From a virus (taxonomy: Duplodnaviria > Heunggongvirae > Uroviricota > Caudoviricetes): a stretch of DNA of 64,000 bases. The stretch lies in IMG/VR virus record IMGVR_UViG_3300028591_000080, positions 31,745 to 95,744 of that record; one strand, written 5' to 3'. The stretch's first letter is position 1. The number at the start of each line of letters is the position of its first letter. The notes under the pieces were generated by a model. The model saw only the letters and a list, made by a program, of their open reading frames with translations. It searched no databases and was not told the DNA's origin. Below are positions 1 through 64,000 of the stretch, piece after piece. The position numbers were made by a program, and so were the translations under genes.

Positions 1-888
1 CTTATTTAAAGGCCATTCAACATTTAAAACTCCATCCATAGCTGATTGAACATTTTCAGCTGGTGCTTCAGGATGAGCTTTATATAAATCAGATAAAATA
101 ACATCTAAGCTCTTATGAGTACTAGAATCGTCTAATAAGAAATCAGTAATTGCTTTATTTAAACATTCTTCATCTAATTTCTCAACATTTTCTGTTAATA
201 CTTGGCCATCTGGATTTGTATTAAAAGATTCTTGAGCTGGCTCTTCATCTAGATTTAGATCTAAATCCATATCATCTAAATTTAAATCTTCATCTCCACC
301 TTCTTCGCCAGTTTCTTCTGTTGTTTCTTCAGGAGTTTCTTCAACTGGTTGTTCTTCGGCTGGAGTTTCTTCAGCAGGAACATCAGTACCTTGATTTAAA
401 TCTTCCTCAGTTGCTGCATCAACTTTACCAATTAATGTATAACCTGAAGTATTTCCACAATGTTGACATTCCTCACCAACATTGCATAAAGTTGGATCTT
501 CTTCATCTTTTTCAATATCTGCTTCATCTTTGTAGAATAAATTCATACATTGAGGACATTGAACAATAATTTTACCTACATAAGAAGGTAATAATTCATC
601 TGGAGATTTAGCATCTAAATCAATGATTTTTTCAATTCTTGATAACTTAGCTTGAGCAACTTCTGCTTCTCTAGCGTCAGCTGCATCGTTTAAATCTTGT
701 GTATCTTCAAGGTCATATAAATCTTCAAATAAAGGTTCAAAGCATTTACCATAACCTTTACGTTCAACTAAATTTTCTTGGAAGCTTTTTACATTTCCTT
801 CAGGTGCTGCATAATCCATATCACTTAGTGCAGTAAATGCAGATGATAAATCAAATTGAGTAAGTATTTTATTTCTATTCTTTGACAT
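1..888 (-). CDS. Acidic putative head-associated protein with Zn ribbon (3' end runs off the window)
   Basis: Hand-translated from ATG at 888 after AGGAG (MSKNRNKILTQFDL...). Has CPQC...CQHC and an E/D-rich linker, with no stop before position 1. Missing from the ORF track because it is truncated. Confidence 0.8.
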   Translation of the reverse strand, partial: MSKNRNKILTQFDLSSAFTALSDMDYAAPEGNVKSFQENLVERKGYGKCFEPLFEDLYDLEDTQDLNDAADAREAEVAQAKLSRIEKIIDLDAKSPDELLPSYVGKIIVQCPQCMNLFYKDEADIEKDEEDPTLCNVGEECQHCGNTSGYTLIGKVDAATEEDLNQGTDVPAEETPAEEQPVEETPEETTEETGEEGGDEDLNLDDMDLDLNLDEEPAQESFNTNPDGQVLTENVEKLDEECLNKAITDFLLDDSSTHKSLDVILSDLYKAHPEAPAENVQSAMDGVLNVEWPLNK

Positions 889-908
889 TTATGTTCTCCT
901 ATTTTTAT

Positions 909-1631
909 CTAATTTAATGGTGGTATAACTGAGTCTTCTTCTTCAAGTTTTTCTCTTAAAGCTTTTAGTTCTTCTTGACCTTCAGTTAACATTTTTTCAG
1001 CATCATCACCCCATAGCTCATTTGAAGTAGTATATCTTGTTCTAATTCTACCAACTTCAACTTTTGTATGTGCTACAGCTAATTGAATTAATATATCTAT
1101 CCATCTATCTGTTTGAATATCTTCAACTTTTTCAATTCTTGGAATATATTCAAGTGTGATTGCTTTTGGATTCAAACTCGTAAATATATAAACTAAATTA
1201 TTTTGTTTATCTTCTTCGAAATCTAATTCAGTTGTTAAAGTATTTCGAATTTGGTTCATAGTACTCCAAGCACCATAATTATAAGTGTAATCTTGTACAT
1301 TGTACATAGTACCACCATTACTCCATATTAAAAATTGATAAGCATATAGTGGGTCGGTATTAACATTTATATCATCTGTATTAACACTGTTTCCATTTAC
1401 TTTATAAATTTTTATTATAGAACTTGGTTTAAATTTTTGTTCATTTAGATTAATACATCGTTGGAATGGAATCGTCACTTTAGCAGTTTCATCGAAATAT
1501 CTTCTTATTTCTCGAATCGATTCATTTACAATCTCATTAAGATCAACATCTTCTAGATCATGCTCTAGGTTGTCACCTGCCCAAACTTTACGTTTAATCT
1601 CTCTAATAACATCAGCTAAGGTTACATTCAT
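909..1631 (-). CDS. Putative neck/head-completion protein (T4 gp13-like)
   Basis: 240 aa, downstream of the major capsid gene, GGAGG RBS. C-terminal 'GRIRTRY...GQEELKALREKL' resembles gp13-type neck proteins. Confidence 0.55.
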   Translation of the reverse strand: MNVTLADVIREIKRKVWAGDNLEHDLEDVDLNEIVNESIREIRRYFDETAKVTIPFQRCINLNEQKFKPSSIIKIYKVNGNSVNTDDINVNTDPLYAYQFLIWSNGGTMYNVQDYTYNYGAWSTMNQIRNTLTTELDFEEDKQNNLVYIFTSLNPKAITLEYIPRIEKVEDIQTDRWIDILIQLAVAHTKVEVGRIRTRYTTSNELWGDDAEKMLTEGQEELKALREKLEEEDSVIPPLN

Positions 1632-1651
1632 ATTAAACCTCCAAAACTAAT

Positions 1652-1661
1652 TAATTTAGCA
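1652..1661 (-). promoter_or_regulatory. TGCTAAATTA motif (putative late promoter); second copy at 1717-1726
   Basis: Exact 10-mer recurring upstream of structural genes. Confidence 0.6.
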
Positions 1662-1737
1662 TAGTATTAAACTTTTTTAAATTTTTTTAATGTTATTATG
1701 TTTAACATTATACGTATAATTTAGCAGATAAAAATAA

Positions 1738-1764
1738 AAAAGCTAAAAATAAATTTTAGCTTTT
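1738..1764 (-). terminator. Intrinsic terminator
   Basis: AAAAGCTAAAA-ataaa-TTTTAGCTTTT hairpin at the stop of 1763..2551. Confidence 0.6.
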
Positions 1765-2551
1765 AATAATTCTTTCTTTCATTTATCATTGGTTTTATTC
1801 CTACATGATCCAATATCTCTTCTGCAAGTTTAATTAGCTCAGAATTCCATTTAATTGTGTGAACATCATGTAGTCTAGGATCACAAACCCAATCCAATTC
1901 TTCATATATAAATACTTTTTCTAATTCATCTAATTTTACTATGATCTTTTTATCTGTATTTATATAATTAGTCGTTTTTGTTGCATAATTATAATATTGT
2001 TTATCATTACCTACTAAATAGTATTTTAAAGTATCTCTATTAAATAAGATTAAAAATGTAGCATTATATGGAAAACCTGTTTTTGTATCTTTGAAACCAT
2101 ATAATTTCATAGCTGATTCTAATTCACCTACAAAACTCTTTACTTCTACTTTTATTTTTATTCCAGAGGATCCAGATGTTTCATAATATAGATCAGAAGC
2201 ATAATTTCCAGCTCCACCATTAATTATATTATGTGTATTATCTCCATATTTAAATCGTATTGGATATTTAAATAAATTAAAAGGATTTATTGGTTTATTA
2301 ATGCAACTCTGTTCTATTAAAGTCGTATTAGCAAATAATCCAATTCTTTGAGGTCCATTATATTTACCTACCATATCTGAATATATTGGTGCGGTTCGAT
2401 TTATCTTTTCGAATGTTAATGCATCAGCTAAAGAAAACTGATCCAAATTTTCTACTAATCTAAAATAATCTTCGGCAGTTATTTCATCTTTTATTTGTGG
2501 TAATAATCGCTCATAGATTGATTTTAATTCTTTATCTGTAAAAATACTCAT
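1763..2551 (-). CDS. Putative PD-(D/E)xK nuclease, free-standing
   Basis: Motif 'ASDLYY...IKVEVK'. Paralogous to the N-domain of 40036..41643. Confidence 0.5.
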   Translation of the reverse strand: MSIFTDKELKSIYERLLPQIKDEITAEDYFRLVENLDQFSLADALTFEKINRTAPIYSDMVGKYNGPQRIGLFANTTLIEQSCINKPINPFNLFKYPIRFKYGDNTHNIINGGAGNYASDLYYETSGSSGIKIKVEVKSFVGELESAMKLYGFKDTKTGFPYNATFLILFNRDTLKYYLVGNDKQYYNYATKTTNYINTDKKIIVKLDELEKVFIYEELDWVCDPRLHDVHTIKWNSELIKLAEEILDHVGIKPMINERKNY

Positions 2552-2590
2552 AAAACCTCCAAAACTGTTTTATATAATAATTATACAATA

Positions 2591-2616
2591 AAAAAGAACC
2601 TCTTTCGAGGCTCTTT
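2591..2616 (-). terminator. Intrinsic terminator of the major capsid gene
   Basis: Minus strand reads AAAGAGCCTC-gaaa-GAGGTTCTTT followed by a U-tract. Confidence 0.8.
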
Positions 2617-2636
2617 ATATTTTTATTTAGTTTAGA

Positions 2637-4064
2637 TTAGTCAACAATCTTACCAAATACTAATAGACTTGGGTTAACAAGTGCCTTAGCATAGTAAGTA
2701 GAGAAGCCTTGAGCTAAACCACCATCTGGTGTACCTAATAGGTTAGTAGGAACGATAGCCATGTAAGGAGCATATACACCTGCAGATGAAACCATATCAG
2801 AACCATTTAAACCGATGAAGTATTCACCATCATTTAATAATGGAGATACATAAACTGCAAGACCATTTAATTGACCAGCTTTATAAGGACCATAGATCTT
2901 GTTAGGAGTAGTATCCTTATAACCTTGAACGAACTCTAATACGTTAAGAACGTCTGGAGCACATACCATGTAGTTAGGTAAGAACTTCTTAGTTCTCTTG
3001 TAGATAATAGTTCTAGCCTTAGATAAAGTATTTAAGAATGAACTATAGTGTCTGAACATATCAACACCAAGAGGTAAAGTCTTAGAGAATGTAGTTAACT
3101 TTAATTCGTCAGCAGTAGTTTCAGCCTTAGCAGCTTGATATAACATATCAACGATTTCAGTATCGATTTCATAATTTAATTCACCAACTGCTTGTTCAGC
3201 AATTTGCTTATCTAATGAGAAACCATAATCAGTCTTAGCTTGGAAAGCAGTGATTTGATCATACTTAACAGCGATACGTCTAGGTTCAGCAACTAGAGGA
3301 ATGTTCTTCATAACAGGTCCAATTGTTGGAATGTCTTGAGCAGGAACATTAGTCATTTGGAATTCGTTTGAAGCATAAATAGCTTTAATAGCACCAGCTG
3401 GAACTGCATCAGTAACAGTCTTGTACTCGAAATGATTCTTCTTAGTTTGAGCATCTCTAACAACATACTTAATATCAGCGTAAGCTACATTGTTTCTAAC
3501 AGTGTATGCTACACCACCAGTGTACATATCAGAACCATCAGCAGCAACTCTATCTTGAGGAACAGCGAATGAACCCTTAACGATATCCTTAGCTTCAGTA
3601 GAAAGATCTAATGCAGCATAAGTATCAGTTGCAGCATCATAAGCAGCAGCATCTACGATGTAAGCAGAAGTGAAGTTTTGACGAGCAGCATTCATTTCAC
3701 CAAGACCGAATACACTATTGAATGTATCACCAGCTTTTACACCACCCTTATTAGTTCTTGATTGATACTCTAAGTAAGCAACAGAACCAGAGAATGAAGT
3801 TAAAGCGTGAGTAATAACTAAGTCATTAGCAATTAAGCTTGGAACTGAGATATTAGTTAAGTTTAAGCAGAATTTCTTGTAATCACCAAGATCTGTTCTA
3901 GTTGTAGCGAAAGATTCTCTCATTGAGATGAATTTATTTGTGTTTTCAATTAACACAGCAGTGTTAAGTCTTGTTCTATCAGAAATCTTCTTACCGAAGT
4001 TTTCAGCAACGAAAGACTCAGCAACTTTAATTTGACGGCCATATTTTTCCATTAAATTTGCCAT
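2637..4064 (-). CDS. Major capsid protein (T4 gp23-like)
   Basis: 475 aa with gp23-type motifs 'LNYEIDTEIV', 'AGVYAPY' and 'GFSTYYA'. Strong codon bias, directly downstream of the protease/scaffold gene. Confidence 0.9.
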   Translation of the reverse strand: MANLMEKYGRQIKVAESFVAENFGKKISDRTRLNTAVLIENTNKFISMRESFATTRTDLGDYKKFCLNLTNISVPSLIANDLVITHALTSFSGSVAYLEYQSRTNKGGVKAGDTFNSVFGLGEMNAARQNFTSAYIVDAAAYDAATDTYAALDLSTEAKDIVKGSFAVPQDRVAADGSDMYTGGVAYTVRNNVAYADIKYVVRDAQTKKNHFEYKTVTDAVPAGAIKAIYASNEFQMTNVPAQDIPTIGPVMKNIPLVAEPRRIAVKYDQITAFQAKTDYGFSLDKQIAEQAVGELNYEIDTEIVDMLYQAAKAETTADELKLTTFSKTLPLGVDMFRHYSSFLNTLSKARTIIYKRTKKFLPNYMVCAPDVLNVLEFVQGYKDTTPNKIYGPYKAGQLNGLAVYVSPLLNDGEYFIGLNGSDMVSSAGVYAPYMAIVPTNLLGTPDGGLAQGFSTYYAKALVNPSLLVFGKIVD

Positions 4065-4100
4065 AATGTTTTTCTCCTATAATATTTTCTAATTTAAATT

Positions 4101-6080
4101 TTAATATTCCATATTTGCAAGTTCTAGAGCCCAATCAGCGATCTCATATCCAGCATCCTCTTTAGGAGCTTGTTGTCTTTGTAGGCCTTCACTGAATTTA
4201 ACTTTAGTATTTGCATTTGTTAAAGGTAAATGACTCATATTTGACATTGTCATACCTTCATTTAAGATTTGATCACATACTTGATCTACATCATCTGTAG
4301 TATAGTTTTTGTCTAGTCTACTTGTGATCTCTGAAGCTCTAACATTTAACATATTAGCTTTTGATTCAACATATTTTTGCATTACACCTAAATACATTGA
4401 TTTGTACTTCTTAGCTACATCAGTTCTTTCAGCATATTTTTGCTTATAGTTTGTAGCTTGTTCAACTAATTGTTGTTTTAACTTAGTAACTTCTAATTTA
4501 GTAGAATCTAAACTTTCAGTTAATTTGTTATTAGATAATTTTTCACTTAAAGCTTTAATTTGGTTATCTTTTTCAGCTAACTGATTGTTTAAGTTTTGAA
4601 TTTCTAATTTTGATTTCTTATATTGAGACGCAACCTGACTTGTTCTATTGAAAGCTTCTTTGTATTGGTTAAGTTCCTTATCTAATTCATTAACCTTAGC
4701 ATCACTAACTGTCTTTTCGTTTTCTAAAGTCTTAACTTTTTGTTCTAAAGCTTTATTTTCACGAACAGTTTTCTTGAAGTCCTCTATAAATGAATCATCT
4801 ACTAATTCCTCTGCTCCAGTATCACTAGCTGCACCGTTTTCGTTTCCGAATACATCAATAGTTTCTTCAGTTTCAGGATTATCTATGTTTTCATCGTTCT
4901 CTTCAGGAGCGATGGTACCACCTATAACAAGGTTATCTTCATCAGTCTTATCAAAATAAAGGTTAATATTCATTTCTTTATTATCAATTTCAACTGGTAG
5001 TACTTTTACTACTGCATCTTTATCAAGACCTTTGAATGCATCTGTAATTTCTTTTACAGTAAATTCATTCTTAGGTTCAAATTCTTCAGATTCGTCATCA
5101 GACTTGTCATCTTTCTTCTTTTCTGACTTGTCCTCTTTTTTATCTTTTTTATCTTCTTTTTTATCTTTATCTGAATCTTTTTCTTCTTCTTTATCTTTAT
5201 CTTTATCTTCTGGTTGATCTTCGTCCTTTTTAGCTTCGTCTAAATCATCTAAGCCTTCGTTTAACCAGCTATCGAAATCATCAATATTTACATATTCAAT
5301 TTCAATTCCATCTGGTGTTGTTTTTGGAGCATTATTTAAATCAAACATTTTATCTGAGATAGCTTCAGTTACAACATTTTCTGGACTAAGATTTTCATCA
5401 TCTAAGTTTATCTTTAAATTATCTAAAGCATTTTCCATAATTTTTCGATCTCCATCTGAAGCTGTACTTAAAGCTTCTTTTAATTCTCTCTTCATTTTCT
5501 TCATAGCGGTTTTTTGTTTTGCATCATAAGATTCAACGAATGTTAAACGTGCATCTTTAACTGCTGGAAGTAATACTAAATCAAAAGTTTGAAAATCATA
5601 AGAAGTTGGATCAACAGACTCATGTCCGTCATAATCAGAAATTAATTCACCAGAACCTCTTGAACTAATACCTCATTTAAAACCATACTTAGCTAAAGTA
5701 TAAACAATTTTACCACTTGGGGTATCTAGGATATCAACATAAGTAATTAAATGTCCATCTTTATCTTTTTTAGGTCTTTCTGGAAGAATAGCTGCAATGT
5801 TAATTGAAGTAGTTTCTTCTCTATCTCCTAATGGGTGGTCTAGTTCCATTGGAATACCACCATTATCAAACATTTCTTTTACTATTTCATTTTTTTCAAA
5901 TACATTAGTCCATAACTCATCACCATAGAAACGATCATTTCTTGTTGGTGCAATGAATGAAGCACAAGGACCATAAAGTCTACCAAGAATTCCTCTTGAT
6001 TGTTTTTCTTCAGGAGTTAATTCTTGAAAATGTAATGCTTCACGGATTTTATCTGTTGATAAATTCGTAGTGTTATTCAT
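4101..6080 (-). CDS. Prohead protease (T4 gp21-like) fused to coiled-coil scaffold; 1 in-frame TGA at 5673
   Basis: ELDHP motif. After the TGA it reads GISSRGSG...FDLVLLPA in frame into ORF 4101..5504. GGAGG RBS before ATG 6080; 659 aa. Confidence 0.88.
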
Positions 6081-6123
6081 GAACTTACCTCCATTACATA
6101 TCATTAATCAATTTGATTACAAA

Positions 6124-6133
6124 TAATTTAGCA
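6124..6133 (-). promoter_or_regulatory. TGCTAAATTA motif (putative late promoter)
   Basis: Exact copy 44 nt upstream of the protease start. Confidence 0.6.
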
Positions 6134-6160
6134 AATAATTCTTAGTTACTATTTTAAAAA

Positions 6161-6646
6161 TTAATTACCTGCAGGTTCTGTAACTGGTGCTGCTGGTGCA
6201 TCAAATTCTGCAGAGAATTCTTTTCCACCATAAGTAAATTTAGCAAGATACTTATTTGTTTCTTGAATAAGTGTACACTCTACATCTTCAACAGTAGCTT
6301 GTTCGTGGCACTTAGTGCATATAAGTGTAAAATCTGCAGTATGATTTGTAGCATCAAATGAAGACGTTGAAATTGACCAATCATGAGCACAAGTTGAAAC
6401 AAATAACTTTCTAACTTCTGTTAACTCTGGATCAACTTTACGATCAATAGCTCTATTTGCACCTAGTACATATCTGATTGCATCACCATCTTGATAAAAG
6501 TTAGCAGTCTTTAATGTTTGAGCTTTTGTTTTATCAATGATAGTTTCATCAGCAGCTGGATTTAAAACATCTTTAGTAGCATGTAAAGTTCTTACACCGT
6601 CTTCATTAACAGTATATACTTTTTTATAACCATTCTCTAATTTCAT
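6161..6646 (-). CDS. Hypothetical virion-region protein with C/H metal-binding motif
   Basis: 161 aa, AGGAG RBS, CAHDW...CTKCH. Has its own TGCTAAATTA at 6707-6716. Confidence 0.7.
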   Translation of the reverse strand: MKLENGYKKVYTVNEDGVRTLHATKDVLNPAADETIIDKTKAQTLKTANFYQDGDAIRYVLGANRAIDRKVDPELTEVRKLFVSTCAHDWSISTSSFDATNHTADFTLICTKCHEQATVEDVECTLIQETNKYLAKFTYGGKEFSAEFDAPAAPVTEPAGN

Positions 6647-6706
6647 TTAATATCTCCTTAATTGTTAATTTGAGAAGTTGAAAAAGATTTAAAAATCTAA
6701 ATCATT

Positions 6707-6716
6707 TAATTTAGCA
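6707..6716 (-). promoter_or_regulatory. TGCTAAATTA motif (putative late promoter)
   Basis: Exact copy just after the upstream terminator. Confidence 0.6.
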
Positions 6717-6736
6717 GATTTTATAAAATAAAAATA

Positions 6737-6762
6737 AAAAAAGGTGAATTAATTCACCTTTT
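6737..6762 (-). terminator. Intrinsic terminator
   Basis: AAAAGGTGAATT/AATTCACCTTTT palindrome with a U-tract on the minus strand. Confidence 0.7.
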
Positions 6763-6787
6763 AAATGTTTAACTATTTTAAATATTT

Positions 6788-7258
6788 TTAAGATAATTCT
6801 CTTCTACCACTTATATATTCTAAAACTAATAAGTCTGATCGAACTAATCTTAATAATTTTTTACATAAATCTAAATTGCCAGTTTGTCTAAAATTTTCCA
6901 AAGCTTGTAATATTTCATTTAAACGAACTTCATTAAAGAAAATATCTGAAACGTTTTCATTCTTATTTTTATATAAGAAAATTTGAGTCAATAAGCTAGA
7001 TAAAACTATTAATACTTCAGAATCATCTAATTCTTCATTTACAAGATTTACATATAATTGAGATTTTGATTTATTATGTTTTTGTCTAAGAACCTCATAG
7101 AAGTTTGCAGCATTCATGCCTTGGTTTTCTACAATAAATTTTAATACTTCTAATGGTACATCTTTAGATAACATTAATCTTCTAATATATGAATTTACTT
7201 CTTTACCTTTATCTTCTAGCTCTAATAATAAATTCATGCAATCATTTTTAGATAACAT
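6788..7258 (-). CDS. Hypothetical protein
   Basis: 156 aa ORF with AAGGA RBS, downstream of portal. Confidence 0.75.
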   Translation of the reverse strand: MLSKNDCMNLLLELEDKGKEVNSYIRRLMLSKDVPLEVLKFIVENQGMNAANFYEVLRQKHNKSKSQLYVNLVNEELDDSEVLIVLSSLLTQIFLYKNKNENVSDIFFNEVRLNEILQALENFRQTGNLDLCKKLLRLVRSDLLVLEYISGRRELS

Positions 7259-7281
7259 ATTTTATTCCTTTCAAATATTAA

Positions 7282-9345
7282 TTATTTATTTTTAGTAAAA
7301 TCTACTTTATCATCTAATTCTTCTGGAGTTGGAAGATCTTCTGATTCATCTAGAAAATCAACATCCTCGTTTAATGTTACTGCATCTGGGTTAGTATTAT
7401 TGAAAGATTCAGCTGTTGGTAAATCAGTAAGATTTAAGTCTAGATTTAAATCGTCACCTTCACTAGCTGTTTCACCTTCAGAAGCTGGTGCTTCGTTAGT
7501 TCCACCAGCCTCACCTGTACCACCAGGAACATTTGCTGGCTCGGCATTAGCAGCTTCACCATTAGCAGCATCTAGAGCAGCTTGTTTAGCTTCCTCTTCT
7601 TTTTGTTTCTTAGCTTCAGCTTCAGCAGCTTTTGCTAATTTAATTTCTTCGTCTAGTACTTGAAGAATTTCATCTTCACCATAATCAACCATCTTATATA
7701 AATTCTTTAAGATAATTAATCTACTACTCTTTGTTTCAACATCTTGGAATAAAGCATTAGCAGTTGATACAGCATTTAAACGATTTGTTAATTTTTCTCT
7801 ATAATTAAGTTCTTCTTGAGAAACTGGAGGTCTCATCTTAATAGTATATCTATGTACATAAGATTTTAAACCTTTTTTAATACAATATAAATCTACTGCT
7901 GTATTAATACCTTGAATTAAAGCATTTTGAACTTGAGAAACTTTCTTTTGGAAAATTGTTGAAGTAATAGTTAATGCAGTACCACCATTGAATCCAGCAC
8001 CATCTTCAGTTAATCCAAAATATTGTTTAGGAATACCAAATGCACCGTAGAATCTATCATTCCATTTATCTAAGTCAGTTAAATTCTTTGGATCATAATC
8101 TCCACCTACAGTATCAACTGTGATAGCACCTTTACCATTCTTAGTATTATTATAAATCCAGTTTTCGATTGGACCTGGGCTATTATAATCTGAAGCATTT
8201 TTACCACTTAAGAAAGCACGTTTTTGTTCAAACATATCTTTTACTTGGTGTAATAATTGATTAGCTTTAGTTCTATCCATATTAGCTGTTTCAATAGAAA
8301 CAATTCTAAATACTGATGAACGAGTTAATCTTGCAAGTAATAATGCTGATTCAATAAGAGTTTTTTCTCTCCAAATCTTATAAACATCATAGAATAATGA
8401 TTTTCCTCTAATAACATCAAAAGCATAAGTTGTTGATTTTAAATTTGAACGATTCTTAGCATTCTTATCTTTAATGTCAGGTTCCATTATTAAATCAATA
8501 GTTTCTGGGAATCTTGATTGACCATCAGATAGATAAATATGAATATAATCTTCAGCGTCATGAAGTATAATATCATTTGATTTAACTTTATAATTAAATG
8601 ATCCACCACCATTTAATGCATTAGAATTTAAACCAGTATTAGCAGCATATGCATCTTGATTAGCTAATTGAGTAATATCATTTGGAGTTTCGACATATCC
8701 AAAAGTAATATCATTTTGATTTAATTCAAACATAGTAGCAGGATCTGGAACTAATTTTAATCTCCAACAGAATTCATCATTAGCATTCTTTAAATCTAAT
8801 TGAATAGTCTCATTTAAATGAGATTTAGCACTATACATATTTTGAATACTTTGTGAATTAAAAATTGTATTTGAAAAGTCAGAATTTCTTAAATTTTTTA
8901 AATAAATATCACCATATTTAACAAGATTAAATGCCCATCCAAAAATATTTTTATCTACATTCATAGTATTTAATACATAATTTACGAATTTACTAATTTT
9001 TGGATCATCAGATTCAGCTCAAACAATATGACCATTATCTCCAACTTCACAAACATTTTCTGTTAAAATTCTTGCAATAGCTGAAACTGATGCATCTTGG
9101 AACATTGTGTCTAATTGACTATACATATAATCTCTTGAATTTGAAATTTGTGTAAACTTTTCAAGTTCTGAGAAATTTACTCTATCTTCTAATCCACCTA
9201 AAATTAAAATGTCTTCTAACGTTTTATTTAAATCTACATCTAATCGAGTATTATCGTTATTATTAGGAGTCGCTTGAATTAGTGTTCCTACTAATTGAGA
9301 TGCTTGTTTTTTAATTTTTTTAATTTTGTTATCATTTTCTGGCAT
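7282..9345 (-). CDS. Portal protein (T4 gp20-like); 1 in-frame TGA at 9019
   Basis: ORFs 9019..9345 and 7282..8964 join in frame via GHIV-TGA-AESDDPK. Motifs 'KYGDIYL', 'LIESALLLARLTRSS' and 'YGAFGIPK'. 687 aa with an acidic tail. Confidence 0.88.
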
Positions 9346-9361
9346 TTTATTCTCCTAATTA

Positions 9362-11476
9362 TTATATACAAATTATTCCATTAGAAATTGCTATTGAATT
9401 TATAGCATCATCATCTATTGCAGTATCATCTAGGTCTCCATAATATTTTGGATTACCATATTCATCAACTTCAATATATTTTTCTTTAGACATTACATTT
9501 AATAGATTTTTTCCAAAATCATGTTTTTCAATCTCATTTTGACTTGTATTACTTGGTTTTGAAATTTGAACAGTTGTTTCAATTGAATCACCAAAATCAA
9601 ATGAACATTTTTCACCATTTTTACTAGCTGTTCATACTGCACCACAGACTGCATCGGCTTGGTCCTTAGAACCATATTTACCATTTTCAGGGTGGTTGAT
9701 GTGTCCATCAGCTTCACGTTCCAATCCTAATAACTCTTCAGTTAATAGTTTAGCTTTGTCATACATTATGAAACGGCGTTCATAAATTGCTGTTTTAAAA
9801 TAGTGATAAGGTAAACAAACTTTCTTTTTATTTTCTAGCGATGTTGTTCTATCTACTGATAATACTTCTGTTTCAAATCCATCAGCTTTTAATTCTTGTA
9901 AAAGAGTAGCAGATTGGTGAGTATCTGATGTAATCATTTTAATATCAAATCCATTATCTTTTAACCAATTTATAAATATTCTATGCTTTATTGAACTAAT
10001 ATGTGCGCCTCTAGGATTTTTAATTGAAACTGAGAAAGCTAATTTATAAATTAACATCTGAGATTCTACACTAGATTCTTGTAAAATTAATTTTGATAAT
10101 TGACTAAAATCATTTTCGATCATTTTAGATTTATCGAATGATTCATCTCTACCAGTTATTCATACGCCTGCAATACCAGTCATGTCTCCAGACTCAGATA
10201 AGTCTAAGTGAATAAATAATGGTTTTTCTTTGTCTTTATCACTAACTCTACTTAAATCAAAGTATTCTGAATATTGATGTAAATCATCTTCTCCATCTCC
10301 AATTTCAAGTATATCATTCAAGAATGGATTTTCATAATCAGTAGTTTTTGTTTTAACTAATCTTTCACCTGAAATATATTTTAAAGATGCTGCTGTTGCA
10401 ATACCAATGATAGAACAAATTGCTTCATCAAGGTTTAATTGGAATGTATCTAAGTATCCAATTGGAACTTGTCACATTGTATAATTTTTATTTCTATATT
10501 CATCAACTAATTCTGGAGTTGCATCTAATGGTAATAATTCATTAGCAAGAACTTTATCTCCAATAGCTACCCAGAATTTTTGAGGTGAATCTTTTCTCGG
10601 GTCAACTACCCATTGAGGTTCATCTACAATTAAAGTATTTTTACTTTCATTCTTTTGTTTATTTTGAATAAATTCTTCTAGGAAAGATTGTTCACTATCT
10701 TTTGAAGATGCGATAATATTTAATGTAGGTAAGTAGGTACCACGCATGAAACGTGATTTCATACGAGCATCTACTTGAGTAATAATTTTCATCATTCTCT
10801 TCTTAGACTTAACTGGGTCTTGAACAAGAGAGAAGTTAACTTCATCTGTAAAGTTAGCAAACAAAGCACGACCTATGATCTGATTATTACTTGAAGCACA
10901 AATAATTTCAATATGTTTATCAGTAACATATCTCATATTAGTTGTACCATGCATTTCACCATGACTCATAAACCATTCACTAGCTAAAAGCATTGAATTC
11001 ATTTTATCTAATGCGACACCTCTAGCATTTTCTAATGTAATATTCATCATTGAAATACTTAATTTATCAATACTTTGCATTCCATAATATTGATATGGAT
11101 CTCTTAAACAAAGTAATCTATATAATAAATATAATAAACAAATAACTGCTATAGTTGATTTACCTAAACCGATAGCTCCTGTAAATACTATAGTATTATA
11201 TTTTGTTGAAGTATTAGTTGGAAATATATCTTCTAAACATTTTTCTCAGTATGGGAATACTGTAAACTTACCTTCAGCATCATATAATGCATTTCCTAAA
11301 TATCGTTTGTCATGTAAGAATGTATGAATATCTACTGGAAATTCGTCCCATTCCATAGATTGTAATGAATCTAAAAGTTCAGATTTTCCAGTTTTAGAAT
11401 ATTCTTTTAAGATTTGTAAAACGACTTTTTGTTCTTCAGTTGAGAGTTTATTAAATTTTTCTTGATCAAAATTCAT
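9362..11476 (-). CDS. Terminase large subunit; 4 in-frame TGA (11246, 10472, 10160, 9632)
   Basis: Reading through gives Walker A 'TGAIGLGKS', Walker B 'NFTDE', nuclease 'IHLDLS..GD' and 'SKDQADAV'. 704 aa, ends at TAA 9362. Confidence 0.9.
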
Positions 11477-11513
11477 AATATTCTCCAATCTGGATATATT
11501 ATATATTATATAT

Positions 11514-11522
11514 ATAATACAA
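11514..11522 (-). promoter_or_regulatory. TTGTATTAT motif (second promoter class)
   Basis: Recurrent 9-mer, here 38 nt upstream of the terminase start. Confidence 0.5.
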
Positions 11523-11528
11523 TATTAA

Positions 11529-13061
11529 CTATACTGGTTGTTCTTCATCTTCTTTAGGAGGTTCAATAGGTTTTGAAGCTTCTTTATCAGCTTTTTCAGA
11601 TTCTTTTTGAGCAAGTTTATTAGCTCTTTCTGTCTCTTTAACAGCTTTTTGTAAATTCTTTTTATTTGGATCAACTTGTTGTTTAGTATTTTCTTCTTTT
11701 TGTTCAGCTTCAAGCTTATCAGCGTAAACAGGGTTAATATTAGAACCTTTTTGGAATTTACCTCTATTTTTACCATACTCATTAATAGCATCAATAAAGC
11801 TTTCATTTGAATCTAAACAATCTTGTAATGTTTCTTTATCTAATAAATCTTGATCAACCATTTCATCACTAGTAATTCCATATAATTTAGGGAATATTAA
11901 TTTTAAGAATAATTTTTGAGACTTTTCTGACATATAATGAATATAGTTATTAATAACTGAAGCAACTTTTAAAATTCAATCTCCATTATTTAAAACTAAT
12001 AAAGAGTGTTTACAACCACGACCTTGATCATCATTTGGATTTGCAATTCCTTTACCTTGTCCTGGGTCATGTGCTGAATCTAAAGTAGAAACACCTCTTA
12101 TAATATTCCAATGTGAAAAATGATATTTATGATCTGGACATGTACAATTTATTTGTAAATCAGCACTATTAAAAATTTTAGTTAATGCTTGAACAACAAT
12201 TTTATATTCTAATTTGAATTTATTATTTTTTAAAATTTTTGCTAGTTCAGCAATAACTCCATCCATTCTAACTGTAACTAAATATTCATCTGATTCTCCA
12301 ATTACAGGAATTTCTACCTCTAAAACATCATTTTTAAATAATTGATTCATATCAATTTTATTATATTGTTTTACTGTTCTTGCAATTTTTGATAATTTCT
12401 TTCGTTCAAATCTATTTTTTCCATATTTTTGATTTTTATATGGACCAGCATTTCTTGAAGTTGAAACTAATTGCATTCTAGTATCTTCGGTGAAAAATTG
12501 TTTAAATAAATCTCTTTCACCTTCTTTATGAATTTCAATTTTCTTACATTCAATAATTTCAAGATTTTTTGTTAATAAAATATAAAAATCTGAAGTACCA
12601 ACAGAATATTGAATAGCATTAATTCCTAATTTATTTAAATAAATTGATAAATATTCGAACCAAGCTTTATTTCTCTTACTATCGTTTACATCAAAAGCAT
12701 CGATTAGCTTATACATATCAATTAATTGTTCAATTTGAACGTTTTGTAATTGAGGTGCATTTAATATATCACAATTAGCATTTTGAAATTCATCATTATT
12801 TAAATTAATTCCATAGCTATTTAATATTTTATTAATAATATTTTTAGCTGACCAATCAAATAAATCAGAAGAGAAAATTAATGGATTAATATTAAAATCT
12901 AATGTAAATGCATAAGCACTTCCGATAGGAATATTTAAATTGTCTCTTTTTTGAAAATAATCGACAGCATCTAAATCAGAAGTAAAATGTGTAGTTGTAA
13001 AATCTAAATTTAAAATATCTTCTTCATTATTTATCCAAGAATATAACTGAATAAGTGCCAT
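11529..13061 (-). CDS. SWIM-type Zn-finger protein; 1 in-frame TGA at 11976
   Basis: CTCPD...GCKH motif. NNGD-TGA-ILKVASVINNYIHY continues in frame into 11529..11933. GGAG RBS before ATG 13061. Confidence 0.75.
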
Positions 13062-13180
13062 ATAATTCTCCACTAGACATCAAAAATTTACGCTCAGGAA
13101 GCGTTTTAATGTTTATTTGAATATTCATATATAAACGGTAAAAAACGCATTTTTACGTAATAAAATATTAATCGATCAGA

Positions 13181-13190
13181 TAATTTAGCA
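13181..13190 (-). promoter_or_regulatory. TGCTAAATTA motif (putative late promoter)
   Basis: Exact copy after a terminator and upstream of the SWIM gene. Confidence 0.6.
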
Positions 13191-13210
13191 ATAAGATAAC
13201 ATAAAAATAA

Positions 13211-13240
13211 AAAAAAAGATAATAGCTGAGCTATTATCTT
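13211..13240 (-). terminator. Intrinsic terminator
   Basis: AAGATAATAGC-tga-GCTATTATCTT hairpin with an adjacent A-tract, which is a U-tract on the minus strand. Confidence 0.75.
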
Positions 13241-13869
13241 CTGTATTGTGCTTTAAACTTTTCTAATTCCATTAATTCTTCTTGAGACATCTCGAAATCT
13301 GAATCTGGGAAGTCTGGAACATCATAAGTATCTGAATTAGATTGAACTGGAGCATCATAATAACTATCTAATCCACCAGCAGTTACAGCTTGTTGATTAT
13401 AACTTTCATTCATTCTTTGTTGATTTTGTGGAGCAAATACTGCATCACTCCATAAATCATCATCTAATTGAGGAGCTCTAGTTTGTTGAGGCTGAGGTTG
13501 AACTCTTTGAACTTGTGGTTGAGGATTTCTATTTACAGGTCTTTGTTTGACTTGAGGTTGAACAGGTTGTGGTCTTTGAACTTGTGTTCTTTGTAAAACA
13601 CTTTCATTTACCTTCTTTACTTCTGGTTCTTTTCTAACAATTTCAACATTTGAACCAATAGATTTTAATTTATTTTCAAAAGTACCTACTAAAATTAAAT
13701 AAGTATCAATTAAATCATTTAATACTTCTTCAACATCTTTTGTATCTGAGTACTCAGCTTTAATTCCATCAATATCAGCTTTTAATGTAGCAATTCTATC
13801 CCAAGCGTCTGAAATATATGTAGATAGGAAAATCTCTGGAAGTTTTTGTTTCTTTTCATTTAAAATCAT
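13234..13869 (-). CDS. Hypothetical protein with Q/P-rich linker
   Basis: 211 aa, AGGAG RBS, TTGTATTAT at 13902-13910. Confidence 0.75.
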   Translation of the reverse strand: MILNEKKQKLPEIFLSTYISDAWDRIATLKADIDGIKAEYSDTKDVEEVLNDLIDTYLILVGTFENKLKSIGSNVEIVRKEPEVKKVNESVLQRTQVQRPQPVQPQVKQRPVNRNPQPQVQRVQPQPQQTRAPQLDDDLWSDAVFAPQNQQRMNESYNQQAVTAGGLDSYYDAPVQSNSDTYDVPDFPDSDFEMSQEELMELEKFKAQYRR

Positions 13870-13918
13870 TTAAATTTCTCCTAATTATATCAATATATAA
13901 TATAATACAACTTTTTAA

Positions 13919-15268
13919 TTAGTTTTCTAAATTTTCTAATGATAGTTCTTTAGATAATACTTCGTTTTTTAAATCTTTTAATTTATCTAAATAACCTCTA
14001 TTTCTAAATTCTTTAAAACATAAATTTTCTAAAGAATATTCACCATTTTCATCACTCATACCTTTTTTACGTTCTTCATAGATATCTGTAATTAGCTGTT
14101 CAATTTCTTCAACAGATGGATTTTCAAGAATTTCTTTATATCTATTTTCATAAGGTTTAACTAATTCTTCAACTTGATCGAAATCTATATCTGGAATCTT
14201 AGCTTGAACTGGGTGAACAATCCAATCATTATCTTTTACAGAATAAATACCATTACTTCTTAATGGAGTATCATCTGTTTCAACATAAACTTCAACTGGA
14301 ATTCCATAGAAACTAATGTCCATCTTTCTATTAAATAAAGATTTATAAGCACCATATAATAATGGATATAAATCGTCTGGACAATCTAAATCATCAGTAT
14401 TAGCAATAATATGAATATCTAAATCTGAGTCTTTAGTATAATTATAACTTACATTAGAACCAACTAAAATAATATCTTCAACATCAATCTTAATTCCATC
14501 TTCTTCTAGATCAGATAAAAAATATTCAACAATTAAATTAATTTTATCTAAAACTTCATCTTTTAATTTTTCATCTTCATTAAATAATTTTGGATTTAAT
14601 GTTTCATGTTTTTCAATATCTTCATCTAATTGGTCTGATTTACCTTCCAATTGATCAGTCATGAATTTATGATTTTCTTGTCATTCATCTTCACTAAAAT
14701 CAACTTTATAATCAAACATTAAAGACTTAATTTGATATAAATATAAATTAAATAAATTTAATAGCGATTCTTTTACGCTATCATCTTGAGTTGTCTCAAT
14801 TTGTTTTCTTAATCCATATAATTTTGATTTAGCATTATTTTTGTCAATAAAAATTAAATCTTCATTTAATTTATCATTTAATTCATCGTGATCTTTTGGA
14901 TTAAATAATGTTATTTCAACATCAAATACATCATCGATAGTATCTAAAGAAAAATCAGTAGCAACTGGAGCTCAACCAGTATTTTCTTCTAATTCTTTAA
15001 ATATTACACTTAAATCTTTAAAATAATTAGACCAAGTACCACAGCCATTTAAACCACCACCAAGTCTAAATACATAGCGCTCAGTTTCGTGGTCTACAGT
15101 TCCTGGCTCACCTTTTTCTTTATAATATTTAATAGAATCTTCATCATATAAAACATAGTTAGAAGTTTTTTTTGCAGTTGGAGTTTTTAATTTTAATATT
15201 TCTTTTTTAATTTTCTCGATATTATCTTCTGGAGCGAGCTCTTCAAATAAATTTCTGAAAATATCCAT
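13919..15268 (-). CDS. Pol-beta-family nucleotidyltransferase-domain protein; 2 in-frame TGA (14972, 14681)
   Basis: 'ILVGSNVSYNYTKDSDLDIHI' is a GS...DxD motif. Three segments are in one frame; 449 aa. Confidence 0.78.
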
Positions 15269-15292
15269 AATGCACTCCTAAATATTTGTTAA

Positions 15293-17179
15293 TTATTCTT
15301 CATCTTCATCTTTTTTATCGTAATAACTATTTAATCCTTGCATTCTTGCTGGAATAACAAATTTTAAATTACATTCATCACAGCAATATCCATGTTTATA
15401 TGGTTCTGCATTATTTCCATAACCTTTATAAGGTTCACCACAAATACAACAAATTTGTTCTTCATTTGCATCTTCAAATAATTTACGATCACCTTCATAA
15501 GTATCAAAAGATAAATTAAATGGATCTTCATATTTTACTTCAAATCCTTCTGTAATCTTTAACTTATCTATATTTGGATATAGAGCAATGCCACCCCATG
15601 TTCCACGATAATAAATATCGCCCCAAGGATCTTTACCTACTTCAGTAATAGTTCCTTCTTTACCAGCATAATCATCAGCAGCTGGATCGTTTGGATCAAT
15701 TGAAATTATTGTAACTTTCTTTCCAACTAAATCTTCCATATTATCTTCCTTTGATTCAACGAATGTGTTTTGAGTCATTCTATCGTCATAATTTTGATCG
15801 AATTCTGACTTTGTAATTTGATCTGGTGATTTTCCTAATTTAGGACGTTCTTCTTCATGTTTAATGAATAAGTCATAATCCATTACTAATACACCATTTT
15901 TATCTCTTAATGCATGCTCATCATATGTATAAATAATATCATCATTACTTAGCTTTTGTACATCATCATGGTCATCTAAATTCTTTAAAGTATACACAGA
16001 ACAGTTCTCACCAGCATCAGCTACATCTATTAAAGCTTTTAATACGTCTTTCTTATTTGCACAGAAAATATTTTGAGGTCTAATATAATATCTCTTAGTT
16101 TCACGTTTTTCTTCTAAATCTTGATCTAGATCTTCTTTAATATATTTAACAACAGGAGCACCATATGTAACATTCTTAGTTGATAAATAATAAATTTGGT
16201 TTGAATATAATGCTCTTACTCTAGGTTTAGCAATAACTCCACCTTTATCTAATTTAGAACGAGTTTCTAAATTATCTTCTTGGTCAAACTCAACAGCAGA
16301 AATAGTTTGTTCATCTTTAGCAATTTCATCTAAAACTTTACGTTTTAATTTTTCCATATTCCAACGATTAGATTTTTTATCTAGTTTTTCAGCAGTAGAA
16401 AGAACTAATTGAACTAATTGATCTCTACCAATTTGTTTAAAGTTTGGCCATTCTTGTCCTTTAATAGTTAATTTAAACCAATAACAAACTCTTGGTTTAC
16501 TTCCAATTGTTGGATAGAATAAAATTGTTCTAAAATCTGTAGTTTTATTAACTTTATCATCTCTTTGAACTAATTTACCAACTGAATAATAATCAGCCGA
16601 GAAGTCACCTTCTCTATTAGCACCTGGTTGATAATCTAGATGTGTACCTTTGTCATTATCTAATTGAGCAACTTTTTTAGCTACCGCTAATCTAGCATCT
16701 CTATTATTATCTAAGTCAGCTCTTGCTTCAATATAATCTATTCCAGTATATCCAACTAATTCTGTTGTTTTTACAATTTTAAATAAATCAACTAATTCTT
16801 TATATAAATATAATGGTCTAACATAACCAACTTTAAATTCTTCTTCGATTTCCAATCCAATTAAAGCATCTTCAATTTGCTTCTGATCAAGAATCTTTAC
16901 TTCATCTGGAATTTCAAAGTCACCTTGAACATGTACTGCATTACTATATGCAGTTGCTTCATTTAATCCTTCAGCCATTCCACCGTTTCCACCATCACCA
17001 GTTGATGGAGTAGCAGTTGTTTCACTAGTAGTTGTATATGTTGTTGTATCTACATTTGTTTCATTATTTGAATCATCATCTGGAAGTATAGCATCTTTAT
17101 TAAATTGGTTCATATTTAAAGATAAATTTCCAGTAGTATATGTACAATTAGAATATTTTTTCTTTTTACGTTCTGCCAT
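15293..17179 (-). CDS. Multidomain protein with DUF4314-like domain and C-terminal Zn finger
   Basis: 628 aa. 'GKKVTIISIDPNDP...GTITEVG' and 'CCICG...GYGNNAEP...CCDECN'. Confidence 0.7.
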   Translation of the reverse strand: MAERKKKKYSNCTYTTGNLSLNMNQFNKDAILPDDDSNNETNVDTTTYTTTSETTATPSTGDGGNGGMAEGLNEATAYSNAVHVQGDFEIPDEVKILDQKQIEDALIGLEIEEEFKVGYVRPLYLYKELVDLFKIVKTTELVGYTGIDYIEARADLDNNRDARLAVAKKVAQLDNDKGTHLDYQPGANREGDFSADYYSVGKLVQRDDKVNKTTDFRTILFYPTIGSKPRVCYWFKLTIKGQEWPNFKQIGRDQLVQLVLSTAEKLDKKSNRWNMEKLKRKVLDEIAKDEQTISAVEFDQEDNLETRSKLDKGGVIAKPRVRALYSNQIYYLSTKNVTYGAPVVKYIKEDLDQDLEEKRETKRYYIRPQNIFCANKKDVLKALIDVADAGENCSVYTLKNLDDHDDVQKLSNDDIIYTYDEHALRDKNGVLVMDYDLFIKHEEERPKLGKSPDQITKSEFDQNYDDRMTQNTFVESKEDNMEDLVGKKVTIISIDPNDPAADDYAGKEGTITEVGKDPWGDIYYRGTWGGIALYPNIDKLKITEGFEVKYEDPFNLSFDTYEGDRKLFEDANEEQICCICGEPYKGYGNNAEPYKHGYCCDECNLKFVIPARMQGLNSYYDKKDEDEE

Positions 17180-17213
17180 TATAATTCTCCTAATTAATTT
17201 TTAAGATTAAAAA

Positions 17214-17264
17214 ATCTGTATAAGCGTATTTATGAAAGGAATAAGTTAATACGCTTATACAGAT
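17214..17264. repeat. 17-bp perfect inverted repeat with 17-nt loop
   Basis: ATCTGTATAAGCGTATT (17214-17230) and AATACGCTTATACAGAT (17248-17264). Confidence 0.85.
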
Positions 17265-17273
17265 AATTTAGCA
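17264..17273 (-). promoter_or_regulatory. TGCTAAATTA motif (putative late promoter)
   Basis: Exact copy upstream of 15293..17179. Confidence 0.6.
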
Positions 17274-17293
17274 ATAATTATTTAATTTTTTTA

Positions 17294-19411
17294 TTAATCT
17301 AATGAATATTGTTTATTCCAAAGTGCACCATGTAAGTACTTACATAACTTGTCTGAACTATCTCCACCTTTCCATACCCAGAAGACAGCACCTTCTAGTT
17401 CAAGAGTTGGATAACTTGTTTTTTCATAATCTTGTAAATCACTATCTGTTACAATCATAACATTAGTAAATGTACTATTTCTAATTTGTGTGTATATTTC
17501 TGGCCAAGCGCTAGTTCCACCACTACCTTCATTTTTTGGAGTATCGTAAACTGAACTATCGAAATATTTATACTCTAAATCTAGAAGTCCATCATCTTGA
17601 TAAGCTTTTAATCCAGAACATAAAGCTCGTGCTTTATCAAAGTCTTCTTTATGCCAAGAACCAGATTGGTCAATATAAACTCTCATATATGGTTTCTTAT
17701 CATCAAGTCTACGTTTATCTTGGTGACCTTTTCTAATCATATTATTATCTTCAGCATGTCTATTCATAATTCTATATGATTTTATAGAAAGCTTATACTT
17801 TTCTACTTGCATTCCGATAAGTTTTTCGATATCACGTTTTAATTCAGCTGCAGTATAAACTGCTTGATATGCATCAGCTGAATTAGACTTCTTTTGAGCA
17901 CCAGAGTTCTTAATAATTTCTTTTTCTTCTTGATCGATTTCCATATTAGCAAATGGATCATTATTTAAAGCTGTTACTACAGAACCTCTCTTCTCTAAAT
18001 CTTTACTTATAGAGATTTGTAATATTTGACTTAGATCATTAATTCCTTGAAGAAGAATATCTTCAACTTTATCTGAATCCTCATATACATGATTTTCAGC
18101 ATCTTTTAAATCTTCTAAATCTTTCTTTAATCTATCTTTAGTTGATTTATCTAGTTTCTTATCAAATTTATTATTTTCTAAAACTTTTGAAATATGCTTT
18201 TGAAGTCTGTTTATTCTTCTCAATCTATCTTTAGCTTTAGCTTCATTTTTTTCACTAGGTAATTCTAGAGTATCATCATCTGCTGAATTGTCTTTTGGTG
18301 TATTTTCTTTTTCTTTATCGTTTGACTTTTCACCATTTTGATCTTGTGGATCTTTATTAGCTTTTGAATCTGAAGATTTATTATCTTTATCTGATTTATT
18401 TTTATCTGATTTTGTTTGACTAGACTTATTATCGCTGTCGTTACCTACTTCAAAATTATTTTCGTCACTATCAGATCCTGCCTGATGTTCTTTAGAATCT
18501 TGATCAGAGTCTGAACTACTATCTGAACTACTTTGACTACTTGAAGAAGAATCTCCACTTTGATCTTCTGAATCATCTGAGTCTTTAGAATCACCATTCT
18601 TTCCTTTTTGATTTTGGTTATCATCTGAATTATCTTCAGAATCTTCACCATCATCTAATCCACCAAATTCATTATCATTATCTTCATCACCTAAATCATC
18701 TAAATCCAAATCATCAATGTCAGTATTATCTAGGTCGTCTAAATCATCCAAATCGTCCTTATTTTGATTTTTACCTTTACCATTAGAATTATTATCTTGG
18801 TCCTCTAAATCGTCTAAATCTGAGTCATCTAGGTTATCTAAATCTGAATCATCAAAGTCATCTAGATCGTCTAAATCGTCTAGATCGTTTCCGTTTCTAT
18901 TCTTTGGAGGCTTTCTATTATTTGAATTGTCAAGATTATCTAAATCATCTTCATCTTCAAAGTCACCACCATCATCTGATCCGCCATTATTTTCATCTGA
19001 TTGATCATCTTTTTTATTCTTTTTATTCTTTGATTGACTGCTACCACTATTTCCACCATTATTGCTGTCATCATCGTCGTCATCATCATTTTCTTCTTTA
19101 GATGGAGTATCACCAAGGTCGATTTGTTTTTGTTTTTTCATTAAGTCTTCTGGATCATCAAAATCCATCGACATTCCAGCTCCACTTTGATTATCTGGAC
19201 TTAATACTGGTAAGTCAGGATCTATCTCCATTGGTGGTAAATCATCTGGCATTGGAGGCATTGCACCTCCACTAGCACCTTCCATACCATCACCTTTAGG
19301 TTGCTTTTTTTGTAATATTTGAACTAATGCATCTGCATATCCTTGTAATGCATCAAAAGTTCCAACTGTTGCTTCGTTATCTACTTTCTTTAATAAATCA
19401 TCTTTTTTCAT
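17294..19411 (-). CDS. vWA (MIDAS) domain protein with long D/N/S-rich disordered region
   Basis: C-terminal 'VYIDQSGS', 'GGT' and 'IVTD' MIDAS elements; DDLDDLD repeats. Confidence 0.8.
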   Translation of the reverse strand: MKKDDLLKKVDNEATVGTFDALQGYADALVQILQKKQPKGDGMEGASGGAMPPMPDDLPPMEIDPDLPVLSPDNQSGAGMSMDFDDPEDLMKKQKQIDLGDTPSKEENDDDDDDDSNNGGNSGSSQSKNKKNKKDDQSDENNGGSDDGGDFEDEDDLDNLDNSNNRKPPKNRNGNDLDDLDDLDDFDDSDLDNLDDSDLDDLEDQDNNSNGKGKNQNKDDLDDLDDLDNTDIDDLDLDDLGDEDNDNEFGGLDDGEDSEDNSDDNQNQKGKNGDSKDSDDSEDQSGDSSSSSQSSSDSSSDSDQDSKEHQAGSDSDENNFEVGNDSDNKSSQTKSDKNKSDKDNKSSDSKANKDPQDQNGEKSNDKEKENTPKDNSADDDTLELPSEKNEAKAKDRLRRINRLQKHISKVLENNKFDKKLDKSTKDRLKKDLEDLKDAENHVYEDSDKVEDILLQGINDLSQILQISISKDLEKRGSVVTALNNDPFANMEIDQEEKEIIKNSGAQKKSNSADAYQAVYTAAELKRDIEKLIGMQVEKYKLSIKSYRIMNRHAEDNNMIRKGHQDKRRLDDKKPYMRVYIDQSGSWHKEDFDKARALCSGLKAYQDDGLLDLEYKYFDSSVYDTPKNEGSGGTSAWPEIYTQIRNSTFTNVMIVTDSDLQDYEKTSYPTLELEGAVFWVWKGGDSSDKLCKYLHGALWNKQYSLD

Positions 19412-20643
19412 TAAATAGCTCCATATCTCATCTCATAGTCTTCTTTAGAAAGAGTTCCATAAGAAGTTTTATTTGCAATAACATTTGATGCAGCGATTCG
19501 ATTTAAAATCTCTTCTAAATCTTTTGAAGAAAGATTCTTATAAATATCTTTAACGTTATTCATAATTTCATTATAAGCATTCTTATATTCTTGAGTGTGG
19601 AATTTTCTTTGAACGTCTACAACAGGTTTTTCAGCGATATTACCTAATAAGTATTTAATAATAGATGCAGTAATAGATTTTTGTTCTGGAGAAGTAATAT
19701 AGATTTTTTCTGATTTACCATCAACTAAAATTTCTCCAAAATATAATTTATCTGTTAATTTAGACTCACCAATTTTTCTTAAAGCACTTTTTAATTGGTC
19801 ATCTGACTTATCCTTTAATACCTCAAGAATTCTATTTATAATAATTTGTGTTCTTCTATATTTTACACCTAATGAACGATAATATTTTGATTTCTTTATT
19901 TGTTCAATACCATGAGCTCCAGATTTATCTTTTGTACCAAATGTTGATGTTGGAGCATCAATTCTAGCATAAGATGAATTTTTAAAATAAGATCTATCTA
20001 TCATGTTTTTTGGAGCTGCATTTTTAATATTATTAAGTACGTTTTGTCTAACTTGTTCTAACTCTTGTAAACTTTTTTCATACATTTCTTCAAGAGTTAA
20101 TTTCATCCAAGATTCTCTATGGTCTTCTGTAACTAATCCGCTAATAGTTTTACCATTTAAAACCATATAACGAACAGTATTTTTATCGATCTGTGAATAT
20201 CTAAAATTAGAAATTTCATCATCCATAATTATATTTAAAAAATCTTGAAACGAATTACTATTTGCTAAGTCTTTTCAAGAATTAGTACCTTTAACTTTTT
20301 TTGCACTTGCATTAAGTTTATTAATCATTCTTAATTGATGCATCATTAGATTATGAGATAATTCATGTCTAAGAAGTACATCTAATTGGTCAAAAGTTTG
20401 AGGATTCGTTAAGAATCCTCTACTTATGTAAATGACTGGTTTTGTTACATCTGTTGAAATTGCAGCAGTAAAATCTGGATCATCTTGAATTTCAACGATA
20501 TTTAAATCATAATAAAGTAAACGTTTAGCAAACTTACTATGTTTTTTATTAATTAATAATTTAATTATCTGATTTTTCCAAGTTTTTTCTTCTTGAGTCA
20601 TATAATCAGTTGCAGATTCACGTAGATTATTAAGTTTATGCAT
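19411..20643 (-). CDS. HExxH metallopeptidase (DUF2201-like); 1 in-frame TGA at 20275
   Basis: 'LLRHELSHNLMMH', then after the TGA 'NIIMDDEISN', in frame with 19411..20226. 410 aa. Confidence 0.75.
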
Positions 20644-20673
20644 ATAATCTCCTTATATTGCAATTAAATTTAA

Positions 20674-22380
20674 TTACATTTTAATATTATCTATACTATT
20701 GTTAATTGCATTTGTAATTGCATCTAATTCTTGTGTGTTAACTGCATTACCAGTTGCTGAATCTGTACTACTGTCATTAGCGAATAAATCATTATCTATT
20801 TCTTCACCATTTTCTGCTTGTTTTACTAAATCATCAAATTCAGTAGCAACATTATCATCATTGAATTCATCTTCAACTTCGTCTGGATTAACGTCATCGT
20901 CATCAATAGCTTGATCTAATTGAGAAATATCACCATAACCAGGAATATTTACTGGAGGTTGTTTATAATCTTTTAAAAGTTTTTCAAGCATATCTTTATC
21001 TTTATCTAAGATGTTTGACCAGTCTCTTAAATCATCTTCAGCTTGGTCAGGTAAATCTACAAGATTTAACGGAGCAATCTTACCAATATAATCTAAGATT
21101 TGTTGAGCCATTGTTGCTTCTGGGTGATATACTAATGATGCAATTAATTGAGTTAATAATCTTTGATTAAACATTGTTTTATCACCATTATATAGGTCTT
21201 GTAAATCATCCTTAGTATCAAATCTAAAATCTGGAGAAGTAGTTAAATAAATTGCTATGTGTTTTTGTAAGAATGTTGTAGCATATACCCAAGCATAAGC
21301 TGGATCTGCTTCAGAAGTATCTTGATTTGCATCAGTAATTGCTTTTAACTCTTTATCAAAATACCATTTAAAATATGATGCTGCAGCTTTTGGAGATGAG
21401 TCAAATACTACTCTACGTAAGAATCTACTCATTTCAGCATCATTTAACTTAGCAGCACCTTTATCTTGAGGTACAGCTGGGTTAATAGCTGCTACTGTAA
21501 ATAACATATTTTTAAAGAAATGATATCCTTGTTTCTTTTCAGTATCAACTTGTCCACCAACTTGACCATAAATACAGTGTTCACCAATTAATGTTAAAAG
21601 TGAAGCTCTGATTTGGTCATCAGTTTGTCTATTATATTCATCTAAGAATAAGATTGAATTTGGTTCTTCAAGTGGAGCTAATAATTTAGAATAAGCCATA
21701 ACAATTGAGTTCTTATCACTATCATTACTTAAATCTCTCATTACAGCACCATTAATTGCTAATTCTAGATCTGGGTCCTTTGCATTAACAGCAACTAGGT
21801 TAACACCATTAGCCTCAGCCCAAGCTTTAATAGTAGCAGTTTTACCACCACCAGGAAGACCTTCAACTAATATATTGAAATCACGTGCAAAGTTTGCGTC
21901 TGGTTGTTTCTTAACTCTTTGTTTAATTGCTGCGATTTTTGAATCTCTTAATGAACGATTTAAAACAGAATAAACAGCATTCTTAGGTAAATTTCCACCT
22001 TTAAGATCTAATAAATTTTGAAGATCAATAACTTGTCTTACTTTTGAAGGTTTTGAAGGTTTTTTAGTTGTACCTACAACGTCACCTGAAGGTAATGTTT
22101 TTGTATTATCAACTTTAGTTTCAGCTGGCTTTGGTTGTTCTTGTTTAGGTTGAGGAGCTGGTTGTTGTTTAGATTGAGGTTGAGGCGCTGGTTGTTCTTT
22201 TGGAGCAACCTTTTGAGTTTTTTCTTCATCACCATCTAAATCATCTAATCCATCTAAATCAGCATCATCGAAATCGATATCATCTAAATCTAGGTTATCT
22301 AAATCTAGATCGTCATCATCACCATCTGCTTCTCTTAATGGTTTTAAATTTTCAATAATTTTTGTCTTCTTAATTTTCAT
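20674..22380 (-). CDS. MoxR/dynein-related AAA+ ATPase with acidic termini
   Basis: Walker A GLPGGGKT, Walker B ILFLDEYNR, 'VAAINP' and Arg finger 'MSRF'. Confidence 0.85.
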   Translation of the reverse strand: MKIKKTKIIENLKPLREADGDDDDLDLDNLDLDDIDFDDADLDGLDDLDGDEEKTQKVAPKEQPAPQPQSKQQPAPQPKQEQPKPAETKVDNTKTLPSGDVVGTTKKPSKPSKVRQVIDLQNLLDLKGGNLPKNAVYSVLNRSLRDSKIAAIKQRVKKQPDANFARDFNILVEGLPGGGKTATIKAWAEANGVNLVAVNAKDPDLELAINGAVMRDLSNDSDKNSIVMAYSKLLAPLEEPNSILFLDEYNRQTDDQIRASLLTLIGEHCIYGQVGGQVDTEKKQGYHFFKNMLFTVAAINPAVPQDKGAAKLNDAEMSRFLRRVVFDSSPKAAASYFKWYFDKELKAITDANQDTSEADPAYAWVYATTFLQKHIAIYLTTSPDFRFDTKDDLQDLYNGDKTMFNQRLLTQLIASLVYHPEATMAQQILDYIGKIAPLNLVDLPDQAEDDLRDWSNILDKDKDMLEKLLKDYKQPPVNIPGYGDISQLDQAIDDDDVNPDEVEDEFNDDNVATEFDDLVKQAENGEEIDNDLFANDSSTDSATGNAVNTQELDAITNAINNSIDNIKM

Positions 22381-22389
22381 TTCTAACTC

Positions 22390-23724
22390 CTAGTAATATC
22401 TTCTAAAAGCTTCATCATATGCTTTTCCATATTCATCTGACCAAGTTTCAACACCATCATCATTAGTTATAGATTCTTGAACTGATTCAAATAAATCTTT
22501 GGCTGCAATATATGCTTCACCGAATTCTGTTTTAATTTTATAGAATTTACGAGTAAATACTTCTAAGTTTCGTCTCCAGTTAGGATCGACTTCGAATAAT
22601 TTAATAGCTTTAATCTTTAAGTCACTTACTACAATATTATTTGTATCAATTCTTCCTTCTGGATTAGCTAAAACTTGATCTAATACATGTTGAGCTTCTT
22701 GAGGAGTATTGAAGAATAACATTTGATTTTGTAGTGTAGATGAACCTGCAATATGAACTTTTAATTCACCTTTATCATTTAATCTATCAGTGTTTGGTTG
22801 TAATTTCTTAGGATTAATATCACCAATTTCACCAGTTCTAGTATTTAATAATTGTTTCTTTAGAGGCATAACATATGCTTTTGGAGTTTTATTACTAGTC
22901 TTATTAGCACTACCAGCTATAATATAAATATATCCACCTGAACCAGTCATTTCAATTGGACTACCTGGTGTACCAATTAAATCGATTACATATGGAGACA
23001 TATGAGGATAGAATGAACGGTCTGGTTTCTTTCTATCTACATCTTTATTTCTAGAACGTTTTACAACATCACTTTGATTTCCATAGTAATGATCACCATC
23101 TTTTACTCTTTTTCTTCTTTTTCTCTTTGGTTTAGTTTCACCTTCAGCAGGTTGAGCTTCTGTAGGTTGTGCTTCAGGTTGAACTTCACTAGCTTGAGTT
23201 TGTTCTGGTTCTGCAGCTGGTTCTTGTGTAGGTTCAGCTTCAGCTGTACTAGTTGTAGGTTCTTGATTTACATCTGTTGGTTCAGTAGTTTGTTCTGGTT
23301 CTTGTGTAGGTTCTTCAGATTGTGTATTAGAATCAGCTCCAGCAAATAAACCATGTTTAATTAATAGTTTACCAAAATTTGATTCTTTAAATGCATCAAC
23401 TTCATAAACAGAAGGAGCACTAGATTGATCCCATACTAAACCTTTAAGTTTACAGAACATTGCAAATGCAACAAATACTTGTTTTACACTTAAATTAAAT
23501 TCTTCACCACCTAATTTATAAGTATAGTTATTAGCGAAAGCTCTAAAATATTCATCTATTTCTGAAACTCTATAACTCTTTTTCATTAAAAGAGAAATAA
23601 CAAATTTAGATAGTTTATAGAATCTTTCATTAACATTAGTTACATAATCAGAAACATCTGTATTTTTAGCTGCTCTAATAACAATTTGTAACCACTTATT
23701 CAATACTTTTGTATTAATTTCCAT
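22390..23724 (-). CDS. Hypothetical protein with EPTQ repeats and a basic patch
   Basis: 444 aa, AGGAG RBS, first gene after TGCTAAATTA at 23776-23785. Confidence 0.75.
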   Translation of the reverse strand: MEINTKVLNKWLQIVIRAAKNTDVSDYVTNVNERFYKLSKFVISLLMKKSYRVSEIDEYFRAFANNYTYKLGGEEFNLSVKQVFVAFAMFCKLKGLVWDQSSAPSVYEVDAFKESNFGKLLIKHGLFAGADSNTQSEEPTQEPEQTTEPTDVNQEPTTSTAEAEPTQEPAAEPEQTQASEVQPEAQPTEAQPAEGETKPKRKRRKRVKDGDHYYGNQSDVVKRSRNKDVDRKKPDRSFYPHMSPYVIDLIGTPGSPIEMTGSGGYIYIIAGSANKTSNKTPKAYVMPLKKQLLNTRTGEIGDINPKKLQPNTDRLNDKGELKVHIAGSSTLQNQMLFFNTPQEAQHVLDQVLANPEGRIDTNNIVVSDLKIKAIKLFEVDPNWRRNLEVFTRKFYKIKTEFGEAYIAAKDLFESVQESITNDDGVETWSDEYGKAYDEAFRRYY

Positions 23725-23775
23725 GTTCTACTCCTATGTTATATTAATTGAAATTTTAATTTTTAAAATATCAAT

Positions 23776-23785
23776 TAATTTAGCA
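23776..23785 (-). promoter_or_regulatory. TGCTAAATTA motif (putative late promoter)
   Basis: Exact copy between the topA terminator and the AAA/peptidase/vWA operon. Confidence 0.6.
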
Positions 23786-23807
23786 AACTATTATTTTTTA
23801 GTAAAAT

Positions 23808-23832
23808 AAAAAACGTGAAATGTCACGTTTTT
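23808..23832 (-). terminator. Intrinsic terminator after topA
   Basis: AAAACGTGA-aatg-TCACGTTTT hairpin. Confidence 0.7.
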
Positions 23833-25711
23833 ACTTTTTGTCTTTTAATATATAATGGCAAGATGGATATCCAGAACAACCATAGAATAATTGACCCCAT
23901 CTGTTTCGTCTTAATTTTAAAGGACTACCACATTCAGGACAAATCTTTTCTCCATCTGTATTAATTTTTCCTTCACTATTATTTGCAATAGATTCAGTTA
24001 ATGTATTATAGAAATTATTTAAAGCTACTAGTTTTTGTAATTTTCCTTCAGCTATTAAATCTAATTCATGTTCTAGTTCATTAGTATATTGTAAACTAAT
24101 TAAATTAGGGAATGCTCTAGTTAAAGTTGTAGCTGTTAATCTACCTAAATCTGTTAATACCATTTCTTTTCCTTCTAATTTACAATATCCACGAGATTCA
24201 GATAAGATAGTATCAATAATAGTTGCATAAGTAGATGGACGACCAATACCAGCTTTTTGTAATTCTTTATTAAATGTTGCTTCAGTATATCTTGGCTTTG
24301 GTTTAGTTGATTTCTCTTGACCATCTAAAGAACATTTTTCTAGAATTTCACCTTTTTTAAAAGTTTCTTTTACATAAATATCATCTTCATTTTCATCATC
24401 ATCTTTATAAGAATAAACTACTCTATAACCTGGATCAACAATTTCATTAGAAACTAATGTAAATAATTGACCATTATTTTCAATTAAATAAGTTGTTTCT
24501 GAAATAGTTGTAGGAGGTAATGCTGAAGCAATTGTTCTTTGCCAGATTAATTTATATACTTTTAATAATAAGTCATTCTTAATATATTTTGCAAGTTTTT
24601 CTGGTGTCATTGATGGATCAGTACATCTTAAACATTCATGTCCATCTTGAGCATTTACATTTTTCTTTCCAGTTCTTGGTTTATTAAATGAGTTTTTACC
24701 ATAAGTTGATTCAATATATGGCTTTAATTCATCGACGAATTCTGGAGCCATTTCTGTTGAGTCTGTACGTATATAAGTAACTAAACCAACATGACTACCA
24801 TTAACTTCTATACCTTGGAATAATTGTTGAGCACAACTTTGTGCATCTTTTGTTTTTAAACGTAATTTACTTGATGCTTCTTGTTGGAATGATGGAGTAT
24901 CAAAAGGAGGTTTTGGATTTTCTTTCTTTTCTTTCTTTTCAATACTTTTGATTTTAAATTTATTTCCAAGACAAGATTTTACAACATTTTCCATTTCAGC
25001 ATAAGTCTTAAAATGTTCAACTTTATTATCTTCAGTTCCATAATACTTAGCTTTAAATTGAGTTTTATTCTTTTCAAAATTTAAATATAAATCATAAAAT
25101 AATTCTGGTTTAAACTCTTGAATTTCTTTTTCTCTATTTTCTAGTATGATTAATCCTGCAGATTGACATCTACCAACTGACTTAGCACCAATGTATAATC
25201 TAGCCCATTCAGATAAACTATAACCTAATAATTTATCTATGATTGAACGAGTAATTCCAGCATCAACCATATTGTCATTAAATTCAATAGGATTTTCTAA
25301 TGCACGAAGTACGGCTTTAGCTGTGATTTCATGCATAGTCATTCTATAACATTTCTTAATATCTGGTTTAATAAATTTTAGAATTGACCAAGCAATAACA
25401 TGACCTTCTCTATCTGGGTCGGTTGCAATAAAAATATAATCAGCCATTTTTACTTTTGCTTTTAATTCTTCAACGACTTTTGCTTTTTCTTCGTTTAATT
25501 TATAATTAGCTTTAAAATCTTGATCTGGCCAAATACCAGTATTTTTCCAAGATTTTTTATCGTCAGCTAATTTCATAATATGTCCGACACTAGCAGAAAT
25601 CATTGCGTTTTTATATCCACCATCTTTTAAAATCTTTGCAATAGTAGGTTTTTTTGTTGGAGACTCTACAATCACAAGTATTTTATCTTCTTTATTTAAT
25701 TGTAATTGCAT
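23831..25711 (-). CDS. topA: DNA topoisomerase I (type IA)
   Basis: 'VIVESPTK', 'ATDPDREG', 'SVGRCQS', catalytic 'VTYIRTDS', 'GIGRPSTYA' and a C-terminal Zn ribbon. Confidence 0.95.
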   Translation of the reverse strand: MQLQLNKEDKILVIVESPTKKPTIAKILKDGGYKNAMISASVGHIMKLADDKKSWKNTGIWPDQDFKANYKLNEEKAKVVEELKAKVKMADYIFIATDPDREGHVIAWSILKFIKPDIKKCYRMTMHEITAKAVLRALENPIEFNDNMVDAGITRSIIDKLLGYSLSEWARLYIGAKSVGRCQSAGLIILENREKEIQEFKPELFYDLYLNFEKNKTQFKAKYYGTEDNKVEHFKTYAEMENVVKSCLGNKFKIKSIEKKEKKENPKPPFDTPSFQQEASSKLRLKTKDAQSCAQQLFQGIEVNGSHVGLVTYIRTDSTEMAPEFVDELKPYIESTYGKNSFNKPRTGKKNVNAQDGHECLRCTDPSMTPEKLAKYIKNDLLLKVYKLIWQRTIASALPPTTISETTYLIENNGQLFTLVSNEIVDPGYRVVYSYKDDDENEDDIYVKETFKKGEILEKCSLDGQEKSTKPKPRYTEATFNKELQKAGIGRPSTYATIIDTILSESRGYCKLEGKEMVLTDLGRLTATTLTRAFPNLISLQYTNELEHELDLIAEGKLQKLVALNNFYNTLTESIANNSEGKINTDGEKICPECGSPLKLRRNRWGQLFYGCSGYPSCHYILKDKK

Positions 25712-25727
25712 TTTAATCTCCTAAATA

Positions 25728-25946
25728 TTATTTCTTTTTCTTATACAAGAAACTAACTACTACATTACCTCTAGCAATAGGCTTTCTAGAAGTTAGTTCA
25801 AGTGTTTGATTTGATTTAATATCATATACACCAAGAGGTGTCCTAGAAGGATAATCTAAAGCTGTGATATTTCCTTCTTCATCAGTTCTTAGATAACCAA
25901 TATATCGACCATAGAAATCAGTAATTAATTCTTCTTTAATAGGCAT
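25728..25946 (-). CDS. Small hypothetical protein
   Basis: Likely start MPIKEEL at 25946 after AGGAG. Confidence 0.65.
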   Translation of the reverse strand: MPIKEELITDFYGRYIGYLRTDEEGNITALDYPSRTPLGVYDIKSNQTLELTSRKPIARGNVVVSFLYKKKK

Positions 25947-25947
25947 A

Positions 25948-26802
25948 TTAATGTCTCCTAGACTTTTTACCAACAAAATCATTAAATGATTTAGCTCTAT
26001 ATGCACGCTTAGTCATTATTTCTTGTCTCTTAGCTGCTTTAGCTCTTTGATATCCTTCAATATCAACATAACTTGTTAGACCTAATTTAACTCTTTCGTC
26101 TAATTTAAATCTACGAAGAATAAGTCTTGTTGTTTCTTCAATTCCACTATCTTCTGAATCTGCAAACTTATCAACTATTGAAGTATAAATTTCACACATC
26201 TTAGATAGAGCTTCAGAAACTTCTTCTAATGAATTCTCTTCAACCTCAGATTTTTCAAATATAAATCCACCACCAGAATAAGTTGCATCAATTAACATAG
26301 GAATAACTTCTGGAGTTACTTTTTCTTGTTCAAAATCATGGTTGAAAATTTCACCTGGAATAATACCATCTAATAAATTATATTGACGCATAAATTCACA
26401 AGCAACTTCATTTAATAATTGATTATCTTCATATTTTAAATCTTCATTATAATAAATGATTTTAATTTCTTTTGGTCTACAAATATATACAAACTTATCT
26501 GTATCAAGATAAGGTTCAAAATTTACAATCTTATCACTTGAGATATTTGTAACTAGAGGATTTAAGAAAATTTTAATTTTATCATTAAAACGAATAGCAA
26601 AGATTCTTTTATTTATTCCTAATTGAGGAGCAGAAACTGATAATAAATCTTTTCTTTCTTCTAAAGTCTTAATTAACTTTTCTTTAGCTTCATCAAATTC
26701 TGCTGTTCCTTCTGGATCAAATCCTAATTTATTTTCATCTAAAACTAAGATCGGTTCTGATGGAACAGAAAGTTTGGAAATATCTCTAATTAATTCTTCC
26801 AT
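25948..26802 (-). CDS. Peptide deformylase-like protein with degenerate catalytic motifs
   Basis: 'SAPQLGINKRIF' and 'FLNP' match the PDF fold, but EGCLS reads 'EPYL' and QHExDHLxG reads 'MRQYNLLDG'. Confidence 0.65.
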   Translation of the reverse strand: MEELIRDISKLSVPSEPILVLDENKLGFDPEGTAEFDEAKEKLIKTLEERKDLLSVSAPQLGINKRIFAIRFNDKIKIFLNPLVTNISSDKIVNFEPYLDTDKFVYICRPKEIKIIYYNEDLKYEDNQLLNEVACEFMRQYNLLDGIIPGEIFNHDFEQEKVTPEVIPMLIDATYSGGGFIFEKSEVEENSLEEVSEALSKMCEIYTSIVDKFADSEDSGIEETTRLILRRFKLDERVKLGLTSYVDIEGYQRAKAAKRQEIMTKRAYRAKSFNDFVGKKSRRH

Positions 26803-26805
26803 AAA

Positions 26806-27198
26806 CTACTCTCCTTTAATTTCTTTTGTTTCTTGCTTAACTTCGTTTTTAAAATTTTCAATATATTTTCTAAAATTAACTAAAACATCTTCATTTTCTA
26901 ATTTAATAGATGCTTCGTCTAATCCAAATCTAGAAAAATGATCTTCAATTTCTTTATTTGCAACTTTAAATTTTTCTTTCTTTCTACCACGAACTGGTTT
27001 AGAATATAAATACATTATATGTGCAAAAAATTGATATGTTTCATCATATTTTTTAAATGTTTCTTCTAATTGGTCTGCTTTTTCTTGAGTAATATAACCA
27101 TCTTTAACAGCTTCTTTAGCTTGCTCTTTAATAGCAAATCTCTCAAGATGAGCCTTCTCAAAAGTTTTAAAATAAGCTTTTACATCAGCTAATGCCAT
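26806..27198 (-). CDS. Hypothetical protein
   Basis: 130 aa with AAGGA RBS. Confidence 0.7.
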   Translation of the reverse strand: MALADVKAYFKTFEKAHLERFAIKEQAKEAVKDGYITQEKADQLEETFKKYDETYQFFAHIMYLYSKPVRGRKKEKFKVANKEIEDHFSRFGLDEASIKLENEDVLVNFRKYIENFKNEVKQETKEIKGE

Positions 27199-27210
27199 AA
27201 TAATTCCTTT

Positions 27211-27579
27211 CTAATTTAAAGCTTTAAATAATTTTCCAATCTGAGGTATTTCCTCAATAATTATATCAAAGTCGTCTTCAACAACTGTTTCTAATTCTTT
27301 TTTTGGATCGTTAATAAAGCTAGATATTGCTGCATAAATTTTTTGTTCATTAAATTTCATTGAACCATATTTTATATTGAATCCATATTTAGTAGGTAGA
27401 TCTGGTTTATCTACAAAAACTGGACCAAAAGTTAAATAATGAAATTTTCCTCTAATAGTTTTGGCACACATAAATCATTGTAAGAATAAATTATTTGTAC
27501 AACGAATTGCAAAATTACCACAATCGTCTAATTCAAGCATATCTTCAAATGAAGAAGTACCTTTATAACCTATTAGCAT
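27211..27579 (-). CDS. Hypothetical protein; 1 in-frame TGA at 27475
   Basis: ATG 27579 overlaps the upstream TAA and has a GGAG RBS. Reads MLIGYKG...FLQ-TGA-FMCAK. Confidence 0.7.
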
Positions 27580-27881
27580 TATTCATCTCCAAGTTCATCA
27601 ATCTTTAAATAATACTTATCATTTTCAAAATCAGCCATTAAAAATATATTATACTTTATTTCATTTACGTCTATTTCAAAATAATTTGTTATTTTAACTG
27701 TTGAATTATTTGAATTCTTTGTAAAAGCTGGATATTCAGTATTAATAGCAACTTCATCTAATAAAGAATAAACTCTTGCATATTCATCGCTATCTTCAAG
27801 ATCAATAACATAAAAATGATTTTTAAATGTTCCACTTTTATTTAACTTAATTTTATCTAAAACATCTTTGATATTATTCTT
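27579..27881 (-). CDS. Hypothetical protein
   Basis: Likely start MKNNIK after GGAG; coupled to its neighbours. Confidence 0.65.
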   Translation of the reverse strand, partial: KNNIKDVLDKIKLNKSGTFKNHFYVIDLEDSDEYARVYSLLDEVAINTEYPAFTKNSNNSTVKITNYFEIDVNEIKYNIFLMADFENDKYYLKIDELGDE

Positions 27882-28434
27882 CATTTTTATCTCCATCAAG
27901 ATCCGCTATGTCTGCATCAATTACTTCAGCTTCATCTTTATCTTTAGAGTAAAGACCTAAAGAACTTAAGAAATCATTAATATTCTTTCTTTTTTGGGTA
28001 TTAATTCCTTCAAGTCTTGGATCTGTAGTTTCAACATTAACATTTGTTGTATGTTTATTAACTTGAATTAATGTATTAGGTGTTTGTCCATTAATTAAAT
28101 TATTATTCTTTTCAATTAAATCTTGAATAATCTTTAACATGTTCATTAATTGAACCATATCCATTTCTTCTGGATGGTTTAATATTCTATCTTTTGTTTC
28201 ACCTAAAACATTATCTAATAGATCACCATAACTATTTGATCTAACAATGGCTTTTTTCTTTTGATTTTGGTTGAATAAATAAAGCAAATCTTTTTGTTTT
28301 TCTTCATTTGAAGTTGTTGTAATTTGGCTAAGTATTTCTAAAGCTTCACGTTTTAATCCATCAATATTTTCTTTTAAATCTTCATCTGATAAATCATCTA
28401 CAAGGACTAAATCTTGTTTTTGTTCATCAGCCAT
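27874..28434 (-). CDS. Hypothetical helical protein (weak candidate for terminase small subunit)
   Basis: 186 aa. Helical hairpin followed by a beta-like 'TLIQVN...NVNV' stretch; function is a guess. Confidence 0.6.
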   Translation of the reverse strand: MADEQKQDLVLVDDLSDEDLKENIDGLKREALEILSQITTTSNEEKQKDLLYLFNQNQKKKAIVRSNSYGDLLDNVLGETKDRILNHPEEMDMVQLMNMLKIIQDLIEKNNNLINGQTPNTLIQVNKHTTNVNVETTDPRLEGINTQKRKNINDFLSSLGLYSKDKDEAEVIDADIADLDGDKNEE

Positions 28435-28436
28435 AA

Positions 28437-28769
28437 TTATACTACCTCATTAATAATAGAATTTAACTTAGCTGCAATAGCTTCAGTTAATGACTCCACT
28501 AGTAAATCTTCTGGTTGAGATGAAGAAATAGACTTTCCAAAAGCACTCTTCATTGATTTAGACGGTACGCTTTTCCAACTTCCATCCTCAAGATTTATGC
28601 TTAATGAACTTACTCCTAAATCTAAAACTAATATTGATTCATTTTGAGCTTTAGCCGTTCTGATTGCTTCACATATACAATTAATAAAAATATCGGTCAT
28701 ATATGATGTTTGCTTTGAAGATAATTTAAATATAGTTCCAAAATCATCTACAATATTTCTTTTAACCAC
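28437..28769 (-). CDS. Hypothetical protein, possibly HU-like DNA-binding
   Basis: 110 aa, GTG start. Helix-helix then 'LVLDLGVSSLSI' beta pattern. Confidence 0.5.
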   Translation of the reverse strand: MVKRNIVDDFGTIFKLSSKQTSYMTDIFINCICEAIRTAKAQNESILVLDLGVSSLSINLEDGSWKSVPSKSMKSAFGKSISSSQPEDLLVESLTEAIAAKLNSIINEVV

Positions 28770-28780
28770 GGATTTTCTCC

Positions 28781-29041
28781 TTAATCTAAATATTTCATAA
28801 TCTTTATTGGATCTACACCTTTAACATTCCATAAAGATCTTTCAGTTTCTTTTTCTAAATTATCTAACATAAAATTTAATTTATGTTGAATACATCTTCC
28901 AATTATATCTTGTTCATCGAATTTATCTGAAAAAATACTATTTATAAATAATAATCTTGTTTTAAAATTTCTATTTTCTTCTAGAAATTTAGGAGACTCC
29001 CAATCGATTCTATCTACCATGATTCTTAAGTGACTCCTCAT
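28781..29041 (-). CDS. Hypothetical protein
   Basis: 86 aa ORF in a tight operon; the start may instead be MVDRID. Confidence 0.6.
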   Translation of the reverse strand: MRSHLRIMVDRIDWESPKFLEENRNFKTRLLFINSIFSDKFDEQDIIGRCIQHKLNFMLDNLEKETERSLWNVKGVDPIKIMKYLD

Positions 29042-29414
29042 CGATATTATATTCTTTAATAATTGGAATAATTTTTAAATATAAATCAAGTATTTTTTCT
29101 TTTTCTTTATCATCTTTTACATTTAATTGTCTTTGTGCATCTACTAAAGATTGACCTTCAAGATTAATATATTGATATAATAATAATGCATTTGTTAATT
29201 CTTTAAATTCTTCTTCAGTAGGAATTTTAATTGTTTGACCTGCAAAATATGCTAAAAGTCTAGTTAAATTATTTCCATCTAATAAAAAACATAATCTACT
29301 TAATGTTGCATATTCTGGAACTTCTTCTACTTTAAATAATATAAACATCATTAAAGTATAAATATCTGATAAGTGTAATTTATCTAAATTAGCTTTAATC
29401 AAGCTCTTCTTCAT
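29010..29414 (-). CDS. Mor-like transcription regulator (putative)
   Basis: 'LLAYFAGQTIKIP' resembles the Mor-family GG-x-x-hYhP dimerisation motif; GGAGG RBS. Confidence 0.5.
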   Translation of the reverse strand: MKKSLIKANLDKLHLSDIYTLMMFILFKVEEVPEYATLSRLCFLLDGNNLTRLLAYFAGQTIKIPTEEEFKELTNALLLYQYINLEGQSLVDAQRQLNVKDDKEKEKILDLYLKIIPIIKEYNIDEESLKNHGR

Positions 29415-30222
29415 AAGTGCCCTCCGGATTTGAAATCATTTTAGTTAAGATTGATTCATCAACTCTATCCATTTCGAAACAATCTAAGATTAATCTCTTT
29501 AATTTAATAAAGAATTCATTAATTAATACTCTAACATATTCAGAAAGAGATTTTGGTAAATGTCATAACGTTACCGAAACACCTTGTTGAAGCGGAACTA
29601 ATTTATTTCTTTTTTCTAATATATTACGTGTATTTAATAAAATTGAAATTTTTATATTTCTCCAATCCGATGAATCTTTTCTAAATGGTGTTGTTTTTAA
29701 AAGTTCATCGATTAGATAATCACATTGTTTAATTGATTCTGTAATTGTTGTAATTGTTTTTGAATAATTTTGAGCCCGAGCATCGGATAATAATTGTTGT
29801 TTAAATTGAAATGGATCAAAATTATTATCATTCATTTCTTCAGATAAGACCTGTCTAAATGATTGATCTTGATATTCAACTCGTCTATTGTGTAATGTTC
29901 CTTTTACATAATCTAGAATATTAACAATAGGACCAATTATTCTTCCTTTAACTGATTTTCCACGATTATTTCAATTCTTAATTAATTGGAAATAATAGAA
30001 TGAAGCTGCATGGAAGGCAAACCCATCATAGTCTGAGAAATTTACAAACATATGTTTTTTAATTGCAAGCATCTTAGTTAATAACCACAAATAATTATAA
30101 ACTAGATCCTCATCTTTAGGGTATTTTCCTTTATTTTCAGCAATTCTTGGGATAACTCCACTTTTATCTATTCATATACACATGTCACAATAAGACATAC
30201 CTGTGGGTTTTTTCCATAACAT
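29395..30222 (-). CDS. 275-aa protein, candidate late sigma factor (gp55-like); 3 in-frame TGA (30172, 29971, 29563)
   Basis: Hand-translated from ATG 30222 after AGGAG to TAA 29395. Lies beside the SbcC/gp46 gene. The ORF is well supported; the sigma assignment is an inference. Confidence 0.55.
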
Positions 30223-30259
30223 ATCGATCTCCTATTATATAAAATATAATACAATATTT

Positions 30260-32128
30260 TTAGTATATTATCGAGCTGATGCCTTCAGCGCTTTTTTCTA
30301 CTCTGATCTCTGAGTCAATAGGTAAAGATAATTGATTAGCCATATGACTTATAATAAAGACAGATTCAGTTGAATTTAATTCATTTTCAATTAAGTTCAT
30401 TACTGCATTACAGCTCTTTTCATCTAAGAAATCTGTAATTTCATCTAATGCAAGAATATTTGAATTTAAATTTAAATAATTCTTTAATAAATCTCTTAAT
30501 GTTAATTGAATAATTAAATCAACTCTAGTTCTTTCACCACCAGAAAGACTCTCAATTGGCTTATTACAATAAGAAATATCAAGATTATTTCCGTTTAAAA
30601 CAATTTCAATTTCTTGAGTTCCGAAAACTGTTTGACTAAATGTTTTAGATTTAGAATTAATATACTTAATAACATTTTGTAATAAAATACCTCTAAAATC
30701 ACGTTTAATTAAACTTTCCATCTTCTTAACTACTTGAGTATGTTCTAAGATTTCTTGTTTAGAAGTATTTAATTCTTGAACTTCTAAGTCTAATTTTAAT
30801 AAAATCTTTTCAGTTTCTTCTTTTTTAGAATTTAAATCATTTAATCTTGATAAATAATTAGCTTTATTTGTCTGAATAGAACTTAATTTATTATTTAAAT
30901 TTAAAATTTGAGTATTTAATTTACTTAAATTTCCATTATATAAAGATATTTTAGTATTTAAATCTGCCTTTTTCTTATCTAAATCTGAAATATCTTTATC
31001 AAAAGTATTTTTAATTTCTAATTCATATTTAGCTTTTGTTTCTTTTAATTTATTAAGTTCTTGATCTATTACATTAATTTGTTTATCAATTTCAACTATT
31101 CTAGTTTCTTGTTCTTTAGTATCTGGTTTAGTTACACCAGCTAACTTTTGGTGACAAGTAGGACAGACATCTACAATAGATTTTATATGTTGAATTTGAT
31201 GTTGTAAATTAGATTTTTCAGAATTTAAAGCAATTTTCTCAGCATTTACTGAATTAAATTTTGTATTAAATGCTTCAAACATAGATTGTAATTGTTCTGA
31301 TTTATCTGAAGTTAATTTTAAATATTTAGTATTTACTGCAGATAATTCATTATTAAATTCTGTTAATTCTTTTGATTTATCATCATATAATGTTCTATTT
31401 GATTCAATCTCGGATTCAAGATTTTTAATCTCAGTATCAAAGTTTGAATTAGTTTGAAGTGTTTCTAATTCTGTAGTAATAGTATCTAATGTTGTTCGAT
31501 TGGTCTGAATTAAAGTATTTTTTACTAAAATCTTATCTTCAGTATTTCTTAAATCTGTATCTAAAACATTAAGACGATTTTCGATTTTTTCTCTAATTTC
31601 TTTTACCATAAAATCTGTTTTTGTTAGATTTTCTAGTTTTTCTTTTCTTTTTGCTGGAGTTAATGCAGATAATCTATCTGGAAATCCTTGTCCAATTAAA
31701 ATACTAGATCCAAGTAAGTCTCTATTTATATCTGGTAATTGTTCTGCTAAGATAACTTCAGAATCTCTTAATGTTTTTCCAGAAATATCTTCACCATTTT
31801 TAATTATTTTTAAATCTGATTTAGGGTTAAAAATTCGTGTGATAATAAAATTATCTTCGAAAAAGTTCATATCAACAGTTACCCAACAAGAATTTTCTTC
31901 TAAAAATAAATTTTTAAATCCACTACGTTGGCCAGTAAGTGTTTCTCCGATTAAACATGCGCACAGTGCATTAATCCAAGCAGATTTACCTGATCCATTA
32001 GATGCGGCATTATCTTTTTCAAAATTATTTTTTCCACTTACTAAACAAAATCCTTTATCTCTTAAATCAATTTCGGCATCTCCATAAGAATAAAAATTAT
32101 GTATCTTTACAGTGTTAAATTTTATCAT
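30260..32128 (-). CDS. SbcC/Rad50-like ATPase (T4 gp46-like)
   Basis: Walker A NGSGKS, Zn hook CPTC, signature LSGGE and Walker B LALDE. Confidence 0.92.
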   Translation of the reverse strand: MIKFNTVKIHNFYSYGDAEIDLRDKGFCLVSGKNNFEKDNAASNGSGKSAWINALCACLIGETLTGQRSGFKNLFLEENSCWVTVDMNFFEDNFIITRIFNPKSDLKIIKNGEDISGKTLRDSEVILAEQLPDINRDLLGSSILIGQGFPDRLSALTPAKRKEKLENLTKTDFMVKEIREKIENRLNVLDTDLRNTEDKILVKNTLIQTNRTTLDTITTELETLQTNSNFDTEIKNLESEIESNRTLYDDKSKELTEFNNELSAVNTKYLKLTSDKSEQLQSMFEAFNTKFNSVNAEKIALNSEKSNLQHQIQHIKSIVDVCPTCHQKLAGVTKPDTKEQETRIVEIDKQINVIDQELNKLKETKAKYELEIKNTFDKDISDLDKKKADLNTKISLYNGNLSKLNTQILNLNNKLSSIQTNKANYLSRLNDLNSKKEETEKILLKLDLEVQELNTSKQEILEHTQVVKKMESLIKRDFRGILLQNVIKYINSKSKTFSQTVFGTQEIEIVLNGNNLDISYCNKPIESLSGGERTRVDLIIQLTLRDLLKNYLNLNSNILALDEITDFLDEKSCNAVMNLIENELNSTESVFIISHMANQLSLPIDSEIRVEKSAEGISSIIY

Positions 32129-32232
32129 TATAAAGCCTTTTCCTTTCTTTGATTTTTGAAGTATATAATATAATACAATTTATACAAAAAAGATTTTAGC
32201 ATATAATTTTTCTAAAATTTTTCGCAAAAAAC

Positions 32233-32357
32233 AATAATATATAATATTTATAATATATTTATCTATAATTATATATAATATTTTATATATCTATAATATA
32301 TTATTAATAATATTTATATTTATTATTAATTTATTATTATAATTTATTTATTTTTAT
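32233..32357. other. Almost pure-AT tract at the strand divergence point (candidate replication origin/DUE)
   Basis: About 125 nt with only two C and no G, between divergent operons. Confidence 0.45.
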
Positions 32358-32508
32358 GAATTTTTACGGATTCTGCACACATTTTTGCACGCATCAGACA
32401 ATTTAGCAAATAATTTAATTGAAAAATAAATTTTTAAAAAAATTAGACATAAAATTTAAGGAAAAAATAGTGTATTATAAAGTAAGTTTTAAGAAAGGAA
32501 ATTTGAAT

Positions 32509-33156
32509 ATGGCATTAACTGAAGAACAAAGATTTGACAATAAAGTTAGATATTTAGAATTATTATCAGAATTAAATTTTGATATGGAAAAAATAATTGA
32601 TTTTTTAGAAAGAATTGATTATTTTAATGGAATTTTCACATCTACTGGTTTTGGAAGTTATCCAGGTGCTCTTTGTGAAACAGCATTAAAATTATTCGAT
32701 AATATGATTTTATTACGTGATACATATAATATAGAATCAGTTACGCGTGAAGATATTATTAAAGTTGCATTATTTAGAAACTTCTATAAATGTGCTCTAT
32801 ATGAACCAATTTATAAGCAACAAATAAACCCTAACACAGGTGCTACTGAAGAAGTCTTAACATTTAAAGTTACAAATAATAGGCCAGTGTATGGTAATAA
32901 TTCTTTTGCATCATATATGCTTGCAAAACATTTTGTAGATTTTACTGATGACCAAATTTTAGCATTATGTCATGGTGGATTTAATGAACAAAGTGCTTCT
33001 GATATCTATTTAATTTATGAATCTAATCCATTAGTCTCTTTAACACATATGGCAGATGTAGCTACTTGTTATCTAGCTCCTTGGAGTGTTGAAAAGAAAG
33101 AAGAGCCTAAAAAGGAAGAAAAAGTAGAAGAAAAGAAAGAAGACAAGAATGAGTAA
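32509..33156 (+). CDS. HD-domain-like protein with degenerate HD motif
   Basis: 'YPGALCETAL', 'VALFRNFYK' and 'PLVSLTHMAD' match the HD hydrolase layout, but the metal-binding H and HD are replaced. ATG 32509 follows AAGGA. Confidence 0.55.
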   Translation: MALTEEQRFDNKVRYLELLSELNFDMEKIIDFLERIDYFNGIFTSTGFGSYPGALCETALKLFDNMILLRDTYNIESVTREDIIKVALFRNFYKCALYEPIYKQQINPNTGATEEVLTFKVTNNRPVYGNNSFASYMLAKHFVDFTDDQILALCHGGFNEQSASDIYLIYESNPLVSLTHMADVATCYLAPWSVEKKEEPKKEEKVEEKKEDKNE

Positions 33157-34201
33157 AATTTTAATATATGCTGATAATCACTTTTGTGAAAAAAGCAGTA
33201 TTGTAACTCAAAAAGGTAAATATACTACATTAAGACTAGAAAATCAATTAGAGTCACTTCAATGACTTCATGAACAAGCTGAAATTCATAATTGTTCTCA
33301 AATAATCTGTTTAGGAGACTTTTTTGATCGAACAAATTTAAACGATACTGAGGCTTCAGCGTTTATGGAAATTAAGTGGTCAAAAATTCCGATGATTTTT
33401 ATTGTTGGTAATCACGAAACACATTTTCATGATTTAACATTCCACTTATCAAGCTTACTTGAGCATAAAAATTCAAAAGGTGAATTCGATAGAGCTGTAA
33501 TTAATACTCCAACAAAATTTATTATCGATAATACTGAAATTTGTATTTTACCATATATTCCAGAGAGTGATAGACAACCATTAGTAGATTATTTTGGAAA
33601 AAGAACAGATTTAAAACGTATAATTTTTTCTCATAATGATTTAGCTGGAATTAAAATGGGTCCAATTATTTCTTCTGTTGGTTTTGAAAAAGATGAAATT
33701 GAGAAAAATTGTGATTTATTTATTAATGGTCACTTACATAATGGTATTTGGGTCACAGATAAAATTTTAAATTTAGGAAATTTAACTGGAAAAGATTTTG
33801 GTGAAGATGCATTTAAGTATTCACATAATATTTTAATCTTAGATACTGAAACTTTAAATCTTGAATTTATCGAAAATCCTTATGCATTTAATTTCTATAA
33901 GATAGATATAAATACAGAAGATGATTTTGCACAATTAGATCTAATCAAAGACAATGCGGTTGTTCAAACAAAATGTCAACATGAATTAGTAAAAACATTA
34001 AAAGAGAAATTAGAAAATAATCAAAAGATTATTGCAAAAAGAATTATAGATTCATTAAATAATATTTATGTTTCAGATGAAGAATTTAATGTTGATGACT
34101 TAGCTCTAAGTGATTATGAAAATGAATATAAGAAATTATGTAAAGCAAAGTTAGATAATAATTCAGTTCTAGAATATGAACTAGTGGAGGTCTTTAAATA
34201 A
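33149..34201 (+). CDS. SbcD/Mre11-like nuclease (T4 gp47-like); 1 in-frame TGA at 33263
   Basis: Motifs ADNH, LGDFFD, GNHE, SH and GHLH are complete only if TGA is read through; 350 aa. Confidence 0.9.
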
Positions 34202-34380
34202 TGCAAGTAAAAGATCTTGATGTAACAATTATGAATCCAGTAATTTTTAATCTAGACGAACAAAAATGGGATGAATATGACTTAACAAAATATGGTGAAT
34301 ATTATATAGTTCAGATCTTTGCAGATGAACTTGATAAAGACTACTGTGTTTGTCTAGACGTTTCTAAAAATGAATATTAA
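34201..34380 (+). CDS. Small hypothetical protein (59 aa)
   Basis: ATG overlaps the SbcD stop, GGAGG upstream; MQVKDLDV...NEY*. Confidence 0.6.
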   Translation: MQVKDLDVTIMNPVIFNLDEQKWDEYDLTKYGEYYIVQIFADELDKDYCVCLDVSKNEY

Positions 34381-34391
34381 TAGGAGGCTTT

Positions 34392-35243
34392 ATGTCACAG
34401 GCAGATAGATATTTTATTCAAGAATATAGTAAATTAATTAATGAAGGTTTTTCAGATAAAGATTTTGAAGTAAGACCTAAGTGGGAAGACGGAACTCCAG
34501 CCCATACTACAAAAATTTTCGGAGTTGTAAGAACTTATGATCTAGAAAAAGAATTCCCAATCCTAACATTAAGAACTCAATCTTTTAAAACAGCTGTTCG
34601 AGAGATTTTATGGTTATTCAGAGATAAATCAAATAATATTAATGATTTAAATGCACACATTTGGGATCAATGGGCAGATGAAAAAGGTTCAATTGGTAAA
34701 GCTTATGGTTATCAATTAGGTAAGAAATATGTTTATAATGATAATGGTACTTATCAATTTATGGATCAAGTTGAACATCTTATCTATAAGTTAAAAAATT
34801 CCCCTATGGACCGTAGAATGATTGTCACAATGTGGAATCCATCAGAAGAATTAGAAATGCATTTAGCTCCATGTTGTTATGAAACATTATGGGACGTAAC
34901 AGATGGTAAATTAAATATGACTTTAATTCAAAGATCTGGAGATTTAGTTGCTGCTGCAGGTGCTGGTGGCTTTAATGATATTGAATATGCTTTATTAGTT
35001 CATATGGTAGCTAGAGAATGTAATTTAATACCAGGAAAATTTATTCATTATATTAATAATCTACATATCTACGATAGACATATGGATTTAATGCCTAAGA
35101 TTGCATTTAATACTAAATATCCGGCTCCAACTTTATGGATTAACCAAGAAAAGACTTCAATTAAAGATATGACTGAAAACGATTTTAAATTAATTGATTA
35201 TAAGTCGACAAAATTAGAAGAAAAAATTGAAATAGCAGTTTAA
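34392..35243 (+). CDS. thyA: Thymidylate synthase
   Basis: 'IWDQWAD', 'GKAYGYQ', catalytic 'LAPC', 'QRSGD', 'FN' and 'HIYDRH'. Confidence 0.93.
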   Translation: MSQADRYFIQEYSKLINEGFSDKDFEVRPKWEDGTPAHTTKIFGVVRTYDLEKEFPILTLRTQSFKTAVREILWLFRDKSNNINDLNAHIWDQWADEKGSIGKAYGYQLGKKYVYNDNGTYQFMDQVEHLIYKLKNSPMDRRMIVTMWNPSEELEMHLAPCCYETLWDVTDGKLNMTLIQRSGDLVAAAGAGGFNDIEYALLVHMVARECNLIPGKFIHYINNLHIYDRHMDLMPKIAFNTKYPAPTLWINQEKTSIKDMTENDFKLIDYKSTKLEEKIEIAV

Positions 35244-35249
35244 AAATCA

Positions 35250-35280
35250 TAGCTAGAACATCGTTTCTAGCTACTTTTTT
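35250..35280 (+). terminator. Intrinsic terminator
   Basis: TAGCTAGAA...TTCTAGCTA followed by a T-tract. Confidence 0.75.
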
Positions 35281-35322
35281 ATTGTATTATATACTAGAAT
35301 TAAGTAAAGAGAGGTTTATTAA

Positions 35323-36276
35323 ATGAAATTAGATCATTTAATTAAGGACAAGCGCGTCCTATTCATTCCAATTGTTTCAATGCGCAGTTATGAAACAAAT
35401 TTTTATAATGTGTTTGCTGATGGTAATATTAATCGAGTTTTATATAAGATTAAAAAGAGCAATTGTCAAGCAACTGTAACTTTACCGAAGAATTCGACAA
35501 TTAATTCAATTCAAGATTTAAATGCTTTTTGTTCTAGATTAAATCTTGATATTAATTTTGAGTTTACTGATTTTTATGGAGTAAATGCTAAAGAGACTCG
35601 AACTAATGAAGCAATTCCAAATTTACCTTATGACGATTTTGATTATATCGTTGTAGAACCAAATTATCTTTGTTTAAATTTATTAAGAACTAGACCAGAA
35701 TTATCTCGTAAAATTATCTTCTGGAATTTAGTTTCAACAACTATAAATAAAGATGTTCCATTTGTAAAAGAATATGATAAGATTAATTTTGAAATTTGTG
35801 AGAAGTGCATTACTTTCTATGCAACAAAATCTCAATTAGAATTTTATGAACGTGGGTATGTTGACTCTGATCTATTTGATGTTATGGAAGAAAAGAAAAC
35901 AATTTTCTTACCATTTAGATTATCTGATTCAGGATATCATATTCCAGAAATTAAGACTGCTTTAGAACATTTATCTAAAAAGTATAATTTTACAGTACTT
36001 TATACTGACGTTAATGATAGTGGAATTTTAACTGATTCTACTTTATATAAACGCGTAAGTTCAGACCGAGATGTTTATAATACTATTTTAAAATCTAAAC
36101 CTATTATTCCAATGCTTGAAGATATTGATGAGATTATGCATATGAGTATTTTTGAATTTAAGCATTTTGATTGTAAATTAGTTATGTTTAAACAACATAT
36201 TTTAAAGTTAGACAATGTATTATATATTAAGAACATTGATGAGTTAGAAGGTGCATTAGAAAAATGGTTAAGATAA
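35323..36276 (+). CDS. Putative glycosyltransferase (GT-B-like)
   Basis: Two Rossmann-like halves, 'IFLPFRLSD' and a C-terminal 'HMSIFEF'. First gene of the modification-type operon. Confidence 0.45.
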   Translation: MKLDHLIKDKRVLFIPIVSMRSYETNFYNVFADGNINRVLYKIKKSNCQATVTLPKNSTINSIQDLNAFCSRLNLDINFEFTDFYGVNAKETRTNEAIPNLPYDDFDYIVVEPNYLCLNLLRTRPELSRKIIFWNLVSTTINKDVPFVKEYDKINFEICEKCITFYATKSQLEFYERGYVDSDLFDVMEEKKTIFLPFRLSDSGYHIPEIKTALEHLSKKYNFTVLYTDVNDSGILTDSTLYKRVSSDRDVYNTILKSKPIIPMLEDIDEIMHMSIFEFKHFDCKLVMFKQHILKLDNVLYIKNIDELEGALEKWLR

Positions 36277-36815
36277 AAAATTTTAATTTAGATGAATGTT
36301 TTGAACATTTTGAAAAAGCTTATAAGTTAAATCAGATGAACAGATTTTCAACAGAATATCATGTTCATGACGAATCAGTATCATCTCATTCTTTTTACGT
36401 AACTTTATTTGTTATGTATTTATCTAATTATTATAATTTTGATGTAGATAAAGCAATGAAGATGGCAATGATTCACGATTTACCAGAAAGTTTTATTAGT
36501 GATTTCCCATTCCATATTAAACAAGAAAATCCAGAAATTCAACCATTCTTTGATCAGTTAGATTCAAAATATATTGAATTTTATGATAAGAATTTCTTTC
36601 CAGGTTCTAGAGAACTTATAGATGAATATAATAATAGAGAGACTTTAGAGTCATTAATTGTATATCTTTGTGATATGTTATCTAGTTGTCTATTTTGTAT
36701 AACTGAAGTAACTTTAGGTAATAATTATTTCGCTAAAAAAGCTAAGATTAAATATGATGAATGTGTTAAACGTATTCGAGATATTGAAATTAAAATAGAA
36801 CAAATGGAGGAATAG
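36264..36815 (+). CDS. HD-domain 5'-deoxynucleotidase (YfbR-like)
   Basis: 'ESVSSHSF', 'MIHDLPE' and 'YLCD'. Confidence 0.8.
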   Translation: MVKIKNFNLDECFEHFEKAYKLNQMNRFSTEYHVHDESVSSHSFYVTLFVMYLSNYYNFDVDKAMKMAMIHDLPESFISDFPFHIKQENPEIQPFFDQLDSKYIEFYDKNFFPGSRELIDEYNNRETLESLIVYLCDMLSSCLFCITEVTLGNNYFAKKAKIKYDECVKRIRDIEIKIEQMEE

Positions 36816-36816
36816 T

Positions 36817-37362
36817 ATGGAAAAGAAGAAACTAATCATTGTTGAAGGCTTTGATCGTATCGGTAAAGATACTTTTTTAAAGAAAGTTGAAGAAAAAGAA
36901 ATAGAAGGCTTAAAAGTATATATTCAAAAGAATAATCCACCTCAATATAGAAACAAAGAGGAGTTCAAAGCTTGGTTAGTTTCTTTTCTTAAAGGACAAG
37001 CTGATGAATTAATGAGTTTTGATTCTAATATTATTATGGCAAGATTATTTACATCCGATTTTGTTTATTCTTCATTATTTAATAGAACTATGTCAGTTGA
37101 TTATCCACTACAAGTTTTGCCTAAAAAATATGATATTTATCAAATTATCTTTTTATATAAATCTTATGAAGATTATTTAACTCGTTGTAAGTTTTTAAAG
37201 TGTGAAGTAGAATATTCAAAAGATGAATTTGAAAAGATTAATTATTTATATCAAAATTCATTATTTAATACTACAATGAAGACTGTAATCTTTTATAATC
37301 CAAAACGTTCTTTTAAAGAAGAACTTACAGAATTAAATAAAATATTGAAAGGAGAACGATAG
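36817..37362 (+). CDS. dNMP/thymidylate kinase-like P-loop protein
   Basis: P-loop 'IVEGFDRIGKDT' and 'ARLFTSDFVY'. Confidence 0.75.
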   Translation: MEKKKLIIVEGFDRIGKDTFLKKVEEKEIEGLKVYIQKNNPPQYRNKEEFKAWLVSFLKGQADELMSFDSNIIMARLFTSDFVYSSLFNRTMSVDYPLQVLPKKYDIYQIIFLYKSYEDYLTRCKFLKCEVEYSKDEFEKINYLYQNSLFNTTMKTVIFYNPKRSFKEELTELNKILKGER

Positions 37363-37364
37363 TA

Positions 37365-38858
37365 GTGGAAAAGAATTTAATTATTGTTGCTGGTGGACTA
37401 AACACTCGATATAAAGAATTAAGTAACTTTGCAAAAGTTATATTACCATTTATTTTAAATGATGAAACAACCACTTGTTTAAAGAATTCATATACCGTAT
37501 TTGATGATTTTAACAAATATGTCATTGTAGATTCTAAATTCTATAAACAAGTTTGCAATTATATTAAATCTAATGGTTTAAATATCACTTGTATTGAAAG
37601 TTTCGATCATACAAATTCATTTAATACTATTTATAGTTGTTTAGATAGATTACCAAATGAAAATTTATTATTTTTATGGTCAGATATTATTTTAAATACT
37701 AAAATAAACTTAACTGAATCATTAACAAATTGCATTTTCACAAAGCCTGGAAACTATAGATATATGGCAAACAAAGATGGTTTAACTAGATGTGATTCAA
37801 ATGGAAATGTTCCAGGAGTTTATTATATAAAAGATAAATCAACAATAAAAAGAACATCTAATTATGCAGATTTTGTTGAATTATTTAATGATATTGAATT
37901 TGAAACACGTCAAATTCGTACAAAATTATTAGAATTAAGAGATAAGGATGTTTATTTATCTGAATTAAAGTCAAATAGTAATTCTGAAGCTCGTGGTCGT
38001 TATTTTAATTCATTTACTGTAAATAAAGAAGAAGGTACTATCACTAAAGTTTCAGATAAGGAACATGAACATTTAATTCAAAAAGAAGTTTTATGGTATA
38101 ATAAAGTTTCAGATTTAAATATTTCACCTAAATTACTTTCTAATACTAATAATTCAATGACTATTTCTTATTTAGATGGATATAATAACTTCTATAAGGT
38201 TTTAAATGAATCAAATTCTTATTTGGTTGAAAAATTAATTAATTTATTAAGAGATATTTTTAATAAGAGTGAAAAAATTAAACCAAATGTTCAACAATTC
38301 TTTACAGATATGAAGGTTGAACTTTATGATAAGGTTTTAGATAGAATTAATTCAATAAAAGATATGTTATTGGATTATGATGAAGCGGATTTTAATAGAA
38401 CAATTAGACTAGCTTTCGCAGTAATTTGTAATCATTTTAATTCTTTAGAGGAAGCAACGACTTATTACACTACATTCCACGGAGATTTAAATGGTTCTAA
38501 CACTATGATTAGTGGAGAAGATTTTAAATTTATTGATCCAAGAGGTTATTTTGGAAAGACTGTAGGTTCTGGTCCATTATTTTATGAAATAGCTAAAGTT
38601 TATTATTGTGTATCTGGTTATGATGATTTTAATGCAAGTATTAATTATTTATATTATAATGCTCAAAATTATACTTATCCAAAACCTTTAATTAAATTAG
38701 ATATTGATCCTTATTATCGTTTAGTTGTCGGTATTATTTGGGTATGTTTAGCATCATATATCGCAGATAATATTATGAAGGTTAATATTTCATATCAATT
38801 TGGATTAAAAATGATAAAAGATGCTTTAAAATCTGTTAATAATAAATGTATATTATAA
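37365..38858 (+). CDS. NTP-transferase fused to APH/choline-kinase-like phosphotransferase
   Basis: N-terminal 'IIVAGGLNTRY...K' and 'WSD'; C-terminal 'FHGDLNGSN' and 'FIDPRG'. Confidence 0.8.
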   Translation: MEKNLIIVAGGLNTRYKELSNFAKVILPFILNDETTTCLKNSYTVFDDFNKYVIVDSKFYKQVCNYIKSNGLNITCIESFDHTNSFNTIYSCLDRLPNENLLFLWSDIILNTKINLTESLTNCIFTKPGNYRYMANKDGLTRCDSNGNVPGVYYIKDKSTIKRTSNYADFVELFNDIEFETRQIRTKLLELRDKDVYLSELKSNSNSEARGRYFNSFTVNKEEGTITKVSDKEHEHLIQKEVLWYNKVSDLNISPKLLSNTNNSMTISYLDGYNNFYKVLNESNSYLVEKLINLLRDIFNKSEKIKPNVQQFFTDMKVELYDKVLDRINSIKDMLLDYDEADFNRTIRLAFAVICNHFNSLEEATTYYTTFHGDLNGSNTMISGEDFKFIDPRGYFGKTVGSGPLFYEIAKVYYCVSGYDDFNASINYLYYNAQNYTYPKPLIKLDIDPYYRLVVGIIWVCLASYIADNIMKVNISYQFGLKMIKDALKSVNNKCIL

Positions 38859-38883
38859 TATAAACTTAGATGAGGTGTAAAAT

Positions 38884-39972
38884 ATGATAGAATACAAATT
38901 AGGATGTAACTTCGATATGAAGTTATTAGATGAAATTATTGAATTAAATAAGATTAATCCAGAAGTTCAAATTACAGAAGTTTATGGTAGTGATAGAGCT
39001 CATGCAGCTTTAACTGCAAGACCTGAATTTAGAGTACAAGATATTTCAGCTGAATATTTTGAAGAGTTCGTAAAGAAAGCAAAGGAAAATGGTATTAATT
39101 TTAATTATACTATGAACTCAATTTATCCATATGGTTCTAAAGTTCAAATTGCTTATCATGAACAAGAAATTATTGATTTTGTACATTGGTTAGAGAGAAT
39201 TGGTGTTTATAGAATCACTATTGCTAATCCAATTATGCTTGAGATTATTAGAAATAAAGCTCATTCAAATATTGAAATTGAATTATCTACAATTGCTCAT
39301 ATTGATGCTGTAACTCAAATTAAGTATTACCATGATGTTTACAAAGTAAATAAGTTCTGTTGTAATTTAAATAAGAATAGAAACTTTAAATTCTTAAAGG
39401 CTGCTGCAGACTATTGTAATAAGAATAATATTATCTTTGAATTAATGGCAAATGAATTCTGTGCTGTTGCTGGTAATGGTTATACAACACATTGTATTTA
39501 TAGAGATTCTTGTTATATGTGTCATGCAACTAACCATACTAGAGAAGATGCGATGTTATTAGATGAATATCCAATGAAATTCTGTACTCAATCTAGATCT
39601 AAGGATATTGTAACTTGGATTCGTTCTCGTTGGATTAGACCAGAAGATATTAAGAAGTATCATGCAATTGGAATTAATCACTTTAAAGTAACTGGTAGAA
39701 CTGGAACAACTGAATATATTACTAAGATTGCAAGAGCATATATTACTGAGAATTTTGAAGGTAATTTAATTGAATTATGGAAGCCACTTGAATCTATTAC
39801 AGATGGAAAGACTGAGGCTGAACATGATCCATTATTCTATATTGATAATAAGAAATTAGATGGTTTTATTGATTTCTTCATTAATACAGAACATAATTGT
39901 GATGATTATGTGTGTGGTGAGACTTGTACTTACTGTCATAAGTTCTTCGATGAACACATTAAAGAGGCTTAA
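38884..39972 (+). CDS. Peptidase U32 family protein (Fe-S hydroxylase-type)
   Basis: 'FNYTMN', 'LMANEFC', Cys cluster, 'WIRPEDI' and 'FKVTGR'. Confidence 0.85.
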   Translation: MIEYKLGCNFDMKLLDEIIELNKINPEVQITEVYGSDRAHAALTARPEFRVQDISAEYFEEFVKKAKENGINFNYTMNSIYPYGSKVQIAYHEQEIIDFVHWLERIGVYRITIANPIMLEIIRNKAHSNIEIELSTIAHIDAVTQIKYYHDVYKVNKFCCNLNKNRNFKFLKAAADYCNKNNIIFELMANEFCAVAGNGYTTHCIYRDSCYMCHATNHTREDAMLLDEYPMKFCTQSRSKDIVTWIRSRWIRPEDIKKYHAIGINHFKVTGRTGTTEYITKIARAYITENFEGNLIELWKPLESITDGKTEAEHDPLFYIDNKKLDGFIDFFINTEHNCDDYVCGETCTYCHKFFDEHIKEA

Positions 39973-39984
39973 TGTCTCTTTTTT
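39961..39984 (+). terminator. Intrinsic terminator
   Basis: AAAGAGGC-ttaat-GTCTCTTT followed by a T-tract. Confidence 0.7.
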
Positions 39985-39988
39985 ATTT

Positions 39989-39998
39989 TGCTAAATTA
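39989..39998 (+). promoter_or_regulatory. TGCTAAATTA motif (putative late promoter), the only plus-strand copy I found
   Basis: Exact copy 38 nt upstream of ATG 40036. Confidence 0.6.
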
Positions 39999-40035
39999 TA
40001 TACATATTATATTTTATAGATCGCGAGATACTATT

Positions 40036-41643
40036 ATGAAATTTGTAGAACAAGAAGAAAATACAAGTGATTTTTTAGATGATCAATTACTAAAATATGA
40101 AGACGTTTTTAATGCATTTGAAGCTATTTTTAAAAATGGTGAATTTGCATGGACTGGATCGAGTGAAAATCCAGCTTCTCGAACAAAATCTGGACATGAT
40201 TTAATGCAAGTTCCTGAAGAAATAGCAAAAAAGATAAAAACACTTGCTCAAACAATCCCAAATAGACCTCCATTTAATAATATGGAATGGTGGAAACGTT
40301 TTCAATTTTTATATAACGCTTATATCGTCGAATCAAAATTATTAAATGCTTTTGAAACTAAACTAAGTTCTTTAGGAAAATGTTTTTATGGAGATGCTGT
40401 TTATAATCAATTAGCAAATCCAAATTCTGATTCAAACTTAGATAATGATTCAAAAAACAATACTCATACAATTTTTGGAAACACAAAAACTTATGGTGTT
40501 CCAGATCTAGTTTTTGTTGATACAGATACAATAAAAAATGAAACAAGAAGATTATGAGTTGAAGTTAAGATGGTTGGAAATAAAGCCGACCTCAAAGCAA
40601 CTAAATTACCAATGCATTTACGTGCATTAAGTAGTAAAACTAACTTAAAAAATGATGTAATTATTGCTTTAGGATTTATATTAAAAGATAGTAAGAGTAA
40701 TCCATTTACTTTAGTTTGAAGATGCGCATTACAGAATGAAAATGGAACTGGCTATTCTTGGAAAAATTTTTTCGAATGTCCTGACTTAGATATAAAACAA
40801 AAAATTAATCAAATTGAACAGGTCGCTGAGGCTGAAAAAGAAAATATTTATAGATCAATCCTAAAATTTGAACTAAAAAACCCAGATGAAGTTAAAGATA
40901 CAGACCTTTTAGGAATGTATAAAGTGTCTGATGTTTATGACCTTAAATATAAAGATAAAACTGAAGAAGAAATTTCTAAAAATAATGATTTAGAAGACTT
41001 AACAGAAGAATACTGGAATAAGTTAGATATATCTAAAGCTTTAACTAATCAAGATGATTGTATCGATAAAATTAAGTCTTTCTATGGTTATGATGGAGAT
41101 ATTACTACTGGTGGTTTCTATATAATGCCAGATGGTACTATAATTAAAACACAAAATCACGCAGATATAGATAAATATTTAATTAGAGCTGGATATATTA
41201 GTTTAAAAGATGGACAAAAACTTAATGAATTAGACTATGGTGATGGAAGTCAGTTTATGGATGCAATAAATTGTGTTCGTATTAGACGTCGTGGTGGTAA
41301 AGATTCTTGGATCCTTCCTTACTGTGTACTTCCTAATAATAATTTAACAACTACTCAATATAATGTTTTAGAATATTGGCTAGAACAAGTTTTAAATAAG
41401 TCACGAGAAGTTCAAGTAAGTACTCAAACAGAACAAAGTAAAGTCTATAAAGCTTGAGATGGTTATACAGCTCAAGATATTATAGATTCAATTAAAATGT
41501 TTTATCGTTCTAAATTCTTAGAAGAGCTAGGTAAAAAACCTAATTATGATTTTATTTTTGATGATTTAATTAATGAAGATTTAGATAATACAGATTACGA
41601 ATTAGAAAAAGATTTAAGCAAAGGTTATTTAGATCAATTTTAA
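40036..41643 (+). CDS. PD-(D/E)xK nuclease-domain protein with C-terminal accessory domain; 3 in-frame TGA (40555, 40717, 41455)
   Basis: 'VPDLVF...RRL-TGA-VEVK'. All segments are in frame to TAA 41643; 535 aa. Confidence 0.7.
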
Positions 41644-41661
41644 TATTTTAAATTAAAAATT

Positions 41662-41690
41662 ACCACTATTTTCTTAAGTAGTGGTTTTTT
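41662..41690 (+). terminator. Intrinsic terminator
   Basis: ACCACTAT...GTAGTGGT followed by a T-tract. Confidence 0.7.
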
Positions 41691-41738
41691 TATTGTATTA
41701 TTTAATGTATATTAAAATAAAATATGAAAGGATTTAAT

Positions 41739-42290
41739 ATGGTAGAATTTTTATTAACAAATGAATATCAAGTTAAGGAACCTAAGTTCGAATTTCCAGC
41801 TAATGCTGGTATAGATGGCTTTATTCCTGCTAACACTAAGGAATTTAGAGCAAAGTTATTTGAGAAAAATCCAAAATTATTTCTAAATGAGGCTAGTGAA
41901 GTACCAGATAATACTTCTTATTTTACTTTAGCCACTGGTGAAATTACTATTGCACCACATTCTGATTTATTAATCCCATCTGGATTATATATGAAGATTC
42001 CAAGTGATTCAGCTTTAATCGATTTTAATAAGTCTGGTATCGCAACTAAGAAGAAATTAGTTGTTGGAGCTTGTATTATTGATTATTCTTATCAAGGAAT
42101 AATTCATTATCATGTAATTAATACTTCAGATGAGTATCAAACAATTAAATGTGATGAAAAAATCATGCAAATGGTAGAAGTAAAGATTGGTAATGGCGCA
42201 AAAGTTTATTCTGGATTAACTCCAGATGAGTTCTTTACTGAAAAGTCTTCAAGAGGCGATGGTGGATTTGGAAGTACTGGACTAAATTAA
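41739..42290 (+). CDS. dut: Trimeric dUTPase
   Basis: 'AGID', 'KSG', 'IIDYSYQG' and 'RGDGGFGSTG'. Confidence 0.92.
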   Translation: MVEFLLTNEYQVKEPKFEFPANAGIDGFIPANTKEFRAKLFEKNPKLFLNEASEVPDNTSYFTLATGEITIAPHSDLLIPSGLYMKIPSDSALIDFNKSGIATKKKLVVGACIIDYSYQGIIHYHVINTSDEYQTIKCDEKIMQMVEVKIGNGAKVYSGLTPDEFFTEKSSRGDGGFGSTGLN

Positions 42291-42306
42291 TTTAGGAGGT
42301 ATTGTT

Positions 42307-43002
42307 GTGAAGTGTTATTTATATAATAACTGTAGCCACAAAGATTGTGATAAAGAATTCTGTCTTAGAAAATTTAAGACAGACGTTCTTTATGACTATT
42401 CGTTATTAACAGAACGACAAAAGAATCATATTGAATTAACTCTTATTGGAGATAGTCCATTAGATAGAAAAGATTTAGATGCTTACAAACGTTTAGCAAG
42501 TATTTCAGACAATATTTTAGATTTTATTAATGATGGACGTTCATTATATTTATATTCTAAAATATCCGGTAATGGAAAAACAAGTTGGTCTATAAGATTA
42601 ATTCAATCTTTCTTTAATAAGATTTGGTTAAAATCTGATACTAAATGTCGTGCAATGTTTATTAGTGTACCAAAGTTTTTAATCGAATTAAAAGCTAGTT
42701 TTGATGAACCAAATGAATATATAGATTTTATTAAAAAGAACATTCTAGAAGCAGATTTAGTTGTCTGGGATGATATTGCAGCAAAACCTAGTACAGATTT
42801 TGAAGCAAATTATTTATTAAATTTAATTGATAATAGAATTTCTTACGGTAAGTCAAATATATACACATCTAATTTAACACCTAAAGAAGCTATTGTGTCT
42901 TTAGGAAGTCGTTTATGTAGTAGAATTTGTAATTTAAGTGAAAATATTGAATTATTCGGAACTGATAAACGTAATTTAGCTTTAGCGAAAGGAGAAGAAT
43001 AG
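42307..43002 (+). CDS. DnaC/IstB-like helicase loader
   Basis: Walker A SGNGKT, 'VVWDD', 'YTSN' and 'RLCSRI'. Confidence 0.85.
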   Translation: MKCYLYNNCSHKDCDKEFCLRKFKTDVLYDYSLLTERQKNHIELTLIGDSPLDRKDLDAYKRLASISDNILDFINDGRSLYLYSKISGNGKTSWSIRLIQSFFNKIWLKSDTKCRAMFISVPKFLIELKASFDEPNEYIDFIKKNILEADLVVWDDIAAKPSTDFEANYLLNLIDNRISYGKSNIYTSNLTPKEAIVSLGSRLCSRICNLSENIELFGTDKRNLALAKGEE

Positions 43003-43008
43003 TTTAAT

Positions 43009-44346
43009 ATGGTGAATGTTGTCGCACAATTTCAAATATTAAATAAAGTTTTAGAGACTGGTGATTATTCAATAATCATAAATAATAATTTAACAAAAGA
43101 TTATTTCTTTGATTATACTGCTGAATTTGAGTATATCAAAAACCATTATGAAAAGTATAATAGAGTACCAGATAAATTAACGTTTAAAAATATTTTTACA
43201 GACTTTCAGTTTACAGAAGTAACTGAACCAGATTCATTCTTAGTTTCTGAACTAACAAAACAATATAAAGCAGAGTTTTTAAGAGTTCAATTCAATGAAA
43301 TGAAATCATTATTAGAGAGTGGTCAATCTGAAAAAGCTGAAAAGTTATTTAAGAATGCTTATGATAGCTTATCTTCAAATAATGTTGGTATAACTTGTGT
43401 TGATTTATTCCAAGATACATCTAGATATGATCATTATTTAGATAAAACAAAGGATAAATCTAAATATTATATTTCAACTGGTCTACCAGAATTAGATCAA
43501 GCAATTGGTGGTATTGATAGACAAAATGAAAATCTAGTTATTGCAGCTCGAACCGGTATTGGTAAGACACAATTATTAGTTAAAATGGCAGTTGAAGCAT
43601 CTAGACAAGGTTTAAATGTTGGATTTTATGAAGGAGAAATGTCTCAAGATAAAATCGGTGCTCGTGTAGATACAATGTTTGGTAATATTCAAAATACAAG
43701 TATTAATCGTGGTGATTTATTTATTCAAAAAGAATATGAACAATATATTAAATCATTACCAGGAATGAATTGTACTTTAAAAGTTTTAACTTCTGATATG
43801 TTAGGAAGATATCCAACTGTTTCTGATTTAAGAGCATTTATTAAAAAGTATAATCTAGATATTTTATTTATTGACCAGTATTCATTAATGGAAGATGAAA
43901 GTAAATATAAAACTAAGAACAGATATGAAGCTATTGCAAATATTGCAAAAGATATTAAAAATCTTCAAGTACTAACTCAAATTCCTATTATTTCAGTTTC
44001 TCAAATGAACAGAACTGGTTCTACTGATGAAAATGGTAAGAAAGCTGACCCTAATACTACTCAAATTGCTGGTTCTGATATGATCAGTCAATATGGAACA
44101 ACAATTTTAATGTTAGAAAAGCAAGATAAAGTTCTTACAATTCATATTTCTAAAGCTCGTGATGGAGCATTAGTAGATAAATTAAAATATCAAATCGATT
44201 TCAATGTAGGAACATTTAATTATATTCCAGTTGAAGGTGATACTATCGCAACTGAAGAAGATTATCAGTCTATTGAAGATAGTTATTCTCCTGAAAAGGC
44301 TTCTATTGAGAAATTTGAAATCGGTAGTGAAGATATGCCTTGGTAG
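43009..44346 (+). CDS. Replicative helicase (DnaB family)
   Basis: 'ARTGIGKT', 'GEM', 'FIDQYSL', 'SQMNR' and 'KARDG'. Confidence 0.92.
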   Translation: MVNVVAQFQILNKVLETGDYSIIINNNLTKDYFFDYTAEFEYIKNHYEKYNRVPDKLTFKNIFTDFQFTEVTEPDSFLVSELTKQYKAEFLRVQFNEMKSLLESGQSEKAEKLFKNAYDSLSSNNVGITCVDLFQDTSRYDHYLDKTKDKSKYYISTGLPELDQAIGGIDRQNENLVIAARTGIGKTQLLVKMAVEASRQGLNVGFYEGEMSQDKIGARVDTMFGNIQNTSINRGDLFIQKEYEQYIKSLPGMNCTLKVLTSDMLGRYPTVSDLRAFIKKYNLDILFIDQYSLMEDESKYKTKNRYEAIANIAKDIKNLQVLTQIPIISVSQMNRTGSTDENGKKADPNTTQIAGSDMISQYGTTILMLEKQDKVLTIHISKARDGALVDKLKYQIDFNVGTFNYIPVEGDTIATEEDYQSIEDSYSPEKASIEKFEIGSEDMPW

Positions 44347-44358
44347 TGGAGTGTTATT

Positions 44359-45330
44359 ATGATATATGTAGATAATTATGTTATAGATAAACCAATAATA
44401 GAAATATTAGATGAGATAAAAATATTAATTCACAATGGCAAGTTATCTTCATATCGTAAAACAGGCTCTGGAATTAAAGTAACGTGTCCAGTGCATAATA
44501 ATGGTCGAGAACAAAAACCATCTTGTTATATAAGAGAATCAGATGGAGTGTATCACTGCTTTGCTTGTTCAAGTAAAGGACCATTTTATACATTTGTGGC
44601 TCATTGCTTCGAGACTTCTGAAGAAGAAGCAAAACAATGGTTAATTCAAAAATATGGTGTAAAAACTAGTGAGAAGTTTATTATAGGTGACGATATTGAA
44701 CGAAATTATAATTATTCAAAGTATCAAGCTTATATCGATGAAAATATTCTAAAAGAATTTAAGGATTGGACACCATATTTTAAAACCAGAGGTATTACTA
44801 GAGAAACTGCAAAAAGATTTAATCTTAAATATGATGCTGAACACAGACTTGCAGTTTTTCCATGTTATGATATTAAAGGTAATTTAGTTATGTTGCACAC
44901 TCGTTCGATAGATAGAAAAACATTTTGTCTAGACAAGGACGTTCCGAAACCTGTTTTTGGATTATATAATATTATAAGAGATGGTGAAACTAAAGCAGTA
45001 ATAACTGAAGGTCCATTTGATGCTTTAAAAGCAAGCCAATTTGGAATTCCAGGATGTGCAACACTTGGAAATTTATCACCATCACAAATTGAACAAATTA
45101 ATGAATCAGGAATAAAAACATTGTATATTATGTTCGATAATGATGTTCATGGTAGAGAATTTGCTGAGACATTAAAAAAGAATTTATCTAAAAGTATAAT
45201 TTTTTATGAACCAGAATTACCTCTTGACAAAAAAGATGTCGGAGAATTAAACTATGAAGAATTTTGGAACGCTATAAATAATTGTACAAATGAGATAAAA
45301 CGTAAAAAATCACAAATTATCATTGTATAA
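44359..45330 (+). CDS. DNA primase (CHC2 Zn finger plus TOPRIM)
   Basis: 'CPVH...CFAC', 'TEGPFDA', 'FDND' and 'KDVGE'. Confidence 0.92.
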   Translation: MIYVDNYVIDKPIIEILDEIKILIHNGKLSSYRKTGSGIKVTCPVHNNGREQKPSCYIRESDGVYHCFACSSKGPFYTFVAHCFETSEEEAKQWLIQKYGVKTSEKFIIGDDIERNYNYSKYQAYIDENILKEFKDWTPYFKTRGITRETAKRFNLKYDAEHRLAVFPCYDIKGNLVMLHTRSIDRKTFCLDKDVPKPVFGLYNIIRDGETKAVITEGPFDALKASQFGIPGCATLGNLSPSQIEQINESGIKTLYIMFDNDVHGREFAETLKKNLSKSIIFYEPELPLDKKDVGELNYEEFWNAINNCTNEIKRKKSQIIIV

Positions 45331-45373
45331 TTAATTGTGAACAAAAAATTTATAAGGAGATATTTTATTAATT

Positions 45374-46291
45374 ATGGCAGAAATTAAGACTTATGCACAA
45401 TACAAGAAAATGGTAGAGGAAAACGAAGCTAGAAAGGCTGCTCAAGCTAACGGTGATTCAGGTAATGCTGGTCCTGGTATTAGATTTTTAAAGTTTGAAG
45501 GTAATGTTAAGAATGCATTAGTAAGATTTGCATTTGATTCTGTTGATGACATTGAGTTTAATACAGTTCATGGTACTGTATTCCAAAGTCAAGGTTATAC
45601 AGGTTTAAAGAACAGATTTACAAGTATTAAATGTTTAGATGAAGGTTGTCCATTCTGTAAGGCAGCTAGAGCTGAAGGTGGACACAAGGTAATTAAGAAG
45701 AGAGAAATCAAGGTTTATATTAAGATGTTAGTATCTTATATTGATCCAGTAACTGGAGCTTTATCAGAACCAGTTCCAACTATTTGGGAAAGAAATGCAG
45801 GATTCATTGATCAATTAGATGCTAAGCGTGTATCTTTAGGAAATGCACCATTAAGTAGTTTCTTATTTACATTAACTAAGGTTAAGACTGCTGATAAGAC
45901 AACTTATCAAATGGATGTAGCTTTACCTCAAGTATTCCCAGACACGTCTATTCCAAAGGATTTCAGTGCATTTGCAAACTTCAGAACTAAAGGATTTACT
46001 TATGTAGAAAAGACAGCTGAAGAAATGGAAGAGTTTATTGCAACTGGTAAGTTTAGTGCTCCAGCTCAAACAAACCAAGCAACTCAAACTCCACAAACAG
46101 TTCAAACAGCTCAAACTAATGTAAATCAAAATGTAGCTTCTCAACCAAATACTGCTTCTCAACAAGCAGTTCAAACAGAAACTCAAGTTCAACAAGCTCA
46201 ACAAGCTCAAACTGTTCAACAACCTGCTCAAACAAACCCAACAGTAACTACTAATAATAGTGGACGTAATAATTTCAATTGGGGTTTCTAA
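45374..46291 (+). CDS. Single-stranded DNA-binding protein (gp32-like, Zn)
   Basis: H...C-x4-CPFC, a Q/T-rich tail, and position between primase and polymerase. Confidence 0.7.
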   Translation: MAEIKTYAQYKKMVEENEARKAAQANGDSGNAGPGIRFLKFEGNVKNALVRFAFDSVDDIEFNTVHGTVFQSQGYTGLKNRFTSIKCLDEGCPFCKAARAEGGHKVIKKREIKVYIKMLVSYIDPVTGALSEPVPTIWERNAGFIDQLDAKRVSLGNAPLSSFLFTLTKVKTADKTTYQMDVALPQVFPDTSIPKDFSAFANFRTKGFTYVEKTAEEMEEFIATGKFSAPAQTNQATQTPQTVQTAQTNVNQNVASQPNTASQQAVQTETQVQQAQQAQTVQQPAQTNPTVTTNNSGRNNFNWGF

Positions 46292-46317
46292 TTTAAATTT
46301 AATATTAAATTAATTTA

Positions 46318-46350
46318 AAGAGTGGATTATAAGTTATTAAGTCCACTCTT
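46318..46350 (+). terminator. Stem-loop after SSB
   Basis: AAGAGTGGAT...GTCCACTCTT inverted repeat. Confidence 0.55.
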
Positions 46351-46372
46351 AATTTATAAATAAGGAGACTTT

Positions 46373-48217
46373 ATGGATATTTTAGGATTATTTGATGATA
46401 TAGATCTAAATAAAAATAAGAAAAAATCTATTAACGATTTATTAGCTTTAATTAAAGCAAAAGAAGCTACTGAATCTGATATAAAAACTGTATTAAAATC
46501 TAATAAAATCTCTATTGATGAAAGAATTTCAATTATTCATGAACGTGTTTTAAAAGTTTTAGGAAAACAAAAGAAAAATATTGTTGTTATCTCAGATAAA
46601 ACTGAATTTCATAATTATATTCTTGAAGCTTGTAAGGTTGGTGTATTAGCTGTCGATACCGAAACTAATAACTCATTGGATCCAATTACTTGTAAAATAA
46701 TTGGTTTATGTTTACATTATCCAGGCGGTAAACAAGCATATATTCCTATTAACCACAGAGACCCACATACAAAAAAGCGTTTAGACTGGCAATTAACGGA
46801 AAAAGATATTGCTGATGAATTTAATTTCTTAGCTGAATTACGTTCTAAATGGCAACCAGAATTTACTGCTCCATCTCAAGTTGAAACACAACAATATTTA
46901 GAATATTGGATTGAACATAAATTAAAAAGAAATGAAGATGTTCCATGTCCATTAATTGTTATGGCTAATGGTAAATTCGATAGAGAAGTTATTTATTGTA
47001 CTTGTGGAGTATTAGTTCCAGTCGATTACGATACTCAACTTGCAGCAAGATTAATCGATGAGAATGATTTAGCAGGTTTGAAATACTTATATACTAAGTT
47101 TATTGATAAAACACAGTCTAAATATAATCTAGAAGGTTTATATTTAAATACTTTCTATGCTGATTCTGATCCAAATATTTTTGCATTATACGCTGCGACA
47201 GATGCATTAATGACAAATAAAGTTTGTGAATTCCAATTAAAAACTTTATTAGCTGAAGGAAACGAGCGTTTATTTAAATTATTTACAAGAGTAGAAATGA
47301 ATATATTATTAGCAACAGCAGCTCAAGAATTAGTTGGAATTAAAGTTGATGAAGTATACGGTAAAATGTTAAAGAAGAAATATACTAGATTAGTAGAACA
47401 ATTGGATGAAAAGGTTGAAGTTGAAATGGCCCAATATAAACCACTAATTGACCAATGGAGATTAACTCCAGAAGCTAATGAAAAGACTATTGTATATGTA
47501 CCAAAGAAAACAAAATTATCTTTAAGTGATATTAAGAAAAAATATCCAAATGTTGATGAAGAAGGTAATAGATTTAAATATGGTGCAACTAAATCTGAAC
47601 AATTAAACTGGCCAATTCCATTAAGTTCTCCAGTTCAATTATCTATTTTATTATATGACGTCTTAAAAATGCCAGTTGTGGATAAAGAAAATCCTCGTGG
47701 TACTGGTGGTGATATTCTAGAAGAAATGAATGAATTAAAACCTACAAAATTAATTGGTTATATTCTAGAACGTCGTGGTTATATGAAATTAATTTCAACT
47801 TATATTGATACTATTCCAATCTTATGTAAGCATTGGCCAGATGGTCGTATTAGATTCCACTTAAATCAATTAGGAACTGATACAGGAAGATTTTCTTCTG
47901 GTGGTGATATTGCTTATGTGGATAATTATGGAACTGATGAAGAGGAAAGAGTAGAAGTTCCTGGAATTAATATTCAGAATATTCCAAGTGGTAGTACAAA
48001 TATTAGAACATTATTTGTTGGTGAAACTACTTATGGTGAAAAAGATTTTACAGATAATTTTGAAATTAATGAATATGAAGAATTAGAAACAAATAATGGT
48101 TATAAATATTGTAAAGATTTAACTCAGGATGATTTATTAGTTACAGATGAGGGTTTATTCAAGATTAAAGAAATAAGCTATTCTAAACAAAATAAGACTT
48201 ATTCTATAAGTATTTAG
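46373..48217 (+). CDS. polA: Family A DNA polymerase, N-terminal half (3'-5' exonuclease plus thumb), with Hint-like C-terminal tail
   Basis: ExoI 'VDTET', ExoII 'NGKFD', ExoIII 'YAATD', 'TGRFSS' and 'NIQNIP'. Ends at TAG. Confidence 0.9.
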   Translation: MDILGLFDDIDLNKNKKKSINDLLALIKAKEATESDIKTVLKSNKISIDERISIIHERVLKVLGKQKKNIVVISDKTEFHNYILEACKVGVLAVDTETNNSLDPITCKIIGLCLHYPGGKQAYIPINHRDPHTKKRLDWQLTEKDIADEFNFLAELRSKWQPEFTAPSQVETQQYLEYWIEHKLKRNEDVPCPLIVMANGKFDREVIYCTCGVLVPVDYDTQLAARLIDENDLAGLKYLYTKFIDKTQSKYNLEGLYLNTFYADSDPNIFALYAATDALMTNKVCEFQLKTLLAEGNERLFKLFTRVEMNILLATAAQELVGIKVDEVYGKMLKKKYTRLVEQLDEKVEVEMAQYKPLIDQWRLTPEANEKTIVYVPKKTKLSLSDIKKKYPNVDEEGNRFKYGATKSEQLNWPIPLSSPVQLSILLYDVLKMPVVDKENPRGTGGDILEEMNELKPTKLIGYILERRGYMKLISTYIDTIPILCKHWPDGRIRFHLNQLGTDTGRFSSGGDIAYVDNYGTDEEERVEVPGINIQNIPSGSTNIRTLFVGETTYGEKDFTDNFEINEYEELETNNGYKYCKDLTQDDLLVTDEGLFKIKEISYSKQNKTYSISI

Positions 48218-48227
48218 GAGAGGTATT

Positions 48228-49415
48228 ATGAAGATTAAAACAAGAATTAGACGAAAAATCGTAGGTTCAGACTTCTCAGCTCAAGAACCTCGTTTAACAT
48301 GTCACTTATCTGGTGAGGAAAAAATGTTAAATGCATACTTAGAAGGTAAAGACTTATATGCTGTTATTTCTGCTGGTGCTTTAAAGAATAATTATGAAGA
48401 TAATCTTGAATTTTATCCTGAAGGTACTGAAATAGAAATAGATGGAAAGAAAATTATTGCTGGACATAAAACTCATAAAAATTTACAAGGTAAAGCTAAT
48501 AGAACTATTGGTAAAAAACTTTTATTAGCATCTACTTATGGTATGGGTGCTGCAAGAGCTGGTATGACAATGGGTAAATCAAAAGAGGAAGGTCAAGAAC
48601 TACTTGATAACTTCTTCGCAGAATTCAGTAAAGTAAAAGAAGCTATTGATTATTCAAAAGAGAGTTTAAAAAAGTACGGTTATGTTGAAGACTGGTTCGG
48701 TAGACGTAGACATTTACCAAAATATTTCTTACCTAGATTCGAAATTAGGTATGAGGATCCAACTAAAAATAAAACTGAGACATTTAATCCAATTTTAGGT
48801 TGTAAAGATAGAGAATTAGTTACTGATAAAATGAAATCTTATTTAGCTAAAGCTGAAGAATGTAAAGGTGATAAAGCTTTTGAAAAGCTCCAACAACAAG
48901 CTAGAAAAGATGGTTATATTTTAATATCAAATACTGGAACTATCGCACAATGTGAAAGACAATGCTTTAACGCAAGAATTCAAGGTGGTGCTGCTACTTT
49001 AACAAAGATAGCAATGGTAAATATTTATTTTGATGAAAAATTAAAAGAATATGGTGCTAGATTAGTTTGTTCAGTACATGATGAAATATTAGTTGAATGT
49101 CTAGACTTCTATAATAAAGAAGTAGAAGAAAGATTACCACAAATTATGATTGATTCAGCTAAACCTTATATGAAAGTTCCAATGAGTTGTGACCCATATA
49201 ATGTTCAACGTTGGTATGGTGATGAGTTAGCTAACCATATTTTAGATGATTTTAAGAAATTAGAGTCTAAAGGTAAGTCTTTCGAAGAAGCAAAAGATAT
49301 TATCCTTGAAGAAAATTGTGAATTACCTAAACAAGCAGTAATAGATGTTTTAACTAATAAAAAAGATGTTATTGAATGGGATCCAGATGACCCTAAAGTT
49401 TGGGAAGACAAATAA
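48228..49415 (+). CDS. polA: Family A DNA polymerase, C-terminal half (motifs A, B, C)
   Basis: 'DFSAQEPR', 'R...K...LASTYG', 'IQGGAA' and 'VHDE'. Own GGAGAGG RBS and a different frame from the N-half. Confidence 0.9.
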   Translation: MKIKTRIRRKIVGSDFSAQEPRLTCHLSGEEKMLNAYLEGKDLYAVISAGALKNNYEDNLEFYPEGTEIEIDGKKIIAGHKTHKNLQGKANRTIGKKLLLASTYGMGAARAGMTMGKSKEEGQELLDNFFAEFSKVKEAIDYSKESLKKYGYVEDWFGRRRHLPKYFLPRFEIRYEDPTKNKTETFNPILGCKDRELVTDKMKSYLAKAEECKGDKAFEKLQQQARKDGYILISNTGTIAQCERQCFNARIQGGAATLTKIAMVNIYFDEKLKEYGARLVCSVHDEILVECLDFYNKEVEERLPQIMIDSAKPYMKVPMSCDPYNVQRWYGDELANHILDDFKKLESKGKSFEEAKDIILEENCELPKQAVIDVLTNKKDVIEWDPDDPKVWEDK

Positions 49416-49464
49416 AATATTGTATAATAATATATAATAAAAATATTGAAAGTATGGTGAAATA

Positions 49465-50607
49465 ATGTTAATAAAAACAGAAAATATTAAAGAATTAGTT
49501 TCATTAATTAGTACTGCACGTAGTGTAGATTCTAAGAATATTGAAGATGTAAAGCTTAATACTAAAGATAATTTATTATATTTAAGCGTTACAAATAAAG
49601 AATATTATGTTTCTGTAAAAGCAGAAGCTGAGCCAACAGACAATTCAGAAGATAAATCTGCTGTAGTTGGTGCTGAAGCATTCTTAACTTTAGTTTCAAG
49701 TTTAGCTTCAGAAGAAATTGAATTAATTTTTGAAGAAACATCTTTAAAAATTAAGAGTGGCAAATCAAAGTATTCATTACCATATATTGTTAGAGAATTA
49801 AATAATCAGATTAAACCAATAGTAATTGAAAATAAACTTTCTGAATTTGATTTTTCTTTAGCTAATTTGGAATCAATCTTAAATGTTAATGCTAAAGAAG
49901 TAAAGAAAGTAAAGGATTCAGATGATCCAATTCATCATTTATTCTATCTAACAAAGAATGGATGTTTTACATTTGGAATCGGTAGCTGTTTTAATCAATT
50001 TGAATTAAATACTGATGCAGAATTAATGTTAAGTGAACATTTTGTAAATCTATTTAAGTTATTTACTACTGATGTTAAAGCTACTTATGGAGTTGATAAT
50101 GCAACAGCTAAGTTATCTTTAGTTTCAGATAAGGTTTATTTATGTTCTTATATTAATATTGATGATATTTTAATTACTAGAATTCGATCAAATTATGAAT
50201 CTTCAAAGAGAATGTTTAATTTAGATTATAGTCATAATGTTGATTTCCCAGTTAAAGCTTTCTATGAAGTTTTAAATAGATTAGATACTTTTAGAAAGTC
50301 AACAGATGATTTATTTGAAAAGACAACTTCTCTAGTTAATTTAGTTTTAAATGAAAATGAATGTACAATTATTGATAAGAATAAGAATATGGAATATTTA
50401 GAACTTGGAACTAAGGTCGAAGCTCCTATTTCAATTATAATTAATACTTATGATATTAAATCAATCTTAAATAGTTGTACTACAGATTTAATTAATATTA
50501 AGTTTGGAATTAAGTCAGATGTAATAAGAACAAATCCGATTTTAATTACTTATAATAATGTATATAACTTAATTCCAGAATGGCCTAGATCTGAATTTGG
50601 AGAATAA
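49465..50607 (+). CDS. Sliding clamp (DnaN/beta-like)
   Basis: 380 aa with a three-domain beta-clamp pattern ('LYLSVTNKEY', 'LKIKSGKSKYSLP'), directly after the polymerase. Confidence 0.7.
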   Translation: MLIKTENIKELVSLISTARSVDSKNIEDVKLNTKDNLLYLSVTNKEYYVSVKAEAEPTDNSEDKSAVVGAEAFLTLVSSLASEEIELIFEETSLKIKSGKSKYSLPYIVRELNNQIKPIVIENKLSEFDFSLANLESILNVNAKEVKKVKDSDDPIHHLFYLTKNGCFTFGIGSCFNQFELNTDAELMLSEHFVNLFKLFTTDVKATYGVDNATAKLSLVSDKVYLCSYINIDDILITRIRSNYESSKRMFNLDYSHNVDFPVKAFYEVLNRLDTFRKSTDDLFEKTTSLVNLVLNENECTIIDKNKNMEYLELGTKVEAPISIIINTYDIKSILNSCTTDLINIKFGIKSDVIRTNPILITYNNVYNLIPEWPRSEFGE

Positions 50608-50609
50608 AA

Positions 50610-51104
50610 ATGGCATATAATTTTGGTAAAGCTTGGGAAGAACACTTTAAAGATTACTGGTCTAAATCATTTCCAGAATATCTAATTGCTCGTTTATACG
50701 ATCAAATAACAAAATATAAAGATGTATCTCAAAATCCTGCCGATTATTATTCATTTTTAGAAGATAAATTAATTTATTTAGAATGCAAAGTTACAGAAGA
50801 AAATACTTTAAATTTTCAAAAATTTCCTCAATTAGAACGTATGTATAAGTTATCAACAACCTATAAAAATGTTATGGGATATGTAGTTATTTGGTATAAG
50901 AGCCATGATTTAGTGGTCATGGTCTCTGACCAAGAAGCTATGAGAATTAAAAATGATGGAAATAAATCTATTAATGTTAAGTTATTTACTTCAAAATCTA
51001 CTGATTATAAATATATAATCGTACCTACAAAGAAACTTTCAACATTCTTAAAATGTGATTTTTTATCAATTAAAGATAAAATATTAAATAGAGAGGTGAT
51101 ATAA
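50610..51104 (+). CDS. RecU-like Holliday junction resolvase
   Basis: 'GKAWE', 'NPADY', 'LECK' and 'QLE'. Confidence 0.75.
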   Translation: MAYNFGKAWEEHFKDYWSKSFPEYLIARLYDQITKYKDVSQNPADYYSFLEDKLIYLECKVTEENTLNFQKFPQLERMYKLSTTYKNVMGYVVIWYKSHDLVVMVSDQEAMRIKNDGNKSINVKLFTSKSTDYKYIIVPTKKLSTFLKCDFLSIKDKILNREVI

Positions 51105-51631
51105 TGATAGATATTACTAATGCTAAAGACGAAGTAAATAAAGTCGTAGATCAATTAGCTGAATCAGTTGCAGATCTTACTAATGAAATGACTGCAGGAT
51201 TAGATAAATTGATTAAAAAAGTTGCTCTTGGTGTTGATTTAATGACCAACGCTGAAATAAGAGAAACTATGGCTAAGATCAGTGTTGAAGCTTATTCTAT
51301 TGGAATTTTAAAAGAACAAAATTCTCTTAGAGATGCTTGTGCAACTGCCTTATATAAAGAAGCAGCAGCACGTTCATTCTCAGTTACAGCCGGTTCTGTA
51401 GAAGCAAAAAAGAATCAATCTGTTCTAGATACTTTAGATAGACAAGCTGTTTCAATATTGTATAATACTTCGACAAACTTATTAAAAACTAAGTGCGATG
51501 AAGCACATAGAATTGTAAGTGTATTAAGTAATATTTTGATCTCAAGAGCTGCTGAAGCTAAGAATCAATATAGCCCACGTAGTGAATTAGATCAAATGCC
51601 TTATAATAATGATGAAAATGGAGATAATTAA
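51104..51631 (+). CDS. Helical hypothetical protein (possible recombination mediator)
   Basis: 175 aa, coupled between RecU and RecA. Confidence 0.65.
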   Translation: MIDITNAKDEVNKVVDQLAESVADLTNEMTAGLDKLIKKVALGVDLMTNAEIRETMAKISVEAYSIGILKEQNSLRDACATALYKEAAARSFSVTAGSVEAKKNQSVLDTLDRQAVSILYNTSTNLLKTKCDEAHRIVSVLSNILISRAAEAKNQYSPRSELDQMPYNNDENGDN

Positions 51632-52896
51632 TGGCTAAAAAGGAAGCAAAAACATTTGCAGAAGCGGTTGCAAATATAAATTCCGCTAATAAAAAATGAA
51701 AAGTTCTTTCATTTGGTGATCCATCTAGAGATTTAAAGAAATTACCTTTAAAATCTCTTCCAATTGATTTATCATTTAAAGGTGGTTTACCTTATGGACA
51801 ATTAGTTACTGTTTCTGGTGTAGAACATTCAGGTAAATCTTCTTACGCTGCAGCAATGATGGCAAGATATCAAGAAGAAAATCCTGGAAAAGTTTGTCTT
51901 TGGATTGATGGAGAAAATACTCTATTAACTCAAGGTGCATATTTTAAATCTGATTATGGTCTATCTTATGATGAAAGTTGTTTCTTAAGGTATGATACTA
52001 CTGGTAAAGCTGCTGAGGAAATTTTTTCAGATGTTATCGATTTACAAGGATATGATGAAATTGGTATGATTGTATTAGATTCATCTAAAGCTTTAATTTC
52101 AATGGCGGATTTAGATAATGAATTTGTTAAAGATAATGGTCAAAGAGCTTCTATTGCTAAGTCTATGGGTAAATTTGTTAGAGCAATGGTTCAATATCTT
52201 CCTAAGAGAAATAATATTTTATTAGTAATAAATCAAGTAACTATTGAAAAAGAAATGTTCTCAACAACATATACTGAATCTGGTGGTTATTCATTAAGAT
52301 TCTTCCCAAGTGTTAAGATTAGATTTGGTACACGTACATTTACTGCTCCAACTGCTACAGGTTTATTAAAAACTGATATTAGTTCATCTAAAGCTCAAAG
52401 TGACTATGCCGATAAGGTTAATGGAATGCAATTCCATTATGTTGTAGTAAAAAATAGAACTAATATTATGACAAATGCTGGTGGATTTATTACAGTTAAA
52501 TTTGGAAAAGGAATTGATAGAGTATATGACTTCTTAGAGGTTATAGAGACTGCTAAAATTTTATTCCATCCATCTCCTAGAACAGAAGCATTAGTTGATC
52601 CAGTAACAGGTGAAATTTTAAAAGATAGAGTTACAGGAAGAGATTTACAATTTTCAAAACATGCTGAATTAGAAAATTATCTTGAAGAAAATAAAGATTT
52701 CTTTGATGAATACTATTTCCAAGTTTTAGATTTCTTATGTGGTAAGAAAGAAAACTTAAATTTATTAGATCAAAATGTCGTAGCTGAATTAATGGATCAA
52801 GAAGCACAGATTATGAAAGATATTCCAACAGAAGCCGCAGCTCTAGCTGCTGATGGACTTACTGAAGAAGATTTACAAGATGTCCAATCCGTTTAG
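51631..52896 (+). CDS. recA: RecA/UvsX-like recombinase; 1 in-frame TGA at 51697
   Basis: ATG 51631 after GGAG. After the TGA come 'GGLPYG' and Walker A 'GVEHSGKS', then 'IDGE', 'VLDS', 'INQ' and 'KNR'; 421 aa. Confidence 0.9.
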
Positions 52897-53275
52897 AATA
52901 AAATCCGAGAGTTCTGGTGGTAAACCCACCAGATTTTTCTCAGATAAACAAGAAAAAGCTGTAGCAAAAGCTACAGGTGGTAAACAAACAAAAAACTCTG
53001 GTGCTTCATTATTTCAAAAATCAGATGTTTTATTAGACGATTTTACTCTAGAATGTAAAACAAAAACATCAAATTCAGAATCAATTTCTATTAAAAAAGA
53101 ATGGTTTGATAAACAACTAAAAGAAAGTATTCAAATGGGTAAACACTATTCAGCTATCGTAATTAATTTTGGTCCTGATGCTCCATATAATGAAAATCAT
53201 TACATTATTGATGAGCGATTATTTAATATGTTATTAGATTATATTGCAGAATTAAAAAACAATCCAGAAGAATAA
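52880..53275 (+). CDS. Hjc-like Holliday junction resolvase / PD-(D/E)xK nuclease
   Basis: 'QEKAVAK', 'NSGA', 'SDV' and 'LECKT'. Confidence 0.7.
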   Translation: MSNPFRIKSESSGGKPTRFFSDKQEKAVAKATGGKQTKNSGASLFQKSDVLLDDFTLECKTKTSNSESISIKKEWFDKQLKESIQMGKHYSAIVINFGPDAPYNENHYIIDERLFNMLLDYIAELKNNPEE

Positions 53276-53285
53276 GGAGATTAAT

Positions 53286-53642
53286 ATGCCATCAGACATA
53301 ATTAAAAAACAATTATTATCTCTAGAATTAGCTATTCCATCTTCTTATGATCCAGAAACAAATTCTTATTTTATTCCTAAATACTCTGGTGATATTTATT
53401 CAGTAGGTAAAAGCTATCTTATTGAATTAAATAGTGAATTATTATTAACAGATAAAATTTGTGAATGGAAAAATACTAGAAAACCTAGTTCAAAATATTT
53501 AAAAATAACTGTAAACCAATCTATTGCTAAAATGATTCAAGTTATGGGTGTTGAAGCTGACCTTGGAGATTCATTTACTCAAACAAAAATTTGAGAGGGT
53601 TGGTTAAATATAGATTATATAAAACAAATAAAACCACTTTAA
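53286..53642 (+). CDS. Hypothetical protein; 1 in-frame TGA at 53592
   Basis: TKI-TGA-EGWLNIDYIKQIKPL-TAA gives a WxGWL motif. Confidence 0.7.
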
Positions 53643-53674
53643 TTTGTTGTATTATATTATATCGAGGTGATAAT

Positions 53675-54703
53675 GTGGAACAATCTTTAGCCGTAAAATA
53701 TCGTCCAACTGAATTTGAACATGTTGTTGGACAATCAATTAATTGTGATATTCTACAAAGTCAATTAAAGAATAAAAAAATTAAACATGGCTATTTATTT
53801 AGTGGAGCATCTGGTTGTGGTAAGACAACATTAGCAAAGATTTTTGCAAATAAAGTTAATGACCAAGAAGCTCCAATTGAATTAGACTGTGCTTCACATA
53901 ACTCAGTAGAAGATGTAAAAGATATTTTAAAATTATCTAGAAAAAGAGTTTTGCATGGAGAATATAAGGTATTCATCTTAGATGAATGTCATATGTTCTC
54001 TTCAGCGGCTTGGAATGCATTTTTAAAGAGTATTGAAGAACCGTCTGAATTTACTATTTATATCTTCTGTACAACAGAACCAGAAAAGATACCTGAAACG
54101 ATCTTAAATAGATTACAAAGATATAATTTTGGTAAGATTTCTTTAGAAGATATTAAATCAAGATTACAAATTATTTGTAATAGTGAAAATATTAAAATCA
54201 CTGAAGACGCATTAGATTTAATTGCAAAGATTAGTAATGGTTCTCTTCGTGATGCTATTATGACATTAGAACAATGTTCAGATTATTCAGATAATTTAAC
54301 ATTAGATAGTGTTAAAACCGTTGTTGGTGATTTAACTTTATTAAATATGTTGAGATTAACTAAAGCTTTAATTGAAAAGGATCAAAAAACAATCATTGAG
54401 ATTATTACTACATTATTTAATAGTGGGCATGATTTAAAAGCGTTCTTAACTAATTATCTAAGCTTTAATTTAGATTTAACAAAATATGTTTTATTTAGAA
54501 ATATTGATGTTACTGCGATTCCAAAGTATCTAGAACAAAATGTTCAATCTGTTATATTTAATTGTGGAAGTAATCCAAATGAAGCTATAAATTATTTAAA
54601 TGATTTATCAGAAGTATTATTAAAATTAAAAACATTAGTTAGATTCGATTCATCTTATCAAAATACTATTATTATTTCTTTAATATCTTTTATTAGACGT
54701 TAG
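53675..54703 (+). CDS. dnaX: Clamp loader gamma/tau subunit
   Basis: 'LAVKYRP', 'GCGKTT', 'LDECHM', 'AFLKSIEEP' and 'GSLRDA'. GTG start after GAGGTG. Confidence 0.9.
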   Translation: MEQSLAVKYRPTEFEHVVGQSINCDILQSQLKNKKIKHGYLFSGASGCGKTTLAKIFANKVNDQEAPIELDCASHNSVEDVKDILKLSRKRVLHGEYKVFILDECHMFSSAAWNAFLKSIEEPSEFTIYIFCTTEPEKIPETILNRLQRYNFGKISLEDIKSRLQIICNSENIKITEDALDLIAKISNGSLRDAIMTLEQCSDYSDNLTLDSVKTVVGDLTLLNMLRLTKALIEKDQKTIIEIITTLFNSGHDLKAFLTNYLSFNLDLTKYVLFRNIDVTAIPKYLEQNVQSVIFNCGSNPNEAINYLNDLSEVLLKLKTLVRFDSSYQNTIIISLISFIRR

Positions 54704-54716
54704 GTGGTGATTAATT

Positions 54717-55535
54717 ATGAATATTATTGGACAAGAACCAATTATGAATTTAATTAATCAATATACTAGAGAATCACTTCCAAAATCAATATTATTTATT
54801 GGTGAAGATGGTTGTGGAAAGAAATTAATTAGTAATTATTTAGCAAAGAAAGTCGATTTAGAAATTGTAGATATAAGTGAAGAAGTTACTGATGAAGAGC
54901 TAGATTCATATTTATATGGAGTTCATCCAAAAATTTATAGGATTAATCTTGATTTATTTAAACAGAAAAATCAAAACCAGTTCTTAAAATTTATTGAAGA
55001 ACCTACTAAAAACGTTTTTGTAATTTTAACAAGCACTTCTGAATCATTTATACTTCCAACTATATTAAATAGATGTATTAAATTTAGATTTGCTCAATAT
55101 ACACCAAATCAATTAAAAGAAATTGCATCTTTAAGTAATATGCATTTCAGTGATTTAATGTATAAAGTTTGTAAAACTCCAGGTCAACTATTAGATAAAG
55201 ATGATGACCAATTAACTAAACTTTCTACTTTATGTTCTAAAATTGTTCGTTCAATACGTGCTTACACTAAAGAATCTTTTTTAGGAATTTTTACAAAAAT
55301 AAATTATAAAGAAGATTATGAATTGTTTGATTTTAATTTATTTTTAAATGTATTAGAATATGTAGCATTTGATGAGTATTTATTATCCAATAATTTAGAT
55401 TCATTAAAGATTTATGAAATTACTAATAATTATAAGTCTTTATATACTGAAGCAAATAAACCAGTTAAAGAACAATTTATGATAAATTTTCTAATGGTTT
55501 TATATGATAAAGTTGTATTAGGAAGTGATAATTAA
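54717..55535 (+). CDS. Clamp loader delta-prime-like subunit
   Basis: 'GEDGCGK', 'NQFLKFIEEP' and 'LPTILNRC'. Confidence 0.8.
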   Translation: MNIIGQEPIMNLINQYTRESLPKSILFIGEDGCGKKLISNYLAKKVDLEIVDISEEVTDEELDSYLYGVHPKIYRINLDLFKQKNQNQFLKFIEEPTKNVFVILTSTSESFILPTILNRCIKFRFAQYTPNQLKEIASLSNMHFSDLMYKVCKTPGQLLDKDDDQLTKLSTLCSKIVRSIRAYTKESFLGIFTKINYKEDYELFDFNLFLNVLEYVAFDEYLLSNNLDSLKIYEITNNYKSLYTEANKPVKEQFMINFLMVLYDKVVLGSDN

Positions 55536-56455
55536 TGATTAGCTTAGATGAATTAAAACATTCTATTGAAGATGATACTTTAACTATTGATTTATTAGTA
55601 TTTGTATGTAAAGATAAACAAACTTGGTTAGCTGATCAATATATTAATTGGATATGTGACCAAAATGGTTATAAGCATAATCTAATTGATAGTTTAGCCG
55701 AAGTAAATAAGAATTCAGCTATAGCATTAATTGGTGATTTTAAAAAAGATTTAAATATTATTAGAACAGATGTATTTAAAGAAAGTTATGATTTTGATTT
55801 AGTTGAAAATACTATAATTGTTTGTGAAAAAATAGATAAAAAGTTAACAACAAAATTAGAACAATATATTGTTGAAGTTCCAAAATTAACTGATTGGCAA
55901 ATAAAAGATTATATTAAACAAGTTCAATGTCCAACATTAAGTCCAGAAGCAACTGATTGGTTATATACAGTTACAAATGGAAATGTTTATGCAATCGATA
56001 ATGAACTAGATAAAGTTAATCTATTTGATCAAAAACTTGCTAATGAAGTTTTATTAAAACTAAAAAACGACAAGAATTCTCATTTATATGGATTAAATAC
56101 TTTTAAATTCGTTGATGCATTAATAAATAATGATAGATTAATTTTAACTGATATGATAGCTCATAGGACACTATGGGATAGTGATCCAATATTTATTTTA
56201 ACTTTAATGATTAATAAATTAAAACAACTAATTTTAATTAAAGGAAATAGTGGAGTATTACCAACAGATTTAAAATTAACTTCAAAACAAGTTTGGGCAT
56301 TAAAGAATTTTTATAGAAATGTAGATTTAGAGAGAATGGAAAAACAATTAAAATTTCTTTCTAGTATTAATTTAAGATTAAATCTAGGACAATTGGATTA
56401 TGGAAATTCTAAAATATTATTAGATTATATTGTATGTAATTTGATTTCTAATTAA
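55535..56455 (+). CDS. Clamp loader delta-like subunit
   Basis: 'NELDK' and 'FKFVDAL' HolA-type pattern; third gene of the loader operon. Confidence 0.7.
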   Translation: MISLDELKHSIEDDTLTIDLLVFVCKDKQTWLADQYINWICDQNGYKHNLIDSLAEVNKNSAIALIGDFKKDLNIIRTDVFKESYDFDLVENTIIVCEKIDKKLTTKLEQYIVEVPKLTDWQIKDYIKQVQCPTLSPEATDWLYTVTNGNVYAIDNELDKVNLFDQKLANEVLLKLKNDKNSHLYGLNTFKFVDALINNDRLILTDMIAHRTLWDSDPIFILTLMINKLKQLILIKGNSGVLPTDLKLTSKQVWALKNFYRNVDLERMEKQLKFLSSINLRLNLGQLDYGNSKILLDYIVCNLISN

Positions 56456-56546
56456 GTTTTATTTTAGACCTGATAGAAAACCAATCAAATCTAAAAAACG
56501 TTCCTAGAAACGTTATTTTATATTAAATTTTATATGAGGTGATTCA

Positions 56547-57578
56547 GTGGAAACACAAAATAATAGTCCGAATGAAGAAAAAGTTGGAGAAGTAGTCGAA
56601 AAAACTGAATATGAAAAATTTATCGATAAATTACTTGAGTCTAAATGGTCTTATTCAAAAATAGATTGTTTTAAAAGCTGTGGATTTAAATTTAAATTAA
56701 AGTATTTAGATAAGAACTTTGTATACAGTGGAAGTATTGCAACAGAGTTTGGTACAGCAATTCATAAAGCAGAAGAATCAATTGGAAATTATATAATAAA
56801 AAATGAACCTATTAATTATATAAAAATAAAAAATAAGTTCATGATTGATTGTATAAAAGTAAAAAAGAGATATCCAAATGATTGGATAACTAAAGATGAG
56901 TATTCAGGTAAAGACTATGAAACAAAATATCAAGATTATATTCATAAAAATATGTTTTATTTAGAAAAATATCTAAAAGATAATCCAAATTTAGAAATAG
57001 TTGGATCAGAAGTTCCGATTAATTTTAAATTTGATGATACTTGGACATTTACAGGATCAATCGACAGACTATATCGAGATAAAACTACAGATAAGTATAT
57101 AATTGAAGATATAAAATCTTGGCCTAATATTGAGAAGCATAAAGATGAATTAGCAACTCCACTTCAATTTGTAGTTTATTCATTAGCATTAGCAAAAATG
57201 AAGGAAAAAAGCACTGATGATATTTCTTGTCAATATTACCTTCCGATCTCAAATGAGTTAGCTAGTGCTGGACATGGTAAATATATTGAAAAAGGAACAG
57301 CTAAATTAAAATCATTATTTGAAAAAATATTAGCTCGAGAATTTAAACCAGCTCCAAAACCATTATGTCATTGGTGTGAATTCTGTAGAACAAATGAAAG
57401 TGCACCAAATAAATCAAAATGGTTATGTCCTTATGCAAGTGTTTGGACAAGAGAAAGACCAGCCAATTGGTCAGAATTTAATTTTACAACTTTGGAAGAA
57501 TATCCAAAAATCTTAAATCAATATAGGTTGCAACATGACTTACCGGTTTTGCCTAGTGAGTCAGAAAATAAAAAATAG
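56547..57578 (+). CDS. PD-(D/E)xK RecB/Cas4-like exonuclease
   Basis: 'SYSKI...C', 'GTAIH', 'GSIDR', 'EDIKS', 'QFVVY' and 'CHWCEFC...C'. Confidence 0.85.
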   Translation: METQNNSPNEEKVGEVVEKTEYEKFIDKLLESKWSYSKIDCFKSCGFKFKLKYLDKNFVYSGSIATEFGTAIHKAEESIGNYIIKNEPINYIKIKNKFMIDCIKVKKRYPNDWITKDEYSGKDYETKYQDYIHKNMFYLEKYLKDNPNLEIVGSEVPINFKFDDTWTFTGSIDRLYRDKTTDKYIIEDIKSWPNIEKHKDELATPLQFVVYSLALAKMKEKSTDDISCQYYLPISNELASAGHGKYIEKGTAKLKSLFEKILAREFKPAPKPLCHWCEFCRTNESAPNKSKWLCPYASVWTRERPANWSEFNFTTLEEYPKILNQYRLQHDLPVLPSESENKK

Positions 57579-57597
57579 GAATGTAGGTGATTAATTA

Positions 57598-57795
57598 ATG
57601 GCAACAAATGTTAAGGTAATTAAGCGTGATGGTGAATCTGATGAAATGTTATTAAGACGTTTTAAGAGAGAAGTACTTAGAAGTTATGTTCTAGATGAAG
57701 TTAAAAAACATGAATTTTTTAGATCATCAAAAGAGATGGCTCAGTTCAAGCATGATATGCTAATGCGTCATACAAAAAATAAGAAATATAGATAA
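57598..57795 (+). CDS. rpsU: Ribosomal protein bS21
   Basis: 65 aa, 'VIKRDGESDEMLLRRFKREV...LDEVKKHEFF'. Confidence 0.85.
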   Translation: MATNVKVIKRDGESDEMLLRRFKREVLRSYVLDEVKKHEFFRSSKEMAQFKHDMLMRHTKNKKYR

Positions 57796-57797
57796 TA

Positions 57798-57832
57798 AAA
57801 AAAAGAGGTCAAATGACCTCTTTTATTTTTTT
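57798..57832. terminator. Bidirectional intrinsic terminator between convergent operons
   Basis: AAAAGAGGTC-aaat-GACCTCTTTT flanked by A and T tracts. Confidence 0.85.
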
Positions 57833-58579
57833 TTATTCTTGTTCTGCTTGTACCTTAACAAAGTATGGAACGAATACTCCATCAGCAGCTAAAGCATCAC
57901 CAGCATGATAGATTGTTGGAGTTTCACTTGAATCTCCACTCTTAATCCAAGTTCCATCCCAAGCTTCATATTGACCTTCAGGTAAAGCTTCCTCTAGTTC
58001 AGCAATCTTAGCACGCATAGATGCTTGACCAGGATCTGCAAATGTTGATAAAGATGGGAATGCATATAATCCAATTCTTGAAATTTCTACAGCTCCTTCA
58101 TTTTCACCAGCTCTTAATGTAACTGAATATTTTGGAGCTACATTTTCACTGAATTGGATTTTTAACATATTCTTACGAATAATAGGTAATTGTCCTTTGT
58201 TAACTAAAATAGTTGTTGGATTACCATCACCATCTAATAATTCACCATAAGCAAAGCAATTAGATGCTGTGCTGCTTTCACATAAACCGAAATATTTTAA
58301 AGCTGCATCGCTTGTCCAATCTGCAGTTGCTTCATCAAAATAAATAGTATTAGTATTGTAAGCAACGATAGTATCTTGTACAGTAGTATCAAATGTATAA
58401 GAATAAACGTATCTTTGATATCCTTTACTAGTTTCAGGCTCACCACTCATTACATAATATCCACTTGAATTAAGTGTTGGATCAAGTTTAAATAATGCGA
58501 TATAAGGTGTAAAACTGTTGCTACCACCATTTCCTAATAATGTTCTCATTAGTTTTTGTAAATATGCACGACAAATCAT
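57833..58579 (-). CDS. Putative tail/baseplate-associated protein
   Basis: 'YIALF...GYQR...NTNTIYFDEATADW...YFGL' is a common phage tail-associated pattern. Confidence 0.65.
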   Translation of the reverse strand: MICRAYLQKLMRTLLGNGGSNSFTPYIALFKLDPTLNSSGYYVMSGEPETSKGYQRYVYSYTFDTTVQDTIVAYNTNTIYFDEATADWTSDAALKYFGLCESSTASNCFAYGELLDGDGNPTTILVNKGQLPIIRKNMLKIQFSENVAPKYSVTLRAGENEGAVEISRIGLYAFPSLSTFADPGQASMRAKIAELEEALPEGQYEAWDGTWIKSGDSSETPTIYHAGDALAADGVFVPYFVKVQAEQE

Positions 58580-58612
58580 TTTATTTTTTCTCCTAAATTT
58601 TTATAATATTTA

Positions 58613-60085
58613 TTATAATATATAGTATGATAAATTTTCAAGAGATGTTCAATCTGTCTCATAGATTTCATCATACATATTATCTATATAATTTAGCTTA
58701 TAATTTTCTAAATCTTTTAAAAACATTGGTCTAGCTCTTAAAATCTCAGTTTTAACCTTTGTTTTCATTAATATTGTTTTAGTGTTATATATTTCATCTG
58801 ATATAAATATTTTAGCTGATATTCCTAAATCATTATTGATATTTCCTCGAATTGAATCTCGTTTGTCATGAATGAATAGAGACATGGATAAATAATCTCC
58901 ATTCATAGTTTTACCTGAAAATACATTTAATGTTGGAATAATTAATTCAGATTGTAAATCTTCTTGTGTTTTATCTTTTACTGTTAATTTAATTGGATCT
59001 TTAATTGAAACATTTGAACTCAATTTAAAACTTAATAATTTTTGATTAATATTTATTATTAATTGTCCAATAACAGCTAAAGAACATGTTGCTTGAACTA
59101 CAGTATTATTAATAAGACTCTTAAATAATTTTATTAAATTAGTACCATCTTCAATAACACTTCTAACATAAGTCGTATATCTTACAGGTTGCATTCCAAT
59201 AAATGTACCAATTTTTTGTAAATCTTCTAAACAAAGAGTAGTTTTTGTTTGTGGTTTAAAATCAGTTTTTCCACCGTCTGTAACTAAAATTGGTTCTAAG
59301 TTTATTAATTTTGCTGAAAGTGTGTCTATTGGATTGTTAATTTTTTCAGGATTTACGGCACTTGCCCAAGAAATTATTGCTGATAATTTTTCATCAACTT
59401 TAAGATAACAAGCATCAATCGTACGTGGTGTAACAATACTCACTGTAGATACTACTGAAGTTATATCCATTTGTAAGTTTCCGTTTAATGTTGTAACACC
59501 AGTTATATGAATACTACAATTAGAACTTTGAATATCACTAATTAAATTTCCAACTAAAAACATTGCAATATTACCAACATCATCTAAAGTCATAGTAAAT
59601 TTATCTTTGGCTCCAAGAACAAGTCCAGGAGTTAGACTTTGACAATCTTCTGGAAAAATAACACCACCAGCACTTAATCCTGAATTAAAATTAAATTTTA
59701 AAGTTTGAGCTGTTAATGGATTTATTAATGATTTTTCTAAAGTATATATCTGAACAAAATCTGCAGTTTTTATATCACAATTACTTGTACCATCGATATA
59801 AGATGGATATGGTGTTGCAAGTTCAGCAGTATTTTTTGAAACTAATTTTATATTAGTTTTATCAATAATAATTGGTTGATAAGAAACTACACTAATTGCA
59901 GCTTGATAACAAGTATCTAAAGTGTTTTGATCAGCACAATAAACTTTTACAATTTTATCTTCATCGTAAACATCAACTCTAAGTTTTTCGACAAAAGATA
60001 AAATCTCAGACATTCCTAATTTAAAGAATGTATAACTATAATTTTGCTTTTTATATAATAGTAATCGAAATTCAAGAGCATTCAT
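58613..60085 (-). CDS. Putative structural protein; 1 in-frame TGA at 58649
   Basis: ETD-TGA-TSLENLSYYIL-TAA. Beta-rich, within the tail operon. Confidence 0.65.
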
Positions 60086-60094
60086 AGATGTCTC

Positions 60095-60874
60095 CTAGAA
60101 GTCTTTATTATATTGAGTAATATAACAACAATAATTTATTCCATCATATCCAAAAATTAAATCAATAGTATTATTACTATTAACATCAAAATCTAAAGAA
60201 TTCTCAATGCGTCCATAATTATAATAAATTAAATTTTTAAATTCTTCAACTCCAGATGAATCATCTTTAACAATATTTATTTTTACATTATTTGGATTAA
60301 TAATACCTTTAAAAATGACTTCAGTTAAAAATCCTATTTTAGTTTTCATTTCTTTTGGAAGAATAATATTAAAACTAGTCATAGCATTCTTACAAGTATA
60401 TACATGATTATAATCCATATTTAATGTATAAGTTTCAGTATTTTCTAATAATTCATACTTAGTTATACCTGATTCAATTTTATCATCTAAAGTTTGAACA
60501 TTAGTTTTTACTGTTTCCATTTCAGAAATTAAGTTTAAAACTTCACTTAATTCTACAGGTTCTTCATTTTCGTCTTGAATATAAACTTTATTGGTTGTTT
60601 TATCAAAATAAAGATATTTATTACTTCCACCGCCACCAAGATCTAATTCTTCATATGCTGATCCATTATAAATATATAAAATTTCTTCACTTATAACATA
60701 AACTAATGAACCTTTAAGAATTACACCATCGTTATCTACTGTGGCTACTGGAAGAGCATTACGCTCTTCCAATGAATTAACCACTGTGTATGTACCTTTA
60801 ATATACTGAGCATCAAGTAAGTGTTTTGATGCTAAGCTTGAGCCAAGTTGAAATCCTATTTTAACTTCTGCCAT
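60095..60874 (-). CDS. Putative tail fibre-associated protein
   Basis: N-terminal 'LDAQY...ERNAL...GSLVYV' motif typical of fibre proteins. Confidence 0.65.
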   Translation of the reverse strand: MAEVKIGFQLGSSLASKHLLDAQYIKGTYTVVNSLEERNALPVATVDNDGVILKGSLVYVISEEILYIYNGSAYEELDLGGGGSNKYLYFDKTTNKVYIQDENEEPVELSEVLNLISEMETVKTNVQTLDDKIESGITKYELLENTETYTLNMDYNHVYTCKNAMTSFNIILPKEMKTKIGFLTEVIFKGIINPNNVKINIVKDDSSGVEEFKNLIYYNYGRIENSLDFDVNSNNTIDLIFGYDGINYCCYITQYNKDF

Positions 60875-60889
60875 ATTTATTCTCCTTTA

Positions 60890-63800
60890 CTATACTATCT
60901 TATAAGTTCCAGTATTAGCGGTCATCTTTGGACCTTTGTATACTTTATAAGTAGAAACATATCCAGCTTTATTTTCAAGTGAAATACTTCCAAGAGAAGT
61001 TGTATCAAGTGAAGCCCAACCACTAGCATCTAATTGAGTTTTCTCTTTAATTGTTGAATAATTAAATGAGCTTGGAACAAAGTAAACAATGTAAGTATTA
61101 TTTTGAGTTGTAATTGATGTTCCATTACCAATACTTAAGTTTGTAGCTTTATCTGGAAGATCACTTGGATCGCTCATAACTGTATAATATACATTATACA
61201 TAACAGTATAAGTTTTAGTATTAGTAATAGTTGTTTCACCATCGCTTAACGTAATTGTAAATGAATAAGAAGTATTTGGTAATGTGATTGCTTCATCAAA
61301 ATTGATTGTAATACTTTGATTACTTAAATCACCATCATAAGTAATCTCATTTCCATTTCCTATTTTATATTTTAAAGTTGTTACAGCTTTTGAACCATTT
61401 GTCCAAGTTATTTTTAATTTACTTGCAATTCGTTCAGTACCAATCTCTACGCTAGTATTTATATTAGCATTAGAAGATGTTTGTAAATCGTAAGAACTAA
61501 TAGTAAATGGTTTATATGGATGGAACATATCAAATAAAATATCTGAAACTGGTGTTTTATTAAATGTTGTGTTTGCTTTAATACCACCAACTTTTTCTGT
61601 TGTAGGTATTGCACAAGTATATAAAATCTTATCTGTATTGAAATTATAATCTAAATCAGACCAAGTATCATCCGAAGTAGTTTTCCATTGTAACTTTTCG
61701 TTATCAACTCTTAATTCAATGTTATCTCCAGTATCACCTTTATCACCTTTATCTCCTGGATCACCTTTAGGACCTTGAGCACCAGTGTCACCAGTATCAC
61801 CTTTGTCACCTTTTTCAGCTTTAACTGTGAATGTTGAATTAGTACCATCGCTATAATCTATTCTATACTTATTTTCAGTATAAACTCGATTACCTTCAGT
61901 AATAGTATTAGTTTCAGTCGGAGTAATATTTGTAATACCACGACCTTTTAAATCTTCTAATTTACAAATTGTTTTATAATTAGTTTCACCTGTATAATTA
62001 TAAGCTAAAACTTTTTCTGAATTAATAGTTCTTACTGCTACCTCAATTGATTTACCATTATAAACTGTAAATTCACCGGCTTTAATATAATTTCCTTGAA
62101 AATCTTGGTAGAATGCTTCATAAGTAGATTCTAAAGTAGTTTGAGAATTTTCTTTTAATGAAACTTTACTAATTGGACTACCATTCTTAGCAGTTATAAT
62201 GAATGTATCTGAGCTTTGATTATCAGAATAATCTACTTTAATAGTTGTTTGGCTTTCAGAAGTAGTAAATGCTGTTCCAATAGAGCTAACTTTAGTAATT
62301 GAAGTACCTTTATCACCTTTAGCACCTTGAGCACCATTAAATATTGAGAACTCGTATGGTGTTTTATTTGGATCATCATAAGTAATTCTATATTTATTTT
62401 CAGCACTAGAACTTGGATCAAATGTACCTACAAGTTTAACTTCTTTAATACCGAATCCATTATTAATACTAAATGCATTAATTTGAGATTCACCATTATC
62501 GAAATTAATATCATAAACATTTACAAAATCATGAGATAATGTATTATTTTTAGTAATTGATACAATTCCACGACCATCAATACCTTGTTTTGCAAATACA
62601 TCGAAAGGTAGTTTTATTTCTGAATCATTAACAGTAACGTTAATTGGAGTTTTTGTATAAGTAACACCAGAAATACTTTCTTCGCTTGGAGTACCAGATT
62701 CAAATCTGATAATACTTGTACCTTTTTCACCTTTTTCACCATTATAAACGTTAAATGTTATTGGGTTACCACTATTAAAATTAATAGTATAAGTATTGAA
62801 CTCACTAGAACCAGTTTTTATTTCTGCTGGAGCATCAATGCTTGTTATACTCTTAGCATTAGTAACAGTGAAGTGTGTTGGATCCATAGTTGGGTCAGTA
62901 TAATTAATAGTATATGTATCAATTAATCCATCTGTTGTAGGACCAGTAATAGATGCAATACCATTACCTGTTTCGCCTTTTTTACCTTCTTTTGTGAAAA
63001 TCTTAAATGTACCATCTGCTTCTCTAGTATATTTAACAGTAACAGTTTGTTCATACCATCCTAAATGATTAGGGTCAGCACTTTCAACTGGATCGCTAGT
63101 TAAGATATTACTTATACCATTTCCTCTTAAATTTTCTAGAGATACTAATGATTGATTAGATCCACCAACATATCTCCAAACAATTTCATTATTAACGACT
63201 TCAAGTTCAATTTCACGTCCATCTTTACCGTCTTCACCATCAGTTACAATAATACGCTTTTGTAATTCAGTATGCTCATCATTATCTAAAAGGATTTTGT
63301 AAGCATGTTGGCGTTCACTAACTGGATATTCTGGATCTTCTTCAATAGCACCAATACCAGTACCATCTTTACCTTTATATGCATAAACTTTTAATGAAGA
63401 TTTACTATTATCTGAATATAATACTTCAAGATTAGAAATTGTATAATTTTCATCTGAATCATCTTTTGATTTAAGAGAAATAGATGTTATTCCACGACCA
63501 TATAAATCGATTTTCCAACATAAGAAATGCCAATTTTCATCTGAGCTAGCAGCTAAAGTATACTTCCAACATAATGCTGGTTGTTTTTCAGTAGTTCCAT
63601 TACTTAATTGTTTATCTTTATTAATAAATGCTAATTCAATCTGATCTGGACTTTCAATATAGAAAGCTTTTTCTTTTCTTGATTTACCAGCATCGTCTGG
63701 TCTATCATAAACAATATCAAAATATTGTTTTGTTCCTTCATATACAGGATTCTTTTCTACAGTACTAATTCCACGACCATCTCTAGCAGTAATATCTAAA

Positions 63801-64000
63801 GCATTTAATTCTTTTTCTTTTGTTGTTCCATCAATATCAACATATTCTATTTTAAATATAATTGGAGTTGTTGTAATTCCATTTGTAGTAGTTACAGTAC
63901 CAGTACGTACACTTTTAACAGAATCACCTTTAGGACCTTTTAATTCATTAATATAACTAGAGAAATCTAAAGTAATTTCACCAATTTCTTTCTTTCCAGT
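60890..64000 (-). CDS. Large tail fibre protein with collagen-like and repeated 'GxGI' modules (5' end outside the window)
   Basis: The frame of 60890..62887 continues open upstream where checked. Contains GxY repeats and repeated G(R/N/T)GI..I modules. Confidence 0.75.
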   Translation of the reverse strand, partial: TGKKEIGEITLDFSSYINELKGPKGDSVKSVRTGTVTTTNGITTTPIIFKIEYVDIDGTTKEKELNALDITARDGRGISTVEKNPVYEGTKQYFDIVYDRPDDAGKSRKEKAFYIESPDQIELAFINKDKQLSNGTTEKQPALCWKYTLAASSDENWHFLCWKIDLYGRGITSISLKSKDDSDENYTISNLEVLYSDNSKSSLKVYAYKGKDGTGIGAIEEDPEYPVSERQHAYKILLDNDEHTELQKRIIVTDGEDGKDGREIELEVVNNEIVWRYVGGSNQSLVSLENLRGNGISNILTSDPVESADPNHLGWYEQTVTVKYTREADGTFKIFTKEGKKGETGNGIASITGPTTDGLIDTYTINYTDPTMDPTHFTVTNAKSITSIDAPAEIKTGSSEFNTYTINFNSGNPITFNVYNGEKGEKGTSIIRFESGTPSEESISGVTYTKTPINVTVNDSEIKLPFDVFAKQGIDGRGIVSITKNNTLSHDFVNVYDINFDNGESQINAFSINNGFGIKEVKLVGTFDPSSSAENKYRITYDDPNKTPYEFSIFNGAQGAKGDKGTSITKVSSIGTAFTTSESQTTIKVDYSDNQSSDTFIITAKNGSPISKVSLKENSQTTLESTYEAFYQDFQGNYIKAGEFTVYNGKSIEVAVRTINSEKVLAYNYTGETNYKTICKLEDLKGRGITNITPTETNTITEGNRVYTENKYRIDYSDGTNSTFTVKAEKGDKGDTGDTGAQGPKGDPGDKGDKGDTGDNIELRVDNEKLQWKTTSDDTWSDLDYNFNTDKILYTCAIPTTEKVGGIKANTTFNKTPVSDILFDMFHPYKPFTISSYDLQTSSNANINTSVEIGTERIASKLKITWTNGSKAVTTLKYKIGNGNEITYDGDLSNQSITINFDEAITLPNTSYSFTITLSDGETTITNTKTYTVMYNVYYTVMSDPSDLPDKATNLSIGNGTSITTQNNTYIVYFVPSSFNYSTIKEKTQLDASGWASLDTTSLGSISLENKAGYVSTYKVYKGPKMTANTGTYKIV
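61724..61810 (-). repeat. Collagen-like Gly-X-Y repeat
   Basis: GDKGDTGDTGAQGPKGDPGDKGDKGDTGD. Confidence 0.85.

Follow-up and report, generated by a model that had tools for sequence, protein, structure and literature searches.

The locus raises the question of whether TGA codons lying within its genes are translated and, if so, as which residue and by what means. The window analyzed here (the whole stretch of 64,000 nucleotides) lies in the genome of a jumbo phage of 230,252 bp with a GC content of 28%. A preliminary description had placed in-frame TGAs at 21 positions in 13 genes. All 21 are TGA on the assigned strand, and together they form the complete set for real window ORFs of at least 50 amino acids. 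Two further in-frame TGAs at 28414-28800 were rejected because the ORF there is spurious and antisense. When TGA is treated as a sense codon, fragments are joined into the 13 genes listed in Table 1, all of which end in TAA or TAG.

Table 1. Window genes containing in-frame TGA codons, with the residues or codons found in relatives where these are not given in the text
Product	Length (aa)	Coordinates	Strand	TGA (codon)	Remarks	Relatives at TGA column
Prohead protease (T4 gp21-like)	667	4101..6104	-	5673 (144)	TGA just ahead of GISSRG	P/L/I/F/V/M
Portal protein (T4 gp20-like)	687	7282..9345	-	9019 (109)	Pfam Portal_T4 74-569	
Large terminase	708	9362..11488	-	11246 (81), 10472 (339), 10160 (443), 9632 (619)	>1200 full-length homologues	81, invariant Trp; 339, L/I/W; 443 and 619, W/Y/F
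Conserved protein of no named function	514	11529..13073	-	11976 (366)		
phrog_36119 protein, weak nucleotidyltransferase match	449	13919..15268	-	14972 (99), 14681 (196)	phrog_36119 match 211-444	99, W 4, A 3; 196, TGA 4, W 2, Y 1
Protein with weak M48-peptidase match	410	19411..20643	-	20275 (123)	Single ORF under code 4	Few relatives: Y 1, F 1, W 1, gaps 2
Small protein	122	27211..27579	-	27475 (35)	Single ORF under code 4	Tyr in 3
Protein of no named function	275	29395..30222	-	30172 (17), 29971 (84), 29563 (220)		17, F 3, W 1; 84, Q 3, P 1; 220, W 3 (TGG), F 1
Mre11-like phosphoesterase	350	33149..34201	+	33263 (39)	Pfam Metallophos 3-198 crosses TGA	
Protein with conserved C-terminal domain	Up to 551	39988..41643	+	40555 (190), 40717 (244), 41455 (490)	Conserved domain 336-551 includes codon 490	
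RecA/UvsX-like recombinase	421	51631..52896	+	51697 (23)	Pfam RecA 8-231	
Small protein	118	53286..53642	+	53592 (103)	TAA 16 codons later	
Protein of no named function	490	58613..60085	-	58649 (479)	TAA 12 codons later	

Coding density was compared under alternative readings, with TAG as sense serving as the control reassignment. In the window, density was 0.902 under code 11 and rose to 0.953 when TGA was read as sense (0.898 with TAG as sense); the corresponding values for the genome were 0.848, 0.922, and 0.850. The joining of fragments thus goes beyond what chance would give. With read-through, the portal, terminase, prohead protease, Mre11-like, and RecA-like proteins were all recovered at full length, and family matches to Portal_T4, Metallophos, and RecA (Pfam) and to phrog_207 span the TGAs. 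The phrog_207 match of the prohead protease covers residues 10-234 and so crosses codon 144, and relatives carry Peptidase_S77 genes encoding 616-677 residues at the equivalent position. The RecA-like recombinase aligns with RecA of the PDB from residue 5 on. A homologue (P0123, 37% identity) spans 94% of the fused ORF at 39988..41643, for which codon 17, an ATG, may be the real start; read-through is thereby supported, while the three TGA columns are variable.

The same four terminase TGAs are present in L001 and L007, IMG/VR contigs obtained independently from other samples (99% identical), and are thus not assembly errors. That the window TGAs represent sequencing errors, pseudogene lesions, or leaky stops is barely credible. 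Such an explanation has in its favor that these codons are stops under code 11 and nothing further, and it is opposed by the identity of the TGAs in the independent contigs, by the occurrence of TGA in many relatives at the same columns, by the essential nature of the genes affected (portal, terminase, and protease), and by the fact that the interruptions are all TGA, with no TAA or TAG.

The use of TGA as a stop was considered for the two near-terminal codons, 53592 and 58649, both of which precede conserved C-terminal tails (relatives at 32-36% identity), in agreement with the initial view that no TGA terminates a gene. Downstream of codon 103 in the gene at 53286..53642, a tail of the form W-x-G-W-L...Q-I..L is kept in five relatives with 32-36% identity, and its first Trp, which corresponds to the TGA, is encoded by TGG in 5/5. 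The following gene starts at GTG 53676, with a GAGGTG site upstream, and not at a TTG overlapping the TGA. For 58649, read-through is indicated by the tail TSLENLSYYIL, which is identical in two homologues of 35% identity (P0134 and P0135). Genome-wide, 12 of 137 TGAs fall within the last 15 codons of ORFs as compared with 49 of 657 TGGs (p = 0.6), whereas in the standard-code relative G003 the values are 50 of 189 and 54 of 722, respectively (p = 3e-11). TGA is thus no commoner than TGG near ORF ends, unlike in G003, which supports a sense reading. Beyond 115 kb, at most two to three candidate TGA stops occur among 195 ORFs. On the sequence evidence, the 21 window TGAs are sense codons.

To assign a residue, the codons present in relatives were counted at each window TGA site; such codon-level counts avoid circular reasoning from homologues whose translations already assume code 4. 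The column of TGA 11246 in 67 terminase relatives contained TGG (42) and TGA (24) and no other codon (53 and 26, respectively, in the per-site count). Portal TGA 9019 was aligned with 53 TGG, 19 TGA, and 1 Phe in 73 relatives, and TGA 11976 with 25 TGG, 11 TGA, and 2 Phe in 38. TGG was present in all six relatives at 33263, and the columns of 10160 and 9632 contain Trp, followed by Tyr and Phe. Across the 23 terminase columns with TGA in any relative, the 37 TGA-free genes carry Trp at 31%, Tyr at 19%, Phe at 15%, Gly at 0.4%, and Ser at 0.2%, against a background Trp frequency of 1.2%. The suggestion that Trp is favored over Gly was therefore upheld, TGA columns in relatives being TGG/TGA or aromatic, and alignment to homologues, which had been proposed as a check, gave TGG-encoded Trp at several sites. 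Tryptophan is accordingly the residue supported by codon comparison. Several sites count against it. At 5673, 10472, and 29971, relatives carry P/L/I or Q instead of aromatics, and the column of 5673 is too mixed to be informative. At 58649, where Tyr and Phe also occur, a relative of 93% identity (L099) has GGA (Gly). TGA 51697 of the RecA-like protein lies in a poorly conserved stretch, opposite the second Gly of FGKGS in Escherichia coli RecA, with TGA in one relative and Asn in another. The columns of 40555, 40717, and 41455 give no residue information.

The two glycines just described, together with the existence of code-25 phages, are the points in favor of TGA encoding glycine, as in Absconditabacteria/Gracilibacteria phages. 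This reading is nonetheless very unlikely: Gly is all but absent at TGA columns of TGA-free terminases, where Trp makes up 31%; several window TGAs occupy columns containing TGG and TGA only; a change from TGA to GGA at 58649 requires a single base; and the tRNA that reads UGA, described below, is of the Trp type and not of the tRNA-Gly type.

A search of the genome for a UCA tRNA, also proposed at the outset, located one at genome positions 2900-2995 (minus strand, 96 nt), 29 kb upstream of the window and hence out of view of the preliminary description. It is the only UGA-reading tRNA of the genome and matches the Rfam tRNA family with a score of 57.6 bits. Features of the Trp type include A1-U72, G2-G5:C, G73, and the anticodon loop CUUCAAA, and nucleotides 7-42 are 89% identical to tRNA-Trp(CCA) of the relative G004. 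The acceptor stem, G73, D arm, and anticodon arm, all Trp-type, mark this tRNA as a derivative of a phage tRNA-Trp(CCA) in which C34 has changed to U. Its variable region contains an additional hairpin (5-bp stem, 7-nt loop N-U-C-C-A-A-A), which by its sequence duplicates the anticodon stem-loop of tRNA-Trp. The order of elements is thus D arm, UCA arm, ∼5 nt, CCA arm, GGGU, and T arm. The extra arm was compared across 18 such tRNA genes, comprising the window genome's own and those of 17/18 contigs retrieved with a pattern that left the arm undefined. Its loop UCCAAA is invariant, and compensatory changes are observed at all five stem pairs, with 95% of cells paired.

The architecture of this tRNA also bears on whether TGA might encode serine or selenocysteine. 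ARAGORN labels the gene tRNA-SeC, and its long variable arm and G73 are SerRS recognition features; the tRNA also has G2:C71 and a length of 96 nt. The label, however, derives from the anticodon alone, and the fold is 7/5 with a 4-bp D stem and not the 8/5 fold (6-bp D stem) of bacterial tRNA-Sec. Moreover, the arm loop is a conserved copy of the Trp anticodon and not a generic class II arm, Ser is rarer still than Gly at TGA columns, and the 137 TGAs lie in ordinary phage genes, structural and other. Either residue is thus highly improbable, though some mischarging of the tRNA by SerRS may occur. In favor of Trp, a 2025 preprint (PMC12636597) reports that 13/13 phage tRNA(UCA) molecules assayed in E. 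coli extract inserted Trp.

The genome-wide search for a tRNA-Trp(TCA) together with release-factor genes was successful for the tRNA but not for a release factor: no match to PF00579, PF00472, or PF03462, covering TrpRS and release factors, was obtained in the whole genome, while positive controls were detected. TrpRS is absent from five genomes with the two-armed tRNA (G000 and G006-G009), and all three of these that were assessed (G000, G006, and G008) are TGA-recoded. By contrast, the two recoded Jade relatives that lack the two-armed tRNA (G001 and G002) both encode trpS, and G002 also encodes RF1. A tentative interpretation, to which we give slightly less than an even chance, is that tandem duplication of the anticodon arm has produced a two-headed tRNA-Trp, in which the UCA arm would read UGA and the CCA arm would show the lost identity element to the host TrpRS. 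The tRNA might fold so that either arm serves as the anticodon arm. The evidence on the role of the extra arm consists of sequence logic and seven genomes, and no description of a two-armed Trp suppressor tRNA was found in the published literature. Under the two-headed interpretation, such a tRNA would let a phage recode TGA without a synthetase of its own.

In the mechanism envisaged, the host TrpRS would load tRNA(UCA) with Trp, the extra CCA arm supplying the anticodon identity element lost from the UCA anticodon, and the charged tRNA would compete for UGA with RF2 of the host. Only a minority of Trp codons are TGA (13% in the window, 17% genome-wide), and TGA use across the genome is very uneven: about 90 kb are without TGA, with TGA-free blocks at 120-160, 190-200, and 210-230 kb. 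The densest TGA block is a radical-SAM/sugar-enzyme cluster and not lysis genes. If the timing model proposed by Borges et al. (bioRxiv 10.1101/2021.08.26.457843) is applied here, TGA-free blocks could be translated before the tRNA builds up, and the genes with TGA, for structure, packaging, and part of DNA metabolism, would need it. The model is not cleanly supported, as TGAs also occur in the RecA-like and Mre11-like genes and lysis genes do not form the densest block.

A different mechanism, with the same meaning of TGA, would apply if the host itself used code 4 (e.g. a Mollicutes-like host), the phage following its host and the tRNA being a supplement. The GC content of 28% and the avoidance of TGA as a stop genome-wide, even in TGA-free blocks, are compatible with this arrangement. 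It is nevertheless improbable, since a native code-4 genome of such composition should use TGA as the major Trp codon, contrary to the low share and TGA-free tracts observed; in addition, the phage bears its own suppressor tRNA, close relatives carry TrpRS and RF1, and the hosts of Jade phages are predicted to be standard-code Firmicutes (Borges et al., 10.1101/2021.08.26.457843).

The Jade clade comprises jumbo phages in which TGA is recoded according to code 4 (Borges et al., bioRxiv 10.1101/2021.08.26.457843). The window terminase is 60% identical to that of the published Jade representative, JS_HF2_S141_scaffold_159238 (L006), and in a terminase tree both fall in one nine-row clade, all rows of which are recoded (SH-aLRT 99, from a quick tree search). 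The window is very probably part of a Jade-clade jumbo phage genome using genetic code 4, with TGA as Trp and gene ends of TAA or TAG only. Because the phage falls in a well-supported clade with a published representative, its recoding is a further instance of a type already known, and the preliminary statement that code-4 phages are established was correct. Shared with the clade are a genome of ∼200-230 kb, a terminase TGA aligned with Trp, a phage suppressor tRNA(UCA), and recoded genes in several modules scattered over the genome. The window phage differs in that it recodes lightly (17% of Trp codons versus 48-49% in G001 and G002), that its tRNA bears a second, CCA-bearing arm, and that it lacks the “code change module” (the suppressor tRNA with TrpRS and RF1 genes beside it), which was reported for two Jade genomes but not all (Borges et al.) and is seen in G001 and G002.

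The AP1 and HF2 phage TrpRS:tRNA-Trp(UCA) pairs likewise involve phage UCA tRNAs with Trp identity, which decode UGA as Trp in competition with RF2 (PMC12636597). Those tRNAs are paired with a phage TrpRS, whereas the window genome has none and presumably uses the host enzyme; text searches of that paper returned no description of an extra CCA arm. Class II tRNAs (Ser, Leu, and bacterial Tyr) and tRNA-Sec resemble tRNA(UCA) in having a long helical arm between the anticodon and T arms. However, the acceptor stem, discriminator, and anticodon arm of tRNA(UCA) are Trp-type, and its arm has the geometry of an anticodon arm (5-bp stem, 7-nt loop, and invariant UCCAAA), features that class II arms lack. 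In Mycoplasmatales/Entomoplasmatales, tRNA-Trp(UCA) arose by duplication of tRNA-Trp(CCA), and code 4 is cellular and genome-wide, with RF2 lost and TGA the major Trp codon. The codon meaning and the tRNA route (duplicated tRNA-Trp with C34 changed to U) are equal to those of the window phage, in which the change is instead viral, partial, and patchy.

The record holding the window is 230,252 bp long, has a GC content of 28% and is rated complete by CheckV. The minus strand of the window encodes T4-like proteins for head formation and packaging (portal, large terminase, prohead protease and a gp23-type capsid neighbor), and the plus strand carries DNA-metabolism genes. A preliminary description, made from the sequence, had counted 21 in-frame TGAs in 13 genes and proposed TGA as a sense codon, probably for Trp. 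Each triplet was indeed TGA on the assigned strand, and with TGA read as sense the fragments obtained under the standard code (code 11) fused into 13 genes that contain precisely these 21 TGAs and all terminate at TAA or TAG. The remaining in-frame TGAs of the window fell only in a spurious antisense ORF. Coding density in the window was 0.902 with code 11, 0.953 once TGA counted as sense and 0.898 once TAG did; the corresponding values for the whole genome were 0.848, 0.922 and 0.850, and the gain is specific to TGA. Matches to the Portal_T4, Metallophos, RecA and prohead protease families ran uninterrupted over TGAs. Under code 11, the Walker A motifs of terminase and RecA, the first Mre11 motifs and the protease GISSRG all fell outside every ATG-started ORF, in keeping with the earlier reading that they are restored by read-through. 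Given that two contigs from other samples (L001 and L007, 99% identical) contain the same four terminase TGAs as the window, these TGAs are not errors. The genes at 39988-41643 and 58613-60085 had no match among five related genomes and were compared through database homologues.

Two TGAs of the window, at 53592 and 58649, were candidate stops, lying 16 and 12 codons before a TAA, respectively. The tail past 53592 (W-x-G-W-L...Q-I..L) is conserved in five relatives at 32-36% identity, and that past 58649 (TSLENLSYYIL) is shared without change by homologues at 35% identity; therefore, both TGAs are read through. The gene following 53592 starts at GTG 53676, preceded by GAGGTG. Among the code-4 (TGA as Trp) ORFs of the whole genome, 12/137 TGAs and 49/657 TGGs lay within the last 15 codons (p=0.6). 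The same comparison in the standard-code relative G003, where 20% of ORFs end in TGA, gave 50/189 and 54/722 (p=3e-11). Past 115 kb, possible TGA ends were seen in only 2-3 of 195 ORFs. The conserved tails at both candidates and the lack of an end-of-ORF excess show that TGA is absent as a stop, as first claimed.

Because recoding is shared by close relatives, whose proteins had been translated with TGA as Trp, database proteins are unreliable for the meaning of TGA. Here, codons were read directly from the DNA of 80 terminase-bearing loci, which gave 68 full-length terminase genes including that of the window: 37 without any TGA and 31 with one to nine. At the column of terminase TGA 11246 (codon 81), the relatives of this set have TGG (42) or TGA (24) and no other codon. 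Over the 23 terminase columns with TGA in any gene, the residues in the 37 TGA-free genes are W (31%), Y (19%) and F (15%), the background for W being 1.2%. Gly (code 25) and Ser, at 0.4 and 0.2% of the same columns versus 31% for W, were rejected. A pairwise scan of all 13 TGA-bearing genes against relatives, for the codon at each TGA, agreed with the terminase result. Two sites lean toward Gly: the TGA of the RecA-like gene pairs with a Gly of E. coli RecA where conservation is poor, and TGA 58649 is matched by GGA in the 93%-identical relative L099 (a 244,932-bp ENA contig), a difference of one base at a position that tolerates change. These sites are outweighed by the columns containing only TGG and TGA, which upholds the earlier preference for Trp over Gly; on the strength of these codon comparisons, TGA is assigned to Trp in this genome.

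Positions of individual features in the window and in the genome
Feature	Window	Genome	Strand	Observation
Portal TGA	9019			Column: TGG 53, TGA 19, Phe 1
TGA	11976			Column: TGG 25, TGA 11, Phe 2
TGA	33263			Column: TGG 6/6
TGA	53592			Column: TGG 5/5
TGA	29563			Column: TGG 3, Phe 1
Terminase TGAs	10160, 9632			Columns: W, Y and F
TGAs, weaker columns	27475, 30172, 20275			Y or F
TGAs, non-aromatic columns	5673, 10472, 29971			P/L/I; L/I/W; Q
TGA	58649			GGA in L099:11421-11438; Tyr, Phe in more distant homologues
Fused ORF	39988-41643			Three TGA sites in variable columns; one homologue spans 94%
Spurious antisense ORF	28414-28800			Remaining in-frame TGAs
Giant ORF	60890-64000	to 99386	-	2250 aa, crosses window end
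TGCTAAATT examples	6126, 13183, 17266, 23778	37870 (first)	-	
tRNA(UCA)		2900-2995	-	96 nt
ROOL RNA		1356-1973	-	L002:1356-1973; ~30 kb upstream of window base 1
tmRNA		228755-229128	-	L003:2755-3129; outside window
TGA hot spot	~72470-79649	104214-111393	-	L175; outside window
Two-armed tRNA of G006				L145:8971-9145

The proposed search for decoding genes was borne out in part: one tRNA with anticodon UCA lies outside the window, and neither a release-factor nor a TrpRS gene was found in the whole genome. The genome has eight tRNA genes, truncated by the end of the contig, plus a tmRNA. ARAGORN calls the UCA tRNA a tRNA-SeC because of its anticodon and 96-nt length. This label was rejected, the fold being 7/5 rather than the 8/5 of bacterial tRNA-Sec. 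The tRNA matches bacterial tRNA-Trp in its acceptor stem (A1-U72, four G-C pairs), in G73 and in the loop CUUCAAA. Apart from 21 extra nt in the variable region, it aligns to tRNA-Trp(CCA) genes from related phages (89% over nt 7-42 with that of phage G004).

An exact search with the extra arm of this genome revealed no second copy in IMG/VR. A looser pattern, with only the UCA anticodon arm and T loop fixed and 20-40 free bases between them, matched 18 contigs, 17 of which were aligned with the tRNA of this genome (n=18; 16 distinct sequences). In this alignment, the free region forms a 5-bp stem with compensatory changes in 5/5 pairs and 95% of cells paired, bearing a 7-nt loop that is invariant in its last six bases, UCCAAA. 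The usual loop, CUCCAAA, is the anticodon loop of tRNA-Trp(CCA). The resulting order (D arm, UCA arm, ~5 nt, CCA arm, GGGU, T arm) suggests that the anticodon arm was duplicated in tandem. No published description of a CCA-bearing extra arm was found in a literature search conducted mostly outside subscription journals.

The loci around these two-armed tRNAs are tRNA arrays of low coding density, and the code of the carriers was thus judged from two whole genomes, G006 and G008, in neither of which the Jade-type terminase profile found a match. In G006, an unrelated recoded phage, an ordinary tRNA-Trp(CCA) follows 5 nt after the two-armed tRNA(UCA); G008 has no tRNA-Trp(CCA) among 25 tRNAs.

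TGA use and decoding genes in the genomes compared (TGA as share of Trp codons)
Genome	Lineage, size	TGA	tRNA(UCA)	trpS	RF1
G000 (this genome)	Jade, 230 kb	17%	Two-armed, 96 nt	No	No
G001	Jade relative, 223 kb	49% (423 TGA / 439 TGG)	Plain, 75 nt	Yes (281 bits, TIGR00233)	No
G002	Jade relative, 232 kb	48% (475 TGA / 506 TGG)	None detected	Yes	Yes, prfA-like
G003	Jade relative, 221 kb	Standard code	None; has tRNA-Trp(CCA)	No	No
G006	Other lineage, 136 kb	16%	Two-armed	No	
G008	Other lineage, 167 kb	54%	Two-armed	No	

Two further genomes, G007 and G009, have the two-armed tRNA and lack trpS. TrpRS is therefore absent from 5/5 carriers of the two-armed tRNA (a small sample, three with code assessed) and present in 2/2 recoded genomes without it (likewise a small sample); G006-G009 may be mutually related. 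Two groups can be distinguished among the examined recoded genomes: those with a phage TrpRS and those with a tRNA whose extra arm copies the Trp anticodon loop. This distribution is in line with a role of the CCA arm in making a dedicated synthetase unnecessary. Host TrpRS would then charge the two-armed tRNA via its CCA arm, and the charged tRNA would compete with host RF2 at UGA; it is improbable that the host, too, uses code 4. If the arm is such a synthetase handle, it would represent a new natural means of uncoupling the identity of a tRNA from what it decodes, and could serve as it stands as a template for orthogonal suppressor tRNAs.

TGA use along the genome is patchy: its share of Trp codons is 76% between 100 and 110 kb of the genome, 42% between 20 and 30 kb, and zero or close to it (0-3%) at 120-160, 190-200 and 210-230 kb. 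The hot spot contains 30 in-frame TGAs in eight consecutive genes, including three for radical-SAM proteins and one for a UDP-glucose-dehydrogenase-like protein, and may derive from a genome with heavier recoding. TGA-bearing genes could be gated in time by such decoding. This model is only partly supported, given that the RecA-like and Mre11-like genes bear TGAs too and that the products of the densest TGA block are radical-SAM and sugar enzymes rather than lysis proteins.

Annotation of this genome requires translation table 4; table 11 would cut 13 window genes, including those for the portal, terminase, protease, Mre11-like and RecA-like proteins. PDB sequence searches with the terminase and Mre11-like protein gave no match, and single-protein locus searches returned only one locus for the RecA-like query and five for the Mre11-like query. 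The giant ORF has one in-frame TGA, past the window end, and in L099 its position is taken by a 3060-aa gene. Many relatives have a longer terminase: homologues P0014, P0016, P0020, P0021, P0069 and P0097 (loci L061, L064-L067 and L074-L077) reach 800-1070 aa because of intein or homing-endonuclease insertions (Pfam PF14890, PF14528, PF13392); the window's own terminase has none. The phage tmRNA (Rfam, 86 bits) encodes a tag ending ...QRVAALA according to ARAGORN, and relatives G002 and G006 likewise encode a tmRNA. A full-length ROOL RNA (RF03087; 252 bits versus a gathering score of 99) has the tRNA array on one side and the suppressor tRNA on the other. The motif TGCTAAATT is enriched genome-wide (35 occurrences versus ~7 expected), lies mostly 10-110 nt upstream of gene starts and is a candidate phage promoter element; neither TGCTAAATT nor TTGTATTAT distinguishes TGA-bearing from TGA-free genes.

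The contig of homologue P0012 (L006) is JS_HF2_S141_scaffold_159238, the representative of the TGA-recoded Jade clade with a predicted Firmicutes host (Borges et al., 10.1101/2021.08.26.457843). In a quick-search terminase tree, the window and L006 fall in a nine-row, all-recoded clade (SH-aLRT 99). Given this grouping, the recoding belongs to an already known kind and in itself adds one further Jade-type phage. On the same quick-search tree, the recoded or standard label changes at least 4-5 times across the wider group, and one clade spans light (17% of Trp codons) and heavy (about 49%) recoding; it is thus good material for studies of stop-codon capture. A 2025 preprint (PMC12636597) demonstrates Trp insertion by phage tRNA(UCA) and presents Jade TrpRS:tRNA pairs; keyword searches of its text gave no hit for a CCA extra arm. 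Genetic code is reported to vary within the phage clades of Borges et al. (10.1101/2021.08.26.457843), and, like those clades, the wider terminase group here mixes recoded and standard-code members.

Follow-up and report, generated by a model that had tools for sequence, protein, structure and literature searches.

Uneven use of TGA as a tryptophan codon across the promoter classes of a 230-kb rumen-type phage

The locus described here raises the question of why a strongly AT-biased phage, in which TGA appears to encode tryptophan, writes most of its tryptophans as TGG and places TGA in particular genes. The original prediction, made for positions 7282 to 57578 of a 64,000-nucleotide stretch of DNA (the window), was that TGA is clustered by gene function as a translational gate rather than a neutral code, the host using the standard code and the packaging and late functions depending on a phage-induced code switch. 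The window is part of the complete record (230,252 bp) of a 230-kb rumen-type phage, and we analyzed TGA and TGG at both scales (Table 1).

Table 1. Features of the window and the decoder tRNA (positions are those of the window unless marked as genome)
Feature	Position	Strand	Evidence	TGA/TGG	Remark
Major head protein	2637..4064	-	PHROG 138, 1.7e-18		No Trp codon
Head maturation protease	4101..6104	-	PHROG 207, 3.6e-24	1/3	Behind TGCTAAATTA motif
Portal protein	7282..9345	-	Pfam Portal_T4, 1.4e-31	1/5	
Large terminase subunit	9362..11488	-	PHROG 2 and PHROG 9	4/5	
Two late-operon genes, no assigned function	11529..15268	-		1/4 and 2/2	
Gene between the preceding two	13234..13869	-			211 aa, TGA-free
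Late-operon gene	19411..20643	-		1/2	
Topoisomerase I (TopA)	23831..25711	-	Pfam Topoisom_bac, 4e-94	0/6	
Sigma-like candidate	29395..30222	-		3/3	TGA codons 17, 84, 220; behind ATATTGTATTAT motif
SbcD-like phosphoesterase	33149..34201	+	Pfam Metallophos, residues 3-198	1/2	TGA codon 39
Thymidylate synthase (ThyA)	34392..35243	+	Pfam, 2.6e-72	0/7	
U32-family protein	38884..39972	+	Pfam Peptidase_U32, 2.8e-9	0/4	
Late-promoter gene within the replication block	39988..41643	+		3/7	TGA codons 190, 244, 490
DnaB helicase, primase, 305-aa gene, split family-A polymerase	43009..49415	+	Pfam DnaB_C, Toprim/Zn_ribbon_DnaG, DNA_pol_A	0/16	
RecA	51631..52896	+	Pfam RecA, residues 8-231; PDB RecA alignment, residues 5-231	1/1	TGA codon 23
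PD-(D/E)XK exonuclease	56547..57578	+	Pfam PDDEXK_1, 4e-22	0/8	
tRNA(UCA)	genome c[2900-2995]	complement	ARAGORN; Rfam tRNA, 57.6 bits		G73 discriminator, 7-bp acceptor stem

TGA as a sense codon and its decoder

Coding density in the phage genome is 0.913 under code 4, 0.847 under code 11 and 0.811 under code 15, and the stop codons under code 4 are TAA (220) and TAG (68), with none of the genes ending in TGA. We also looked genome-wide for an excess of TGA near C termini and found none. The four TGA sites of the large terminase (codons 81, 339, 443 and 619) align to W in 24/24 homologues, W/L, W/Y and W/F/Y, respectively, the homologues carrying PF27249, and the portal TGA (codon 109) aligns to W in both standard-code and TAG-recoded orthologues. 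The same is true of the SbcD-like TGA (W in G003 and G005) and of W220 of the sigma-like protein, a TGA codon (W in 31/31 homologues), and the radical SAM sites at codons 157, 191 and 242 are mostly W in homologues. In an alignment to orthologues of standard or TAG-recoded code, made with Trp masked, the residue most often found opposite a TGA site was W (17/47 aligned). Trp conservation is 36% at TGA sites versus 52% at TGG sites (p = 0.06), and relatives have Gly at 4 TGA sites but at 0/238 TGG sites. We concluded that, as read from sequence, TGA is established as a tryptophan codon in this genome.

The phage encodes a tRNA(UCA) that is presumably charged with Trp, and a search of the phage genome found neither a release factor nor a TrpRS. 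The tRNA has an odd, long extra arm.

In-frame TGAs might also arise from over-long open reading frame calls or by chance, and 10 of the first 119 did come from starts called too far upstream, across a ribosome-binding site (GGAGTGA) or a promoter. The other sites, however, fall within domains recognized by Pfam or PHROG and in alignment columns where Trp is conserved, their heterogeneity among genes exceeds that in all 5000 permutations, and two other genomes show the pattern again in their orthologues. An artefact was rejected on these three grounds for most of the sites, and its probability is negligible.

TGA use by promoter class

With start codons curated, 50 of the 288 genes contain in-frame TGA (17%) and 83% avoid it, all early genes among them; the whole-genome totals are 108 TGA and 654 TGG. 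The shortage of TGA noted earlier in the face of the AT bias was borne out, since only 14 to 15% of Trp codons are TGA, whereas the Lys, Glu, Gln, Leu(TTR) and Arg(AGR) pairs are 73 to 96% A ending. All of the per-gene counts given earlier were reproduced. Positions 7282 to 57578, with 18 TGA and 120 TGG (TGA in 10/47 genes), show a weak skew when taken alone (per-gene heterogeneity, permutation p = 0.13), and the minus-strand late block (13/52 TGA/TGG) differs from the plus-strand replication block (5/68) with an odds ratio of 3.4 (p = 0.025). The skew is far clearer genome-wide than inside the window: the per-gene chi-square is 457, versus 225 ± 20 after permutation (maximum, 300 in 5000 runs), and the virion block (37/105) differs from the replication block (9/82) at p = 0.002.

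In the small-gene region, 19 copies of a sigma70-type early promoter (UP-GTATTTACA-17-TGnTATAAT) precede genes, and 19 to 23 sigma70-type promoters lead early operons comprising 49 genes; a late promoter, TGCTAAATTA, is found in 30 copies in front of virion genes. With early, middle and late classes assigned from these motifs and from gene content, TGA/TGG is 1/96 in the early class, 15/266 (5%) in the candidate middle class with a radical-SAM cluster left out and 58/229 (20%) in the late class (late versus early operons, odds ratio of 24, p = 3e-7; late versus middle, p = 7e-8). This genome-wide count by promoter class, proposed alongside the original prediction, thus gave a strong enrichment. 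Early genes hold 0 to 1 credible sense TGA among 97 Trp codons, while their other A/G pairs are 56 to 96% A ending. A Shine-Dalgarno motif precedes 88% of the genes.

On the minus strand, TGA is found in the head maturation protease (which sits just outside positions 7282 to 57578), portal, terminase and late-operon genes, and it is more frequent in orthologues from two 223- to 232-kb relatives, G001 and G002: 8/3 and 7/3 for the terminase, 10/4 plus 14/1 and 9/2 plus 6/1 for the two late-operon genes at 11529..15268, whose orthologues are thus heavily recoded, and 2/2 and 5/2 for the late-operon gene at 19411..20643. The orthologues of the major head protein have 0 TGA and 4 TGG in G001 and G002 and 0 TAG among 18 Gln codons in G005, and the tail tube has few recoded codons. 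Most replication genes use only TGG, as in DnaB (0/1), the primase (0/3), the split PolA (0/6 and 0/4) and the clamp-loader-like ATPase (0/4); the genes at 43009..49415 are equally TGA free in G001 and G002, and the thymidylate synthase orthologues are 0/9 and 0/6.

A lone plus-strand gene with a late promoter (39988-41643) provides a natural control, with its three TGAs among TGA-free neighbors. A terminator hairpin and then TTGCTAAATTA at 39989 occupy its upstream end, so its true start is placed downstream of the called TTG; its former label, nuclease, found no match in Pfam or PHROG. The partition is incomplete, since RecA, SbcD and a few further genes outside late-promoter operons have one TGA each. 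The N-terminal TGAs noted earlier in RecA and SbcD (codons 23 and 39) are real, both falling within the Pfam domain.

TGA-bearing genes coincide with those of the two relatives (G001, odds ratio of 13.8, p = 4e-6; G002, odds ratio of 19, p = 2e-7), in which late-class orthologues are 70 to 72% TGA and early-class orthologues 0 to 7%. The trend in G005, which is TAG recoded, runs the same way (15% versus 8%, p = 0.014). The terminase clade is of mixed code (4 in G001 and G002, 11 in G003 and 15 in G005), and a survey of 33 loci contains all three codes; in one sister phage, 22 genes end in TGA, and TAG is the recoded stop in another. The search for cultured relatives gave none above 35% identity.

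TGA-free early genes, the rise across promoter classes, the phage's own tRNA(UCA) and relatives with standard or TAG-recoded genomes together fit a host that terminates translation at TGA and late functions dependent on a phage decoder. We put at about 75% the probability that the phage changes the code in midinfection through its own tRNA(UCA) in such a host. That late genes depend on a tRNA made by the phage has good, if indirect, support. The predicted standard-code host with late functions relying on a phage code switch thus gains support on the phage side; the host side, including the host's code, we infer. The sole hint of the host comes from a Firmicutes MAG (~0.9 Mb, 26% GC) that was binned together with a contig of a related phage; this MAG has both RF1 and RF2, the latter with an SPF motif. 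The host is most likely a low-GC Firmicute.

Under this reading, genes translated before tRNA(UCA) builds up, namely the 49 early-operon genes and most replication genes, would have to lack TGA and would be kept free of it by purifying selection, the order of the promoter classes and of tRNA appearance being presumed. Genes translated afterward would tolerate TGA: virion, packaging and tail-fiber genes behind the phage-specific TGCTAAATTA promoter, together with the genes for the sigma-like protein and a homing endonuclease and a radical-SAM/sugar cluster next to the tail fibers. In these genes, strong AT mutation pressure would turn TGG into TGA. Suppression is probably costly, as the TGA-free major head protein orthologues and the sparsely recoded tail tube would suggest.

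Another way to explain the low and uneven TGA is that a code-4 host reads TGA as Trp natively, the pattern being set by how strongly genes are expressed or by a recent change of host. The lack of TGA stops and of a C-terminal TGA excess agrees with this, but it is very unlikely given the near absence of TGA from early genes with A-ending codons at other pairs, the phage's own tRNA(UCA), the TGA stops and TAG recoding of sister phages and the RF2 with its SPF motif in the MAG linked to the related contig. Moreover, in phages of code-25 hosts, ~90% of the genes contain TGA (Borges et al., bioRxiv 10.1101/2021.08.26.457843), compared with 17% here.

TGA-saturated genes and the sigma-like candidate

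The prediction that TGA clusters by function captured the excess of packaging and late genes over replication genes but missed the largest signal, 14 accessory or mobile genes that hold half of all TGAs and in which 90% of Trp codons are TGA. All of them lie outside the window, and only g010 (baseplate-wedge-like) belongs to the virion and packaging classes. They include a GIY-YIG homing endonuclease (TGA/TGG of 4/0, 3/0 and 5/0 in three phages) and the radical-SAM/sugar cluster, which is behind a middle-type motif rather than the late motif. No holin-like membrane protein was found among them.

The preferred view is that the 14 genes are modules drawing on one gene pool with heavily recoded relatives. 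Whether they are recent arrivals from such relatives, so that the bimodality reflects gene flow without regulation within the phage, is evenly balanced in our judgment. The radical-SAM cluster is missing from five relatives (two of them complete genomes) and present at 55 to 80% identity in two other phage contigs, beside tail-fiber or glycosyltransferase genes, and those contigs are 53/6 and 43/2 TGA/TGG throughout. Furthermore, the GIY-YIG endonuclease gene is mobile DNA; neither G001 nor G002 yields a reciprocal-best orthologue for g023, g214, g216 or g253; and core late genes are 10 to 25% TGA here (about 70% in G001 and G002), although relatives tolerate 70 to 100%. However, no donor was found, and codon use in the 14 genes is that of other late genes except for Lys (AAA 87% versus 79%, p = 0.0009). 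Import would still need a recipient that decodes TGA and so complements the code change through tRNA(UCA) rather than replacing it.

An adaptive gate would go further, with TGA positively selected so that particular genes stay blocked before the code switch; the sigma-like gene would place that switch upstream of late transcription, and the endonuclease and other possibly harmful genes would be kept silent early. Orthologues of the sigma-like gene are 5/0 and 3/0 in two relatives, with TGA already at codon 3 (three of six Trp codons are TGA here), the endonuclease is all TGA in three phages, which matches the preferentially recoded intron endonuclease of Agate phages (Borges et al.), and the 14 genes reach 90% TGA while their neighbors stay low. 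Nevertheless, TGAs are not enriched at the 5' end of genes in any of three code-4 genomes, TGA sites are if anything the less Trp conserved, and 90% is the level of the other A/G pairs (73 to 96%), so saturation does not call for positive selection. We consider positive selection for a gate possible but on the unlikely side. That TGA is a gate rather than neutral was not established: with no 5' bias and with recoded codons avoided by the most abundant late proteins, the pattern is equally expected from AT mutation pressure where TGA is tolerated, and the data do not tell an adaptive gate from tolerated drift.

The gate also leans on a sigma assignment based on Z scores of 5 to 7. The product of 29395-30222 has no match in Pfam or PHROG, and of the earlier label, sigma, what stands is fold evidence that is suggestive only. 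In the AF2 model (pLDDT of 80.5), the N-domain aligned by VIA-align with sigma region-2 chains (~20 of the top 50, Z of 5 to 7.3), but helical folds often score so by chance; Foldseek returned nothing at E ≤ 0.001. If the fold is right, the putative sigma could not be made before tRNA(UCA) works, and a stop-laden regulator would time the TGCTAAATTA regulon; in addition, TGA-written modules would move only among decoder-bearing phages, the tRNA being a compatibility key for gene exchange. This combined scheme is speculative and distinctly unlikely.

Comparison with known systems

T4 transcribes its late genes with the late sigma factor gp55 from the promoter TATAAATA, and its late sigma is not stop-codon gated. 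Like T4, the 230-kb phage has virion genes preceded by a late promoter that is short and AT rich (TGCTAAATTA), a T4-like portal and a small helical protein whose predicted N-domain resembles sigma region 2, matching chain F of 7d7d, a T4 late-transcription complex. The candidate has no sequence similarity to gp55, and helical proteins that are unrelated can reach the Z of its fold match (7.1).

Phages of Mycoplasma and Spiroplasma infect hosts in which TGA is reassigned. As in such phages, TGA is annotated as sense throughout the genome, but no partition by gene class would be expected in them, whereas 83% of the genes avoid TGA here.

TAG recoding in crAss-like phages has reportedly been proven by metaproteomics. 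These phages and Lak phages, cited as TAG recoded by Borges et al., resemble the 230-kb phage in reassigning a stop codon in late genes only and in having a phage suppressor tRNA and a standard-code host (presumed here). They differ in that TAG encodes Gln and the hosts are Bacteroidota, although G005, a member of the terminase clade, uses the TAG code.

The idea of late-gene-biased TGA recoding is already published by Borges et al., whose preprint reportedly went on to appear in Nature Microbiology. They described large gut phages recoded at TGA (code 4), in the clades Jade, Sapphire and Agate. Common to those phages and the 230-kb phage are an animal-gut genome of ~200 kb, TGA read as Trp, tRNA(UCA), recoded codons in scattered structural modules with replication genes largely in the standard code, a preferentially recoded homing endonuclease, code-11 and code-15 phages among the close relatives and a minority of recoded genes. 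Lysis genes are the key, most strongly recoded class in the model of Borges et al.; a search of the phage genome with Amidase_2, Amidase_3 and GH25 found no endolysin. Jade has an RF1 or TrpRS “code change module” that the 230-kb phage does not. The 230-kb phage is recoded more lightly than any reported clade mean (17% of genes and 14% of Trp codons; the Sapphire mean is 26% of genes), and, unlike in the phages of Borges et al., its strongest hot spot is the radical-SAM/sugar cluster beside the tail fibers.

TGA use across the genome and its promoter classes

The window forms bases 31745-95744 of a 230,252-bp virus record (28% GC, complete by CheckV), in which we called genes with a custom ORF caller that had learned from this genome's own long ORFs. 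Under code 4, in which TGA is read as Trp, this gave 288 genes and a coding density of 0.913, and codes 11 and 15 gave densities of 0.847 and 0.811, respectively; 220 of the genes stop at TAA and 68 at TAG, with no other stop codon in use. Annotating this genome under the standard code produced 29 extra gene fragments, and phages of the code-switching class are mis-annotated if that code is assumed. Two stretches were gene-free under code 4, and the genome also carries eight tRNAs, tRNA(UCA) among them, a tmRNA, and a ROOL RNA (see the table).

The original prediction held that TGA is sparse and skewed by gene function, and its TGA and TGG counts for individual genes were all reproduced. Most of its gene names are backed by Pfam or PHROGs (topoisomerase I, thymidylate synthase, split family-A polymerase, PD-(D/E)XK exonuclease, U32, DnaB, primase, terminase, T4-type portal, head protease, RecA, and SbcD), whereas neither the "sigma" nor the "late-type nuclease" matches a known family. 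In window positions 7282-57578, which hold 18 TGA and 120 TGG codons, the skew is weak when this span is taken alone (per-gene heterogeneity, p=0.13; TGA/TGG of 13/52 in the late minus-strand block versus 5/68 in the replication plus-strand block, p=0.025). A first pass over the whole genome counted 119 TGA and 655 TGG codons, and we found that ten of these TGAs lie 5' of the true starts, inside a ribosome-binding site (e.g. GGAGTGA) or a TGTGATATAAT promoter. With starts curated, there were 108 TGA and 654 TGG codons, and 50 of the 288 genes bore TGA. Heterogeneity among genes then far exceeded permutation (chi-square of 457 versus 225 ± 20), and the observation made in the prediction is confirmed. 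The depletion is real, in that TGA makes up 14-15% of Trp codons versus 73-96% A-ending codons for the other A/G twofold pairs.

Enrichment of K-mers in upstream regions yielded three promoter motifs, and each gene was placed in the class of the nearest motif upstream along the direction of transcription; the labels early, middle, and late denote the timing predicted from the kind of motif and the genes that it precedes. The early motif (n=19, near-identical copies) is a strong sigma70/sigmaA-type promoter, in which an A-rich UP element is followed by GTATTTACA and, after 17 bases, by TGnTATAAT. Eighteen of its 19 sites lie at 151-175 kb (L005, L006) and one at ~187 kb (L007), before small genes, and most keep a constant distance of 58-66 nt to the start of the gene; the small-gene region that they head has the highest GC3 in the genome. 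The middle motif, ATATTGTAT[AT]AT, is found ahead of replication genes, terminase, and others, and the late motif, TGCTAAATTA (n=30), frequently follows directly behind a terminator and precedes the sheath, protease, baseplate, tail-fibre, and further virion-block genes. Because these classes are legible in the sequence, codon use can be tied gene by gene to predicted timing. TGA/TGG counts were 1/96 in early operons, 44/271 in middle operons (15/266 without the radical-SAM cluster described below), and 58/229 in late operons; late operons differed from early ones with an odds ratio of 24 (p=3e-7) and from middle ones without that cluster with p=7e-8, and gene-level Mann-Whitney tests concurred. 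A natural control is supplied by the sole plus-strand gene behind a terminator and TTGCTAAATTA (window 39989), which contains three TGAs and sits among replication genes that have none.

Coordinates of features discussed in the text (L001 to L009 are pieces of the phage's own genome)
Feature	Location	Strand	Remarks
TGA-saturated genes, eight (radical-SAM/sugar cluster)	L003:9214-16393 = genome 104214-111393	minus	adjoin tail-fibre genes
TGA-saturated genes, three			GIY-YIG homing endonuclease and its two neighbours
TGA-saturated gene			SprT-like
TGA-saturated gene			baseplate-wedge-like
TGA-saturated gene			function not assigned; within tail module
Sigma-like protein	window 29395-30222	minus	3 TGA/3 TGG
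Major head protein	window 2637-4064	minus	475 aa; zero Trp codons
tRNA(UCA)	L001:2900-2995 (genome coordinates, outside the window)	minus	96 nt
ROOL RNA, full-length	L001:1356-1973		252 bits; adjoins tRNA array
tmRNA	L009:13754-14128		86 bits; 24-residue tag ending in AALA
g173 (early-operon gene)	L006:1954-2169 = genome 156954-157169		lone early TGA, 4 codons before the TAG stop
Gene-free stretch (code 4)	genome 152987-154480 (L005)		1.5 kb
Gene-free stretch (code 4)	genome 175354-177233 (L006/L007)		1.9 kb

Decoding of TGA

The four TGAs of the terminase align, across 24 homologues, to W in 24/24, to W/L, to W/Y, and to W/F/Y; three of seven in a radical SAM enzyme have W as their main partner, and one in the sigma-like protein is matched by W in 31/31 homologues. 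We also compared the phage with orthologues from one standard-code and one TAG-recoded relative with all Trp hidden, and W was still the commonest partner of TGA sites (17/47), followed by Y, L, I, V, G, and F. The partner profile of TGG sites was the same except for four Gly pairings, which come from three TGA sites (g024 codon 87, g020 codon 294, and g039 codon 123) and have no counterpart among 238 aligned TGG sites; they are probably alignment noise at variable sites.

We considered that TGA might encode Gly, Ser, or Sec; the tRNA(UCA) has a long extra arm, which at first gave it a Ser- or Sec-type look. The loop of this arm contains CCA, the usual Trp anticodon, and the molecule has a G73 discriminator and a 7-bp acceptor stem. 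We rejected these alternatives to Trp on two grounds: the partners of TGA sites in alignments are Trp and aromatic residues, and Rfam scores the molecule as an ordinary tRNA. Directly 5' of it come a TGCTAAAT motif in degenerate form and a TTTGTATTAT motif, so that tRNA(UCA) may have its own promoter of the middle or late type. Neither a release factor nor a TrpRS was found in the phage genome. Occasional use of TGA as a stop was likewise rejected, as there is no excess of TGA near C termini; g173 may be an exception, perhaps the sole gene of the genome that still terminates at TGA.

Relatives, TGA-saturated genes, and the question of a gate

The terminase family is large (>1400 proteins), and codes 4, 11, and 15 are intermixed among 33 terminase-centred loci. 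Several terminases of related phages (P0014, P0016, P0019, P0020, P0072, and P0076) are 100-350 residues longer, with intein, LAGLIDADG, or HNH domains; thus, inteins invade the terminase in this clade. We fetched four large IMG/VR relatives whole: G001 (223 kb, code 4, 396 TGA/418 TGG, tRNA(UCA) present), G002 (232 kb, code 4, 435 TGA/490 TGG), G003 (159 kb, standard code, 22 TGA stops), and G005 (144 kb, code 15, 220 in-frame TAGs, tRNA(CUA) present). Heavily recoded, standard-code, and TAG-recoded relatives together offer a graded series for how recoding spreads.

Reciprocal-best orthologues share a median identity of ~42%, and among them TGA-bearing genes coincide with those of G001 (odds ratio 13.8, p=4e-6) and G002 (odds ratio 19, p=2e-7). 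Late-class orthologues in these two genomes are 70-72% TGA and early-class orthologues 0-7%, and none of the three code-4 genomes has TGA in its replication block. The TAG-recoded relative points in the same direction (TAG at 15% versus 8% of Gln codons, p=0.014). Orthologues of the major head protein shun recoded codons (TGA/TGG of 0/4 and 0/4; TAG at 0/18 Gln codons), and the tail tube has almost none either.

TGA use in the present phage has two layers: 14 genes hold 53 TGA and 6 TGG codons (90%, the level that base composition predicts), and the other 274 hold 55 and 648. In their remaining codons, the 14 TGA-saturated genes are nearly indistinguishable from other late genes. Eight of the 14 form a cluster in which four genes match radical SAM weakly, one is UDP-glucose-dehydrogenase-like, and the rest are unknowns; alginate-lyase-like proteins are encoded nearby. 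The cluster may serve to synthesize or modify a sugar of the virion or the host surface. Five relatives, including two with complete genomes, lack it, but two other phage contigs (L110, L111) have it at 55-80% identity, one of which begins with a tail-fibre gene and the other of which bears a phage glycosyltransferase; these contigs have TGA/TGG counts of 43/2 and 53/6 across their whole length. Acquisition from a code-4 bacterium was rejected because these close copies are on phage contigs, beside tail-fibre and glycosyltransferase genes; bacterial homologues show 35-47% identity and come from many phyla.

The original prediction read the skew as a translational gate. A 5' bias of TGA appeared at first (p=0.008) and was gone once start codons were curated; with curated starts, none of the three code-4 genomes shows such a bias. 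Trp was conserved slightly less often at TGA sites than at TGG sites (p=0.06). The results fit a picture in which AT pressure lets TGG drift to TGA in any gene translated after the tRNA has appeared, and selection keeps TGA out of early genes and of proteins made in very large amounts; an adaptive gate is compatible with them but not needed to explain them. If any gene is truly gated, the best candidate is that of the sigma-like protein, whose family is kept across the clade and whose gene in G001 and G002 has TGA at every Trp codon, the first at codon 3. Its model is confident (pLDDT 80.5), and the N-domain is similar to sigma region-2 chains, one of them from the T4 late-transcription complex, with Z scores (5-7.3) no higher than helical proteins reach by chance; Foldseek returned no match in the PDB.

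Host and known code-switching phages

Several indirect signs suggest that the host is a low-GC Firmicute with the standard code: the sigmaA-type early promoters, Shine-Dalgarno motifs ahead of 88% of genes, the ROOL RNA, the standard-code sister phages, and one related phage contig binned, as weak evidence, with a ~0.9-Mb, 26% GC Firmicutes MAG that encodes RF1 as well as an RF2 bearing the SPF motif. Cultured phages gave no usable host, their terminases being ≤34% identical and from many host phyla. The terminase was not found in three candidate MAGs, the tmRNA and tRNA region gave only generic tRNA matches to them, and none of three common lysin families was found in the phage.

The idea of a code switch is already in print, and the interpretation offered in the original prediction is partly supported. 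Borges et al. (bioRxiv 10.1101/2021.08.26.457843) described large gut phages of standard-code hosts that use TGA as Trp or TAG as Gln, with recoded structural and lysis modules dispersed over the genome, replication genes kept to a varying degree in standard code, and suppressor tRNAs; the bias toward lysis genes is at the centre of their model. In the same work, the code varies between close relatives, a homing endonuclease is preferentially recoded, and one clade has only 26% of its genes recoded. Knowledge of the mechanism is unchanged by the present phage, and the known class gains a complete, lightly recoded 230-kb genome. Its pattern of TGA use is the one that Borges et al. describe, and we conclude that the phage is a lightly recoded addition to the known class of mid-infection code switchers.

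Follow-up and report, generated by a model that had tools for sequence, protein, structure and literature searches.

An operon in a ruminant-gut phage that may encode an oxygen-independent variant of the glycosylated 5-hydroxycytosine DNA hypermodification pathway

We propose that a five-gene operon in the 230-kb genome of an uncultured, TGA-recoded ruminant-gut phage (28% GC) encodes an O2-independent variant of the DNA hypermodification pathway that yields glycosylated 5-hydroxycytosine, in which a U32-family protein would act as a prephenate-dependent, O2-independent cytosine C5 hydroxylase. We hold this to be the most probable reading, with moderate confidence; biochemical and analytical data are lacking both for this phage and for phage U32 proteins in general. 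It is supported by pathway homology, the absence of a ThyA-type synthase, the association of U32 with glycosyltransferase and kinase genes, the adjacency of chorismate mutase to U32 in related loci, and the ruminant gut habitat. What is shown extends to homologies, absences, gene associations and habitat; the chemistry is inferred. An initial annotation, made from the sequence alone, had likewise suggested that an O2-independent pathway makes a hydroxylated pyrimidine bearing a sugar, U32 being the hydroxylase, and the comparative evidence supports this without biochemical proof. We did not find the reading of U32 as a cytosine hydroxylase stated in the literature that could be searched.

Operon organization and genomic setting

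The window, by which we mean the whole 64,000-nucleotide stretch of DNA analyzed, contains the operon as a compact unit on the + strand (35323-39972) between two terminator-like hairpins (Table 1). Its products are, in order, a DNA-type glycosyltransferase (GT1), an HD phosphohydrolase, a thymidylate-kinase-like kinase, an NTP-transferase/kinase fusion and a U32 protein. The initial annotation of a five-gene unit with a motif at 35282 and its own terminator therefore held, but its start at 34392 failed as an operon start, as this is the start of thyA, and the placement between thyA and dut held only in part, with a further open reading frame intervening before dut. None of the six reading frames from 34392 to 39972 contains an in-frame TGA, and their calls are identical under code 4.

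Table 1. Features of the operon and its surroundings (window coordinates unless marked as genome).
Feature	Position	Strand	Remarks
thyA (canonical thymidylate synthase, makes dTMP)	34392-35243	+	PF00303 E 2.6e-72; upstream of operon
Terminator-like hairpin and T-run	35250-35273	+	3' of thyA; separates thyA from operon
TTGTATTAT motif	35282-35290	+	33 nt 5' of first operon gene; candidate promoter element
GT1 glycosyltransferase	35323-36276	+	DLP3 gp79 / RB69 gp46:47 / RL38J1 gp215 type
HD-domain phosphohydrolase	36264-36815	+	YfbR 5'-deoxynucleotidase type; PF12917 E 7e-20; PF13023 E 4e-18
Thymidylate-kinase-like P-loop nucleotide kinase	36817-37362	+	phrog_761 E 6.6e-15; counterpart of RB69 gp45, DLP3 gp78, RL38J1 gp214
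AfhE-like bifunctional protein, 497 aa	37365-38858	+	N-terminal sugar-1-phosphate nucleotidyltransferase, C-terminal sugar kinase
U32-family Fe-S protein	38884-39972	+	PF01136 E 2.8e-9; phrog_5757 E 1.8e-133; homologue of RB69 gp50
Terminator-like hairpin and T-run	39961-39981	+	Overlaps U32 stop codon; operon end
551-aa ORF	39988-41643		Three in-frame TGAs; between operon and dut
dut	41724-42290		
Arabinose-5-phosphate (A5P) isomerase	genome 3048-3635		About 60 kb from operon, outside window; homology to known pathway

Terminator-like hairpin sites number 7 in the region against 1.4 expected. Enrichment of TTGTATTAT is modest, since the window holds 9 copies against 3.5 expected and 9 was reached in one of 100 shuffles; one copy lies at 41693, 23 nt 5' of dut. 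The operon is embedded in a replication and nucleotide-metabolism module containing Mre11/Rad50-like genes, ThyA, Dut, DnaB, primase and PolA. The stretch is present in gut metagenomes that several studies obtained from sheep, cattle and other animals, and two additional samples contain near-identical contigs. The suggestion of a Gram-positive-lineage host remains a guess, its sole basis being the 45% identity of ThyA to B. subtilis ThyA.

Homology to arabosyl-5-hydroxycytosine pathways

Four of the five operon genes are homologous to the arabosyl-5-hydroxycytosine pathway described in RB69, DLP3 and HY126 (PMC13326640). Together with the clusters RB69 gp45-gp55 and DLP3 gp76-gp83, the Afh genes of HY126 and the hexosyl-5hoC system of Rhizobium phage RL38J1 (PMC13326640), this phage shares a homologous first glycosyltransferase, the kinase, an AfhE-type A5P kinase/NDP-arabinose pyrophosphorylase and an A5P isomerase. 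It also shares a U32 protein with RB69, and location within a replication and nucleotide module with the Straboviridae and RL38J1 clusters. The initial annotation was right that U32, NTP-transferase and kinase genes occur in RB69-like phages. It differs from those clusters in having an HD phosphohydrolase for the HAD enzyme AfhF, an isomerase some 60 kb away and only one glycosyltransferase of GT1 type identified; it differs from those systems also in carrying a DAHP synthase and in being an uncultured, TGA-recoded, 28% GC phage of 230 kb from the ruminant gut.

The AfhE-like enzyme has full-length tblastn matches in 369 phage records, RB69ORF052c homologues included (~30% identity), blastp E values of 1e-44 (Bas46) and 3e-46 (PspYZU05), a match to phrog_4098 (E 1.2e-68) and the motifs 'VAGGLNTRY' and 'HGDLNGSN'. 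In phage HY126, AfhE makes UDP-arabinofuranose (PMC13326640, citing He et al. 2026). No sugar isomerase had been visible in the initial annotation, which is true of the window; the A5P isomerase was found elsewhere in the genome.

GT1 has no Pfam match, and matches DLP3 gp79 (ADLP3_079; blastp E 5e-10) in a tblastn set of 75 phage records that includes Rhizobium and Agrobacterium phages, as well as phrog_3891 (E 1.8e-17). Identity is ~25% to 5hoC-type transferases and 35-40% to the U32-adjacent glycosyltransferases of IMG/VR loci (E down to 1e-69). The GT1-type enzymes of RB69, DLP3 and RL38J1 are proposed to transfer the first sugar onto 5-hydroxycytosine (PMC13326640). The kinase, with the P-loop motif 'EGFDRIGKDT', is matched only weakly by TIGR00041 and PF02223, at the P-loop, and is 34-45% identical to the kinases of related loci; in L013, L015, L016 and L037 the kinase is joined to the C-terminal end of GT1 as a fusion. 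We presume that it phosphorylates modified dCMP.

The nearest solved structures to the HD protein are 2cqz and 2paq (YfbR), and it also matches phrog_7076 'dATP triphosphohydrolase' (E 1.2e-13). A KdsC-like HAD phosphatase is present in 16 related loci, and no homologue was found in this phage genome. It is likely, although only inferred, that the HD protein replaces the absent AfhF, taking the 5-phosphate off arabinofuranose-1,5-bisphosphate; clearance of canonical dCMP or dCTP is a possible alternative role.

An alternative is that the products do not act on phage DNA, serving instead to hydroxylate tRNA or rRNA or to build a glycan of the cell surface or virion. In its favour, the characterized nucleic-acid U32 enzymes work on RNA, and surface-glycan pathways often include NDP-sugar genes and glycosyltransferases. 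We consider this very unlikely: the operon lies within a replication and nucleotide-metabolism module, its closest relatives are DNA-modification clusters, from phages for which chemical analysis of virion DNA is available, and the nucleotide kinase is conserved and, in some phages, fused to GT1.

Absence of the known O2-dependent hydroxylase

The 5hodCMP synthase of the characterized systems is a ThyA homologue that uses O2 and flavin and bears the signature D169N, N177D and L143E (PMC13326640). The adjacent ThyA is not a synthase of this type; all three positions are canonical: 'HLAPCC' (L143, C146), 'QRSGD' (D169) and 'GGFND', whose dUMP-type Asn (N177) had been noted initially. Among solved structures it is closest to B. 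subtilis ThyA (1b02, E 6e-67), and it shares only ~23% identity with the 5hodCMP synthases of Bas46, DLP3 and PspYZU05.

The initial annotation also reported no dCMP-specific thymidylate-synthase paralogue, and this held for the whole 230-kb genome, in which neither a second ThyA homologue nor a Tet_JBP domain was found. Unlike RB69, DLP3, HY126 and RL38J1, this phage thus lacks a ThyA-type 5hodCMP synthase (D169N) genome-wide. Across IMG/VR, no ThyA-family gene occurs within 10 kb in any of 29 loci carrying homologous U32, and PF00303 is absent from all 14 whole related viral records with the U32/GT/kinase core, 7 of which are at least 91% complete. The absence of the known O2-requiring enzyme, together with the presence of an Fe-S U32 protein, therefore suggests an undescribed O2-independent route.

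The U32 protein and its relatives

Membership of the U32 family is solid. The protein shares 50% identity with the U32 found in 222 Straboviridae records, its AF2 model (pLDDT 89.9) has 5d88 as top fold match, and in hhalign it matches a profile built from E. coli UbiU, TrhP and RlhA with Prob 98.9 (E 1.6e-17). In that alignment C193, C210 and C234 correspond to UbiU C169, C176 and C193, so that three of the four Fe-S ligand positions are conserved; the fourth is unassigned, and C210 is conserved in 61% of 122 aligned representatives, possibly an alignment artefact. Residues 339-351 form an extra conserved CX4CX3CX2C.

E. coli RlhA (YdcP) is needed for ho5C2501 in 23S rRNA and TrhP (YegQ) for ho5U34 in tRNA, in O2-independent, prephenate-dependent reactions. 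UbiU/V take their oxygen from prephenate, which the RlhA (ho5C) and TrhP (ho5U) reactions also require (PMC10990095). We propose prephenate use by the phage protein by analogy with UbiU/V, which use it, and with RlhA and TrhP, which appear to. In common with RlhA and TrhP it has the U32 (PF01136) TIM-barrel family, conserved Fe-S cysteine positions, an expected pyrimidine C5 hydroxyl product and a genomic link to prephenate. In contrast, it is only ~17% identical to them, belongs to a distinct subfamily of ~360 aa marked by the C-terminal CX4CX3CX2C motif, lacks the CX3C pair, and is presumed to act on a deoxynucleotide or DNA rather than RNA. UbiU/UbiV, of anaerobic ubiquinone biosynthesis (PMC10990095), are the best profile match, and in both systems an O2-independent enzyme would double for or replace an O2-dependent flavin hydroxylase; however, the phage substrate is presumed to be a nucleotide rather than a prenylphenol, and a single protein takes the place of a heterodimer with UbiT.

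It is conceivable that U32 is a prephenate-dependent hydroxylase whose substrate is a uracil nucleotide or some other base (giving, for example, 5-hydroxyuracil), with the sugar on a thymine-replacing base. TrhP is itself a U32 protein that makes ho5U in tRNA, the phage encodes a dCMP deaminase yielding dUMP, the ~25% identity of GT1 to 5hoC-type transferases means that its acceptor could differ, and no dCTPase was found. Nevertheless, we regard this as unlikely: the canonical ThyA directly upstream and the retained dUTPase are equipment for normal thymidine, the characterized GT1 and kinase homologues all come from 5-hydroxycytosine systems, and RlhA shows that cytosine C5 hydroxylation by a U32 protein is possible. 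Canonical ThyA with dUTPase is not known to be typical of T-replacing phages.

Gene associations and the prephenate link

Five related records of 41-49 kb, four of them at least 91% complete and complete genomes of ~49 kb among them, carry kinase, GT1 and U32 with no AfhE anywhere and neither AfhE nor isomerase nearby. This set parallels the synthase-GT1-kinase core of RB69, DLP3 and RL38J1, and on the basis of these records U32 tracks the base-modifying rather than the sugar-supplying half of the pathway. In 11 of the 29 related loci a chorismate mutase, stand-alone or fused to DAHP synthase, lies beside U32; the fused form resembles the bifunctional DAHP synthase/chorismate mutase of B. subtilis AroA type. 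Chorismate mutase produces prephenate. The present genome encodes an AroFGH-type DAHP synthase above the NCBIfam cut-off (NF009395, 371 bits against 343), adjoining the dCMP deaminase. Unlike AroA-type and AroF/G/H enzymes, it is phage-encoded among nucleotide-metabolism genes. As no chorismate mutase or chorismate mutase domain was found in this genome, the prephenate link here rests on the DAHP synthase and on relatives.

A further alternative is that U32 is not the hydroxylase and acts on a sugar or heterocycle, the hydroxyl coming from an unrecognized phage or host enzyme, or GT1 having a different acceptor. RB69 gp50 is labelled 'sugar or heterocycle reductase' (PMC13326640) and the BASEL annotation of Bas46 gp144 is a UDP-arabinose enzyme; moreover, Straboviridae U32 lies among sugar genes, and no U32 protein has had direct in vitro hydroxylase activity demonstrated. 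This, too, appears unlikely. The 41-49-kb records retain U32 without AfhE, and arabinose activation does not need U32, because DLP3 makes tri-arabinosyl-5hoC without it. Adjacency of chorismate mutase is hard to reconcile with a sugar role, and no other hydroxylase candidate was found in the genome among the enzymes sought (second ThyA, Tet_JBP).

Within the collection of cultured phages, those of Enterobacterales often carry U32. AfhE is carried by 57 Acinetobacter records and by Vibrio phages, both genera lying outside the ten commonest for U32. The contrast between Enterobacterales and Acinetobacter counts in favour of the proposed reading. Vibrio hosts are facultative anaerobes, and the Vibrio distribution counts against it.

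Proposed pathway

Under the favoured cytosine model, U32 would hydroxylate a deoxycytidine nucleotide, most probably dCMP, at C5 with prephenate as oxygen donor, taking over from the flavin/O2-dependent ThyA-type 5hodCMP synthase of RB69 and DLP3. The thymidylate-kinase-like enzyme may then phosphorylate the modified nucleotide toward the triphosphate for the phage polymerase. By homology to characterized enzymes, the A5P isomerase, the AfhE-like kinase/pyrophosphorylase and a phosphatase, here putatively the HD protein instead of the usual HAD enzyme, would produce NDP-arabinofuranose, whose sugar GT1 is predicted, again by homology, to move onto the 5-hydroxyl. The phage DAHP synthase, encoded like the isomerase elsewhere in the genome, may boost shikimate-pathway flux toward prephenate, and canonical ThyA, dCMP deaminase and Dut would maintain normal thymidine synthesis. 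No dCTPase was recognized, MazG being absent from the genome, so that replacement of cytosine may be full or only partial. If this model is correct, the modified base would be made in the oxygen-free gut without an oxygen-requiring enzyme to create the sugar attachment point.

The operon and the 5-hydroxycytosine pathway

In the phages RB69 and DLP3, Lee et al. found cytosine replaced by arabinosylated 5-hydroxycytosine (PMC13326640). Their 5-hydroxyl comes from a flavin-binding ThyA homologue, 5hodCMP synthase, which acts on dCMP, uses O2 (as 18O2 labelling showed) and carries the substitutions N177D, L143E and the diagnostic D169N (PMC13326640). Other genes of the cluster encode a thymidylate-kinase-like kinase, the first glycosyltransferase (gp79, gp46:47), an AfhE-type enzyme, an AfhF-type HAD phosphatase and an arabinose-5-phosphate (A5P) isomerase (PMC13326640). 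Homologues of this pathway account for four of the five operon genes, together with an A5P isomerase elsewhere in the genome, an IMG/VR record of 230,252 bp with a GC content of 28% and a CheckV completeness of 100%, of which the window covers bases 31745-95744.

The GT1 protein is of the first-glycosyltransferase type (gp79 / gp46:47 / gp215), matching DLP3 gp79 with E 5e-10 as well as the GT1 proteins of Bas46 and PspYZU05. The kinase beside it retains its P-loop and is joined to GT1 in four related loci; Pfam gave only a weak P-loop match for this protein (and none for the AfhE-like protein), blastp against the Bas46 and DLP3 kinases no significant match, and PDB sequences no match. The AfhE-like protein is homologous to its counterparts with E values of 1e-44 to 3e-46, and both catalytic motifs are present, 'GGLNTR' for the nucleotidyltransferase and 'HGDLNGSN' for the kinase. 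The isomerase is ~30% identical to those of Bas46, DLP3 and PspYZU05, and matches KpsF/GutQ/KdsD with E 4e-29 to 2e-26, under the full-length cut-offs. Elsewhere in the genome, an open frame of 627 aa has a pair of SIS domains in the layout of GlmS (glutamine-fructose-6-phosphate aminotransferase) and could be another phage sugar-metabolism gene.

Compared with the RB69/DLP3/RL38J1 system, this genome therefore shares the GT1, kinase, AfhE-type enzyme and isomerase, but lacks both a D169N synthase and AfhF. We required D169N, plus N177D and L143D/E, for a synthase. The gene upstream of the operon encodes a canonical thymidylate synthase: its identity is 45% to the B. subtilis enzyme versus ~23% to 5hodCMP synthases, and alignment to B. 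subtilis 1b02 shows L143, C146, D169 and N177 all kept (in 'HLAPCC', 'QRSGD' and 'GGFND'). As this canonical ThyA sits exactly at the expected position of the synthase, it is easily mislabelled. A second ThyA-family gene was not found in the complete 230-kb genome. The initial annotation had already noted the dUMP-type Asn of 'GGFND' and the absence of a dCMP-specific thymidylate-synthase paralogue, and both claims held, the former extended to D169 and L143 and the latter to the whole genome. Its statement that no sugar isomerase was visible held for the window only, and its statement that RB69-like phages carry U32 held for RB69 (gp50), whereas DLP3 has none (PMC13326640). Lee et al. label gp50 only as a 'sugar or heterocycle reductase', and the term U32 appears nowhere in their text (PMC13326640).

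Searches of the genome likewise found no Tet/JBP dioxygenase (Tet_JBP), no MazG-type dCTPase and no homologue of either the Straboviridae HAD phosphatase or the KdsC-like HAD of related loci. The sole phosphatase within the operon is the HD protein, whose best PHROG match is the dATP triphosphohydrolase family. Judging from sequence alone, it might alternatively clear canonical dCMP or dCTP, and the second phosphohydrolase-like protein, upstream of ThyA, is a further conceivable candidate for clearing canonical dCTP, on the same kind of inference.

Features of the operon, its surroundings and related loci (window positions unless a genome or locus is named)
Feature	Position	Strand	Match or remark
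Phosphohydrolase-like protein	32419-33156	+	phrog_28876 'metal-dependent phosphohydrolase', E 9e-9; no Pfam match
A/G-rich low-complexity stretch	33097-33143		
Neighbouring gene	33149-34201		one in-frame TGA
ThyA	34392-35243	+	PF00303, E 2.6e-72
Terminator-like hairpin	35250-35273		after ThyA ORF
Motif TTGTATTAT	35282		33 nt upstream of GT1 ORF
GT1	35323-36276	+	homologous to DLP3 gp79 and to proteins of Rhizobium/Agrobacterium phages; no Pfam match
YfbR-type HD phosphohydrolase	36264-36815	+	Pfam and solved-structure matches
Thymidylate-kinase-like P-loop protein	36817-37362	+	phrog_761, E 6.6e-15; 'EGFDRIGKDT'
AfhE-like bifunctional enzyme	37365-38858	+	full-length RB69ORF052c homologue, ~30% identity, 369 phage records
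U32 protein	38884-39972	+	PF01136; 50% identity to U32 of 222 Straboviridae records
Terminator-like hairpin	39961-39981		overlaps U32 ORF end
551-aa ORF	39988-41643	+	three in-frame TGAs; no Pfam match
dUTPase	41724-42290		
Family-A DNA polymerase, first ORF	46373-48217		phrog_17, profile positions 629-1003
Family-A DNA polymerase, second ORF	48228-49415		phrog_17, profile positions 1007-1280
A5P isomerase	genome 3048-3635	-	SIS domain; outside window
Double-SIS open frame	genome 131109-132044 (loci L003/L004)	-	GlmS layout
DAHP synthase, AroFGH type	genome 183597-184637	-	NF009395, 371 bits (cut-off 343); TIGR00034, 271 (173)
DAHP synthase region	L041 3598-6904 (genome 183597-186903)	-	outside window
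dCMP deaminase	L041 4642-5136		
ATP-dependent DNA ligase	L041 5573-6904		
GT1-kinase fusions	L013 2594-4411; L015 5348-7000; L016 5228-7048; L037 5228-7048		GT1 N-terminal, kinase C-terminal; 550-606 aa
IS605 OrfB/TnpB-type gene	L031 8686-9948	+	Cas12f-like TNB domain
Extra glycosyltransferase-like genes	L011 11093-12163; L017 3156-4241; L019 14624-15853		weak matches: Exostosin (GT47-like), E 7.5e-6; Glyco_trans_1_2, E 0.003

The U32 protein

Membership of the U32 family and a TIM-barrel fold are both established for this protein. It scores 37.1 bits against PF01136 (cut-off 22.4), its AF2 model is confident (pLDDT 89.9), and the best solved match in Foldseek is the U32 protein 5d88; a search of PDB sequences returned a chance match only. 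In hhalign, an alignment of 20 U32 sequences was too weak against single E. coli proteins, and significance needed 122 sequences and a three-protein profile of E. coli UbiU/TrhP/RlhA (Prob 98.9, E 1.6e-17). Residues C193, C210 and C234, conserved in 99%, 61% and 100% of the 122 representatives, line up with UbiU C169, C176 and C193, and 'FKVTGR' with 'KIEGR'. Only three positions of the four-cysteine [4Fe-4S] motif are thus aligned, one of them weakly conserved, and the fourth ligand is unidentified. The phage protein shares PF01136 and its fold with UbiU/V, TrhP and RlhA, but has an extra four-cysteine motif of its own, a subfamily-specific CX4CX3CX2C at residues 339-351 that is 94-96% conserved. 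Clustered at 50% identity, this large and well-conserved subfamily has 1673 representatives that match at E <= 1e-3, of which 457 also do so at E <= 1e-30.

Genomic company of U32 in related loci

A profile of U32 homologues, followed by local BLAST and clustering, yielded 29 IMG/VR loci in which U32 nearly always adjoins GT1 and the kinase, in three layouts. The minimal layout is kinase-GT1-U32 (L010, L011, L012, L017, L018, L035); the full layout comprises GT1, isomerase, AfhE, a KdsC-like HAD phosphatase and U32, with GT1 and kinase fused in four loci; and the jumbo-phage layout comprises U32, GT1, AfhE, HAD, a GT-like gene and the kinase. No ThyA-family gene lies within 10 kb at any of the 29 loci, and none of the 14 whole related records searched contains PF00303. 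Of the seven most complete of these, four are rated 100% (164 kb, 294 kb and two of 48.9 kb; the 294-kb record and one of the 48.9-kb pair have terminal repeats), two 98% (128 kb and 49.3 kb) and one 91% (40.8 kb). AfhE was not found in the five small records, in a search without a positive control of its own; the presence of U32 thus tracks that of kinase and GT1, the base-side core, rather than that of the arabinose-activation genes. U32 takes up the slot that belongs to 5hodCMP synthase in the cores (synthase-GT1-kinase) of RB69, DLP3 and RL38J1, and the gene pattern is probably best described as a non-orthologous replacement of the synthase by U32.

The GT1-kinase fusions give a hint, no more, that glycosylation and phosphorylation act on one mononucleotide substrate. 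In three loci, extra glycosyltransferase-like genes adjoin the U32 core, and it is conceivable that they add further sugars in these relatives. One locus has a TnpB-type gene between the HAD phosphatase and U32.

A genomic link to prephenate

Prephenate is the product of chorismate mutase. It is the oxygen donor of the U32 proteins UbiU/V, and U32-dependent formation of ho5C2501 (RlhA) and ho5U34 (TrhP) also needs it (PMC10990095). Chorismate mutase adjoins U32 in 11 of the 29 loci: a ~350-aa gene beside U32 in L014, L024, L026 and L028/L029 is a fusion of DAHP synthase and type II chorismate mutase, with both Pfam domains over their gathering cut-offs, and loci of the jumbo layout have a stand-alone chorismate mutase gene directly after that of U32. 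One more record encodes such a fusion elsewhere in its genome. We considered whether the DAHP_synth_1 domain is instead a KDO8P synthase that, alongside isomerase and KdsC-like phosphatase, would complete a KDO pathway, and rejected this on the NCBIfam scores (DAHP synthase E 1e-48 vs KDO8P synthase 1e-15); the fusion to chorismate mutase also contradicts it.

In the genome of the window no chorismate mutase (CM_2) was found, and an AroFGH-type DAHP synthase is present. Its gene lies immediately downstream of a dCMP deaminase gene and near that of an ATP-dependent DNA ligase, a shikimate-pathway gene amid those of nucleotide metabolism. Prephenate dependence of the phage U32 is accordingly an inference, supported by genomic association only (11/29 loci, and the DAHP synthase here).

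An alternative is that U32 acts on a sugar or a heterocycle, which would leave the hydroxylase unidentified. This seems unlikely: the minimal kinase-GT1-U32 layout, the adjacency of chorismate mutase and the fact that DLP3 manages without U32 all speak against it. We retain U32 as the putative hydroxylase.

Layout, signals and genetic code

The six ORFs lie in a replication and nucleotide-metabolism module, the last five overlapping or no more than 25 nt apart. Terminator-like sites number 7 in the region (1.4 expected), and TTGTATTAT occurs 9 times in the window (3.5 expected), an enrichment that is modest only. The initial annotation placed the cluster between thyA and dut; the dut part failed, as the dUTPase gene is not adjacent to the operon. 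The presence of canonical ThyA next to the operon, and of Dut, speaks against the rival view that the hydroxylated base is uracil, which we consider improbable; cytosine remains our preferred base.

TGA is read as a sense codon in this genome, consistent with a code 4 check of the ORFs downstream of the operon, two of which fuse into a single ORF of 551 aa. This frame, directly past the operon terminator, is open only if its three TGAs are sense codons, and Pfam returned nothing for the ORFs at 39988 and 40915, as for GT1 and the AfhE-like protein, when E values as high as 1 were admitted. The six ORFs from ThyA to U32 stay the same under code 4 and contain zero TGA codons, with in-frame TGA in genes on either side. 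From sequence alone, a TGA-free thyA and operon may fit early expression, ahead of any code change, as expected for pre-replicative nucleotide modification. The family-A DNA polymerase of this phage is split over two consecutive ORFs.

Habitat and hosts

Animal gut metagenomes of several studies, those of sheep and cattle among them, contain the stretch. Near-identical contigs across the operon occur in two samples besides the probable source, one of them of 4307 nt over 33114-37420 with 56 differences. Contigs from RNA libraries match the operon in part, but do not prove its expression, since carried-over DNA could be their source. Contig joints were rejected as deletions, their sides being only 20-24 letters at 90% likeness, and were taken as low-complexity cross-matches. 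Similarly, an A/G-rich stretch upstream of ThyA has very high depth and numerous loose ends, contributed by metagenome contigs unrelated to it, and this was taken as a mapping artefact.

In the anoxic ruminant gut, a flavoenzyme that depends on O2 would have little value. In the cultured-phage collection, phages of Enterobacterales often carry U32; Acinetobacter is outside the ten commonest U32 genera, yet 57 Acinetobacter records carry AfhE. This distribution agrees with an O2-free role, though not cleanly, as Vibrio phages seem to lack U32 too.

Discussion

We propose a model in which U32 would hydroxylate C5 of a deoxycytidine nucleotide with oxygen from prephenate, an activity that is itself inferred. 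The kinase would then move the hydroxylated product towards the triphosphate, NDP-arabinofuranose would be supplied by isomerase, AfhE and a phosphatase, a part that falls here to the HD protein, and GT1 would attach the arabinofuranose. All four steps are inferences. A mononucleotide is favoured as the level of the substrate because a dedicated kinase is conserved in both ThyA-type and U32-type systems. The experiments of Lee et al. could not decide whether the first sugar is added before or after polymerisation (PMC13326640); going by the GT1-kinase fusions, addition before polymerisation is a possibility. The phage is uncultured and known from metagenomes only, and glycosylated 5-hydroxy-dC in its virion DNA is inferred; an operon target other than DNA appears very improbable.

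Several features are specific to this genome: the HD protein in place of HAD, the dispersed isomerase and DAHP synthase, the canonical ThyA at the expected synthase position, and a TGA-free operon within a TGA-recoded phage. This kind of system is known already, glycosylated 5-hydroxycytosine in phage DNA having been described only in 2025-2026, and what seems new is the U32-based, ThyA-less version and the proposed role of U32. Neither was found in the literature searched, which did not reach two relevant papers (He et al. 2026; Mahler et al. 2025); the papers on Thanatos and on the Durham collection are silent on U32.

Only one origin of the 5-hydroxyl is known, and it depends on molecular O2, a puzzle for phages of anaerobes or for gut coliphages under anoxia. 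A bolder reading, for and against which we find the case evenly balanced, is that phage U32 is the first known O2-free hydroxylase of a DNA precursor or of DNA, with prephenate as oxygen donor. It would then be a non-orthologous stand-in for the flavin/O2 ThyA-type 5hodCMP synthase, giving phages of anaerobes a complete O2-free route to glycosylated 5-hydroxycytosine, with a scope of at least 1673 matching cluster representatives in phages of ~41 to 294 kb. DNA modified in this way would probably withstand many enzymes, which matters for the sequencing and restriction of rumen viromes. If U32 is indeed a prephenate-dependent hydroxylase, the O2-free origin of the 5-hydroxyl would be explained, RB69 gp50 and about 220 cultured-phage homologues now annotated 'peptidase' would gain a function, and U32/prephenate chemistry would extend beyond RNA and quinones to the precursors of DNA.
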